NCBI GenBank assembly: GCA_905178155.1
Contig: CAJINV010000013.1
Location: 548,344 to 612,343 of the forward strand
Source: Amoebophrya sp. A120
Lineage: Eukaryota; Protista; Dinoflagellata
Length of the DNA: 64,000 nt
Direction: 5' to 3'
Positions 1 to 64,000 of the stretch are shown here, piece by piece. Below the pieces are notes generated by a model, which ran no database searches, was not told the origin of the DNA, and saw nothing but the letters and a program-made list of their open reading frames with translations. Numbering within the stretch: position 1 is the stretch's first letter; every line of letters begins with the position of its first letter. Made by a program: the position numbers and the translations under genes.

Positions 1-841
1 GCCAAAGGGGAAAGTTTGCCACATCCCGCGGATCTCGATGTCTGAGATGAAGAATCAGATGAAGGTCATCTTGTTCGTTGTAGAGGAAGCTACGTACGAG
101 GAAACGGCTCTTCTTTATTGGAACTTCGTCGACCACCGGCTCCCGGCTCAATTGCAATTGCAGTTCGGTTTTATGTTGTTCTTTCGATGAAAATCAGAAT
201 CGAAGTGGATCTTTCACATCACTTTTTTGCTTATAGTATTCACACCTTTGTTACTGCTGACGCGGAGCTCCTTCATTTTGGAATCTTAAGAAAAGTACTT
301 GACTCGTCTACCCTTGTTACCATATTAATCCCCCTTTAAAATTTTGATTCTTGGTGGTGCTCCCCCCGGCACAGACAAAAATGGTTTCAATCAATAGAAA
401 TATCACAAACTAGAGCACTCTATATATATACGTCCTTTGTTCCTAGAAGCGTTTCAGTTCGAGATAAAAATTGGTTTATACAGTAGAAGCGCGACCTACT
501 TAGCGAATCACAACCCGAAGAAGTGTTCCGCGAAGTGATTTGCCCTGATACATGACTACTGCCTGGGGACATGCATCAACCAGCCTGCTCGTAGTAGGTT
601 CAAGACTCGGAATTTTTGGCCCCGTCGTGGTGTGAAAAAAGAAAAGCATCGTATAGATCTATGATCGGACTCGGTGCGGTAAACAATAAAAAAAAAACTT
701 GACATAAAGGCTCCGTTGCTCCTTTTTATGTCACAACGTTAGAAGACTTTCAGTCGGAACACGAGGAGATCCAGAAGCAGATCTGAATTGTGCAGTGAGA
801 GACACGGGCCTTGTCACAAAAATTCTGCAAATAAGATCAAG

Positions 842-3800
842 ATGCCCCGAAGCCGGGACCAAGATCATGGCCAGCACCGGAGGAAAAACGACAAACATTC
901 TTCGAAACCGACCGATCAGCTGCTGCCGGACGATGTTTCTGGCCGGGATCCGTCTGCCTCGGAGAATGAGGAGGCGGTGTCGTTTTCTTTAGAAAACCTC
1001 AGAGGACCCCACCGGAACAAGCACGCGCAACCCGCCGCGGGGGCGGATTTGCCAGCGCCGAAGCAAGTCCGGTGTTGTCCGACGGACATTATTTGTTGTT
1101 TCGTGTTCCTCGCTTACGTCACGGTTTTGTTCGGGACTAGTATCTATCTTTTCGTCAATTCTTCAATAAACCAACCTCGCGACCTGGATGGCAACCCGTG
1201 CAAGATCCCGGGGGAAATCCTCTGGAACCGCTACTGCATTCCGGTATGCATTGCAAATATGTCTGGGTCTGGAAGGATGCGAACTTGTGATGCGCATTTC
1301 GCAACACGCACAAATCTCTCATGCAGAGGCAGCAAAAACAGCCACTTCCTGTCACCAAAATGGGTTACTTGTCATGCGGATTAGGCAAGCCGGAAGCTTC
1401 TCGAAATCTGTCATGCTAGGGCTTTCATGACAGATGTTCTGTGTCATGCAAAAACAGCATGACAAAAATCTGCATTCTTCCAGACCCAGACATTTTTGCA
1501 GTTGATATCCGGACCCGACACACAAAATAAAGCCCACGAACTACAAACGAGGACCTCTGCTCCCAGCCGTAACAGAACCAGAGGTGGACGATGACGACAC
1601 CAGCGCGACGAGCAACAGCGGTGATAAAGTCATCGAGAAGTGCCCCCGGTGGCACCCCGGGCCCGCGATGCAGACCCAGCAGGTGCAGCGGCGGAAGAAG
1701 GACAAGCGGACGGGGAAGCTGGTCGACTTGCCCAAGCGGTGGCTGCCGGTGGACTTCGCGTCGCGGTACGTGCCGACGCTGAATCGGTGTGTGCGGTACA
1801 AGGTTCAAAGCACCAAGTACTGCATGCCCAGGGACACCATGTGCTTTGGACTCACTACGAAAGCGAGAAACAACGCGGCCATGCGAACCGCGATGCAATT
1901 GCTGTTGAGCGACACAATTGTACGAAAAGCAGTAGAACATACTGACCACGAAAATCGTCGTGAAAACAACGACCACGACCAAGGCTTCCTCCGGCTGCAG
2001 CAACAAAACATGAATGAGCAAAAATTTATTTCTAACCAAACGCAACAGTCCGCCGCTAGTACTTCTATAACCGGCGCTACCAGTACCACCATCAACGAGT
2101 CCGCGGACGGCCTGTCCCTCTGGCAGCGGGTCTTTCACAAGCGGAACGACCAGTCTGCCAGCTTGACTCCGCAGCAAATCGCGCCGGAGGTGGATCAGTT
2201 TGACTTCAGCACGTTCACCAACGATGAGAACAACCTGGAGTTTCGTGGGTGCTGTCCCGAGCAGGTGGCCGCGGCGTTTCCGAAGCTATCCACGCGGGAG
2301 AAGCTCTTCCTGAACAACGACGTCGACTGTTACTACACTGACGCCTACGGCCAGTTCCTACCCTTTAACGACGCGACAAGGTCGAAGTTGGTGGAGAACT
2401 ACGAACAGACGATCGCGGACAGTGCGACGGCGAAATCGAAGAACAATCGGATCTATGCATTGTAAATATGTCTGAGGCTGGAAGACTGCCAGGTTTGTAC
2501 ATGCATATTTTGCATGACCCATGACGCCTGTAATGCATGGCCTAGCATCACAGATTTCTAGACAGCATCCTGATGCCTATTTCGCATGACAAATACTCTC
2601 TCTGCGTAGCAAAAATTGCCTTCCCTTTGCTGCTCATGCAACACAGATTTTTTTGGATTCCAAATGCAGCATCACAAGTTACATTCTTCCAGACCCAGAC
2701 ATATTTGCATTTGATAGGATCACCCAGATTCTCTGGCTCGTGAACAACAAGCAGATGATATCCTGTGTAAAAACGTCCCCACACCATAGTTGTCATGCAA
2801 CTCTGCATGCTTAAAATGTTTCTCATGCGGGGCCCCATGAGAAGCATTTTCTAATGGTGTTTTGAAATTTGTCATGCTCCAATCAGCTGACGAGAGCGTG
2901 TGTGTGTGTGTGAGGAGGATAGTTTGGAGTGCCAGGTCCGTTGGGCCCGGGGTGGCGGCGTCTTTGGGTTGATCAACTCACCCGAAACACAATGCCATTC
3001 CGCAGTAGCACAGTCTGTTTATGTCATGCTCCAATCAGCATGGAGACTAGATCTGTAATGCTGCTGAACTAGCTCAAACAGCACTACACTACGCGTCCAA
3101 ATTTGTCATGCCAAACAGACAAAGCTTGTGGATTTGTCTAGCCGATTCCCCATCTTGACTATGGGGTGGGTACGTTTTTACATAGGATAGATGATGAATT
3201 ACCAAAATTTATACGAGGATGCGGTGAAAGAGGAAGAGCAAAGTCAAAACCCGCAAAACAGCTACCCGAACCGGCAGTCCAGCCCGGCTTTTTTCCAGAG
3301 CAATTTCGCCCAGGACGCCCTGAACGCCTTTCGCTCGCAGCAACTCGTCTTGAAACTGGAACGGCCGATCCTGAACCCCTCCACGACCACCGCCGATGAT
3401 CTGTGGTCGCGGACCGAAAAGCAGTCCTCCGCCCACTTCACGAAGTCGCTGCGGTCGAAGTTTTGCGCGTCCGAGTACTATATCAAATGTAGAAATGTCT
3501 GGGTCTGGAAGAATTCACGTTTGTCATGCTTGTCTGGCATGACTCTTAAATCTGTCATGCACGTTACCCAAGCGCTCCGTTTTTCTGTGATGCATAAGCG
3601 CAGTTTGTCATGCAGAATAGGCAACACCTAGGAGCTCAGAAACTTGTCATGCTGAGCCAGCATTTGTAGCCTCATCATGAGACGCAACCCAGCATCACAA
3701 GTTTCCAGACCCAGACATTTTTACATTTGATATACTACGACGACGCGAACTCCAGCCAGGCGGAGGAAGAGAACGAGATCAACGGCCTGCTGGCCAAATA

Positions 3801-5567
3801 CGGGTTCCAGATCTACGACCTGGTGCGACTGGAGTGGAAGCTGGTGCTGCTGTTCGGGATTTTCTTGCCGATTTTGTTCGGGTTTGTGGCCATCTACCTG
3901 ATCCCGTACTGCATGAAGTTGCTTACCTGGCTCATCTACATCGTGGCCTTCACGACGATCATTCTCGGGAACTTTCTGCTGCTGATCAAATCCGGCTGGC
4001 TTCCGGAGTTTCTCCTGAACGAACTGGACGACGAGGGGCCCTGCGACTTCATCCCCACGGTGTTCTTGTACCACCCCAGCGAAGCCGCGGGCTACCGCAA
4101 ATGGTCGGTCTTGGCCCTGATCGGCGGTTCCGTGTTGCTGCTGCTGCTGGTGTTGCTGAAGAGACGAATCGATTTGGGGCTGAAATTACTGCAGACCACC
4201 GGGACCATCATTTTGCAACTGCCCGGAATCCTGTGGTTCGGCGTGTTGGGCATCGCGCAGACCATCGCGATCCTGTTGGTGCTCGGGATTCCGCTCTACC
4301 TCGCGTACCAAACCACCCCCGACGAGATCAAATCCATCGCGATTGTCCAGACGATCTGCGGCGACTCGTTCGGAAAGGAGTTGCTCGGGGAGGACACGAC
4401 GACGTGCTGTGAGTCGTTGAACTGGATCTACTTTTGCTTCATGCTCTTCGGCTTCGTTTGGTTCTTGCTGTATTCCTTCGCGGTGATGGAAACCTGCACC
4501 GCGATGTGCGTGTCCAAGTGGTACTTCGAGCGGCACGACCCGAAGTCCATGTTCTACGATTTGGAGCACGACCGGGCCTGTTTCCGACCCATCTGGTTGA
4601 TTGCCGTGGTGCTGGGGAAGCATACAGGTAGGTCATCATGTGGGGGGATAGGATTTTGCGGATTTCATCATCATCTCAGGAAATCGAAATATTTTTCTGC
4701 TTGTACTATCAGAATGAAAACCAAACCTAGCAATTCTACGAAGATGGAGCAGTATCAACCTAGTCGAAGATGATGAATAAAACGCTAGTACGTCATTGTT
4801 CCTCCGATCATTCACACCAAGGTACCTGCGCGTTCGGTTCGTTCCTGCTCGCGGTTTGTTGGACCCTGCAGATCCTGTACGCCGTTCTGGAGTGGGCCAA
4901 GCAAAAAGCGAAGAAAACGGTGAGTAGCACGGCCCGGCCGCTGACCGGGACGACGTCGGGCAGCGGGGAATCTTCCTCGAGCTCCTGCTGCTCGTGCTGC
5001 TCGTTAGAAAAGATTCTTCTTGCCATCAACTACGCCATCATGTACATCTGCGGGCAAGCGTTCGTGTTCGTCGCGATCGAGGGCTGCAACTTCTGCAAGT
5101 CCGCGATGAAGGTGACGAAGCTGATGCTGAAACACCCGGTGCAGTGCGCCATGAATTTGTTTCTGACCCGGATCGTCTCCGGGTTGCTGCTCCTCCTCGT
5201 GCCGCTCTCGATCGCGTTGCTGACCTTTTTGACGCACAACGTGGGGCTGTTTCAGCTGTTCGCGAACGGGTTCAGTGGGAAGAACAGCTGCTCCAAAATC
5301 GCGGCGAATGGGGTGTACAACAAGTTTCTCGCGTTTCAGGAGGAGGGAATCAGCCTCCCCATGTTCTGCTGCATTTTGTCCGTTTTCCTCATGTTCACGC
5401 TGTGCAAGACGTACAGCACCGCGGTGGACGCGCTGTACATTTGCATTTACCGAGATCTCGACTCCTTCGACGGCCGGTACCTGAACAACTCACCGGAATT
5501 GCACTCGCTTTGGAAGAAAAGTGGCAAGGAAAGCGGTGGTAAGCACTCGTCGGAAGAGGAGGAGTAG
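842..5567 (+). CDS. Choline transporter-like (CTL/SLC44/Pns1 family) membrane protein; exons about 842-1244, 1513-2453, 2722-2758, 3195-3480, 3738-4627, 4822-5567
   Basis: N-terminal RCCPTDIICCFVFLAY, multiple TM segments, KHTGTCAFGS (HxGSxAFGS-like), A..FVAIEGCNFCKSA and AVDALYICIYRD motifs typical of CTL. Frames join after removing four introners and one GT-AG intron (4628-4821). Confidence 0.85.
1245..1507. mobile_element. Introner family A (263 bp), TSD tccgg
   Basis: tccgg|TATgcattgcaaatatgtctgggtctggaag ... cttccagacccagacatttttgcagttgATA|tccgg; excision gives YCIP-DPTHK in frame. Confidence 0.93.
2454..2716. mobile_element. Introner family A (263 bp), TSD ggatc
   Basis: Same TIR core; ggatc on both sides; excision gives NRI-TQILW. 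Confidence 0.93.
2759..3189. mobile_element. Introner family B (431 bp including nested insert), TSD gatga
   Basis: TATcctgtgtaaaaacgtccccacaccatag ... ctatggggtgggtacgtttttacataggATA; excision gives KQM-MNYQ. Confidence 0.93.
2888..3021 (-). mobile_element. 134-bp SINE-like or truncated retro-insert nested in the introner
   Basis: Flanked by 18-bp direct repeat tgtcatgctccaatcagc (2870-2887, 3022-3039); (TG)n near the left end; removing it returns the host to 279 bp versus 280 bp for other family B copies. Confidence 0.75.
3481..3732. mobile_element. Introner family A (252 bp), TSD tacta
   Basis: TIRs as family A; near reverse-complement copy of 59252-59503; excision gives EY-YDDAN. Confidence 0.95.
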
Positions 5568-6852
5568 GATGAAATATGTTCTTCAGGGTTTTCAAGAACA
5601 ACATGTAGGAATAGGGAATGATTTGGGTGTGCTGGCTCCCCCAGAATGAACTCACGAAGTATGCAGAAAAAGAACAAAAATGCATTTATTGAAGATCTTT
5701 CACAACATGCAGAAATTTGAGTTTCGGATTAAATACTCGTATTCCACCGTTTCTGCCATGGTGTATCCAACTTACTAGTCTGAGAAAATAATCCACAATA
5801 TAGTACCAATTCAAATTTTCGATGGTGTTTACCGAGTTTCGAGTTGAAGAAAATTTACCTTCTGATTTCTTTGTGGCTAGAACATTTCTTCGAGTGCTAG
5901 GAAGTTGAGTTTTGTAGTGTCGACACCTTCTGCGAAAAGTATCTAATGTAAGTAAGTAGTTAGATAGTACTACTGTGTCAAATCGAAATCACGTTGAGAA
6001 CAAAGAGAAACCACCAGACCACAATTTTGTATGGGGACTACAACATAATATGATCCCAGATTGAGAAACACCACCATGCTTGAAGAAACCGAAAATCAGG
6101 TACACCTGAGTGTGTTTCTACTTGAAGAGACAGCTTGCCTCACCCTCTCAGGAGTTGCCTGCAGCCTGAAGCATCGTTTTCTTTTTTGAAGTTGCGCATG
6201 AAAATTTCTTTTAGCGAGAGCTTCCTGCACTTGCTTATTATACTGCCAGAAGAGTGGAAAAGTGAGCGGCTGGGACGGGATAATAGAACCAAAGGAGGCG
6301 AAGTTTTACGGAGGCACCAGTGGAGAGTACAAACACAGTAGAACTGTTTTTGGCAAGTGCCAGGCATGATAGATAGTCTCCGACTGACAGATTTGCTAGA
6401 GATTTCATCGTCATTCTGAGAGGGGAGAACAACACTCTCTTCTCTCTGCTCTTGTTATCCTCAGACTTTTATTTACAATCCCAAATGACTCTTTTATTAT
6501 GAGATGTCAAATGCGGCGTCTGCTGTCCCTGTCTCAGTCACTTACCTAGGGCACATGAAGACATAGGCTACTTCGATTGATTGTCGTCTGTAGCTTTGGA
6601 CGGGCGCGGACTCGGAAATTCTAAATTATGTGACTCTTTTCAACCGCTACACGGCACAAAGTTTGTCGTGGGGGGCGTGCGGTAGTATGCACTAGTACCT
6701 TTGACCTAAATGGTAGTGTAGCGCCCGGCGGCCGCAAGGGTGTTTCGCGAGACCCGGACTCCATCTCGCGGGTTTTCCATTCGGGACCAGCTGCGTGAGA
6801 TTCGAATAATTTCTCCTCGCGTTGGAAGACCAATTCTACCACGTTCACCACG

Positions 6853-9800
6853 ATGCTGCGGCGCAGTCTCGTGTTCTCTACCACATCCACCAGTGCGACG
6901 CTGGCGTTGCAGCAAAGTTCCAAGAATAGAAACGAGTACGCAATACCGCTGGAGTCCTCGGGGCAAATCGACTTGGGAGACCAGGAACGCAGGGACGATG
7001 AAGATTCCACACGGCCGCCAGGGAGCGCTTTGATGAAGGAAAAACAGAAAGTGTTTGAAGGCGGCACGACGAGGACAGCAGATAGAAGGTCCTCGTCTTC
7101 GAGTTCCTCTTCGACCACTACTAAAAGTGATCCAACTTCTGCGCAAGCGGATTTGAGGACAGGCGAGGCACAGACAGGAAAAGGCACTGCTGCTTCGAAA
7201 GCATCCTCTGTAGTCACCACCAGCAAAAGCTCCAAAACGTCCAAAAATAAGCGGAAGGAGCGACGCCAAGAGGCCGTAGATGCGGGGAAGAAATCAATTC
7301 CAAAAAAGAAAATGATGCACGACGAAGTACTCGTGGATCCGGATGCGAGTACGTCTTTAGACGACACAATCTCGGCGGATGATGCAGAAGAAGGTTTGGC
7401 GGCTACAGCAAGAAGAAGTGTTGAGCAAGTGAAGAAAGATGATATCGCTAATATCGCACAGCAGGAAGGTAGAACCAAGAATCATCACCAGGTCGAGGAC
7501 ACGATAATTCCCCTCCAGGGAGACGAGGGAGACCAGGTCCATCATCCGGAAGCCGGTCTGCTCGACTCCAACTCCGGAACTTCAGGGAAGCTGCAAGCTG
7601 CGACCCAGCTGAAACACACGGTCCGGTCCAGGGTCGCTTCCACCATGCACGAATCCCTCGCGAAAGCCGGGAGCGAAGCCTGGTCCGCCACCTGGCACTA
7701 CACGGTGAAATTCGACCGCCCCAACGCCGACCACGCCGGCGGGGTGCTGTTCGTCGCCGGTCTCCTTCGGGACGAGGATTTTCTGCGGGAGTTGCAGGAG
7801 CAGCTCGGGGCGGACACCACGCTGGCCACCGAGCAACCGGCCATCATCGAGGCCGAGGCGATTGAGGCCGAGGAAGCCTGCGAACTGTCCATCAAGTTGG
7901 CCGCCGCGGAGGCGGCCGAGGCCGCGCAGAAGGACCCGCTCCCGCTGGAAGCGCAGATCTTGGTGATCGTGCTGTGCCTTTTTCAAATGGTTCTGACCGT
8001 CCACGTTTTGATCACCAGCGACTTGCCGCCCCTGGAGCCGGAACCCGTCTACGAGCCGGAAAAGGAAGAAGTCAAGCTACGGGACGAAAGGCGGAGGCAA
8101 ATGCTGGTCGGAGATGTCATGCTGTTACTTGTGTATATTATAATAGATAGGCAGACTACAGGGGTGGAGTTTGTTTCTGTTACTGTTTCTGTATATTTCC
8201 GCACTTCATGCTGTTTCACCATGGTGGAGCACAGAAATGGTCAGCATGACACGAGCACGACCCATTTTTCTAGTTCATACGCTGTCGAAGTCAAAGCTCC
8301 GGGCCCAGCGATCGACCTATCGAAAGTCCCCGGAAAGAAAGCGGAGGGGGAGGCGGAAGGTTCAATGACTCAGTTTGAGTTTTTCTTGCGAGGACGCGAC
8401 CATCCAGCACGATGACTATAGGATAGATACTGAGACTCTTCTAAATTCATGCTTATCTGCTTACCTGGCACTTACTCTTTATTTCGGCTTTCATCAAATC
8501 AAGTCGCGCACGAAACAAACAACAAACAGCTCCCGAGGCACCGGTGATCCAGGGTTCGGGCGCAGCGTTCAGCGGCGCTGGATCCTCTGCGGTTGGCGGG
8601 TCGTCCGCTTTCGGTGGCGGCTCCTCTGCGATGGGTGGCGGTTCTTCTGCCTTTGGCGGGGGATCGTCCGCAATGGGCGGGGGTTCGGCGGCATTTGGAG
8701 GAGGTATTATTTAACAATATGTTCTTCCTGCAGTACAAACGCAGTTCTTGCAGAAAACGAAACCCTTTATCACCCGATCCTGATTTTTTCTGACTCTGGA
8801 ATCTTGAAATGCATCTACATTTGGATTTTCTCTGTGCAGGCACAGACCAATATGTCTGAACATAATTACAGGCTCTTCTGCTATGGGCAAAGGTTCAGCT
8901 GCTTTCGGCGGAGGAAGTTCGGCGTTTGGCGGCGGCAGCTCCGCAATGGGCGGCGGTAGTTCGGCAATGGGCGGCGGCTCTTCGGCTTTCGGTGGCGGGT
9001 CATCAGCTATGGGCGGCGGTTCGTCAGCTATGGGCGGCGGATCTGCAGCTTTCGGCGGCGGCAGTTCGGCGATGGGAGGCGGATCTGCAGCATTCGGCGG
9101 CGGCAGTTCGGCGATGGGTGGCGGTTCATCCGCGATGGGAGGCGGGTCCGCGGCGTTTGGAGGCGGCAGCTCCGCAATGGGAGGCGGGTCCGCGGCGTTT
9201 GGAGGCGGCAGCTCCGCAATGGGAGGCGGGTCCGCGGCGTTTGGAGGCGGCAGCTCCGCAATGGGAGGTGGCTCCGCGGCGTTTGGCGGAGGGTCCTCTG
9301 CCATGGGAGGCGGATCTGCGGCATTTGGCGGTGGCTCTGCAGCTATGGGCGGCGGCTCCTCTGCCATGGGTGGCGGCTCCGCAGCCTTCGGTGGTGGTTC
9401 TGCAGCACTCGGAGGCGGCTCAGCAGCAATGGGTGGTGGGTCAGCCGCTTTTGGTGGGGGCTCAGCTGCTATGGGCGGCGGATCAGCTGCTCTGGGCGGC
9501 GGTTCGATGATGGGTGGTAAGTCCACATAGAAAAATCACTTTTGTGTTTGTCATCCTGATGGATCATGTCGCTGATTCATCCTGAAGTGCGAATGATCGA
9601 GGCACCCAAAACTAGTTTTGAAAGTAGTTGTAGAAAACGAAGAAAAAGATTCACGTTATTGCCGCAAACCAAAAAATAACCCAGGCGGATCTGCAGCTCT
9701 CGGAGGCGGTTCTGCAGCTCTCGGAGGCGGCTCGATGGCGGTGGGCGGCAAGAAAGCGGGTGGCGGTCTTGGTGGCGGTTCCATGGCCATGGGCGGTGGC

Positions 9801-10984
9801 GGTTCGATGGCAGTGGGCGGCGGCTCCATGGCCGTTGGCGGGGGCAGTATGGCCGTCGGCGGAAAGAAGGCCGGCGGCGGCTTGGGAGGCGGCTCCATGG
9901 CGATGGGCGGCGGCGGCTCCATGGCGGTTGGTGGCGGGAGTATGGCAGTTGGAGGAGGCTCGATGGCCGTCGGCGGCAAAAAAGCGGCAGGCGGCGGTGG
10001 AATCGGGGGCGGGTCAATGGCCATGGGCGGTGGCGGCTCGATGGCAGTGGGCGGTACTTACAGCAATCATTGCACGCAGAACTGCAGCTTTCATGTACAT
10101 TATCACTCTTCACAGTCGACCGCACTGCAAACAAGCTACTGCTGAAATTAATCGCTCGCTCTTGTTCCCATTTTCCATCGTAGGTGCGGAAGATAATGTC
10201 ATATGCTACAAAAAAACAGGTGGCTCCATGGCTGTCGGCGGTGGCAGCATGGCAGTTGGAGGCGGAAAAGCTGCGGGAGGCGGAATCGGAGGTAAATCCA
10301 AATTGCCACATCTTCACACAGCATGCTGCACTTCTTGTCGCTGCTGCAGTCGTGCAGCTTGTAAATGCTTCATTTTTGATGCAGTTGACCTATTTGTCAA
10401 GCGAAGGACGACAGTTGTGAGTGTGGTGTAACATGCATAATTGCAACGAGTTTCTTTTTTCCCTCTAGTAACCCCGTCAGTTGGGTAGATTGATCATTCT
10501 TTCACTCACCAAATCCCTGAAATACTCCATTATCTCAGGCGGGTCCATGGCCATGGGCGGCGGTTCAATGGCGGTCGGAGGCGGATCTATGGCAGTGGGC
10601 GGCGGTAAAGCGGGGGGCGGAATCGGGGGTGGCAGCATGGCCATGGGCGGCGGAGGAAGCATGGCCGTGGGCGGCGGTAGCATGGCCGTCGGCGGTGGCA
10701 GCATGGCTATCGGTATTGGCTTTTTTGCCCATAATTGTCTGCGGTTCGCTATGCAGGCCATGATAGGGCATGGATTCTTGTAGATAGGTCGCAACTAATT
10801 CTACTTACTTCCATGATAGTTTCACATGATTTGACATGCATTTGCATGCACAAGAACCATCGAACCATAATTATGCGTGATTTACAAATACTTACACAAA
10901 TCATGCACAGGTGGTGGCAGCATGGCGATCGACCCGAAGGCAAAGGCAAAGCCTAAGGGCTCCCCGGCGCCCTCCCCGAGGTAG
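6853..10984 (+). CDS. Hypothetical single-pass membrane protein with Gly/Ser/Ala/Met/Phe heptad-repeat tail (paralog 1)
   Basis: ORF from 6853 with AWSATWHYTVKFDRPN domain and a TM segment. GT-AG introns 8360-8529, 8704-8871, 9517-9684, 10054-10219, 10292-10538, 10713-10910 join the GGGSxAx exons; stop TAG 10982-10984. Probable in-frame intron about 8078-8284. Start codon uncertain. Confidence 0.75.
8078..8279. mobile_element. Degenerate in-frame introner candidate
   Basis: AT-rich block ending ATA; inverted repeat tgtcatgctg (8115-8124) / cagcatgaca (8242-8251) extends imperfectly outward; 202+5=207 nt keeps frame; TSD not preserved. Confidence 0.45.
8560..10930 (+). repeat. Coding 21-bp (7-aa) repeat arrays GGGS(S/A)A(M/F) and GGGSMA(V/M)
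   Basis: Direct translation of exons; synonymous variation between units. Confidence 0.9.
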
Positions 10985-11856
10985 AGGAGAATAAAATTCC
11001 AGCAGAGGTGGAGGGGAAGAAAAAAGTTTACCGACTCTCAATGTAGTATTTTTTTCGACAGATGAGTGAGGCATAGAAAATCTAAATCAAAAGCAACAAC
11101 ATCATGTTGAATCTGACACTGACATGTAAATTTCCTTTGAAATTATAAGTAGGAACTGAGCATCAAAACTCTGGCAATAATTCGCTGAATACTAGATCGT
11201 GGCGCTACGATATCGCTGTACTTACGAACTTACTTACTTTTTGGGAGCGTGCATCTTTTTGCTCGTCCAGTCTCTCCTGATTGAGGAACAGAACAGCTGA
11301 ACTCACTTACTTACGTATTCTGCTATAATTACAGTTCTTCTGATGTAATACCTTCGGCGGATCAAGAATGGTATCCGCTTCCGCTCTTCCTCATTACCAC
11401 AAAAACCTTTCAACTGCGCAGAATTATGTGACGGTCTCTATCTTCGGTCAGCGATCGAAGGAGAAAAGGAAAAGACCCGAAAGAGGACAGCAGAATCACC
11501 AAGGAAAAGTATCTGCGAACGGGAGACTATCGGAACCAAAAGCGGCATCTTGGTGTAGTTTTCTCCTGCCTGCGACTCTTTCGTCATCGGAATCTGGATG
11601 AATTGTAGAACTTCATGTAATGAAGGACAACTTCTTTGCTAAGGTTGAATCGCAAATATGAAACGGTCGTGCCTCTCAGTACTACAAGAGATACCGAAGT
11701 CAAGTTATAGAGTTAAGACCGCGCACTCCATATCAGCACTCAATTGATAGCAAGTGCAAGAACTCATTGTCATTTCCATGTAGAGCAGGACTTTGCTTCG
11801 TTCTGCGCACCAGAGCCTTATTTTCTCCGCGCTCACTCTATTTCTTTGCCACCGCT

Positions 11857-14800
11857 ATGGTGTGGCCCTTCACGTCAACGGCACTCCTGCCTGCTGGGTT
11901 AATCTTGCGTGGCGGATGTATTAGCAGTCCAGTTTTGCACGTGGTGCTCGCAGTGCAGCAGCGGCCAGCGGCCACTCCGTCTACCGCACCACCGGAGGGA
12001 GACACAGTCTCATCAAGGACGGAACACGTTGCAGTCCCTCTGGAGCCGGGCGGGCAAATCGGGGAAGAAGAAGAATTTCCACACAAGGTACTAGAGGTGG
12101 ATGACGAGGCAGCGTCACCGTCTAGAAACACCATCACGTCCTGGGGCGCAGCAGAGTTTTCCTATTTCGGCGGAACGGCCGATCGGTACAGCGAGAGCCG
12201 AAATTATGAGCTGAGTAACGCACAAGTGTACCGGAGAGAAAGATCGAAAAAGTACTCATCGCTTCGTCTACCCGCACTGAACAGGCCGGCGGATCATTCT
12301 GTGAGGCAGGAAAGAGCACATCAAGGCGCTGGACGAACAAATGGAAAGCAGCACCATTATCGTCCACGGGCCGCGCAAGAGGACGTGAAGATGAGACCAC
12401 ACAGAGGTAGTACTAGGGCGGCAACAAGACCTTCTACTCAGCACGTCAGGACTGCGAGAAAACGGGAAATTGGTGAAACTCGAACGGCGGGGGCTGCATC
12501 CTCTTCGGCCGATGCGCTTCTAGAACTTAACGCAGGCGCGACGGGCGGATTCGAAATAGATGAAGCAGCTCTCGACCACGTCGATGAACAACAAATGGCC
12601 AACGACGTGGAAATTATCCTTGAAAGGGAACTTGCAAGAACCGGACCTGTCCCGAAACCCTACAGCAAGCGCCGGCTCGCCGCCGCCCTGGTACAGAAAT
12701 CGATGGAGGAGGCGGACGCGAGGGCTTGGTTCGCGACCTGGCACTACACAGTAAAGTTCGACCGACCGAATGTGGATCACGGCGGCGGCTTATGATACTG
12801 AAAAGTGGTGCATCTTACAAGTTGAGCCATCAGAGCACTTCGTAGAATTTGTGTTGCAAAGCTTCCCTCCGGACACGTTCGCCATCACCTTGCATGTGCC
12901 CGATGAAAGTAAACAATTCTTGAATTTGCGTCGCAAAAAGGTCGAGCAAAAGGGGGGCTTGTTCTCATGTCCGGTGAAGCGCTTTTCGTGGTCAGAGTCC
13001 GGGTGGAGAGTTGGAAGAGAGTTGGAAGCCTCGCAGTTCTTTCATTGAAAGACCTGCGAGAGGAAGCTTTTTCTCTCAATTTGAATCAAATTGAAAGAAA
13101 AGCTTGCTTTATTCTATATGATGAAACCACCAAAAAAAAGTTTGCATGAGAAATATTCACCACTTCTGGTAATGGTGCACTTGTTTTCAATTTCAAACGG
13201 CGTGCGGCACGTCGCCAAGCTGTTGCGCGACGCGGAATTCGTCCGTGAATTGAATGAGTTTCTGCAGCACGGTGGTACCCAGCTCCAGAAAAACACGCTG
13301 CAGTATCCTGTCGTGTGAAAACGTACCCTCCTGAAAGTCGAGATGTGAAGACTTCTGCTTATTGCACAAGTGAAGAAGGTCTTTTGGCGGTTGTCTATGC
13401 CGCAATGTCGTTCTGGCAAGCTAGAACACCAGCCACGTCTTCTTGAACAATCCACCTTGTAAACCTGGTTTGAGCATGGGAAACGAAACTTGCAGAGAAC
13501 CTGTGGTCATTGTTCGGGAGATGCAAGAACATCAGAGATATCATAAGTAGCTAAACGTAGACTTCCATCCACATGTGTGGAATCTGGTTTGGGTATGTTT
13601 TCGTTATGGATGTGCAGCCAACGATAATCGAGACGGAGGCGATCGAAAAGGAAGAGAGGTGCGAGAAGGATATCAAAGCGGAGGCCGCGAAAGCATACGA
13701 CTTCGCACAACTCGACCCGCTGCCACTTGGACTACAGCAGGCGGTGATTGTCATGTGCGGTTTGACCATGCTGATGGTGCTTTTCGTCTTGATCACCTCC
13801 GATCTGCCCCCCGTGGCCCCCGTTCCGCCGGAGCTGGAGCGAACCTTCGACGCCGCGCTGGCGGAGCAGAAGGCGGCGCTGGTTGGGGAAGCAAAGGCCG
13901 ACGCGAAGGTGTAACCAGTGGAAAAACGACGTCCCCTTTGACAAACACGTCCCCTTTGACCCACAGTCAGGGTGGCAGATTTGCTACACAAGCCCAGAAG
14001 TGTTGGCTGTTCATCCGCATGACTGCAGCTTTGGGCCTCCAGTGCAGGCGTGGTTGAGTAGCTTGCGCAGTCGCGTTGCAACGGGAGTTCCTTATCGTGA
14101 TTCGAGCATGTTGACAAATTCCCGGATAACTACCTTAAAAAATGCTGCTCATCATAAAGCTCCTGCAAACGAGACACAATGTGATGGACATCGACATCCC
14201 GACTCTTGCATGATCGAAAGAAATTTGGGGTGGGGACGAGGTTTTTCCGCAGGAAAAGGCGAAGGCGATCGCCATCAAGAAGGGCGCGATGATCGACTTG
14301 ACCAAAGTGCCAAAGGCGAAAGCCCGGGCCGAAGGCGAGGCGGTGGCGGAAGCGCCGGTGCCCCGCGAGCTCGCGGACGTGGGGAAGAGGCAGCAAGCGC
14401 AGATCGGCCCCGGCGGGTCGTCCATGTTCGGCGGCGTCCAGTCCTCTGCGGGGGCCTCCAGCGCGTTTGGCGCCGGTGGCTCGATGGCGTCATCCTCAGC
14501 GATGGGATCGTCGGCCATGGCAGGGTCGTCCGCCCTCGGTGGCAGCGCGGGTTTTGGCGCCGGATCGAAGTCTATCAGAGTGCACAACTTCTACCCGTCC
14601 TCCCTCCGTTTGGCAGGAACAGCAAAAATACAAGCGTCGGAAAGTGAGTGCAGGTTTTGTATGTAGTGAGGTCACGAACGTTCTAATCTAGCGATCTTTT
14701 TGACAGCTCTCATGCAAAACGATTGGAAGTTTCCAAGCGGCCGGAGGTGTTTTTGAACATAAAAGATTTTCAATTATCAAGGAGCGGGAATTCTGATCAC

Positions 14801-17800
14801 GGGCAAGGAGTTACGACGACAGCTAATCGGGAAACAGACGCCGCAGAACATCGTCAAAACACGGGAGCGGATGATCTTCATCTACATGAAGGAGATAATT
14901 ATGGGAGCTGTATATGCCCCGCAGAGCGGACTCAAGAAAACAGAGCATGCGGCGTTTGATGCAAATTTCTCCGAGCTGTTCTTGGAAAGCAAGAAAATAA
15001 AGGCGGAGAAGTGGAAGCTTCGAATAATTGCGGGCGATTGGAATGCGCAAATCGCGAAGGGGGAGAGCGAAGTGATACACGGGGGGAACGGAGTAGGCCA
15101 ATCCTCCAGAAGAGGTAAGCAGCTCGCAGAAAAACTCGAAGGACTCAACGCAGTGCTGCCCGGAACCTGGTTCCCGACCACGGCCGGCAATTACTTCACC
15201 TACCGAGACAGGACCGAAATTGACCACTTCGTGACCAGCGGGACGCAGCTTGAGAAATTTCGAAAATACACACGGTTCAACTTAAACGCGACAAATCAGG
15301 ACGGGTCGAAAATGTGCAGAGAAAGTTTTGCGCACAAGTGCATTGAAGCGGTATGCGATGTGAAAACCAAGAGACGCCTGCGAGAGGAAGGGATTGCGCG
15401 CCGATTGGAGGCTTATGGTGTGTTGGAAAAAATACCGAATGGAACGAAGAAGCACATCAATGAAGTGTTTCGCGCACGGGTCAAAAATCGCAACTACAAG
15501 ATGTCGCTGGAGGACGTGCAGGATTTTCTATTATATGCCGCGCCACTAGTCATGGGAAAAACCGCCCGGCGCCTCCCGTTCATGGAGCAGGACCAGCTCC
15601 TTGAATCGTCGAAGTGCAAATATCGAATGTGGGCCAATTTTAGAGAACAAAAACTCACGAAGACGGAGAAAGCGGTAGGAATAACCCCGGAACAAGCAAG
15701 ACAGAAGTATTTCGAGGTAGGAAATAGCCCGCTTTTTCCAGAACGAAAAACGCTTCCGATCGAGAAACGGATTGCAGAACTAGTTCCGCAGCTTTCTGAA
15801 GAAGATTTGGAAGAAATCGACAGGCCGATTGACACCGAGGAACTAGAGACCACCATCAAGCACATGGCGAAGGGCGGCAAGGCGAAGGACTTCTTTGGGT
15901 TGTCGCCGGGAATATTTCGCCACCTGGACTGCGAATCCACCGCGATGCTGACCGACGTGATCAACGAAGAAGTAGCGGGTAGAAAAATGACGGAGATAAG
16001 TGAACGACTACACTACTGCAGAGACTTGCCGCTTTGGAAAGGACGGGGCGAGAAGACGGACCCGGACGCATATCGTTTTTTAGTGATATCCCCGACTTTG
16101 TACAAAATGATAACACGGATATACTCGTGCAGGCTATGCGGAGTTTTAGAAAAATCCGGCCACTTCCCGTCAGAACAATTCGGGTTTAGGACCAAGAGAG
16201 GCTGCCTCGATTCATTGTTCGTCTGGGCGCGAATCAAGGAGGACATGGCGCACTACCAGCACCTCCCGCAGTTTAATCAACTAGCGACGCAGCTCATAGA
16301 TTTGAGAAAAGCATTCCCTAGTCTCGACGCACGATTAACGACAGCAGTGGCCCGCTCCCTCGGACTAGAAGGGAGCAAAGGATGGGAAGTCATAATGGCG
16401 AGCCACAGAGCGGCAGTCCATCAATTCGCTGACGGAAAGAAATTCAGTTTGGAACACGGATGCAAAGAGGGATGTGTGAGCAGTCCGCTTCTCTTTATCC
16501 TCACGTACAGCGGGGTGCTCTTAGTAGTACAGGACGAAATGAAGAAACTTCCGAAGACAGAACAAGGGCTGCACTTGTATGCGAAGCAGAACGCGTGGCA
16601 CTGGGAGCGATATGATAAAATCTACGACTCAATCTATGGCGGCAGTACGGTGACGGATGTGCTGCCGTGCGGGCTACAAGGCGCGCCCCTCGCTGAGCTA
16701 AAAAGCGAACCGGAGACCTGGTTTCGGATGGTGCTAGGCCGCCTGTTGTTTGCAGATGATACGACGCTTCTTTCGCAGCTTCCCCCAGAGAAGGTGAAAG
16801 AAATGGAGGACGAGAACAAAAAACGGAAAAAGGAGAAGAAGGACCCGGTCGGAACCCAGGTAATGGAAGTCCTGTCCAGGGTGTTGACGGAATGCGGAAT
16901 GCGGGAGAACACGTCCAAACGAGTAATCGGCGAAATCACAACCATCACAACCAAAAACCTAGGAGTGCAGACGAAAGACGAGGACGACGTGCGAACGAAG
17001 GTCGCCAAGTCGTGGAAGGCCTTCCATGGACTGAAGTCGATGGTCTCAGGGCTCTCAGGCCTGTCCCAGCAAAGGAAGGGAGAACTCCTGATGACGATGG
17101 TGAGAACAATCATGCTGTACGGATTGCAATCGCGATCAGTATCGGCCGGGGAGATCAAGCTAATGCAGAAAGCGGAGAACAAGATGATCAAGATTTTTCT
17201 GGGTATCCCCTTCTGGCAACGAGAAGCCGAGTTCTCCAGCTCGCGGAGCTTGCGGCGACGGATGAAAATGCCTCCAATTAGGACACAGCTACGGTTCTTG
17301 CAAGTGAAGGCGGTCGGGCACATAATGCGGAGGCCTCCCGGAGATTTAGTGCGGCTGGCGCTAATAGGAAAATTCTCTCCGTTGGCGTGCAAGGTCAATA
17401 CCCCGGAAAACGGACCAACGAATGCAACGGACTGGTTGAGGACAGTGGCCGACGTCAAGCAAGTAGACCCAAAAAAGAGAAAAGTATCCGACCACTTCGC
17501 AGAAGTACTAACATACCTCCGCGATAGCTGCAACCTGCCAACGCCGGTGCTGCAGCTGCTATGGGAAGACGCTGAAACCACCAACGCAAAGCGACCGAAG
17601 CTGAACGGGGACACAGTTTACGCGCTAAACAAACGACTCTACTATTGCTTTACCCGCTGGGCTTTCATTCGAGAAACGGTTGAGGACTGGGCCGATGGCG
17701 ATCCAGACATGGAGCAAATATGTGAAGAAGAACTAGCCGTAAAATATTTCAGTGCGGATCGAAAAAGCGCAAAAACTTCCGCTGAAGTGCTGCGGGAATG

Positions 17801-20800
17801 TGTGGCGAAAGGGTTGGGAGCGGAAGAAACAGCGCGACAGATAGCAGCAATCGTCACTCCGGACGGGGCGCCGCAGCAAGTTTTTAAAGCGAAAAAAGGG
17901 AAATGCCCGTGGTGCAGCGACGAGATCCTAACGAAGGAAGAACTGGAGCAGTATCGGCGAGAATTTGGAAGTGACCCAGCGATGGGGTTGCCAAGCTGGT
18001 TAGCGGCGCACGTCCACCTCTGTCACCCGACAACAGGCCCGCGAAATTCAGAAGCAGATCACGAGCGCAGGGACATCATAACGAAAATGAACAAGGAAAA
18101 AGATCTGAAAATAAGCGACAAAATCAGGAGTGACATCCTCGAGCGCAACAGCGACATACTGCGGCCAAAGTTGAGAGGCAAGGACAAGGAGAAGAAGATC
18201 TTCTGCAAGGCGTGCGACCTGATGTTTGAATCCAAAGCAGGGCCGATGGAGTTGCATGCACGAGACCACCGAGAAGACAACTTCATCAAAATAGGCATCA
18301 AAACCAGTGGCGACAAAAGGCCAAAGGGTTCGAATCTGCCTCCAAATGTATGCAGGCCAGAGTACCACGCGTGGTGCAATACACAGTGTAAATATTTTTG
18401 TGGTGCAGATGCAGCCGCATGGAGAACGCAAATCCCGGCTAGTAGTCTTTTCGTGAGTAGATCAGGAGAGGAGTTTATTCGGTGTAGACATTGTAAGCAG
18501 CACAAATACCGACTTCAACATGACGGCAACTGTGTACAAGTTCCTGTGACCAGCAAGCAACTACATCAACTCGGGTGGATAGTCGGAGCGATGAGAAAAC
18601 ACGAAGAGCGGTGCAAGGAGAAGAAGAATAAAAAACGTCCGGAAGAAAGCGAGGAGGAGGTCCTGGAAGGCGTCAATGATGAAGCAGCACTAGTGGCTGC
18701 AGTCCCGAACAACTAGACCCGTTTTCTTTCAAACCCTTTACTGGGTAACATCATCATCATCATCAAGCGGCCGGGGCGTTTGCGGCAAAAAAGCCCGAGC
18801 GGATTCTATCGATTCCCGCTTGATAAAACGACGCAGGGGAGCCGGTAAAAGGGGCGCCCTTCTGAGGCGCCCACCGCCTTAGTTTCTGGCGATTTGCGGC
18901 GCCCAAAAATGGGCGCCCAAAAAGCAGCGCTCCGAAAAAAACAGCGAATCCGAATGGTATGGGCCCCATTTTGCCCCACATTCGGGCCCCGCAAAAGACG
19001 CCTTCAAAATCCGCCATTTCAGAGGCGGACTGAAGGCCAGAAGATGCGCCACTTTGACAAAAAAAATAAACAAAAAAAACAAAGTCCGCCAAAAGCAAAA
19101 AGCCAATCCGCATGCTATGGGCCCGATTTGAGGCTTCCAAGGGGCCGACCCTGGCGCGGGCCCTGGCGGGGCCATAGCATGCGGGGAAGGTTTTTCGATT
19201 CGAAACCAAATGGAGGCCGCCTCTGGATTAAGATTTTTAGCGACCGCCGTGCCGTCGCGCATAACATGACTCACGATGGCATGGGGGGCAGAGAAGTTGC
19301 GTCCTTTTTTGGCGTGAAGACAAAAAGACCGCCATGACCTCACTACCTCCGCGGGCGCGGCTATTATTGGTAAGACAATTTTACAGAGGATTAAAAGTTG
19401 TACTGCCATTTATTTCGCTCCCTCTTCCAGAACTTGACGTCATGCAAAAAGTGCCGAGAGGGAGAGCTAGAGCACCCCCCCGGGCAGCTCGGTAGCGCAG
19501 TCTGTTAAGCATGACAAATCACGGGGAGGGGAGGGAAGAAGATGTACACTCACTACATAAAGTCCGGTGCGTTCGGTGCCGGCTCCGCTGCTTTCGGCGC
19601 AGGGTCCAAATCCGGAGCATTTGAAGGTGGCGGCTCCTCGGCTTTTGGCGGCGGCAGTGCCTCGTTCGGGGCCGGTTCAAAATCGGGCGCGTTTGGCGGT
19701 GGGTCTTCGGCCATGGGCGGCGGCAGTGCGTCTTTCGGGGCCGGTTCAAAGTCGAGCGCGTTTGGCGGCGGGTCTTCTGCGATGGGCGGCGGCAGTGCCT
19801 CGTTCGGCGCCGGCAGTGCATCCTTTGGGGCTGGCTCGATGGCAGCTGCAAAGTCCGGCTTTGGCGGCGGCTCTGCATCGTTCGGAGGCGGTTCCGCAGC
19901 GATGGGAGGCGGCTCTGCATCGTTTGGAGGCGGTTCAGCAGTGATGGGCAAGTCGGCTGCACCTGGGGGCGGGTCCGCGGCTTTCGGCGGTACAATTTCC
20001 GTATGTACTAGACGTAGCACACAACTAGACGAGTAGGTTCCGCAATCACAAATCTAAGATCCAAAGGAACACTAATGCTTGTCTGTAGCTGTACTACTCG
20101 CAGATGAGGGACACGAGGATTGAGTGCCCGGATCATTAGGATGTGATAACGTCGCGTCACAACCATGTTATTTTGCCGTCTTCAAAGAAAAAGATGCCAC
20201 GTAGTACGACATGCTTCATCTTCTTGAAAAAAACACCTCGAATGTTCTATTCTTTCCAGGTGGCTCCATCGCTGCCGGATCAATCGGGATGGGAGCAAAG
20301 TCTGGCGCCCTTGGCGGTGGCTCGATGGCTGGGGGCTCGATGGCGATGGGTGGTGGCTCTGCAGCGCTCGGCGGCGGCTCCATGGCAGCCGGAAGCATGG
20401 CCCTGGGCGCAAAGTCCGGCGCACTCGGTGGCGGCTCAATGGCGATCGGCGGTGGATCGATTTCTATGTCACCTGGAGGTAAATCTGGAGCACTCGGTGG
20501 CGGGTCGATGGCGATTGGCGGTGGATCGATGTCACCTGGAGGCAAATCTGGAGCACTCGGCGGCGGGTCGATGGCGATCGGCGGCGGCTCAATGGCGATC
20601 GGCGCTGGATCGATGTCACCCGGAGGTAAGTCTGGCGCACTCGGCGGGTCTATGCAGATTGGCGGCGGTTCCATGGCCATTGGTGGTTCTATGGCCGGCG
20701 CGAAGTCAGGCGCACTCGGTGGCGGCTCAATGGCGATGGGCGGCGGTTCAATGGCCATCGGCGGCGGTTCGATGTCACCTGGAGGCAAGTCCGGGGCACT

Positions 20801-21310
20801 GGGTGGTGGCTCCATGGCCATGGGAAGCTCCATGTCACCGCTTGCGAAGGCGTCCGGGGCACTGGGTGGTGGCTCCATGGCCATGGGAAGCTCCATGGCA
20901 CCGTCCGCCAAAGCGTCAGGCGCGCTCGGCGGCTCGATGGCAATGGGTGGTGGAGGCAGCATGGCGATGGGCGCGGGCAGTTTGGCGATGGGCGGAAAAT
21001 CCGGCGCACTCGGTGGGTCGATGGCGATGGGTGGCAGCATGGCGATAGGTACTGATGAGACCACATACACATTTTACTGTAAGTATTGCGTGCTCCTACT
21101 CCTTATTGAACACAACTCGAATTTCTACAACAACAACCCGTGATATTTTTGCGCATGACACATCATTGTGCTTTGACAAATTACTTAAAATAGCAGGCTG
21201 CTAAGTATGAAAAATTACGATAGCAGTATAAAACTAAACCAACGCTTGATCCAGGTGGTGGAAGCATGTCGATCGACTCCAAAGCCAAACCGAAGCAGCC
21301 ACCAAAATAG
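11857..21310 (+). CDS. Paralog 2 of the Gly-rich membrane protein; exons about 11857-12789, 13202-13303, 13618-13908, 14259-14572, 19565-19989, 20260-21048, 21255-21310
   Basis: Shares AWFATWHYTVKFDRPNxDHxGG, QPxIIExEAIE, the TM ending LITSDLPP, IDLxKVP and terminal exon GGGSMxIDxKAK with paralog 1; frames join across every intron, including the 5-kb one. Confidence 0.8.
12790..13197. mobile_element. Introner of a different class (408 bp, TT..AA ends, 4-bp repeat cggc)
   Basis: Imperfect TIR ttatgatactgaaaagtggtgca / tgcacttgttttcaatttcaaa; excision gives DHGGG-VRHVAKLLRD, colinear with paralog DHAGGVLFVAGLLRD. Confidence 0.75.
13304..13612. mobile_element. Degenerate family B introner, TSD tgcag
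   Basis: tatcc..aaaacgtaccc / gggtatgtttt..ggatg; excision gives TLQ-PTIIE. Confidence 0.8.
13912..14256. mobile_element. Degenerate family B introner, TSD aggtg/aggcg (readable as GT-AG intron 13909-14258)
   Basis: taaccagtggaaaaacgacgtcccc / ggggacgaggtttttccgcaggaaa; internal tandem duplication acgtcccctttgac. Confidence 0.75.
14745..18763 (+). mobile_element. 5'-truncated non-LTR retrotransposon (RTE-like LINE)
   Basis: 11-bp TSD caagcggccgg (14734-14744, 18764-18774); (CAT)5 3' tail 18749-18763; very short 3' UTR; APE+RT ORF. Confidence 0.92.
14871..18716 (+). CDS. APE endonuclease (N-truncated) / reverse transcriptase with C-terminal Cys/His motifs
   Basis: VYAP, GDWNA, IDHF (APE); QFGFR, DLRKAF, GCKEGCVSSPLLF, LFADDT (RT); LYG and GHIMRR (RTE-like); CPWC..H..CH, CKAC..H...H, CRHC..H...C. 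Frame stays open upstream to about 14763 (GAGILI). Confidence 0.92.
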   Translation: MIFIYMKEIIMGAVYAPQSGLKKTEHAAFDANFSELFLESKKIKAEKWKLRIIAGDWNAQIAKGESEVIHGGNGVGQSSRRGKQLAEKLEGLNAVLPGTWFPTTAGNYFTYRDRTEIDHFVTSGTQLEKFRKYTRFNLNATNQDGSKMCRESFAHKCIEAVCDVKTKRRLREEGIARRLEAYGVLEKIPNGTKKHINEVFRARVKNRNYKMSLEDVQDFLLYAAPLVMGKTARRLPFMEQDQLLESSKCKYRMWANFREQKLTKTEKAVGITPEQARQKYFEVGNSPLFPERKTLPIEKRIAELVPQLSEEDLEEIDRPIDTEELETTIKHMAKGGKAKDFFGLSPGIFRHLDCESTAMLTDVINEEVAGRKMTEISERLHYCRDLPLWKGRGEKTDPDAYRFLVISPTLYKMITRIYSCRLCGVLEKSGHFPSEQFGFRTKRGCLDSLFVWARIKEDMAHYQHLPQFNQLATQLIDLRKAFPSLDARLTTAVARSLGLEGSKGWEVIMASHRAAVHQFADGKKFSLEHGCKEGCVSSPLLFILTYSGVLLVVQDEMKKLPKTEQGLHLYAKQNAWHWERYDKIYDSIYGGSTVTDVLPCGLQGAPLAELKSEPETWFRMVLGRLLFADDTTLLSQLPPEKVKEMEDENKKRKKEKKDPVGTQVMEVLSRVLTECGMRENTSKRVIGEITTITTKNLGVQTKDEDDVRTKVAKSWKAFHGLKSMVSGLSGLSQQRKGELLMTMVRTIMLYGLQSRSVSAGEIKLMQKAENKMIKIFLGIPFWQREAEFSSSRSLRRRMKMPPIRTQLRFLQVKAVGHIMRRPPGDLVRLALIGKFSPLACKVNTPENGPTNATDWLRTVADVKQVDPKKRKVSDHFAEVLTYLRDSCNLPTPVLQLLWEDAETTNAKRPKLNGDTVYALNKRLYYCFTRWAFIRETVEDWADGDPDMEQICEEELAVKYFSADRKSAKTSAEVLRECVAKGLGAEETARQIAAIVTPDGAPQQVFKAKKGKCPWCSDEILTKEELEQYRREFGSDPAMGLPSWLAAHVHLCHPTTGPRNSEADHERRDIITKMNKEKDLKISDKIRSDILERNSDILRPKLRGKDKEKKIFCKACDLMFESKAGPMELHARDHREDNFIKIGIKTSGDKRPKGSNLPPNVCRPEYHAWCNTQCKYFCGADAAAWRTQIPASSLFVSRSGEEFIRCRHCKQHKYRLQHDGNCVQVPVTSKQLHQLGWIVGAMRKHEERCKEKKNKKRPEESEEEVLEGVNDEAALVAAVPNN
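19565..21050 (+). repeat. Coding Gly-rich repeats (GAGSKSGAF, GGGSMAI, SPGGKSGAL)
   Basis: Translation of the paralog 2 distal exons. Confidence 0.9.
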
Positions 21311-22168
21311 CGCCGTGCGTGGAAAATACTGGACAGAAGTGCGCATGTTTATTGATGGCGCTTGTAAAATTACAAAATGAAAATCCGATTCCAACTCTCA
21401 ACTGTGGAAGTGAAATACCTCCGTGCTTCACAATCACCGAGAAAAACCAAATTTGCTGTCCTCGTTGTTACTTGAGGACGGGAATGGACCTCCGCAATAT
21501 TGAGCGTTTGTGGCTCTCATGCTCAAGTTGTGTTGACCGGCATGAACTACGCCGTTCTCCTCCAATCAAGCATCATACGATGCATCCCTACGGATGTTCG
21601 TGAAAATTACCTCATCCTCGTTCAGATTCGTTTCTGTCGTCCATAAACGCCTCATCCTCGTCTCAGGTGCCGTCAAAGGTGCGAAGTCGTCCTCGTCGAG
21701 CCTCGTTTTTCGTTCCCTGAAATCACACAGCAGTGTCTGGTCGGTTTGTGCTCGTCACCGCAGGAGCTGCTCTTCGTGCGACATCCTGACACAAGAATTT
21801 CTGTATCTGTTTCTGTATCATTGTCGTGGTCTGTCGTCCTTTTGCGCAAGTAGACGGGGTTCAGACCTAGTTCGTTGTATTTCTTTGCGATATTTTGCAA
21901 TCGGCTTGTGCTCATCTGGAGCTTTTCCTTCGTGTCAGGTCCTCACCAACAAGTGCAAGAAGTGGAGGAGCAGTTGTTCGGATTTACTTTTCATCACGCT
22001 GTATTTGTTGCAAGTAAACCGGACGAAAAAAAGCCACTACCAAGGAAAATTATTTCGACCGCGGTGGTCTTCTCTTATTTATAATTATATCTGATTTACA
22101 ACACCCACTTTTATTTTGGAAGTCGTGGCGAAGAAGATGTACATGTAGCTGCTTTTCTTTTCGAAGCC

Positions 22169-24502
22169 ATGAAATCAGTTGGCTCGCGATCATCAAAGAT
22201 GATTGTTATTCCACCAGGAACAAAAGAAAAAGAAGTATCATTGCGGCCACTAAAACGACCATATCTAATAGCCATCTTCGTTTGCTTTGCTATCGTTGAG
22301 AAAGTCACTGCCATTAGCTTGAACGTTGTCCAAAATTCAAAAAAACGAACAAACGCGGGACGTCTAGATCATGCGCAGCGGAGCAGAGGCAGGACGGGAA
22401 AAACGCAGGAAAGTGAAAATCGCGCCGCGGTGACCTCTAGAGGAACAAAGACATCCACTTCGAAGAAGCAGGGTACAACTACATCAACGCTTGCGGAGCT
22501 TGTGCGTCGAAGAAGTGCCACGATATCTTCGGCTACCTCTAGGCATAAGCTGGCAGAGCTTCTTGCTCTTGGGGATGATTTGGCCCAGGACGCTGGCGTT
22601 TTGCCCGCGGTTCTGCCGCTCGGGGAGCTCTACACCTATGGCGCGCCGAAGGTGACGAAGACAGCGCGGAACCCGGTTCCCAGAGCTAGCACTGCGGGAG
22701 GGCAGGAGGAAGCGAAAAGAGGAGCACCGAACTGCTGGCCCGGGTTGCGCGTGTTCACGTGCCAAAAGTCGGGCGGCGTGTGGTGGTGGGTGGATTTCGC
22801 AGCGCAGTCGGCTTTTCTGGTGGGCAATTGGTACCATCCGGAGATGGACTCACTGGAAATCTTATTGGATTCCACGGGGATCAATGGCGGCTTGGAGCGC
22901 GGACAGTGGGCCACGCTGGAAAGGCAGCTGAAAGAGAACCCGCCTCACATTGATGTAGTCAACAGCCCCGCCGTCGAGTCCATCCCGGCAGAGACAATCT
23001 ACGAGCCCTTCGTACTCCTTGGACCCGACGAAACGCAATATCGCGGCTGCGAAGAATACGCGGCCGACGAGGACAAGCTAAACGATCTGATTGGGTATCC
23101 GAACTGGCAGGGATTTGTGGCGAGTTTGGAGCTGCACAATGAGCCCGCGTATTTTCTCGGCACGACGGCGGTCTACGACCGAAGGGTGAAAAACATCACC
23201 TCGGCGCCCGCACCCTTGACACTCGCCAAGGCAAGCACGTATGCACGCTTGGTGTTCCACGTTTACACCGTCGAGCACAAGGAGGACGCGCACGCACGAA
23301 ATTTTCTGCAGAAGATTCACCATGGCCAAGATCCGGATCATCTTTTCTACTACTTCTACATGAAGTCCATCTCGAAGGTGAGCTTGGTCAGTGTCCTCGA
23401 AAACGACGAGGTGAGCGACACGGACTATTTACTGCTCTCCCAGCACACACAGACCCGACGCTGCGTCCTGCTTCTGTCCGGGACCAACGCGCAGTTTGCG
23501 GCAGACGGCATGTCGGAAATCCAGTCCGAGTTGTTTGGGAGCAACGTGCTCGAGCAGAGCACCGTGGCCAGTTGGTGTGGCGGAGCGCTCACTGAAGTGC
23601 ACTCGGGCTACGTCAACGAGGCGGCGAGAATCATTCACTGCGCCGTGCCCCTGATGGCCAACGCGCTGCAGACGTGCTCCGGGCTGGACGTCGCCGGGCA
23701 CTCCCTCGGCGGGGCCACGGCCACGGTGCTGTACGCCTGCGCGCGCGAGTATTTTGACAGGCGGAAACAACACGAAATTACTATATCGGGTGATGAAAAT
23801 AACGCGGACCACTTGTTCGCGCAGAACAAAACGGAATGGAATGCTAAGCTGCAACAAGAACTGCGAGACACCGATCGGACGCTCGCAAAGCTCGGAGAAC
23901 TGTTTCAGCCGAACGTTTCTGAAGACAATGATGTCGTCGTCGAGGACTATCCAGAAATGTCGGACTACGATTACGGGCACACAGTTACGTTTCGTGCGTC
24001 TTTGAAGGGGGAAGCAGAAAACGGGGAGTATCCGCTGCGAAACGAGTGCGACCGCCAATTGCTGGTCGAAGACTTCCGTGGGAGAACTGCGGAAACACGG
24101 TTCGACATCAAAATCGGCAGTACGACAACGACAACTACCACGGTTGTCTCGGAGAGCGGTGTGAGTATTTTTAGTACAGGAGACGATAACAGTACCGGCA
24201 CAAACAACACTGTTGTTAACGCCAGCAATTACACGACCAGCGCCATAAGTAACACGAGCACGACAACCACCACCACCACCACCACCACCACCAGCACCAC
24301 CAGCACCACCAGCACCACCAGCACCACTGCGATTACTTCTACCAGCGCTGCGTCGCCGGAAAGGGTGAGTAGTGAAGAAGACGAAGAAACGGGGCCTAAC
24401 GCCGATGAGAAAACCGGTTCGGGTCCACAGCATCATCCACCTCCTACCTTTGGTGATGCAGTGGATGAAGATCTTGGCGAGGTGACGCTGGGCTGTTGTT
24501 AA
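22169..24502 (+). CDS. Class-3 lipase-like alpha/beta hydrolase, circularly permuted, with N-terminal hydrophobic segment and Thr-rich tail
   Basis: GHSLGG nucleophile elbow, VHSGY, LSGT; YTYGAP lies N-terminal; intronless 777-aa ORF. Confidence 0.85.
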   Translation: MKSVGSRSSKMIVIPPGTKEKEVSLRPLKRPYLIAIFVCFAIVEKVTAISLNVVQNSKKRTNAGRLDHAQRSRGRTGKTQESENRAAVTSRGTKTSTSKKQGTTTSTLAELVRRRSATISSATSRHKLAELLALGDDLAQDAGVLPAVLPLGELYTYGAPKVTKTARNPVPRASTAGGQEEAKRGAPNCWPGLRVFTCQKSGGVWWWVDFAAQSAFLVGNWYHPEMDSLEILLDSTGINGGLERGQWATLERQLKENPPHIDVVNSPAVESIPAETIYEPFVLLGPDETQYRGCEEYAADEDKLNDLIGYPNWQGFVASLELHNEPAYFLGTTAVYDRRVKNITSAPAPLTLAKASTYARLVFHVYTVEHKEDAHARNFLQKIHHGQDPDHLFYYFYMKSISKVSLVSVLENDEVSDTDYLLLSQHTQTRRCVLLLSGTNAQFAADGMSEIQSELFGSNVLEQSTVASWCGGALTEVHSGYVNEAARIIHCAVPLMANALQTCSGLDVAGHSLGGATATVLYACAREYFDRRKQHEITISGDENNADHLFAQNKTEWNAKLQQELRDTDRTLAKLGELFQPNVSEDNDVVVEDYPEMSDYDYGHTVTFRASLKGEAENGEYPLRNECDRQLLVEDFRGRTAETRFDIKIGSTTTTTTTVVSESGVSIFSTGDDNSTGTNNTVVNASNYTTSAISNTSTTTTTTTTTTTSTTSTTSTTSTTAITSTSAASPERVSSEEDEETGPNADEKTGSGPQHHPPPTFGDAVDEDLGEVTLGCC
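24263..24327 (+). repeat. (ACC)n/(ACCACCAGC)n coding Thr/Ser tract
   Basis: Visible trinucleotide-based repeat. Confidence 0.9.
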
Positions 24503-25495
24503 GCTGCGTGGACTTGGACATCAAGGAGAAATGGAGCGTAATTTTTGTCGCTGTTGACTCTCTTCTTCATTTTTTCTAGAAGTAAGGCACTCTGCATGTT
24601 TTGTATATCAATCTATGATCACGCAAGTAGTCGAACACTCATGAAGCATACAGGCATAGATAAGTCGCGGGTTATTTCAAAAATCAAGTACACTTGTAGT
24701 TTCAGTTTGGCACCCGCACGCATCATGGTCATAGTAGCATGGTTTTCAAGGTCGCATTGTTACACGTGGAGGCAGGTCTCCATTTTCGGTTCGTTTGGTC
24801 CCAGTTCTTTCAACAACGTGGTATTTGGAGATGTCGAACAAGAATTTGAATATGGTTTCCAAGTGAAAGAAGCTGTGTGTGTCCTGATGTTTGCGTAAAC
24901 GTGCGTTCATATCGATTTCAACTGCTGCGGTTGAATCGACTTGGCGGAAAAGGAGGTCAAGAACTTTGTTTCTGAATTAACGAATGAGGATCTATAGGGT
25001 TTCAGCAGCAGCTCCAAATTACAGGTCGCGCATCGTTACAATTCGTGGACGAGCGCAAGGCGAGCCTTATTGAGAGAAGCGCGAGCAGTTGTGTGGAGAT
25101 GCGTATGAGTGTGAGAAGGTGGCTTTCAGTACAACTCAGCGCTCTGCCCCGGCCTAAGCTGATCGTTGCGGCGGCATCGTCTCATATATTTTTTTTCACG
25201 ATTCGCGTGCACGGATCGGGAACGGGATCGGGAGTGGCACACTACCTTGTACCTTACACTCGTTCTCGTCGCATGGGTCTGCTTGGTTTTGGTAAGCAGT
25301 TGTGAAAGTGGATGATATATGGTACATGACTTCATCAAAACTAGTGTGGTGTTGAGCCGATGAGTTGACCTCGCTAGCCACAGGAGGAGTGCCTGGCTTG
25401 CTTCACTCATTGTGCATAAACGCAGCCTGTCCTTGTCGTGCTCGTGCAGAAAACATTTCAGGTAAGAAAGAAAATATATCCATGATGGAACGAAA

Positions 25496-28400
25496 ATGAC
25501 ATCTCTTCAAGGAACGGCGAAGATTTCCATTCGATCGGTGGTCGCGGCGATTATTACGAGTTTCCACTGCAGCTTGTCGTGGTCGTCATATTTGCAAGTA
25601 GGACAAGAACTACGAGTTTCTTTCGCGCGCGCCGCCGCGACCAGAGCGAATGCGCAGGACGAGACGAGTAGCAGTAGCGCTACAACGCATGCAATAAACG
25701 TGGCGGAGCAGGAACGGACTGTAAGTGCTGCTACTTCATCATCGCAAATCCAACAGGAGAACAAGTACCTGGATACAACAAGCGATACCAACGCAGTGCC
25801 GCAACATCTGAGCAATAATGAAGGACGAAAGGCGAGGAGCACACCAGTTGGGGAGGATTTTCTTGTTGCATCTGACGGTAGTATCGGAACGAGTTTTACC
25901 GCCAAAGAGAGTTTTCGACGCAGAAACGATGGGAACAATCAGAATCTACAGCTGCGGGAAAGTGAGACGCGCAAGACCACCAAACGTATTCTGGAACCAA
26001 CACCAGAGTTTTATGGTCAACATCCTCCGAAGAGTCCAGACGGGCTCGGAGAGTTTCTTTTGCCTGGTGGTGTACAGAGATTCTCCTTGTCGTCCGACGA
26101 CAAAGTCTTCCGGAGCAGTGGCGTGCAGACGACGACGTCGTCTTCCGGAGCTGTGGCACTAGAAGAGGCAGCTACAGCTAGTACTAGTAAAAGTTCACCG
26201 ACGTCGGCGGGGCCGGGGGCAAACCCGAACATGCTGAGCAAGATGAACAACCTGGTCGGCAGGTCTTCTTCGAGCAAAAATCCCGGCCAGCACCCGCCTC
26301 GCCTTCTGCGCCGGATGAGTGACGACCCGGTACAGTTGTCGTTGGGCGTTGATGACTTCGGTGAAAAAGTAGATACTGGCAACGTATTAGAAGCACAAAA
26401 AATGGCATCTTCAAGCGACAGCACGATTAAAAACGACGTAAACAAAGATCCTGCACCAGGCCCGACTCAAAAACATTCTCCCATACTAACCGCTGATGTC
26501 GTCGACAGCAGGAGCTGGAACTACAAGCAGCACGCATCAGCATTTTCATCTCCTTCAGACGATTTTTACTTCGGAGGGACAAATCTGGGAGAGCAGGCAA
26601 GGTCGTCTGGCGGAGAAGAAAGCGGCCTGTCGTGGTCTTCACAGCGCGATGTCCATGTGGTCGTCGATCCGTTGAGTGACGAATACGTGAAAAACGGAGA
26701 TGCAAATAAAATGAATTCCTACGCCGGGAAGAAGAGCCAGGATTCAACAATTCTCTCCACAACTTCTTCCTCCGATACAACAGCATTGCCTGCTTCCCCT
26801 GAAGAAACTGCAGCAACTTCTACTGACGGCAAAGAGATGAAACAAAAACAAGCGAGTTCCGGACCCGGAGAAATAAGCGGTCCCCACAAAGGAAATACAG
26901 GACGAACCGGTGGGACCACAGCGAGCAAGGCGAAAGCCGAAATCGACAATAAGCGTTCGTTTTCCGCTATTTTCTCCACTGTTTTTTCCAACGTGCTCAG
27001 CTACTTCTTTGCCGAGGAGTCCTCGTCTGACGGCGCGATCACCGGTGCCGGTTCTTTGGTGAGACAAGTTCTCGAAGGCACCGGTTTGGAGCGCGACCCG
27101 CACCAGACCCTGCCGTCCTCCGACCTGGAGTACACCCTGCGCAAGCGGTTAAACACCCAGGACCTGGCGGTGTTGCTGTTGCTCGTCACGTTTTACTGGA
27201 GCTCGCTGTTTCTGGGGATGCAGTTGGTGTACCGCCTGTCGAAGAATGATTCCTCGGTGAAGTACTACAACAACGCCAGAGGAGTGTACTCAATCACGGA
27301 CAAAAGCAGTGAAGAGCACGACGAGGATCTCAATTTTCTAGGGGAAGCGGATGAAAAGAGCCGTCCGTTAAAGACTGCTCCTAGCACTTCCACTTTCTCT
27401 AAGAATAAATCCAGGAAAGAAGAAGAAGAAGTGGCTGCGGCTGTTGCAGTTTCATCAGAGAGTAAGACCATGTGCGAGACTGGGCAAGGCGCGGGGGCAG
27501 TGCTTGCCGAGGAGGCTCTATTGCAACGAAAAGATTCTGATTCTTCCTTACCTCAGCCTTCGCCGTCACAACACCCGGCACCGTCTGCTTCGAGGAGGTT
27601 TTTCCCAAGAGATGAAAACACTACTACACCACCAGAACCACCAGCGGCACCAACTGCACAAGACAGTCCAACGACCAGCACGATCGGCCCACCGGAAGAA
27701 CGTTCCCACTTTATGAACTTGATTTCCGGCAATTCTACTATTTTTACCAGCACATCAGGAGGAGCTCTCTTCACAAAATTGATGAGTTTCCTGCTTCTCT
27801 GTTACACTTGCTGTGCGCGATTTCTCCGCAGTGTGAAGACCAAGCTCTGCAGCCCGGGGCTCTGCTCCTTGTTCTACATCGCCGTTCCGCAGACGAACTG
27901 TCAGGAGCTGCTGTTTTGCGACACCGAATTCGATTGGGACGCGTTTCAGAAGTCGTTTTTTTCGCCGCCCGCGGAAGTGAAGCTGCGGATCCGAGGGTGG
28001 AAAAACTCGGTGTTGTACGACCAACAGATGGGCGGGAGCCAGCAGCAATCCAGGAATGCTTCTTCCCACGTTCGCGGCGGCAGTAGTACACCGGCAACTA
28101 CCCGAGGATTGTTTGGCGGCGGAGCTGGCGGCGTTACCAGTGCAGCACCTGGAGGTAGAAATTCACCAACAACTACAGCGAACACAACAAACGAAGTTGC
28201 TCCGCCACCAGCAGGCAACACCAGCGCTTCGATGGCCTCTCTGAACAACATTGCGAGCTCGTTTTTTCAGGCCATTGTGCCACTTCCGACGTCGATCTTC
28301 AGCAGTGGCAGTGTGACGGTGAATGCCAGCAGTCCTCCGGGGAGGACAAACGGGAATGATTATACCAGTAGTAGCACGACGACGACAACGACTGCCGTCG

Positions 28401-30343
28401 GTCGTGATGCTGGCGTGGGGACGAGCAACACCGTTCCTGCAATTCGTGGGACGATGTTGAATACGACGACCGGCGGGGGTGGTTCAAATCAAACGAACGA
28501 CACGAATAGGACAATTTCATACAGCCAAGAAGTAGAACCACATCAAATAACTGCGTCGAACACGACTACAGCAACAGCAACAGGAAGCACAAGTACTACA
28601 GCCTTTCGTAGTGGTAGAGCAAGTCATCTGAGTCCTCCTCCGTCACGCCCAGCTACAAGTCCATCCCGGGCACTCGATTCAAACACGGTAATATTAAATC
28701 CCAGTCCGACTGCTCAACAAGCGTCATCCCGGAGCCGCAGTTCCGGTGGCCGCGGTCGGGCGCGCGGCGGGGGCCGGGCGGGCAACAATAACAGCAGCGC
28801 GACAACGAGAAATTCTACTTCTTCATCTTCTGGTGTGCCAGGAGTGGGAAATAATGCTGGGACGACTGCTCCTGGTCATCGTGGTCCTTCAACAGCTTCG
28901 ATTGCCAATGGGAATGCAACAGCGAGTTCTGCAGGAACTCCTGGTCCTTCACCTTCTGTAACAAAGAAACTTACGCCGGCGTTCGACATTGTCCTGGATC
29001 TGAAAGACTTCATTGTCGCAGCGGAAGAAGCTGAATCTTCTGGTGAATTACACGGAGCTGGAAATCTTCTAGAACAAGCCCCCGGGGGCCGTGGTCATCG
29101 TGAGACGAGTTTAATACGGGATGAGGACCACTGCACATCGCCGGCGGTTCAGGAGCGCGTGGCGCGTGCCGAAAGGGACCAGCAGCTCCTCATCGCCGCA
29201 TACTTGACGGACAACTTCAGCAAGAGCTCTTATGCGACGAGCCAGCAGAGTTTCCTGCTGCCAAAACACCTTCGGACAACGATGAAAAGCAGTACTTTTA
29301 CAAAGCACGGATTGTACTATGATCGAGAAGACGATACGAACGCCTTGTACAACTGCGGTACTAGTAAATGTAAATCAGAACAATCAGGTTGTTCTGGATA
29401 CAAAAATAATCCAGCTTCGGCATGGTCCGCAGGGAGTTGTGCCAGCTGGATTTGTTCGTTCTTCCCTACCGTCGGCACGGACGACCTGAATGTGCTGCAG
29501 ATCACGAAGCAGATTAGCTGGGAGAAGAAGGAATTTCAGAAGTTACAGAAAAAACTGAAAAACTTCCTGGAGACCGAGCTGTCCTTTCCTTGCCACGTCG
29601 TGAGCACCGTCAGCGAAAAGTACAACTACCACGCTAGCAAGTCGTCCGCGATGAGCAGTAGCAGCACGACGTCGTCGATCAACAGCTTTCTGAATCTGAA
29701 GCCCTCGACCAATATTTTCGACCGCAATCCCCGGGCGGTCGCCACTGCGTTCCGGAACAATTTGAACCTGGTTGAGTTGCAGTTCACGGAGAAGCAGGTG
29801 CTGCACGTCCAGAAAAACAAGCCACTCGGAAATTTTCTCCGGAACCAGACCACTGCGATTCTGTTCGCCGCGTCCTTCGTGTTTCTTTGGTTTTACCTAC
29901 TCTACGTGCATGTCTACACGAATCTGTTCCGGGTGACAAGGAAATTCAAAGTCAAGGTCATATCGTAGGAAAAAAGTGTTTCACTGTAAGCATTCACTTT
30001 GCATCAAGCTGGGCAAGAACACAAGTTTGCTCTACATGACAAAAAGTATTTGCAATGCAAGGTCGTAGTTCCATAGAGAAAAGACGAATGAAAATCCACC
30101 GTCTTGTTTGTGTAGAACGACAGAGATGAAACTCTGCTGCTTTGCGTGCTCTGCACGACAAGTTTACCGTGAAACAGGTTTTGCTTTGCATAAGTCAAGG
30201 CCGAGGACTACTGGCACACCTTGACGCCGGACTTGCGTCGAATCTTCCAGCAGGTGCCAAGGGTCGCAGCTCCGGGACTTGCTACAACAAGGCCGACGGC
30301 GGGGGGCGGAGCGGGCGTTGGTGGGGGAAGTGCAGGTAGGTGA
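25496..30343 (+). CDS. Large hypothetical membrane protein with low-complexity insertions; final exon about 30198-30343
   Basis: 1490-aa ORF with a signal-like N-terminus and TM segments; continues in frame (KAEDYWHTL...) after the 29961 introner. Confidence 0.75.
29961..30192. mobile_element. Introner (232 bp), TSD ggtca/agtca
   Basis: TAT..aaaagtgtttcactgtaa / ttaccgtgaaacaggtttt..cATA; an in-frame GT-AG alternative exists at 29957-30199. Confidence 0.8.
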
Positions 30344-31920
30344 GAGAGCAGTGATGAGTGTGCGGGTTCACGTACTAAGTTCACTACACTGCAAGAAATC
30401 ATGTCACTAGTAGGTGGATGTGAATGTGTAAGATGATTGAACTTGATGACTTTTTTCCATGTTTCAACAACTTCTACAACCGGCAGGAACTTTTCTAAAT
30501 GCAATGTAGGATGCGGATGCGTATCATACGCGGTTCATTGTCGTTGTATTTAAATGTAATGCGGGGCGGGTCTTTATTTCCCATCCGCCGTTCTGAAGAT
30601 AATGCGTGTAAGTGCATAAACAAAAGATGTCGACGCTGTACTTCTTAGGGAAAGAATTTACGTCGCAAGCGTTTAGTTAGAAAAAGAAAAAGAATAAAAA
30701 ACTTGTCACTGTGGCGATGTTAGTTTCGAATTCCAAGAAAGCACTTTCACTCCGGAGGCGAGAGATCTTAACCTGACAAAGATGGAGAGGCTTTTACTAC
30801 TTCATTCCCAGTTCGTGGCTTGAGCCGCCGCAGCAAATTCATGGAAAAATTTGTTCTTTGGAACCGAACAGCAGAAGACTCTCAACGTACGTTCGGTGAT
30901 CCGCGTACAACCTTTTTGGATTCGGTCTGTTCACTGAGAATAAATCCATCATGCCTGCTTGCACTTGTTGTCGGCCACCAGAGACGAACTAGTAGATCGG
31001 TGCTCGGTACTGTGAAAAATGCTTATGCTTTGTTGAAAAATGCTAAAGAGACCTCGGTTGTTATTTCTCGTTGAGAAGCTCCACCAGCCTCTTTCCGTCT
31101 CTGTGTCCTTCGGCATGTGATATTATTATTTCGGTTTGTTTTAGTTTTCCCAACGTCGTCAAGCATATATACTCACGTAAAAATCGGTCAATTTATCTGA
31201 TGAAAAGTATGGCTTTATTCGGTTTCGGAACAGTTATTAATGTATCGTGCAGGAGCAGAGAGCATGCACATAGTATGTAAAGTTGTGTACGCATGAAGAT
31301 GCGCTCTTCGACTTCGGTGGATGATGGTGCAACCGTTCCTATTGTCGTCCATGAAAACGAACCATCGTAATAAATTCGTGCAACATGATCATTCACTTTC
31401 ACTCGTGCAACAAGTGCTGGTTTCTTCCTCTCGAGTCTTCGAGCTTTTGTACTTCAGCCTGGAAAGGGTTTACTCGTCCTTGATTTCTTTGCATTGTATC
31501 TATTCGCTCCACAGCCTGACTAAATCCCACTATTCCCATTCTTGATTTGTCCCTATCTATCACATGCTATTACCCCCACAACTTGTGCCTCCTAGTCCTA
31601 TTTTTTTATGTTCATTCTGTGCAAGCAGCAAAAGCAATTTCATTTTCCAAAAATGCTGCAAGGATAAATAATTTTGGTACTGCTCTTTATTGTTTTTCCC
31701 CGTTTTTCCTTTCACGTTGCAAGCATGAGCATGTGCACCTTCGCGTGCGTAGTCTACCGCCCCATACCCCACAGCAGCTTTCCGCAATAACGGAGATCAT
31801 GAACACAAAAATTCTTGCGCAGGACATGATCTTCCCTCTTCCGAAGAACAGTCTGTATGGAGCATTGGGAGGCCACTAACAAAAGTGGGGCTCTTTTGAG
31901 GAAACGAAAAACTTGACGCG

Positions 31921-34900
31921 ATGGAAGGCGACGTGGAACAAGGAACGAGTGAGGACTGGCACAGCGGGCCCGAAGATGATACTGCAAACATGCACAACAT
32001 GATTCCAGACGAGAGGGAGCCAGCGCGACTACAACGGGCTGCTGGTGATGTTGCTATGCAAAAGGACCAGCCGTCACAACTGCCCTCGAGAAGGCGGGGC
32101 GAGGGTAGCGCGGTCTTTGTACCGAGCGTGGCCGGAATAACCCGACTAAATTGGCCCCGTGGAAGGGGCTCCGGGGAGCTTCATAGCAACCAGAAACTAC
32201 TGATGCGCAGCAGGAGTAGCGAAGTGTTGCGGCTGGTGAACGGCGTTTTTCCACGGAGATCGGTTGCCGAAGAAGATGAAAATGTTGGGAACGAGAACCC
32301 GCCAAACAGCCCGCGAGACGAGTTCGCAAAGAGCCCGCGGGACGAACACCGTGGCGCAGACAAGCGCAAGTCAGTGCTAGATGCAGCCAAAAACGCGGTG
32401 CAAAATATTCAGCCACCCGAGGCGTTGAGAAAGACGGGACACACACTGACAACGACCGCCGAGCTGGCCCTGGCAGCCGTGACCTGGTATCCACTAGAAA
32501 CAAATCACCTGTACTTCTTCTAGCATAATTGTACTGCCAAAGAAACGCCTACGCCGCGCCTACATTTGTGACGCTGGCATAGAATTCGCACAAAAACATA
32601 AACGCCACACCCGACTACATGCACTCTGATCGACGACGAGGAGCACGCGTCGATCCTCATTAGACAGAAACACAGCCGCGAGCATTCGAGATGAAAAGCA
32701 GTCTTTTTGATGTGTTTGTCGCATATGCATAAAAAAATTTTTTTCGTTTGGTGAGCATGAAAATTGAAATCCAAATCCCCATTCTTTCATCATAGATAAT
32801 TATGCTAGAAGGTTTTTTCATTTTCTGTGTGATACTTGGCCTCTTCGGAAGGAGCACCCGCGGCGGTCCATGCATAAGCACGACCTGCATCTGCGCAACG
32901 TGTTGGTGGATCCGCACAGACACGAGGTGGGTCCGCATGAGGATGATCCGGACCTCCAGAATAGAAGAATTCAAATAGACACCGACGAAATCCCCATAGA
33001 GGTGAGCACCGGGAATGAAGATGGTACCAGAACGAAAAGCAGCGCACGCGCAGCAGGGACGCCCTCGGAAGGCGGGGGCCCGCGTAGTAGGAATAAAGCA
33101 GTAGAAGGCTCAGGAGCAGAGGGGCGGCCACAAAGTGGAAGAACGAACAACAGCAGTGAAGATCGGCTGACGCACGAGGAGCACGAGCATATTTTCAACA
33201 AAATCCACGACTCGCACATGAACAACGACCAGTGTCGGGAGGTCTACGCCCACCTCAGCGACGTCGGACGGCAGCAGGACCTGTGGCGGCGGACCGGGCT
33301 GGACAGCAAGAAGTGGCAGACGAAGGTTCTGCAGGACGACCGCGTGGAAGGGGCCTTCGTGCTGATTCTCGCCACGTACATGGTGTTTCTATCCACTGCA
33401 AATATGTCTGGGTCTGGAACAAGGTTGGAACTTCTATCTAATGCTAGCTTTCCATACAACCTAGAAGCTGGAGATCTGTACTGCATAGCCAACAATATTA
33501 AAAGTCTCAGCCTCTTTTGTACATGCAAAAACGCAGTTTCTTCTACTCATGTGGATCGTGCCTATGAGAAAGAAGTGTTCTCCTGAAAAGTTGTCATGCT
33601 GTGTTGCATTCGGAACTGTTCACATCATCCCCCTTTCAGCATAACAAGTTTCATCCAGACCCGGACATATTTGCATTTGATAGTTTCTCGGCACGTACGA
33701 CGACGAGAGCGACGATCAGTCTTTTTCCAACTTTCACTTCTGGCGGGGCGTGGACTTTTTCTTCTTCGTCTGCTTTTTGAGCGACACGGTGCTGCGGGTT
33801 TGCGCCTACAAGAATCCGCGGCGGTTCTTCCTGGAGGGCACATTATGGAGCAACATGCTGGATGTGGCCGTGCTGATCGAGCACTTCAGCTCGCTGATCA
33901 TCTACCCCCTGCTGATCGAGCAGGGCGTGATGCCGGAAACGTGGAACTGGATGGGCATGCTGCGCATCATGCGGTTCGGGCGCCTGATGCGGTGGCAGGA
34001 AATCCGGGAGCAGATTCTCATCCTGCAGGCCGCCACGCGGGCCGCGCGGATGCTGCTGCTCTTCATGGCGGTGGAGATCATCTGCGTCGCGGCGCTGATC
34101 ATGCTCTACAAAAACGAGTACCTCAGCGGCACCTTCAACGACGCCTTTCTCGACCAGACATTTGAAAACTACCTGCAGACGATCCTGGCCCTGAACCAAA
34201 TGATTTTCACGGACTCCACGTTCGCCATACTCACCGCCATGTACCGCGAAGGGAACAACGTGCTCGGGTCGCTGCTCTGGCTGCACACGCTGACGGGCGC
34301 GATCATGATCACGAACCAGTTGATTGGCATAGCGACGGACGCGATGTCCAGTCTGATGGACAGCGAGCGCGCGGCGGACACCGCGATGCGGTTCTGGAAG
34401 CTGGCGCAAATCTGGGTGACGGAGTACGGGCAGCCGGACTGGAAGCTGCAGCGCGCACTGGAGCTGGAGGCGCAGGAGGCACGGATGCTGCTGAAGCGGT
34501 CCAGCACGCTGATGCACGAGGCACAGGACGGCACCATCGAGATGAACCTCACCGGGGACGGGGACGAAGAGGACCAGTTTCTGGACTTCAAGCTCGACAA
34601 ATACCTGAAAGAGGAGGAGAACATTCTGCGCAACGCTTCCCGCTTCGACAGTTTCTTTAGCGACGACGGGGAGGAGGGCGGGGCAGCATCAACATCTCCG
34701 AGGGAAAGAAGAAGTGGCCAGGGAGCTGCAGTCGCGCGGGACCACAAGCAGGGAAACCAGAACGACGGCCACTCTGGCAGTCATTTGGCTGTTCCCGCGA
34801 CGGTGATGTCCCCGCGCACCCCCATGTCTTACTCGTCTCCCCGCACAACAATTTCTTCTCCGGTTAATAACACGACAACCACAGTTGAAGTTGACTATAC

Positions 34901-36605
34901 TTATCGGCCAGCAGTAGATCCCCGACGCTCCTACCCAGCCGACTGGCAGAGTTCCTCGTCACGTGGCGTGGGAGTTGATGCGGCTGAAAACGTCGAGCAA
35001 GAAAGTAGAATCATCGCTCGATCGAGATCTGTGTCACGATCAGCACCTGATGATACAACAACTAGTGCTGGCGTAGTTCCTTTGCAACGGCCCCCGTTCT
35101 TGAACCAGAATGCAGCTGCCGGCGCCGATCCCCGACGAAAAGCGGAGGGATCAGCCCTGATTGCCGGGAGCGGGTGGAATGATCGGTCCATGCAGGCCCA
35201 CTCGGCGCAAGTGGTGGAGGAGCACGCACCGCCGATGCCGCCACCTCCGCGGTCCCGATTGTCGACCGCGTTACACCTGTATCTGCCCCTGAAAGAGATG
35301 TACGGTGACCGGATTTTCCAGTCCCTCCGCTCCGAGTTCCACATGTCCCGGCACGAGTGGAACACGGTGGTGTTTACCGCGGTGCACCGGGAGCACACCC
35401 GGTTAGAGAAATACCTGCCGAAAATCGAGGAGCTGATGCGGGACCGGAGCGGCGGCGAAGAACAACTTCATGAGGACAAGAAGCAGCACGAGGCGCTCAC
35501 CCACAGCTCCTCGGCGAAGCTCTCCATGTCGGGAAAGAGCGAGCGAAAAGCGGCCTCGTTTGACTCGGTCACCCTCTCTATCCTGAGTAAAAACGTACCC
35601 ACACCATAGTCAAGATGGGGAATCGGCTAGACAAATCCACAAGTTTTGGCTGTTTTGCATGACAAATTTGGACTCGTAGTGTAGTGCTGTTTGAGCTAGC
35701 TCAGCAGCATCACAGATCTAGCATACCATGCTGATTGGAGCATGACAACTTGCAAAACACGACTAGAAAATGCTTCTCATGGGGCGCCGCATGAGAAACA
35801 TTTTCAGCATGCAGATTTGCATTACAACTCTGGTGTGGGTACGTTTTTACTCAGGATACTCTCCGCCCTGGCGCACGTGATGGTGGAGCGGCTCCGCAAC
35901 CTCAGTAAGGCGGACGCGCTATCCTGAGTAAAAACGTACCCACACCAGAGTCAGGATGAGGATTTTGCAACACAAACCTAGGAGTTTTGTGAGTCACGCA
36001 TGACAAGTTGCAGTCCGTAGTGTAGTGCAGGTTCGCAAGGCCAGCTGCATCAGAAATCCATCTGCTCATCCTGTTTACAGCATCACAAATTCCACCAACA
36101 CGACTAAAAATGCCTCTCCTGGCGATGCGCATTACAAATGTTCCTGTCATTGCAAATCTGCATGACAACTCTGGTGTGGGGACGTTTTTACTCAGGATAC
36201 GCGCTGATCATCGAGAAAAACTTGATCCTGGGCTCCATCGAACGGGAGGCCTTGGACATGCGGTACATGAAAATGGAGCGGATGCTGAGCCGAATGCTCT
36301 CCGCCCTCGACATCCAGTACGACGATGCCAAGGAGAGAAAAGCGCAGGAAATCGCTGCCGCGTGCGTAAAAGAGTCAGGGACAGGAGGCGGGGTTGAAAC
36401 CAATGCGGAGGATGGCGCGGACGAGGAAAACGCGCTTTACCGGCTGCAGGCCGTCCAGGGGGGCACGAACGCCTACGGGGACCTCATCAAGGACCGCGCA
36501 AATGCTCAGGTGAGCGGCGTGCGTGCGCGGGTTTCGAGTATGTTTGGTCGCATCGTCGATCCCCGGGCTTCGGTCGGACAGGGGGCAGCCGAGCCCGCGG
36601 CGTGA
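31921..36605 (+). CDS. Single-domain 6TM voltage-gated-like cation channel (Ion_trans); exons about 31921-32487, 32840-33389, 33688-35578, 35864-35919, 36205-36605
   Basis: RRFF..SNMLD (S2-S3), S4 LRIMRFGRLMR, pore-helix FENYLQTILALNQM, S6 ITNQLIGIATD; frames join across four introners. Confidence 0.82.
32488..32834. mobile_element. Introner (347 bp), TSD cctgg/cttgg
   Basis: TATc..cttctagcataatt / aattatgctagaag..gATA; excision gives VTW-PLRK. Confidence 0.85.
33390..33682. mobile_element. Introner family A (293 bp), TSD gtttc
   Basis: Family A TIRs; excision gives MVF-LGTYDD. Confidence 0.93.
35579..35858. mobile_element. Introner family B (280 bp), TSD ctctc
   Basis: Perfect 28-bp TIR tatcctgagtaaaaacgtacccacacca; opposite orientation to the 2759 copy. 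Confidence 0.95.
35920..36199. mobile_element. Introner family B (280 bp), TSD cgcgc
   Basis: Near-perfect TIR; excision gives DAL-IIEK. Confidence 0.95.
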
Positions 36606-37103
36606 AGTAGATGGTAGGAGACGAGCGGAAGTGGACGAAAGGCCTTACTTACAACCATGTAGTTCAACATCAATATCCTTTTATTTTCTTCTATTCGTCC
36701 ATCTGTAAAAACTTTTTACATTATGGCAAACGAGAGTTGCCTCCTCGTCGAGGTCGAATCCATTGTTTCTGAGAATTGATGTGGTGCCAAGGTGGACGAG
36801 GAGGAGGTTCTGAATTACTCGCGAGCCCCGACGAATTGTTCTGTGGAATCCAATTTTATTTCTGTAGTATTTTTTGTGTGGAAGTATATGTATTCGATGA
36901 AAACAATGCGAAAACAGGCTGTGGCACTGGTGATCAACAAGGCGAATGGTCTTCGTGTTCAACTGAGTTCATTTTATCGTTGTGACGCAGGTCGTTTTGA
37001 ACCTGGTATTATGTTGAGCTGGCAGCTTCAGCATCATGTGCGAGTGGTAGAACTAGATAAAAAAGTCAAAACAAGGTTCATGTAGTTGAGTAGTTTTGAT
37101 CTC

Positions 37104-37589
37104 ATGCGGAAAATGCCATCGTTTCAAAAGGCCCCCGCAATTCTGCTGTTTTTCTTTCTACTTTGCGGCCAAGATGAGTTTCATTTTGCCACCGCGCTGC
37201 AGCTTACGCTAGGTCGGCATCGAAGAGTGCAAAAATTGGGGAAACTCGCGACTCGGGTGCAACAGAGGAAACTAGCATCTTCCCAGAGAACAGGACCGAT
37301 GCTGTCGCAGTTGCCCGCTTCGTCCAAAAAGCGCGACTGCTTCTCGCGCTCCTGCGACCTTTTTTTCCGGGACATGAGCGTCGCGGCCGAACTGCCCGCC
37401 CGCCGGGCGCGGGACTGCAACGACGACACGGGGCACATTGTTGGGATGGTGGAGGCCGGTTTACGTTTCGGACTGGCTATCCCGCTGTTTGTCTGGGACT
37501 GCGCGTGCGGGGCGGTTTCGCATGTCGTCGGGCTGAACACGCGCCGACGCTACGGGCTGACGGAGTGGGGCAGAAATTGCGCTTGCTGA
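37104..37589 (+). CDS. Small hypothetical protein with signal-like segment and Cys-rich C-terminus
   Basis: Hydrophobic N-terminus, GC-rich coding-like 3' half, co-oriented with neighbours; no family recognised. Confidence 0.5.
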   Translation: MRKMPSFQKAPAILLFFFLLCGQDEFHFATALQLTLGRHRRVQKLGKLATRVQQRKLASSQRTGPMLSQLPASSKKRDCFSRSCDLFFRDMSVAAELPARRARDCNDDTGHIVGMVEAGLRFGLAIPLFVWDCACGAVSHVVGLNTRRRYGLTEWGRNCAC

Positions 37590-38732
37590 GTCCTCCGCTG
37601 CATCGCGGAAAGCTGTCCTACCGCGGCCATGCCGGAAAGGGAGAAAACGAGAATAGTGATATATTGCAGGAGTTGTTCGTCTTCGAGCTTGAGCATGTGT
37701 TTCGTCTTGTCCTGTAGAAAAAAAAATGGGGTAGCTGAACAAGATTTGATTTACTTCATAAGTTTGTTCATGGTATGAAAATTGGTTTGCCCTTGCCGCC
37801 TCATTCCACCCGTAGCATCCTCTTCTTGTATGTAAGCGGTGCAATATCAAATTGACAATGTCGCGATTCGATCTTTCGTTGTATGATAGATAGATTCATC
37901 GTCATCCAGCCTTCTCTGGCTCCTGAAAACGAAAAGATGTGGTTTCTGAAAGTACAGCTACAGAGAGAGACACATCACAGACAACATACACCCAAATTAC
38001 CAGCGATGTAGGAGAATTACTGAGAATGAGTTACTAATATCTAACTTGCTGGTTATGGTTTTGCATCGACGCTGAATTTGACGTGTTTCTGTGGCCCATG
38101 AATTACCTAGCATGTTTGAGCCCTTTTTGTGAACTTAACATTTTGTGGTTTGCAAAATGCAAAGACAACAAGCATCCTTTAATGAACAAACGAGGCCACT
38201 ACATCAACGTGAGAGGTTTCAACTTGGTTTAGTTAATCTTGTTCCGTATTTCCGTCTGGTTTTATTCTGTGTTTCACCAGTTCCCCCAAGCGCAAAAAAG
38301 TCCTTGGTTTTTTTAAAGAATGCCTGTATCTTCCTTTCTTAGGCATTCGTTAAATCGTTCTGCCAGGTTGATCACTTGTTGTCTTAGTTGCGGTGTCTTT
38401 CCACGGACGCAGCGCAAAAGATGTTCCAACGTGATAATATTTGCTTTTTGGATGCCCACCTTCCTGCGTTTGCATCAATTACATATACATGTTTCACCTT
38501 GCAGCCCTTACCTTGCGTTCCTTATGTCATTTTCATTCTTTCTGTACTTTCGACTGAGCCCTTTCTTTGCAGCCTACAACTAAATAAGTAAATCACATTC
38601 CCATTCGCAATTATGCGCATGACAATACCGAGCCCAATACGCTTCTATGTTGAAGACACGGGATAGAAAGTTTCTTCTATCGCTTCACATGGATCATCCT
38701 GCGAATGATTTCATTATCATATTGTAATATTG

Positions 38733-38749
38733 AGCCATTTTGGCTCAAG
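38733..38749 (+). other. Relic of dinoflagellate spliced leader (AGCCATTTTGGCTCAAG)
   Basis: Exact match to the last 17 nt of DinoSL DCCGTAGCCATTTTGGCTCAAG; not followed by GT, so not an SL RNA gene. Confidence 0.88.
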
Positions 38750-39971
38750 CAGCGACCACAACTACATCCAACATTTTTGTCAACTAGTAGCTGATATTTT
38801 TACACAGAAAGAACAAGAAGCTGTAGTATAAGAATGTTGGCGGGTCTTGTTTTTCATTTCAGCGACAGCGACGAGGGTTTTAATAAAAGGCTTTCATTTT
38901 TTAATAAAACAGATCAAAACACATGCGTTGTTGAGAACGGATACTACCCCTTTCCAAATCAAAACACATTAGGACCCGGGGGGACAGGAAGAGCCCCCCG
39001 GTAGCGCTAGAAAGACGTACTCACATGGGTGCACACATAAGGACGTTGAAAAAGAAACACACACACGCACACACGTCGGTCAAAAAACAGAAACAATATG
39101 CGTCCTGCACAAACTGCCCTGACTCACTCACCGGGTGGATGCGCCACCGAGGTCCGTCGCTGCAGTAGCTTAAATAATAAATAATAAAAAGAAAAATATA
39201 GAAATAGTAGCGGCAAAGCTATCTGTAGTGCTTTCCTGGTAGAACAGCCGCGCCACGCCGCTGAGCGGGAGACGGCCTGTCCAGTGAGTGAGTGCCCCGT
39301 CAACTGCTCGCCGGGGCGCTGCGTGGAAGAGCAGCGTCGCCGCATGTCGAGCCGGGGAACTAGTTTGCTTTCGATTGCCTTTTTATTTTTTAAGTTCCCC
39401 GTCATCTCAATTCCCCCTTAACTTGCCGCCTTACTCTTCACGGACATGGGGGATGACATCAGCGCGTAGAACGGTTTGAACCAGACTCGGGCTACAAGGC
39501 CACAGGTAAACTATCCCAGTGTCTTCCGGCCGGCCTTGACGCAATCTGACTACTAAAAGCCTCGCGGTAGCTGGGGGGCGTTCTAGTCTTCGGTCTAGTT
39601 CGTCGCCCTCTACCAGGCCTGTACTACCTGAAAGCAGAACTTCGGCTAGGGCAACAAGATCACATCAAGCAGCATCCGCGAGCAGCATCCGAACCGAGAG
39701 TAGTCAGCCGGGCCATTTCTGAAGGCGCTGCGAGGTGGGCGGAGAGGCATCACGCTAGCAGTTGGACGGGAGCAAGGCCAGCGTTCTTCTGTGTGATGTT
39801 CGTCGTATACTGTCCTGCCTAGTTCAACTATGTAGGTTATCTCTCTCTCTCTCTTCTATGTTGAAGACACGACAGATCGTTTCTATCGTACCATTTTCTT
39901 GTTCACGCACTCTCTTCACTTCACGAGGCAATCTTCTTTGTCCCAGCGAGTACAGAAAATGCGTCTTCACC

Positions 39972-42900
39972 ATGATTCGGCTTTTTGCAGCGACGTCGTT
40001 TCTCGCTCTGCTTTTCTCAGCTCCGACGAGGATGATCGTACATGTGGGGGCGGAGGACCCACTGGCCGGAAAAACTGCAACGACGGTCTCTTCACAGCAA
40101 ATAAGCTCAAGAACAACCTCAAGCGACGCCGACGACCAAGAGCAGCCGCTACCACCATTACCCGAACTCGTCGAGCGATATTTTCGAGCACAAGAAGCAG
40201 GGAAACAGCCGCACAAGGAGCAGGGAAACAGCCGCACAAGAAGAACTGGAGCATTAACTGCTTCCTCTTCTACGGCAGCGCCATCTCGACAGACCGAATC
40301 TCAAGCCCTTCTCCAGCGTGCTCCGAAGCGAATTGGGTACGTGCTGGACCGGAAGGAATTCCAGGCGCAACTCGACTTGGGCAAGCGTTACCTGGAGGGG
40401 GAGCTCCAGGACCCAGACGTGTTTCCCATTCCGCAGTTCCAATCGGCCTGGGAGCAAGTGAAGGGAGTGATTCTGGAGGACGTTGTGGAGGGAAGACTGC
40501 TCTCAGTTCTTTCATCTAGTACGACTCTTAGTCATCATCAAGAACATCAGCGGGAGAACGCAGTGTCGGCGAAAATGAACCTCGGACGTCGTCAAGATGG
40601 CACCACCACGGAAAGTAGAACTTCCAGGAAAAATATGGCGAACTTGCTATTTAAAAAGCTGTTCTTCGCGACCGAGTCCGAGGTTGCTGGATTATCTTCA
40701 AGGAAAACAAGAGACATCTTCACAGACATCACAGGAGATGATGAATTCAAGCCAACACGAAGAAAAAGTGACGGGTACGTGCGTTTCGAGATTCAGCAGT
40801 TGTGCGAGAATGACCCGCCGGACAAGCGCGCGGCGGAGTTCATCACTTCGAAAGTGCACACGTATCAAAAGGAAAAATCCCCCCTCCCAATATCAAAACG
40901 GAAATCTGTGTTGCAGATTTGTTGTCACAGATTAGCTTTGTTATGCTACACGGGAAAAGCAAAAGATCCGGACTGTAGTGCTGGGTGGCGTGGGGAAGCC
41001 TTGCATCTTCAGCATGATAGGAGGCAGCTGAGAGTGGGAAACAGCATGACAAATTGCCTGCAAACGAGGCCACGACTGCGGCTCTTGGCGGTCTAGCATG
41101 ACAAGTCGATTTGTGACCTCAAATACAGCATCACAAATTTCGTTTTCGATATGGGGAGGGGGGATTTTTCCTTTCGATAACACGGACAACTACTACATGG
41201 GCGCGATCTATTTCATAGTCTCGGATTCCCACCAGTTTGGCACCACCATGTTCCACCATGCGGACGACGAGGTGGGGTTTGTCGCGGAACCCTTCGCCAT
41301 CTACCAGATGGACTGGACCGGGTTCCACTCCTCGAAGCCGTTTTGCAGCAAAAGCGTAGTTGGAGGCGGGAATTCTGTGAAGATCATGATGCCGGGGTGG
41401 ACAACTTCTGTGGAGATGGTAAAGGGAAAAAGTGCTGGTAGGAACAACCACAGAGGCTATTATTTGATGAACAAACGCGGCGACAAGAAGATTTCCTCTG
41501 CACCAGCACGACAGCGAAATAAACTACAAACTTCGACACGGAAAAATATTTATCCTGCAGCCTCTTCCGCTTTATCACCCTGCGTCCGCACTTTTTTCCG
41601 CGTTTGGTTCTACCACCCTGTTCTGTCGGTTTTGAACTACAATATCCACCCACTGTACTTCAAATACCTGCAGAAACTGCCGGAAACCAAGCCGCGGTGT
41701 CCGGCGTTGCGAGACAGAAGTTTGTCCAGCTCCTGCTTTCTCCCCGTACTGGAGAAAGACAGCGAGCTGGACCAACACCGGTCCCACTGCCACATCTGTT
41801 GCAATTTAAATACCGAGATCGGCGACGCGGTGGGCTGCTGGAAACATTTGTCGAATTTGGAGCCAGCTGCAAGTAGGAACCTGTCGTGGGAAGCCTGCTG
41901 CGCGGAAGACGACGTCGTAGGTTCGTCTATGCTACAACCTAGCACAAATACGGAGGACACGGTGAAGAATGAGCTTGTAGATGAACGAAGCGGAGCGGGA
42001 GCCGGAGCCACAACGTCGCGCCCACCTACGACGTCGTCGTTGTTCATCCCGTCGTATACAACCGGTGACGCCTACTGGGGCCACGACTATTTTCTCTCGT
42101 CGCAACAGGTAGACTCCGCAGCCCAGTGTTTGCAGTTGTGCGTGGAAAGCGGCAACCTGTGTGGCGGGTACACGTGGATCAAGCAGAACTCTGATGGTGG
42201 AAGCACGTCTACACCCAACGAAGAAATGATAAATCCAGAACAACATGCAAGTCAACAGCACGACCTGGACCTGCCCCCGACGTGGCAGAGCACCATTCTG
42301 CCTGCGTCGCTGATTTTGGAGTTGCGTGGGCTATGTTTACTTCGCGGGGATATTCCGCTTGCGAAGGAAATGGAGCGGAATTTCTTGGCAGGCTGTGGTG
42401 GTGGAGCTGCTCCAGCTCCACCGACATTCGGTGCGATGCCGGACATTTTTCTTCACGTTTTCCGTAGTAGAGGGATGGTTTCGGGGCTAAGGAAACTCGC
42501 TCTACACGATTCCGGATCCGGCCAGCACGAAAACATCAACTTCGAATTATTCGACAATTGCGACGTGAACGCCCAGATTTTTGACTCTATTGCGTTTGTG
42601 TCATCAGCGAACGAATGCGAACAGAAATGCATCGAGCACGGTAGTACTGCAGGACGTCACAATCACAAATCCGATGAAGGCGGTAGTCTCCTCGACGGCA
42701 CATCACCAGAAGCGAAAGACGCAAATGAGCAGGAGATGAGCACAACTTCGAAAGCATGTAAAAGCTACACCTACATCCTCCCGGAGTTCGATGGGGATCC
42801 CTGGTCGCACTTCAGTACGCAGTTTTACGACAAATTTGTACAGAAGCGGTGCGTGTTGAAGACGAGAAGAAATAGTGAAGATGCTTGGAAAAGAACTTCC

Positions 42901-45900
42901 ACAGCCGCTACTGCTCCTGCTGCTGCTGCTGATCCCATTTCTGGTGGACAAGGTGCGGACAGAGTCAGAGATAGAACTTCTGACAAAGAAGTTTTGTTAC
43001 AGCACCGACACAGCTTTCTACCCGACAACGATTTTGTCATTGTACCGAACTCGGTTTCGGGAACGCGGGAGGAACACACGGGAATCCTTGTACCGACACG
43101 GATCCTGTTTGCTGGTCCTCGTGGTGGTTCAACAGAACAACAAGCAGTAAGTGCTACTAGTGCTCCGTCCGAGTTCGAAATCGGATCCACTTCTGCTGCA
43201 AGAACTAGTACTTTCTCGCAGTGGTGCTTCTTTGGAGACCGACTAGTTTTTGAGTTCGCTCCTCCCGGTGTTTTGCTGGAGTCGATAGCGGTCACGTTTG
43301 CACAGCCACTGATGGTTGCTTTACGTCGTAAAAATGCTCCTGCTCGGCATGGGGGCAGTGGCAGCGCAGAGGACAATGGTGCGAACATAACCACAGAATC
43401 GTCCGCCGATGCTAGTATCTTCGCATGGAACCACCAGTGGAGCTACGAACTTCTCTTCTCAAGAACAACATCAAAAGTTATAGGCGATCGCGCAACTGCA
43501 ATAGTACAGCCCGAGGAACAGTCTGGTGACAGCACTACATCATATTCTGACGCTGCTCCGGAAGACGAAGATCTTGCACGATTGTCTAATACCGAGTCCT
43601 GTGGAACCGAATCCTCTTCTTACTCCAACGTCGCAAAGTTTGTTTTTGGGAAAAACCGGTGCCCGAAACTGTTCTCTGAACACCGAGAGGGCGTGGTTAG
43701 GTTGGAATTCAGGAATCGGAGTGCTGTTACTGAAAAAGACAATAGCGTCGATATTGATAGCCACGACGGGCTGCACAAAGAAGATGATACGAAAAATTCG
43801 AAAGTGAAAGGTCTGGGTTTTTGTGCGGTGGAGTTTCTCGGAAGACCCGTCGCTGGCGAGGAGACAGACCGACACGCAAAAACAGCAGAGTCGAGATCGA
43901 GAACTACACGACTCTTCGATGCGATAAACCAAAATTTGGAACTCGAACTGCAAGAGCCACGGTTGTTGCCGTGGTTGCCGAAGGAGAAACAAGTAAAGCA
44001 AGAGAGGACAACTACATCTCCGTCTCCTTCTCCACTACAAGAGAAAAGCACAGTGTCCGCAAGTTCTGTTAACCAATATCCGCCCTGCAACGAGGAGCTG
44101 ATCGGGCGCAGTTCGTTTTTCAAATTGCACTACGACACGGAGCAGATTCGCATGGCACAACTAGACTGCGAACTCACTTCCAACAATCACTACGAGTACA
44201 TGGACACGCAGTTAGTCATGAATAACATGTTCAGCTTCAACCTGGCCATTTATCAGAGTGCACAAGAACTCGGCGTAGCCCTCGTTTGTCATGCAATATC
44301 GGAAATCCTGTGGTGTGGCTTCCACTCCCTGGCGTGCGTGTTGGCACTGTTTGCATCACAAGTTCGGAAGCCGAATAAACGTCACTACAGTTGTCGGCGC
44401 GTGATGATGAACTTGTCATGGACGGGCCCCACATGTGCTGGAGCTGGACTGGTGCTTGTATTGCTGTTAATGCCATATTAGCATACAAATGAGCAGGGGG
44501 AGAACGAAGGAGTTGTGTACTCTCGTCATACCAGTTGCTTTCCGAAGACGTATCAAGACTTGGACCCGCTCGACACAGAGACCTACTGCTCACTGGAGTC
44601 TATTTTAAAGAAATACTACCGCGACGTCGGCGCGAAGTGCGAGTCACTGCGGATCATGAGCAGGCAGCGGTTTTGGCCCCACCACCACTTCGGAGTAGGC
44701 GACGGGGGTCCTCGTGGAGGTGCTAGTACCTCCTTTCACCCAAAACTTGATTTCCTTATCGCGGGCTTTGCCCGGTCGGGCTCCACGACGGTAAAGGCAA
44801 ATTTGGCGAAAAACTACGCGGAGAAAATATCGATGGGCGAAGAGCTGTTGTCTTTCAATTGGCCGCCATTGCTGCGGTTGCATGACGTCAAGCAGTTTCG
44901 AGAAGTGCTCTTCTCCGCTGATGTGGATCATAGAAGTTCTGCATCCACCGGGCATCAATTTGGTGGAGGCAATAATAAAGCCGGAGAAGCGCTTGTTTCC
45001 TCATCCCCTCGTCGTCTGATCGGCTTCAAGTCGGAGGCTTTCGCTTTTTCCCGTCACGTGGAGCTGGTCTGCAAAGCCTTTCCAGAGATGAAGCTGATCT
45101 TTGTGATTCGCGAGCCGATGGAGTGGCTACAGTCCGTGTTCAACTACCGCGTCCATCTCCGCTGCGCCATGGAGGGCATCGGCAGTTCTGGGTGCAGCGA
45201 CAACGAGATGGACGCTTTCCTGCAGATCGCGCGGGGTGAGCGTGAGTTTGAGGATTGCGGCCGGCGATTCGGGAAATACGCGGACATTTTGACAAAGGAC
45301 GTGTTTCCGTTTTGCGGGGAGGACCGAGTTTTGTTGTTGGAGTTCGAGTGGCTGAAAAGTGATCCGGTGACGTTCTTCCAGCAGATCGAACTGTTTCTGG
45401 GGATAGAAGAAGCCATAAAAGAAGAAAAAGCAGATGATAATGTTGAAACAGGCGAAGGCCAGGGGGATGATGAACATGCGGAAAAAGAAGAACTGCAACC
45501 GCAACAGCCGCGTGCAGCCGGCCCAAGAAAACAGCGCGCCCGCGTGTTGGAATCGCGCAACGAGTACGATAAACACGCCTACAATTATGTGGTGCGGAAC
45601 ATTTTTTGCGACGATAAAGAATTCAAATCGTCAGAAGAGCTTGCCAAGGAAGATGGTGAGATTTTTGATACCTTGCGAGAATATTACTACGGCGGTGGAA
45701 AAAATGATAGGGGAGACAACGCATCTTCTGATAAGCCAGATGAAGCGGAATTTCCTGGAGATGAAGGTGAGAGAAATGGTGGAAAAAGTAGGTATAGTCA
45801 AGGCAGTCAAGGCAGCACGAGCATCGCGACTTTGGTGGAACGCTCGCAAGACCGGCTTATGGAGATGGCGCGAGCGGCAACAGCAAAGACAAGAAGAAAT

Positions 45901-46059
45901 GTTGATGGGGGACAAGAACAGCCTGCGGTTCGAAGATTTTCTGTCTCGGATAAAATCAGATACGGGGTGACCCGGAGTAAAGAGGCTTGCTTTGGCTTTT
46001 GGAACGTCAACAGCACCGGGGCGTTCCGCGTTGTGGACAAAAAGTCTTGGGAAACATAG
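39972..46059 (+). CDS. Secreted-type multidomain protein: PAN/apple-like Cys modules plus C-terminal sulfotransferase; exons about 39972-40862, 41185-44250, 44536-46059
   Basis: Signal peptide MIRLFAATSFLALLF; CxxxC..CxxYT modules; DFLIAGFARSGSTT (5'-PSB) and LIFVIREPMEWLQS (3'-PB). Confidence 0.8.
40863..41179. mobile_element. Introner family D (317 bp), TSD acacg
   Basis: TATcaaaaggaaaaatcccccctccc / gggagggggatttttcctttcgATA; excision gives HT-DNYY. Confidence 0.95.
44251..44530. mobile_element. Introner family E (280 bp), TSD ccatt/ccagt
   Basis: TATcagagtgcacaa / ttgtgtactctcgtcATA; excision keeps frame and removes the stop at 44479-44481. Confidence 0.88.
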
Positions 46060-47141
46060 AGCTTGGTCCTCTGTCTTGGTGGAGGAAGTTTTCGCAAAGA
46101 CATCCTCAAGTTCAAGTTTTGGGTGGAGGAAGTTTTCGCACGAAGTTCAAGTTCTGGGCGAGATGCCGGTGCTTAGAAGTATGACATGAAAATAAAGGCG
46201 GTGGAGCGAGATGAATCTACGTTAAGAAATTGATCATATGCAAATGAACCAAATCTATATCTAACGATCACATGCACACCGTCATCAACGTGTGTCTTTC
46301 TCTCTTCTACAACTCACGGAAGATGAAGAAGCAATGAAATTCCCATTTGAATCGACTTAAGTAGCGCAAAAGTGAAGTAAAGTACTCTCAGCATGAATTC
46401 TTTGGAAAATGACGCGATATAGTAGTGCGAAAATATGAAGAAGAAGATTCAGAAGCCAAAAAAAAGCTGCAAGATGAGATGAAGGCGATCAAGATCTGTT
46501 CGAGAAAATTTGGTTTGAAACCCCGTCAAGCAAGAGATGCCACAATTGCAATCATGATCTCTTTTTGGTCAATGAGAACGATCGATCCCAATGCTTCGTA
46601 GCGCACAGGTTTTGAATCGAGGTCAGAATCAAGCTGGTCATTTAACGAAATTCAGAACGAAATTTTCATTTGCCAGTTTTCAAAATTTTTTCTCAGGTCC
46701 CATTATTTTGTAAATAAAAATAATGGTTGATTTGAAGTAGTCCTCCGTATTTGATGTACCCATATTTTTTTCTTAGCTCAAGCCGGCATGATATCCCTAG
46801 CCTTTTCTGAAAATGGTCTTTCCGTTTTGTGAGCGATGCGCCACTGAATAAAGCTTCAGCATCTTTTCGAACCGCGACTCTCTCTAGGCACAAGACATCA
46901 AGAAACGTCCAAACAAAGAATTTTTGTTTCGTTTCCTTTCTGAAAAGTTTCACAACAACTACGCTTTAATTCCTTACGCGCGTTCTATCAGTTATTTCAC
47001 AACTAAAAGTTGAGCAATTTTCCTTTTCCCAAACTATTATACCATCTACCTTCTTCTACATTATCCTAGAAGAAATTTCTCCTCCACTACAAGACTGAAA
47101 CCCACCCTACTAATAATCAAATTCTCTAGAAAATAATCAAA

Positions 47142-49742
47142 ATGGCGGCCACCACGGATCAGCTTGCCATCACGGACAGCAACATGCTGATGCAGGTGGC
47201 GCTCCGCGAAAACAGCTCGACCGCGATCGAGTCCGCCGACAAGGTCCGCAAGTCCCGTTTCGCCCCCATTGACCGGACGCTCTCCGCGCAGCAGACCCGG
47301 TGGGGCGCGGACGACGACAAGCCGTACAAGCCGCTGCCGTACATAGACATGCCGGTGGGGCTGTCGGACCAAGAAATGGATCAGTTTCTCCGGGAGCGCC
47401 GGCTGGAGGAGCTCACGAAGAACATCCGGGGCAACGTATCAAAAGGAAAAATTCCCCCACCCCATACTCAAAGGGAGATTTGTATAGCATGATTTGTGAT
47501 CACAAATCGCGTTGTCATGCTAGAAGGGAAGAGATGCAGATTTTAGTGCTGGCTGGCGTGGGAAAGCTTTGCGTCTTCAGCATGACAGGAAGCAACTGGA
47601 AACGGGAAACAGCATGACAAATTTCCTGCAAACGAAGGAACAGTTGCGTCTTTTGGCCTTCTAGCAATACAAGTTGATTTATGGTCACAAATCAGCATCA
47701 CAAATTTCCTTTTTGATATGGGGAGGGGGGATTTTTCGTTTTGATACAACGTGCTGGAGGACGTGGACCCGGACATCCGGCCACCCAGCCCCCCGCCGGT
47801 GTACGACCGGAACGGGAACCGCATCAACAGCCGGGAGACCAGAATCCGGAAGCAGATGCTGAACGAGCAGAACCGGCTCGTGCGGTACATGATGAAACAC
47901 GTGCCCGGCTACGTCGCACCCACGGACTTCCGCCCGCAGAAGCTGGCGAAGAAGCTGATCCTGCCGCTGGAAAAGTACCCCAACGCGCCCTTCGTGCAGG
48001 TCATCATCGGCGCGCGGGGGGCCAACCACAAGAAGCTGCAGGAGCTCACCGGGTGCCGGATCATGATCCGCGGCAAGGGCATGGACGAGAAGCAGAAGTA
48101 CCAAACGGACGAGGACGCGGAACTGCCCCAGCACGTGCACATCGAGGCGGACCACGAGGAGCAGATCGCCATGGCCGAGACGTTAATCAAACCCTTGCTG
48201 AACCCGGAGACCAAGGAGTTCGTGGAGGCACAGGAGCTGGGGCTGCAGGTGCTGGCCAAACAGAACGGGTTCACGGTGGCGTTGCACGAGAAGCGGTGCG
48301 GGATCTGCCAGGCCATTGGGCACACGTCGGACCAGTGTCCGGAAGCGGACGGGTCCGGGTGGAAGATGGCGGAGGTGCGGTGCGCGATCTGTGGCGACCG
48401 GGGGCACCCGACCAGCGACTGCCCCATGAAGATCTCGGAGGGAATCCAGGAAAACATCAACTGGAAGGCGGAGGCCGCGAAGAAAATGGAGGCGGACAAG
48501 CTGTACGCAGAGATGATGCAGGAATTCAAAACCCCGATGGATTTCGACAGCATCGATTCCGCGAAGCAGAGGGAAAAGGACTTTTTGAACAAAGCGAGAC
48601 CGGGCTTGGGATTTTCATCATCTGCTGGGAACAATAAGGATCCAATTTGCACCGAGGTTGGCGGCGGAGTTAGTACTACCGCGGCAAGTGGTGCAGCAAC
48701 GACGTCCGGGGTTGCAGGGGTCACGACCAGTAAAGCGGGGGCTTTTGTGACAGCAAGCAGCGCGAATACGTCCTGTGGTGGGACCGCTGCGGGGGGTCCT
48801 AGCGACTACAATAATGATGGGCGACAAGGAGTTCCGCCAGCGTCTGGTAATATTTCTGCGAACGGGGGCACATCAACCTCTTCCGCGAGTAATGTCGCCG
48901 GATTCAATGCCCCGCCCGCCGCGAAACACGCTCCGCAACAGATCAATGGAACAGCGACAGCAGGAGCGAATGGTGCCGACTCCGGCGCAGAAGCAGGAGC
49001 AACGTCATCAGGCCCGCACTTAACGACGCTTTCCACGCACACGGACTACGCAATGGACACGTCCCTCACGATACGGAAGGACCTGTGCAGTTTTTTCATC
49101 GGTGCGAAGGGCGCGAACATTCACGCACTGAAGCGGGAGGCGGGTTGCGAAATCAATCTGGAGCGGGCGGACAATCCCGACGGGACGAAAACCATAAAGA
49201 TTTCCGGCAACACCGAGCAGCGGGAGAAGGCAAAACAGCTCGTGCTCACGGCCATTGAGGACGCGAAACAGGCCCAGCAGGTGATGGCGAAACGGAAGGA
49301 AATGTCGATGGGCATCGACAGGGGCTGGTCTGGTTCTGGTGGGGAGAAAGGCAGTAGCTCCTCCTGGTCGTCGAACAAGGACCACGGCGAGTTCGGCAAG
49401 GGGAAAGGGAAAATGAACAGCTTCGGAGGTGGGGGCAAAAACAGCTGGTACAATCACCGAAACAACAAGGGCGGCGGGTCGAATCCGTACGGGAATTTGC
49501 CGGGCGGCGGCTTCGGCGGCATGCCGGGGGCCTTGCCCGCGTTTGCGTTCGGGCAACAGCAGCAGATGCAGTACCAGCAGATGCAGATGCAGCAGCAGAT
49601 GATGTACCAAATGCAGATGAATGCCATGTACGGCCAGCAACAGGCTGCGGCCGCAAACATGCAGCAGGGCATGCAGGGGCAGCAGCAGATGGGGCAACAG
49701 CAACAGCAACTGCCTGGGAACAATAACAGTGCTGCTGGGTGA
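47142..49742 (+). CDS. SF1: Splicing factor 1 / branchpoint-binding protein with an extra C-terminal KH domain; exons 47142-47436, 47752-49742
   Basis: TRWG (ULM-like), RPPSPPPVYDRNGNRINSRE, KH IIGARG..IRGKG, QUA2-like LAKQNG, two CCHC knuckles, second KH FIGAKGANI, Q-rich tail. Confidence 0.93.
47437..47746. mobile_element. Introner family D (310 bp), TSD caacg
   Basis: TIRs and body homologous to 40863; excision gives GN-VLED. Confidence 0.95.
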
Positions 49743-50509
49743 GTTCCTCCACGTTGGAGCAGCAGAAGCTGTAGGGCGGTAGTAGCATCTGTTGCAAGAA
49801 TCACTGGCACAGTTCCATAATCTGCGATACATTTATCATTACCCAAGACCTGCTCATCGTCTTGTTGTGCTGCACCAAAAAAAACGGCCATCTTTTCAAC
49901 AGATCAGTACCACTACGCGTCGCGCTGTCAGGCATACGACAGGAAAATTCTGCAAGCGGTAGAGCTTGAAGTTCTCTTTACGTGTTCTCGTCTTCCCAGC
50001 GTGCAGTTTCTTTTTCTCGTACTTAGATTGTTGTTGGATCCCTCGTGAGGCTACAGGAGTAAAGATCACCGGCAAAGAACGGCAATTCTATTCCCCATGA
50101 CATGAATTCGCTGCCGTCGGTTCGCCTTTTTTCTTCGGTTTCAACATCGTGACTCGTATTGCTGATGCTGCTGTGTTGATGTACCGGAAAATAAGTGTCC
50201 GTCGTGTGTGACCCATGCTTCTCTGAGTGTTTTGAACGTATGTTCTATACACAGTTCAGGATCTTCATCTTGTTCTTGATCTTGCTTGTTCCGAAAGGAT
50301 CGGCCACTTCCCGTGAACTAGAACTACCTACAGAGTTCAAGTCTTGCCTCAGCCTCTACTGTCTTCAAGTTTGTATAACCGACCACAGTCACACTGACCA
50401 AAAAAGTCTCAAGCACGGTATCATCAAAAGGACCGAACACCATCGCCTTACCGTACGTACCTACTTAGTTTATCTGTTAGTGTCTCAAATCGCAGCGAAA
50501 TTACTGAGG

Positions 50510-52728
50510 ATGCGGCCGTGGCAGGTAGCATTCTCACCATGGGTCGTCTCGATCGCGGTTTTGCTGTTCATCATGGAAATTAGTTTCGGCCAGCTGCACG
50601 GGGGAAAGACGAAGAGTGTAATATTCGCAGAAGCAACTGCCACTTCGCCTGCGGCTACTAGCACAAGGACAGCAACGACGACATTGGCAAAAAGACAGAC
50701 AAGCGGAGCTGGAGGTCAGCTGGTCGCGAGCAAAGATGTAGACGATATACAAACTTCACCTGCAGCTCCTTCGTGGGAGCCTTCAGGTTTTGCGCTCACC
50801 GACGAGGCGAGGGCGTTTTTGGATTCGTATGTGCAGTGGTATAACGACGTGCTGGCGTGGTCAACAAAAAGTACGACGACTACTTCGCCCGCAGGACATA
50901 ATTCTGATGCAAGCAAAAGTGCGTCCTTATCTACTTTTTCAAGCGAACTCGTACAACCATCGTTCAATTTCACCAGTGTGGCTTTCAGTCTTCACAACGG
51001 CATCGGGGACTGTCTAACCCTAGGAAGGGATAGCTTCATGCAGCTTTTGTGGCGCTCCGTTGTCTTGCTGCGCCAGGAGGGGGACGACACGAGTGAGGAA
51101 AAAAGCGAAAATGATGAAAAGCAGAGCGAGATGAAGGGAATCCTGTCGCAAGATAAATTCAAATTCCAGTACCACCTCCGCATTGGCCGCATGCAACGCG
51201 GATGGCGCACAGACAGTTGGCCAACCGCGTGGGAGGTCGGCCTCGCGCCGCGGTTTCCGCTCCTTGGCTACTGGCCGAATCCCAAGTGCGACATGGGAAA
51301 GAAGGAGTTCGCAGAGGTAAGTGCGCAGGAGATAGAAAGACAAAAGGAAATATTGAAGTCGTCCAGTGTAGTGGGGCTGGAACAAAACAAAGAAAGCAAG
51401 GGAGCTGCACCAATTCAAGGCTCAGCTAAAGGAAGAAATCGACTACGAGTAGGCATGAATCAAATCCCGCCTGGGCTTAACGAGGTCAATACCCTTTTCT
51501 ACCTGTTTCTCCGACCGTCGCGAGCGGTTGCGCGGGCTGTGGAGACGACGCTGAAAGCGTGCAAACAGACAAGCAACTCAGCACCTACAGGGTCCTCGTC
51601 AACTACGACCACCTTCTCGCCGCCGCGTATGGGGCTGCACTTTCGGTCCTACCTCGTGGACAATCTACAGCCGGAGGAGTTTCGCGAGTGGGAGGAACGT
51701 GGTGAAGAGTGGCGCGTGGCAGGTGGCGCAGACATTTTCGAACGGAATATCGCAGCAGAAGTCACGAGGTGTGCGGACCAGCTCAGAAGCCCGTTTGCAA
51801 CCGGGGAGGAAAAGAAGGGAAATTCAAATCCTGTGATAGATCCGCCTGACTGTTGGTTCGTGACGGTGGATTCCGTGCGAGTAGCGGATATGCTGAAAAA
51901 ACGGTTCCCGGATAAGGTTATCCTCACAGACCTCGCGAACGAAAACAGTACCGGACAACAGGAACGGGCGGGCGTCAGCAGAATCTCAGGGAGCGAGTAT
52001 GGAGTGGAAAACCGTTCATTCACGACGTGGCACGCAACTATGAGGGGGACGAAGTCATGAGCGCTATAGGCATAGTCTTCTATGAAGATGCATCACTGAA
52101 GATTTATTGTGTGCAACGACGCCTGTTCCTGGTGACATGTATTGCTGATCCCCATGATGGATCGTGCTACGGCAAAACGTGTTTTCCCGTCCACATTGGA
52201 GGCAACGGGTTCGGGCGTTCCCAGGCCGAGCTCGACGAGATGCAGTCGCAAGCCAAACGCGCCTACACCAAAATGTTCGCGGACTGGTTTACATTGCGCG
52301 AAATGCCAGCTCTTGCGGTGTCGGAGGGCTCCTACTTTTCGGCCACAGCCGCCAAGCTGCGCGACGTGCCGCTTGACAAGCGCAACACGACCCAGATCTG
52401 CTCCATCTCGCCCTGCGCGCAGGCGACCCTGGACGTGCTGGCCCTTGCGGAGGCCGAAGAAATCACCATTGCTGCAGCGGCGAGGAAGCTCTATGATCTC
52501 GTGGAAGAACAAAAACCCTCCGAAGCGAATGCAAAAACTGGCACGCCGAGAACCCGTCGGGCCTTTTCGCCCTGGAAACAGCGGAAGAAAATTGATGTTT
52601 TCGAAACATGCGGCTTATTGAACTACGGTGGCAGGAGAACGGTGGACAGCGCAGTGCAGGCGGGGCCTCCTGGTGTTGATCTTCAGAAAGCAGGAAATAA
52701 GGAGAAACCTCGTGCAGAAGAACTCTGA
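50510..52728 (+). CDS. Type II membrane fucosyltransferase-like (GT-B) protein; exons about 50510-51997, 52201-52728
   Basis: N-terminal TM; MGLHFR, WFVTVDS and ADWFTL..LAVSEGSYFS resemble motifs I-III of alpha2/alpha6/O-fucosyltransferases. Confidence 0.65.
51998..52195. mobile_element. Degenerate introner (198 bp)
   Basis: tatggagtggaaaaccgtt / aacgtgttttcccgtccaca inverted repeat; removing element plus 5 nt joins the two ORFs in frame; TSD eroded. Confidence 0.6.
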
Positions 52729-53872
52729 AGGCCTAGTAGGAGAAGCAGTCGTGATAATTGGTGCGAATCAATGTCATGATTGTAAAAGCATCAATGCGCC
52801 AGAAGTCCACCGCAGTCGTGAGGAATTTTGATCAAATGAAGACTCACTGGTCGCAACAAAGCAAAGGCGACGTGTGTTCTGGTTGCTTACTGTCACGACG
52901 AAGAAATTTGTCCACGTGCTTCACAGCGCACAACGAAAGATATTTGGTACTTGATGTCAAAGTTGAAAGCACGAAACATCCCGGAAGATGGACATGTCGT
53001 TACCGAAAGAAAGCTCCCAGGGTGCCTGTTGCCAGGGGACAAGGATCTTCTGTGAAAAGAAAAGCATGAATAGCTGCTATGGAAGCAGTTGCTGATCTGG
53101 TAATTCAAGTAGAAGCAGGAGGAAACGCAAGGATGCTTCAATGTAATAGCGCCAGGTTCTTCTTCTAGGATATCTCTCTATTTTCACGTAATCCAGGCCG
53201 ACCACTTTTCATCTTTACACATAGGACTAGGAGACCGCAGAACATTATTTCTCCACCATCGTAATGTTACTATATTTTTCAACACCCGAAAACTCAGTAG
53301 GTACGATGTTACAGATTGTCTTAGTTCAGCCATTCCGTAGAAGATCTGGAAGATGGTGTAAAACGTCACAGGAAATAAAGATTGACAAGGATGAGCTTCC
53401 TGATCGTGATGTTGTGAGCGCCAGCATGGGTCGTTAGCTGCTAGATCCTAGCGTGCGGTGCAGTGCCGCCAAGGCCTTTTCGGGAGGCGGTGCTTGATGT
53501 CCTCCTCCGGGGATTATATGTCCTTAATCAAGAAGAAGAAAAAAGCCAAGAACCGCCTGAATAAGACAATAACCTGAAACTCCACCCTCGTCTGAAGCAA
53601 CCCCAGCGGGGGTTGTGGTGCTCTTTTGCGGCCGATACGGAATCGTCCGTCGGTCGTGTGAGAACGAAGCACAAGGCTCACAGAAGGCGAACGACGTTCC
53701 TTTGGGGAGATAAACCGCTCGCTCCTCCTCGTCCTCTTGGACAGAGTGAAGAATCTCACATCAACGTAGAAGTCGTCGTACGACGAGATCTGGTAAGTAG
53801 TTTCTCCTGTCCTTGATTTCAGACTCGCTTTTGGGGACGTCGTCCAGGACGACTACTTCCATCCCCAGCAAG

Positions 53873-56800
53873 ATGCCGATGTTTAAACAAATGCTGTTTG
53901 GCAGCGGGGACGAGCACCAGAGCCCAAACACGGACGACAACGAGCTGACCAACGAAGACATTTTAAAGAACCTCCTGGAGGAGAAGGAAACGGAGATTAA
54001 GGACTTGAGGCATCGCGTGCAGGCCCTCATGGATGCCATGCACAAAGATTCCCCGCGTGGGGAAGGGAAGACCGACGGTGGAGCCACCGATTTTCTCACG
54101 GAAAACGTGGCGCTGAGGTACTAAAAAGTGTACTCTAGTAGCGTTTAAAAGTTCTTGCATAGTATCTTTCGGCAACATTGACGAAACGAATGAAATGTGA
54201 TGTGCGATGTTTTGTACTGTAATTCTTGGCCTGTTGCTTATTTGACTGCCTATGGCGCTGGCGCACTCGCACACGATACTTACGAGGCACGAAGACCATT
54301 TTCACGCATGCGTCACGTCAACCAAAACAGGGAAGCCCTGGCGCAGGCCCAACAGCAACTTTCTGAGGTTGTCATGGGGACAAGCGATAGGAGCGCCCCC
54401 GGAGTGGACAATAGTGAGGCGATGAAGCAGGTCACATACTGGAAGGGAAAATGGGAAGAGAAGGAACAAGAGGTACTTACGTAAATTTCTACATGCTGTT
54501 TCTTGATCACGACAGTAACACTTTCACTCCTGCGGCTGCTGTGTTTTAACTCTTTTTGCTTTAAGTATACTTACTCGAAACTCGAATACCGACCCAGGGG
54601 TAGTTGTTTCTATCAGTCCCGTTATCTTCGAAAAACATAAAAAACCATCAGAACGTCCGCCTTCTGTCCGAGAATACGGATTTCCAGGCCCAAATTCAAT
54701 CCCTTCAAGCAGAAAACGCCCAGCTTCGCGACTCCGAGCAACGGGCAGTTGCAGCGCTTGAAGCGGCCCAAGCCGCGGCTGCGACTGCAGCCGTTGCCGT
54801 GCCGGACAGGGCAGAGGTTCCCACCGTAACAAGTGCGGCCGCTCCTTCCAAGAAGCAAGATGACAATGACGTGGACGGCTGGGGCGATATTGACGATGAC
54901 GAAGATTTGCTCGCAGCAGCAGCGACCGAGAGCGACATCAACAAGAAGCATTTTCAAGCAGCGCTCGGGAAGGAGCCGAAAAACGCGGCCGACATCCGTT
55001 CCGAGGAAATCGAGAAGTTGACCGCGCAACTGGACATCCGCTCCGCCGAAGCCGTATGCATTGCAAAAGTATCGTACTCGTAGAAATGCATGACAAATTT
55101 CCTTAGCATGAGAAATAAAATTTGTAATGCTGATTTACCTGATCCTGAACAAAAAGATTTGTAATGCCTGATTGCAATACGAGTACGATACTTTTGCACA
55201 GGATAAGCCGAGGAGCTGCGGATCGCTGCCTCGAACTTTCTGGAACAGATATCAAATGCAAAAATGTCTGGGTCTGGAAGATTGCAACTTCAACTTGTCA
55301 TGCTAAATTTGCAGCATGCAAAAATCTGTGTTGCATGATTACCAAAAGTCGCCCAGTTTTCTTTGACCAAGTCGGGAGGTAGTTTCTCATGCAGGATAGG
55401 CATTAATAAGGTCTCGCAGAGTCTGTCATGCTAGGTCCTGCATTCCAGACCTCATGGGTCATGACAAGTCTCGAATCCTTCCAGACCCAGACATTTTTAC
55501 AGTTGATAACAAAAGAGGGACTACGAAAGCACGATCAGCGATCTGCAGCGGAAGCTGCAGGGCGATGGGGCGCAGAAGCAGGAGATCGCGAACCTGCAGA
55601 GCAACGTGGAACTGCTAGAGTTGGAAAACGGTAATTTGAACAAAGAGAACACAGAGCTACGAAAAGAGGTGAAACGACTGGAAAGCGAACAGAAGGAGGT
55701 TGGTGGTCGTGTTGTAGCAGCAGCGGCCACGACGACCGCAGCCACCGTTAATGTAGTTCCACCTGCACACCAGCCCCCAGTTCCGCGCAAGGATTTGTAC
55801 GTTGCCAAAACCGCGATTGAGCTGGACCAGTTTTCGATGGAGGAACTCCGGGAAGAGTTCGAGGAAGTGCAGGAGATTCTGGAGATTGAGCAGGGCGCGA
55901 CCGACAAACTCCGGGCGGAAATCGCGGATCTGCAAAACCGGCTTGTGGTTCTCGCAGCTGCTCCTTCGACGACCGCCGCGACTAGTTCTTCCAGCCCCTC
56001 GAAGTCCTCGAATATATCCGGCGGTGGAAATACCAGTAACAACGCGAGCGGTTTATCCTTTGCGCAGGAAATGGAGATGCAAAAGTTAAAATCGGATTTG
56101 ACGGAGGAGAAAAAGAAGAACACCGAGTTGATCCGACAACTGAATCTGCTCGAAGAGGAGGTGGAAAAGAGGGCGCAGGAGGTCCGGAGCCTGTCCAAAA
56201 GCAACCCGCCGAGTCCGAGCCACGCGACGGGAGGCGTTGCAAATGGTGCAACTTCGTCCACCGACCAAGTTTCGACCACAGGAGCAGGTGCAAACGCGAA
56301 GCAGCCACGGGTGTCCGAGGATGGCTGGGGCGACGATGCCTGGGGAGATGATGACGATGAAGACGCTTGGGGGGACGACAATGTCGACGTAGCTCCGGTT
56401 GTAGCAGGTGCGGGTTCATCTTCGGGCGCAAAACCTGCTGCAACTGTGCCAGCAGCACACGACCAGGAGCCAGCTGCCGCAATACAAAACCCGAATGATC
56501 TTCCTGTAACGTCGTCGATGCAACAAGCGTCAGACGGCGATGGTTGGGGTGACGATGACGACGCGTTTCCCTTCGAAGACGAGGACAAAACGGCCAAGGC
56601 GGTGCTGGAGACCTTCAACATTGCGAGTCCGGAGGAGGGTAACACGCCGTTGGGAAGTGCGACGGGTGCGGACGTGGGCAAAATGCTGGCCGGAATGGTG
56701 AAGGTGGAGGAGCTGCAGGTCGTGCAGCTGGATTTGGAAGAGCAAAGGAGACTCGTGAGCCATTTGAACATCGAATTGGAAAAAGCGATGCAGGAGGTAT

Positions 56801-59800
56801 AGGGTTTTTAGAATGGTTTTCATTTTCCTCGCTTTCTTTCATCTGTTACTGTTTCCAGTATGCATAGAAACATTCCCGAAGCTCGCATCTATAGCTGTTT
56901 GTCGGTCGAGTCCGTGATGAAGATGTGGCATGAAGTACTTACTTCTTAGTTGCGAAAAAAACGAAATCAACCTCCCACCAGGTCCGCAAACAGGAGCAGA
57001 GCCAACAAGCCGCCACCACCTCTCTTGCCCGGGTCGAGCAGTTGGAGATCGAACTGAAGGACAAAATCTTCAACTTCGACAGATTGGAGAAGGAAAACAG
57101 CGCCCTCGTCGAGCAGAACACGTCCATGACGCAGAACATGGATGCGCTGGCCTTGAAATTCGAAGAATTGCAGCGGGAGAACGAGAGTTTGACGCAGGAA
57201 AAGCTCGCGATGAACCAGCAGAGCATACCGATGGAAACGTCGCAGATTTCGGAAGCCTCCTCGGTGCAGGACCTGACGCAGGAGAAGGACAAATTAATGG
57301 ACACGCTCACAAGGATAACAACCGAACTTGCCGAGAAGGAAAACGTGATCGCCAAGCAGGAAAGTGATGGGAAATTGGCGGAAGAGGTACGAGGTTTGGT
57401 GATTGTGTTTGATGAAAAAGAATGAGGTTGTCTTTATGTTTTGTTTCACATTTCCTTGCTTGCCCTTCCAACCCCAAGTCGCGATTGAAATTGCTACATG
57501 ACAAAAACACTTCAAACATCATTCCATGCCTTAGGCCCTCGCCCTGAAAACCGCGGAAGTCGACAAGCTCAAATCGGAGCAAGACGCGTCGAAGCAGGCG
57601 TTTGACCTCGAGTTGGACGCCTTGCGAGAGACGAACGGCCTACTGGAAACCCGGATCGAGCAGCTGCGGCAGGATTTGGAAAAGGAACACAAGCAGGCAC
57701 AAGAGGTGATAAGTGTCGCTGCCGTGAATGCGAACGCATCTAGCACTACAGGTGGTACGGTGAATGCAGTCGAGGTTCCGGTTGAAGTCGAACCAGTGAA
57801 GAACATGGCCGGTGCAGATGCAAAAGATCCATGGGCCGATGTGGAGGACGATGACGGGTGGGATTTCGGGGACGATTCCCCGAAGGAGCAAGCACCGAAA
57901 AAAACACTTGAAGGCTCAGTTCCGACTGCCGCAGCTGTGGTGCAGCCCCCTGATCAAACGGAAGAGGTGGAATCTTTATCCCAAGCTTCCGCTTCTGCTG
58001 CTCTACTCCAGCAGAATCACGACAAGCTAGCGAAGCAGGTTGACGAACTTGTCGCAGAAAAGACTGAGCTCTTGGCGCAGCAGGCGACGCTTTCTTCCCA
58101 GCTTGAACAGCTAAAGGACGAGAGGGGAGAGATTTTCCAAGAAAAAGAAAGGATAACTGAAGAGAATATCGAGTTTAACAACAAGCTGTCCACGCTCGAA
58201 ATGACGGTGCGCGAACAGCAAGAGAAACTTCGCCTGTTGCAAGAAGAGAAATCTTCGTCATTACAAGCGGGACCACCACCAGCCGCTGCAGCAAGCCCCG
58301 AGACAAGCACAAGCACTACGTCCGCACCTCCTGCTCCAGAACCGAAAAGCGCTACAGTGCCCGAACCTGCACTAGAAGTAGATGATGACGGTTGGGATTT
58401 CGATGACGAGTCACCAGCGAAGACTGGCTCAGCAGGAGGAGAGCTACTACCCCAAGAGGGGGCTCCTGCTGTTCCTGTTGCACCAGCAGTGGCAACTACA
58501 AGCTCAGCATCCTCCAAGGTACCGCAAGACCCTCTTTCCGTTTCAGTTGAATCCCGGCAGCCGTCGAAGATCCGGTTATCAGAGGACTCCACGCTCGACT
58601 GGAACGAGAAGGCGCCTACACCCGCGAAATTAGAGGCGAAATTGAGAGAGACGGAAATGCGGTATGAGGAATTGCGGGGAAAATTCTCGGACTGTGAGAA
58701 GGAGTTTTTGGAGAGTTCTTCTCAGAAAGATAAGCTCCTCGCGGAGAAGACGGAAGAGGTATTGGAGAAGGAGCAGGAGCTGCGGAAATTGGAAAAATTA
58801 TTGCTAGAACAAAAGGAAGAACAAGTGGCTAGCGAGAGGGCAAATCAGGCCAAGGCGAGCGAGGAGCGTGCAGCCGCTGTCGCGGAGAATTGTGCAGAGT
58901 TGGAGAAAAGATTCGCAAGCGAAAAGGACAAATTGCTAGACGAGAAAAATTTGGAAATTTCGGCGAAAATCGAAGAAGCGAAAGTCCTGAACAGTCTGCT
59001 ACAGGAGAAGGAGGAGCAGTTGGCTGTTCTGGCGAGCAAGCAGGATGCGAACGCCGCGGAGCAGCAGACTGCGCTTGCTGCCTCCACTGCGGAACTCGGG
59101 GCGAAAACGGAGGAGGCGAAGGAACTAGCGGCTTTGCTGAAAGAAAAGGAGGAGGCGCTAGCACTCGCACAGATGCAAGTCGCTGACGCAGCGACTGCGA
59201 ATGGCGCAAGTCTTGCGGAGAAAGACGCTGAGATCGCAGAGAAGGACAGTGTATCAAATGTAAAAATGTCTGGGTCTGGAAACTTGTGATGCTGGGTGGC
59301 GTCTCATGATGAGGCCACAAATGCTGGCGCAGCATCACAAGTTTCTGAGCTTCTAGGTGTTGCCTATTCTGCATGACAAACTGCGTTTCTGCATCACAGA
59401 AAAGCGAAGCTCTTGGGTAACGTGCGTGACAGATTTAAGAGTCATGCCAGACAAGCATGACAAACGTGCATTCTTCCAGACCCAGACATTTTTACATTTG
59501 ATACACTGAGATCGCGGAGAAAATCGAAACGATGAAGCAACTCTCGGAGCAGCTGCAGACGCTGGGAGAGGAGCTAACAACGGCGAAAAAACAAGTGGAA
59601 GCGTTCGCTGCGGAAAAACAGTCCGCTTCTGCGGAAAAGGACGAAGAATTGACGCAGAGAATCGAGGAGGCGAAGCAGCTTTCGCAACTGCTGCAGGAGA
59701 AGGAGGAGGAACTTGCAATGGCCAGCATGCAAGCGGACGACAGCGAGGCGGTGCGGGAGAATTTGCGTGAAAAGGAACAAGAGCTGGCAAAGAAAACTGA

Positions 59801-62800
59801 AGAGGCGAGTGAGCTTTCTGTACTGCTAGCAGCGAAATCGGAAGAGTTGGAAAAACAAAGTGAAGCCGCAGCTGCGAAATTGCAGGAAGCAGTACTGGCG
59901 AAGAGCGAAACTATCGCAAAACTCGAAGAAGACGCAAAACAATCGGCAGCGCTCGTAGAGCAAAAACAGGAAGAGCTTGAGGCGGTGCGCGCGCAGCTCG
60001 AACAACAGAAAAACGGCGCGTCAACGGAACAGCAAGCGTTGGTGGTAGAGAAAGAAGCAGAAATTGCGGAAAGAAAGGAAGAAGCGAAGCACCTCTCGGC
60101 ACTGCTGCAGGAAAAGGAAAAGGAAGTGTTGAAGCTGCAACAGGACAAAGCGTCATCTGCAGAGCAACACGAAGCTGTTTTGCTCCAAAAAGACGAAGAA
60201 ATCCAGACAAAAACCGAGGAAGCGAAGTACTTGTCGACGCAGTTGCAAGAGCTAGAATCAGAGAAGGAAAGAGCGCTCGCCGATCTGAAACAGGACCTGT
60301 CTGACAAAGAGCAGACAATTCACCTGTTGTCGTCGGAGCTCGAAGTCTCGCGCAGAACCGCAGCCACTTTGGTTCTTGAGCAGGAACTACCCCCAGAAGT
60401 GGACCCGCAGAATACTACCACAGCTCCCATTTCCATCCCAGCGCCAGCAGCACACGAAACGTCAGCACCCGCTCCCGCACCGAACGACATTGAAAGCGAA
60501 CTGTTTCAAGACGACGACATATTTGTTGATGAAGGCACAACTGCAGCTGCTGCCCCGGCCGTTCCCTCAGCGACTTCCACGACAACACTTTTCACCCCCG
60601 TTGCCCCACCCCCGAAAACTTCATCCGCGAATCAAGATATCGCCGCAGCGCAAAGAACCCTTGTAGCGGAAGAAGAGCTGCAGGCTCTTCAGGAAAAAAG
60701 CGAAAAGCAAAAGAACGAGTTGGAAAAACTTAATTCCGAACTCTCCTTCCTCCAACAGCAGCTGGATCCCCTAACCCAGCAGAACGCGAGCCTAACCGAA
60801 CAGAACGCGAGCCTAAGCGAGGAAAACGCGAATCTGACCGAAAAAAACGCGATTTTGAGCAAAGACCTAGAAAAGCAAAGCTCCGAAATCGAGGATTTGA
60901 AGCAAGCGAAGAGCAACATTCTGATCGACAATGACGTCTTTGTCCGCGAGACCGCTACGAAGGAAGCGAAATTTCTGGAACTCCTGAGGGACAAGGAGGA
61001 AAACGAGTCGAGCATGCTGCAGCAGATTCAGCAGCTGACGGAAAGGAACACAGGAAAGGAGCAGGAAATCGCGGAGATAATGTTGCGGCAAAACGAGCTC
61101 GAGACGAAAGTGAAAGAAATTGAAGCAGAATTGGGGAAAACGGAAGAAGAAAAGGAAAGCTTGCGGATGCGGATGGAAGAAGCCGAAAGCGAGCGAGCGA
61201 ATTTAGCTCTTGCGGCGGTCGTGCAGCAGGAGCCATCTTCAAACGCGCGGCCTTCTGCAGAAACGGAAGCTGCAAGAACGTCAGCAGTGGTGGAAAAGGC
61301 GGAGCCATCGTCCGCACTCGAGAAGCAGGCTGGAGAGGAGGATCCATGGGCGGACGACGACGGTATGTGGGGAGATGACGACCAGAATGCTGGGGCTACA
61401 ACTGAGGTACTCCTCACAGCTGCACCCCCCGCTCCTCCAGCAGCGTCCGATACTTCGGTGCCCGAGGGACAAGATGGGGAGGTCCACGCCAGACAGGAAG
61501 TTCCCACGACATCAAGCGATGACCGACGTCTTGCGGAACAAGAACAGACGATCCAAAACCTCGGTCGCTGGTGTCTCTCGGACCAGGAAAAAACGATCCT
61601 AGAAATGAGGAAAGAGATCGAGACAAAAGAGCAAAATGCAGAAAAGACGCTGAGCGAAATGGACAACGTAAAGGAAGAACTAGAGCTGAAAATAGCTGGA
61701 TTGGACACGGAAGTTTCTGACTTGAAACAACAGCTGCAACTCGCGGAGGAAGCGAAACTAGCAGCGGAAGAGCAGCTTTCCTCCGCTTTGCTCGTCGCGC
61801 GACAGAAAAGCGAAAACGAACAGCAGGAGCACGAGGAGAATCTCGAAAAAGATCGTGCGGTTTCCAAACAGCTCGAAGTTGACATGGAGAAGTTATGTCA
61901 GGAAAAAACAGAACTCGAACAGTCCTTCAAGCAACAAATCAACGACCTCGAGGATCAGATCGCGGAGCTGCAGACGCGCCATTTAACTGAGCAGATGGAG
62001 TGGAAGGGAAAACTGCAGGAGGAAAAAGAAGCCGCGGTTTCGCAAGCAGAAAAGGCGGCTCTGGACCGCTTCCAGGGAGAAGCGAGTGTGAAAGATAAAG
62101 AGCTTTCTTCCCTCCGGGAAATCAACGCGGAAAGAGATGAACAAATTGTTTCGTTGGAAAAACATTTGCAGACCGCGATGGAAAAGCTGGAAAACGCGAG
62201 CGAAACTATGGAAGGGAAAACCTTTGAGCTCCGTCAACAGTTGGAATCTGCGGAACAAGTGAAAAGCCAGCTGGAGCAAGATTTGGCGAGGGCAAAAGAG
62301 GAGCAGCAGAAGTTCATTCTTGCCAAAAACGAGGAATTTGCTGCCAGAGAGCGAGAATTGCAGGAAAACTCGGATCTGCAAACCCTGCAGAACGCGAAAC
62401 AGGCCTTGCAGCTGCAACTCGACGCCGCGACGACGCGCTCGCAGGAGTTCGCGGAGAAATGCCAGATGGAGCTCGGGAGCTACCGGGAGAAGTTGCTCTT
62501 TTTGGAGAAGGAAAAGCAGGATCTTTCGGATAAGGTTCTGCGACTGAACAAGAATTTGTTAGAAGTGAACAGCGAAAACGACGCCTTGGTCGCGGATATG
62601 GAGGAAAAGGAGGAAAAACTGATGCAGTACGAGATGCAGCAACCGATGCCGCAGCAGCAATTCCACGCGGCGGCAAATGGACACCACCACTACGGCAATA
62701 CTATGTTGCACCACACCCGGCCCCAGAAGCAGTCCATCCGCATTCACCACCTACAGGAGGAGAACAGCTTGCTGAAGCACGACGTCGAGTCCTGGAAGGA

Positions 62801-64000
62801 GCGAGAACAAACTGCGTGCGCCAAAATCGAAGAGATCATCGCGGATGGAGAAAGGCTCTGGTACGAGTGGGAGCAGGAGAAGCAGGTCCTGGTTGCGGAG
62901 AACCTTGAAACGCAGAAGAACGCGAAACTCTACATCAAACAGTCACGAGAAGCTTATCTCCGGTTGAAGAAGGAGGGGTCCGAGTATTGCGCTGGGCTGG
63001 AAAAGCAGCTCGCTTTGCTGCAGCAAAAGGTGGACAGCAAGGGGAATCCGGTGACGAGAGACCCGCTGGACACCGCGCGGACGGACGGCTTCAACAACGG
63101 AGCGAGCCCCGTTTCCCACATTCATGAGACCAATAGTCCGCAGGGAAGTGGCACCAGAGCGGGCAGCTTTGCGGAGATTGCGAACTTTCTGGAAAACGAC
63201 GTCGGCCCGCCGCCCATCGGCAGCTCCAAGGAAAGCAATACAGCGAAGGAGCAGATACGCCTTTTGGATTTGGAAGTGCAAAAGTACAAGGAGAAGTGCG
63301 CTCTGCTGGAACAGCAGCTCAGTGAGGTGGGGAGAAGGATAGCAAGCAGCGATAAGAAGTCCTTTTCCGGCTCGCCCGATCTCGTCGGTGTGGATTTGCA
63401 AATGCCGACGAGTGCGGAGAAACAGGCCGGGATGAACAATGTCAAGCGCGCAAGTCAGATGACGAAGATCGTCGACGCCCTTGGCGAGTCGGTAAGGACG
63501 ACAAATCTGCACGGGACGCCGCAGGTCGGAGTCAACAACGACTCGCCGGAACTCCTGCCGCAGCATCCTATGGGCACTCCTCTGATCAAGGAAGATGAGG
63601 AGGGCTGGGATTGGGAAGACGACGATGTTGATCCTCTGGGCGGAAACAAGACTTCTACAACCGGTGCGGAACAAGAGCAAAAAAAGAATGCACCGCCGGA
63701 AGCAAATACAAATATCAACAAACCTGCTGCAGAAGCTGCGTCCAAGCACCTTTTCGCCGGCCCAAATCCTTCAGCAACTCCAACCGAGCAGGAAACCGTG
63801 ATCAAAAACCTCCAAAAAGAGCGATCGGAGCTGCAGTCGGAACTGCAGCAGACAGTCGACGAGAAGTTGCAATTAGAGCAGTTGGTCACGTCCCTCCAAA
63901 ACGAAAAGTCCGAACTCCAGCTGCTGACGCAGAAGGACAAAATCCAGCTGTCCGCTGCGGTTTCCGGAACGATGCGGAAGTTCTCGAATTCCTTGATGCC
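53873..64000 (+). CDS. Very large golgin-like coiled-coil protein with acidic Trp motifs (3' end beyond window)
   Basis: GT-AG introns 54118-54330, 54473-54651, 56797-56981, 57387-57534; introners at 55055, 55250, 59252; last exon 59509 to >64000 appears open (missing from the ORF track, consistent with no stop); E/K/Q/L heptads, DDGWGD-type motifs. Confidence 0.85.
55055..55205. mobile_element. Introner family F (151 bp), TSD agccg
   Basis: Perfect 21-bp subterminal IR tgcaaaagtatcgtactcgta; TAT..ATA ends. Confidence 0.93.
55250..55508. mobile_element. Introner family A (259 bp), TSD acaga/acaaa
   Basis: Family A TIRs; body resembles the reverse complement of the 2454 copy; excision gives EQ-KRDY. 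Confidence 0.93.
59252..59503. mobile_element. Introner family A (252 bp), TSD cagtg/cactg
   Basis: Reverse-complement sister of 3481-3732; excision gives DS-EIAEK. Confidence 0.95.

Follow-up and report, generated by a model that had tools for sequence, protein, structure and literature searches.

TAT...ATA introner elements with 5-bp target duplications in exons of Amoebophrya sp. A120, and their probable removal from RNA by stem-placed cuts

The window, a 64-kb stretch of the Amoebophrya sp. A120 genome (assembly of 115.5 Mb), carries about 18 small transposon-like insertions within the exons of its genes (Table 1), close to the number of about 20 given by the original prediction. A scan for TAT...ATA termini with an exact 5-bp flanking repeat and terminal inverted repeats (TIRs) returned 10 elements, and tolerance of one mismatch in the flanking repeat added two more. 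The same scan of ten shuffled versions of the window found none. Six weaker members, added to this strong set of 12, bring the number to about 18. Two of the elements (2454-2716 and 2759-3189) are separated by a micro-exon of 42 nt, including one copy of a target site duplication (TSD), and another (14573-19559) has a non-LTR retrotransposon (LINE) inside it, recognisable by a reverse transcriptase (RT) ORF at 14871-18716 with an RVT_1 domain.

Table 1. Elements and control intron in the window, with flanking repeats and evidence for removal.
Feature	Position	TSD, ends or strand	Remarks
Family A element, 263 nt	1245-1507	TSD TCCGG	Skipped by RNA contig; DNA contigs span both borders
Family A element, 263 nt	2454-2716	TSD GGATC	Inverted relative to the copy at 1245; skipped by RNA contig
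Family B element, 431 nt	2759-3189	TSD GATGA	Skipped by RNA contig
Family A element, 252 nt	3481-3732	TSD TACTA	Skipped by RNA contig
Ordinary GT-AG intron, internal control	4626-4819	+	In the same gene as the four elements 1245-3732
Degenerate B-like element	13304-13612	Ends TAT..ATG, TSD TGCAG	Removal fuses frames of 74 + 98 codons
Degenerate element	13912-14256	Ends TAA..AAA, TSD AGGTG/AGGCG	End score 14.5; coordinates read from sequence
Family E element, 4987 nt, LINE inside	14573-19559	TSD AAGTC	Removal fuses frames of 120 + 156 codons
Singleton element, 232 nt	29961-30192	TSD GGTCA/AGTCA	Skipped by annotated protein P0002
Singleton, 347 nt, weak TIR	32488-32834	TSD CCTGG/CTTGG	Weakest member; removal fuses frames of 197 + 248 codons
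Family A element, 293 nt	33390-33682	TSD GTTTC	End scan and frame restoration
Family B element, 280 nt	35579-35858	TSD CTCTC	Inverted relative to the B copy at 2759; end scan and frame
Family B element, 280 nt	35920-36199	TSD CGCGC	End scan and frame restoration
Family D element, 317 nt	40863-41179	TSD ACACG	Skipped by annotated protein P0001
Family E element, 280 nt	44251-44530	Imperfect TSD CCATT/CCAGT	Skipped by annotated protein P0001
Family D element, 310 nt	47437-47746	TSD CAACG	Host gene SF1/BBP-like splicing factor
Family F element, 151 nt	55055-55205	TSD AGCCG	End scan and frame restoration
Family A element, 259 nt	55250-55508	Imperfect TSD ACAGA/ACAAA	End scan and frame restoration
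Family A element, 252 nt	59252-59503	Flanks CAGTG/CACTG	End scan and frame restoration

Among 34 ends, the first three positions are T (33/34), A (34/34) and T (34/34), position 4 is C or G, G stands at position 9 in 27/34, and A at positions 11-15 in 25-30 of the 34, giving a 15-nt consensus T-A-T-C/G-N-N-N-T/A-G-N-A-A-A-A-A. The TSD is an exact 5 bp in 33 of 42 elements from about 290 kb of genome and has one mismatch in the other nine; it extends to 6 bp no more often than by chance. When 234 kb of the A120 genome were scanned for TIRs regardless of their end sequence, the length of the flanking repeat peaked at 5 bp (23 clusters), with TAT..ATA termini in 20 of these 23, and other lengths were essentially unseen beside TIRs. 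Both the window and the 234-kb scans bear out the predicted combination of TAT/ATA ends and a 5-bp TSD across families, and the TIR cores on which that prediction was built are present where it had placed them, far more often than by chance. Families A, B, D, E and F also have in common an internal motif, TGTCATGC, which is enriched 50-70x inside them, changes strand with the orientation of the element, and forms repeated internal mini-hairpins.

Local alignment scores of 40-220 within families versus 9-20 between them (null maximum, 11) establish at least five unrelated families plus singletons, where at least six families had been predicted. The family A copy at 2454 is inverted relative to that at 1245: identity is 0.74 with one of the two reversed, against 0.39 with both read alike. 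Genome-wide, a first look gave 2147 candidates for family D, the best 40 of which are full length and 92-95% identical, and 2191 for the family A subfamily of 59252-59503, the best 40 being 96-98% identical. Nesting occurs as well, one insertion (5233-5439) lying within another (5080-5570) at A120 genomic locus L015. The TIRs, the fixed 5-bp TSD, the thousands of near-identical copies and the nesting support a transposon-like nature of the elements.

Once the 12 strong elements are excised, each with one TSD copy, the joined sequence has long open frames (933, 989, 1466, 765, 592 and >2069 codons), in agreement with the claim that such removal restores the frame. GT-AG, GC-AG or AT-AC borders are found in none of 17 elements in any register that the duplication permits, and no dinucleotide is constant at either end, whichever register is chosen. 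The single exception is 13912-14256, where the AGGTG target provides a GT-AG register (13909-14258), so that 17 of the 18 elements lack one, much as predicted, and have borders that are not of the U2 or U12 spliceosomal type. Known spliceosome chemistry does not easily accommodate introns whose dinucleotides are arbitrary at either end.

The loss of elements from RNA is seen in one assembled contig (contig 9), from a run that software guessed to be RNA. It consists of pieces mapping to 748-1239, 1508-2448, 3189-3475 and 3733-4625, skipping the elements at 1245, 2454, 2759 and 3481 and, beyond them, the GT-AG intron 4626-4819. The 1508-2448 and 3189-3475 pieces are separated in it by 36 nt, as expected from precise removal. 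Because the ordinary GT-AG intron is missing too, the contig is RNA-derived. The two family A copies that it lacks at 1245 and 2454 lie in opposite orientations, and removal is therefore independent of orientation. DNA-run contigs span element-exon borders at normal depth, and one (3709-5700) retains the GT-AG intron. Two further runs labelled as this species provided raw RNA reads, none of which fell on the gene of elements 1245-3732. Two annotated proteins of Amoebophrya sp. A120, P0001 and P0002, match the window at 100%: P0001 maps to 39879-40862, 41185-44250 and 44536 onward, skipping elements 40863-41179 and 44251-44530, and P0002 maps to 25496-29959 and 30197-30340, skipping 29961-30192. 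Support for removal thus comes from the RNA contig for four elements, from annotated proteins for three, and from frame restoration alone for the remaining 11.

Introner elements have already been described in Amoebophrya sp. A120 by Farhat et al. 2021 (BMC Biol 19:1, PMC7789003), who counted about 1954 families with thousands of copies. The inverted repeats begin with TAT, after which come seven bases of lower conservation and a run of three or more A, and the borders have direct repeats of 3-5 nt and no GT-AG, with RNA-seq support; a hairpin model was proposed, and a transposase was not found (PMC7789003). The elements in the window have the same TAT, variable bases and A-run, short direct repeats, non-GT-AG borders and absence from transcripts. 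They are the published introner elements, and both the phenomenon and the hairpin hypothesis were already known; the original prediction, its TAT start included, largely repeats what had been proposed for this genome (PMC7789003). The direct repeats of the earlier study are 3-5 nt long with variable offsets, whereas here they are uniformly 5 bp and adjoin TAT/ATA, and removal in both orientations, TGTCATGC and the kept upstream TSD copy (see below) are absent from its main text (PMC7789003).

A120 is counted among the introner-rich species (Gozashti 2022, 2025; Roy 2023), and the introners of Micromonas, Aureococcus, Polarella and other species described in those studies are likewise intron-creating transposons, often with TIRs and TSDs. 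Those introners, however, carry or co-opt GT-AG, often at an AGGT target, a route that only 13912-14256 fits here. Fritillaria borealis (Henriet et al. 2019, as outlined in PMC11282704) has species-specific, transposon-derived introns with TIRs that lack GT-AG and occur beside older GT-AG introns; in that outline they prefer AG-AC and AG-AT and are attributed to a modified U2 spliceosome, whereas the A120 elements have no dinucleotide preference in any register. Euglenid nonconventional introns (Milanowski, Guminska; PMC11282704) also have non-canonical borders, paired ends that unite the exons and TSD-like junction repeats, are suspected to derive from MITEs, and have a removal machinery that is not known. 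They differ in having CAG/CTG at +4 to +6 and far shorter pairing, and for them circular excision products have been demonstrated (PMC11282704).

When folded as RNA, element 59252-59503 pairs its ends over about 48 bp (z = -9.1), and the terminal stem of 2759-3189 begins at UAU (z = -6.8). Pairing of TIRs is normal for any TIR transposon, and stems alone prove no role in RNA. At the 44251-44530 junction P0001 reads NLAI|CF, and therefore the upstream TSD copy was kept at position 4; this cut register is that of one element and comes from an annotation, not from reads. The two possible junction products of 55250-55508 also differ (E or K).

Taken as a whole, the best explanation, and probably the correct one, is that these published introner elements form a superfamily of small, non-coding, MITE-like TIR DNA transposons, spread by one transposase family and removed by cuts that are placed by a stem. 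Insertion into exons has taken place in both orientations. The elements persist in the DNA, and each leaves the RNA together with exactly one TSD copy and without use of GT-AG. In the pre-mRNA, both TIRs would pair to give a stem of 30-50 bp, the base of which would juxtapose the two TSD copies, and the cut sites would be fixed by their position relative to this stem and not by end dinucleotides. Judging from the one informative case, the 5′ cut may fall at, or one base ahead of, the opening U of UAU, and that on the 3′ side 4-5 bases beyond the last A, with the upstream TSD copy retained. That both orientations are removed is easier to reconcile with a symmetric signal, such as a hairpin, than with splice motifs that have a direction. 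The earlier idea of one hairpin-reading removal system gains from this orientation-independent loss without GT-AG, but not from the stem mismatches (nine G.U versus seven A.C), which are uninformative and give no hint of selection on the RNA strand. The best guess at the machinery, a tentative one, would be a U1-independent spliceosome aided by the stem.

The main alternative, rather less likely, is removal without the spliceosome. An endonuclease would recognise the TIR stem at its base and cleave the two strands of the RNA hairpin with an offset of 5 nt, after which the exons would be joined by an RNA ligase, much as in the splicing of tRNA or HAC1/XBP1 or in the removal of euglenid nonconventional introns. 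Such a route would suit element ends with no constant dinucleotide in any register, removal regardless of orientation and very long, stable terminal stems. It also has a parallel in the euglenid introns, with their paired ends, TSD-like repeats, non-canonical borders and circular release (PMC11282704), and U1 snRNA was not found in A120 by Farhat 2021 (PMC7789003). However, it lacks an identified enzyme, A120 has nearly all spliceosomal proteins (PMC7789003), and the MITE-derived non-canonical introns of Fritillaria are reportedly spliced by the U2 spliceosome (PMC11282704). Two features of the elements themselves also point back to splicing: the AGGT target and GT-AG register of 13912-14256 suggest continuity between both intron classes, and the conserved A-run of the ends is read, in either orientation, as a U-run that lies 11-15 nt upstream of the element's 3′ end, with 10 nt left clear, and resembles a polypyrimidine tract. 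A more specific proposal, which we consider doubtful, is that a non-canonical, structure-reading machinery has co-evolved with an unrecognised transposase family and measures the RNA cuts from the stem base with the 5-nt offset of the transposase stagger, at the first element base and five past the last. If true, this would amount to a novel class of nuclear pre-mRNA splicing, in which a transposon scar is exactly erased.

As to their spread, the fixed 5-bp stagger and the shared end consensus point to a single cut-and-paste enzyme family of the DDE type, which under the favoured explanation would have its genes elsewhere in the genome. Profile searches for hAT, MULE, RAG1, piggyBac, Harbinger and DDE_3 gave no match, with control genomes silent for three of them, so that these three carry little weight, and neither the window nor about 230 kb of retrieved A120 loci yielded a cognate autonomous element coding for a transposase. 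Transib elements resemble those described here in having TIRs and a 5-bp target duplication, but their ends are CAC...GTG; the end counts give TAT...ATA, as the original prediction had pointed out, and the RAG1-like profile PF12940 had no match (its controls were silent too). Ginger elements combine an rve-type transposase without reverse transcriptase, TIRs and TGT...ACA ends. All of the A120 rve matches examined (about 12 of 30) belong to ordinary Copia or Gypsy retrotransposons, with RT/RNase H domains or LTRs at their loci, and the element ends are again TAT...ATA.

The predicted single mobilising enzyme family therefore agrees with the shared 15-nt ends and the internal motif, but the transposase itself was not found. 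Convergence, produced by several unrelated transposases or by a removal system that selects among insertions of any kind, is improbable. The families show no internal similarity to one another except short motifs, the transposase searches were without match, and Gozashti 2025 (PMC12130899) assigns A120 introners to several transposon classes, all of which would accord with separate origins. Against this, the length of a TSD is set by the inserting enzyme and not by splicing, 5 bp is essentially the sole length beside TIRs in the 234 kb, and families A, B, D, E and F have both the end consensus and TGTCATGC in common.

Like the TA-bounded internal eliminated sequences (IESs) of Paramecium, the elements are transposon-derived insertions in coding sequence that are precisely lost with one target copy, but ciliate IESs leave the DNA via a domesticated transposase, whereas the A120 elements stay in DNA and are missing from RNA alone. 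Precise excision from DNA in transcribed nuclei, with RNA copying the cleaned DNA, is extremely improbable: the outcome would be the same as for an IES, and many joints occur in the DNA run over this repeat-rich stretch, but none of those listed (a part of the total) is a precise-excision joint, DNA contigs pass through element-exon borders at normal depth (rare excision would be invisible to contigs), and the element-free contig, lacking a GT-AG intron as well, is RNA-derived. A split between germline and soma is not known in this organism.

To the published description, the present analysis adds the exact 5-bp duplication, removal independent of orientation, the occurrence of TGTCATGC across families and one hint of the cut register. 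For the elements with imperfect TSDs named here, ordinary RNA-seq reads could place the cuts to the nucleotide. Introner elements make up the majority of introns in this abundant marine parasite and break the near-universal GT-AG rule, and the mechanism by which they are removed and spread bears on the origins of introns and on the extent to which splicing may diverge from its canonical mechanism.

The source of the window is contig 13 of an assembly of 115.5 Mb, and nearly all of the window's long open frames are on the + strand. The terminal inverted repeat (TIR) cores of the original prediction were found at the places it had given for them and far more often than by chance: one core matched 10 times where 0.3 matches were expected, a second 7 times where 0.2 were. 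A strict scan for TAT...ATA ends, a TIR and an exact 5-bp flanking repeat detected 10 elements in the window, and two more were recovered with one mismatch in the flanking repeat. The same scan found none in ten shuffles of the window, so the shared end pattern, as predicted, is well above chance (12 elements against 0). Looser scans, which additionally demanded that two open frames be joined, and an end-motif scan supplied the remainder, giving a total of about 18 elements where about 20 had been proposed. Local alignment scores were 40-220 within families and 9-20 between families, with a shuffled maximum of 11, and show that families A, B, D, E and F, five in all, are real and distinct, with singletons besides.

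Elements, matching sequences and other features, with window coordinates unless stated
Feature	Coordinates	Remarks
Element (E family), looser scan	14573-19559	joined frames
Element (singleton), looser scan	29961-30192	joined frames
Element (singleton), looser scan	32488-32834	joined frames
Element (E family), looser scan	44251-44530	joined frames
Element (degenerate), looser scan	13304-13612	joined frames
Element (degenerate), end-motif scan	13912-14256	TAA...AAA ends
3875-nt contig of X3 (presumed RNA run)	748-1239, 1508-2448, 3189-3475, 3733-4625, 4820-5700	GT-AG intron 4626-4819 missing
Contigs of X1 (DNA-like run)	600-1268, 1482-2529, 3162-3509, 3709-5700	GT-AG intron retained
Annotated protein P0001	39879-40862, 41185-44250, 44536-46056	100% identity to exon query; D and E elements skipped
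Annotated protein P0002	25496-29959, 30197-30340	100% identity to exon query; singleton skipped
7-kb Copia retrotransposon	L032 (another A120 locus) 5513-5880; assembly contig 2, about 4741512-4748565	368-bp LTRs, 1986-aa ORF, at least 4 copies 98-100% identical

At 8279 there is a good element right end, which scores 15.6, and TCATGC motifs occur at 8116 and 8244; the stretch 8100-8285 shows neither a recognisable left end nor a 5-bp repeat matching this right end; it may be a decayed element inside open frame 6853-8415. The B element 2759-3189 exceeds its relatives in length by about 150 nt; the extra piece, in 2870-3039, is flanked by repeated GTCATGCTCCAATCAGC, and a joint in the DNA run skips 2887-3047. 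Long Gly/Met-rich repeat coding sequences (GGSMAMGG-like) at 8800-10800 and 19500-21100 give many spurious inverted and direct repeats. An Rfam search of the window gave no match anywhere.

The ends and target duplications were also assessed independently of any assumption about the ends, by collecting inverted-repeat clusters in 234 kb of the A120 genome and determining the best-fitting flanking direct-repeat length of each. Repeat length peaked at 5 (23 clusters), 20 of these 23 clusters carried TAT...ATA ends, and no further pairing of an end with a repeat length was seen more than once. Across about 290 kb, 42 elements were found, 33 with an exact 5-bp repeat, bearing out the proposed combination of TAT...ATA ends and a 5-bp duplication of arbitrary sequence. 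A sixth repeated base occurs no more often than by chance (6/33 and 8/33), showing that the duplication is exactly 5 bp, and its sequence is close to arbitrary. Position counts from 34 ends gave a 15-nt consensus, T-A-T-C/G-N-N-N-T/A-G-N-A-A-A-A-A, so the families have more in common than the TAT triplet.

When the 12 elements of the strict scan were removed in silico, each with one repeat copy, previously fragmented coding sequence gave open frames of 933, 989, 1466, 765, 592 and >2069 codons, of which the 933-codon frame spans four elements, the 989-codon frame three and the 592-codon frame two. Frame continuity was computed, and homology searches were made exon by exon. The six rebuilt frames agree with the earlier claim that removing an element plus one duplication restores the frame. 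Read and contig evidence covers 600-5700. The RNA status of X3 is a guess; its share of sampled words (0.69) comes near the part of this stretch estimated to be exonic, about 0.73. One X3 contig of 3875 nt lacks all four elements of this region, each with one repeat copy, and has 36 unlisted bases where a 42-nt micro-exon is expected; the ordinary GT-AG intron is missing as well, so the contig derives from processed RNA. Contigs of X1 span the exon-element borders. Counting the elements skipped by the two annotated proteins, absence from RNA or RNA-based annotation is confirmed for seven of the 18, and the remainder are supported by frame restoration. Two raw RNA runs of 2026 (X9 and X10), labelled as the same species, gave almost nothing on the expressed gene at 600-5700, and their reads there were only partial matches to parts of elements; these libraries are probably from another strain or dominated by the host.

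Two apparently ordinary GT-AG introns (56797-56981 and 57388-57534) are seen in a long coiled-coil gene that carries F and A elements. GT-AG introns and elements coexist in one transcript, both in this gene and in the first gene of the window. The D element 47437-47746 interrupts a gene (47130-49739) encoding a homologue of SF1/branch-point-binding protein, with SF1-HH, KHDC4/BBP KH, second KH and zinc knuckle domains.

All registers giving an identical product were enumerated for each element, and none of 17 elements offered a GT-AG, GC-AG or AT-AC register. The sole exception is the degenerate element at 13912-14256, whose target AGGTG/AGGCG (13907-14261) supplies GT...AG, a route by which such an insertion can pass as an ordinary intron. 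The element may be an introner that is becoming a canonical intron or is taken for one.

Several features bear on how the elements are removed. Two A copies, at 1245 and 2454, face opposite ways (identity 0.74 when inverted versus 0.39), and the X3 RNA contig lacks both. Removal is therefore independent of orientation, which favours a symmetric signal. Among the B copies, the one at 2759 likewise has the opposite orientation to the two at 35579 and 35920. When the elements are folded as RNA, their TIRs pair into terminal stems (about 30-50 bp, z = -9.1 and -6.8) that begin at UAU, and both repeat copies stay unpaired at the stem base. G.U and A.C mismatches in the stems number 9 versus 7, a count that shows no selection on the RNA strand and carries little information. 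Since one repeat copy leaves with the intron, at most one intron end can be constant, and distance or structure has to define the other. The element at 44251-44530 has an imperfect repeat (CCATT/CCAGT), and P0001 reads ...NLAI/CF... at this junction, not ...NLAS/CF..., indicating that the upstream copy is kept at repeat position 4. In this one case, taken from annotation, the 5′ cut would lie at, or one base before, the first element base, and the 3′ cut 4-5 bases past the last. For the two singletons at 29961 and 32488, both repeat-copy alternatives encode the same residue. Other imperfect duplications flank the elements within 55245-55513 (ACAGA/ACAAA) and 59247-59508 (CAGTG/CACTG). The conserved A-run at end positions 11-15 gives, in either orientation, a U-run that lies 11-15 nt from the element 3′ end (10 nt clear), and this resembles a polypyrimidine tract.

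The interiors of elements in families A, B, D, E and F are 50-70 times enriched in the motif GCATGACA/TGTCATGC, present in 2-7 copies in most elements of the window (1245-59503) and of the other fetched loci (L015-L032), in one copy in element A4 and in none in the degenerate 13304-13612 element. The motif often forms small hairpins. Because its strand tracks the orientation of the element and not the direction of transcription, the copies are putative DNA-level sites, and would suit binding by a protein such as a transposase on subterminal repeats better than an RNA signal.

For each of families D and A, the genome yielded more than 2000 first-look candidates, the best 40 copies being full length and 92-98% identical, so activity was recent. 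At locus L015, another TAT...ATA element (5233-5439), flanked by a 5-bp duplication of its own (ATTCT), lies within the B element 5080-5570 as a clean nested insertion. A 1281-aa ORF at 14871-18716, with an RVT_1 domain and an endonuclease-like GDWNAQ motif, belongs to a non-LTR retrotransposon (LINE) nested in the E element 14573-19559, making a putative intron of 4987 nt. The original prediction had proposed looking for long TAT..ATA copies that encode a transposase; a scan up to 30 kb of the window and fetched loci returned only this LINE-carrying element. Profiles of MULE, Harbinger and DDE_3 transposases had no match in the A120 genome, nor did those of hAT, RAG1 and piggyBac, for which control genomes were silent too, so that these blanks mean little. 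A TIR-flanked family with integrase-like ORFs, without Ginger ends and duplications, has been described (Gozashti et al. 2025, PMC12130899). An integrase-type mobiliser was sought by a genome-wide rve-domain search, in which every match examined was an ordinary Copia or Gypsy retrotransposon; seeming 'rve-only' ORFs were frameshifted Copia pol genes, and none of the loci examined was flanked by TAT TIRs. The four-copy Copia element with the 1986-aa ORF was also rejected as mobiliser, as its 368-bp LTRs have TG...CA ends.

The phenomenon itself is already known. Non-canonical introns with RNA-seq support make up over 60% of all introns in A120; 29,850 of them are repeated introner elements, which fall into 1954 families and cover 17% of the genome (Farhat et al. 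2021, PMC7789003). The same study reported 3-5-nt direct repeats at their borders and a hairpin that may bring exon boundaries together, and detected neither U1 snRNA nor a transposase. A120 is listed among introner-rich species (PMC12130899), and a 2024 review groups its elements with the non-canonical introns of Fritillaria and the nonconventional introns of euglenids (PMC11282704). A literature search found no later paper resolving the mechanism. The interpretation of one mobilising enzyme family and one removal system is reasonable and essentially the published one. The underlying biology is an important problem. The additions made here are incremental: the duplication is fixed at exactly 5 bp, removal is shown to be independent of orientation within one transcript, an internal motif is shared across families, the register has one data point, and sites are named at which ordinary RNA-seq would fix the cuts.
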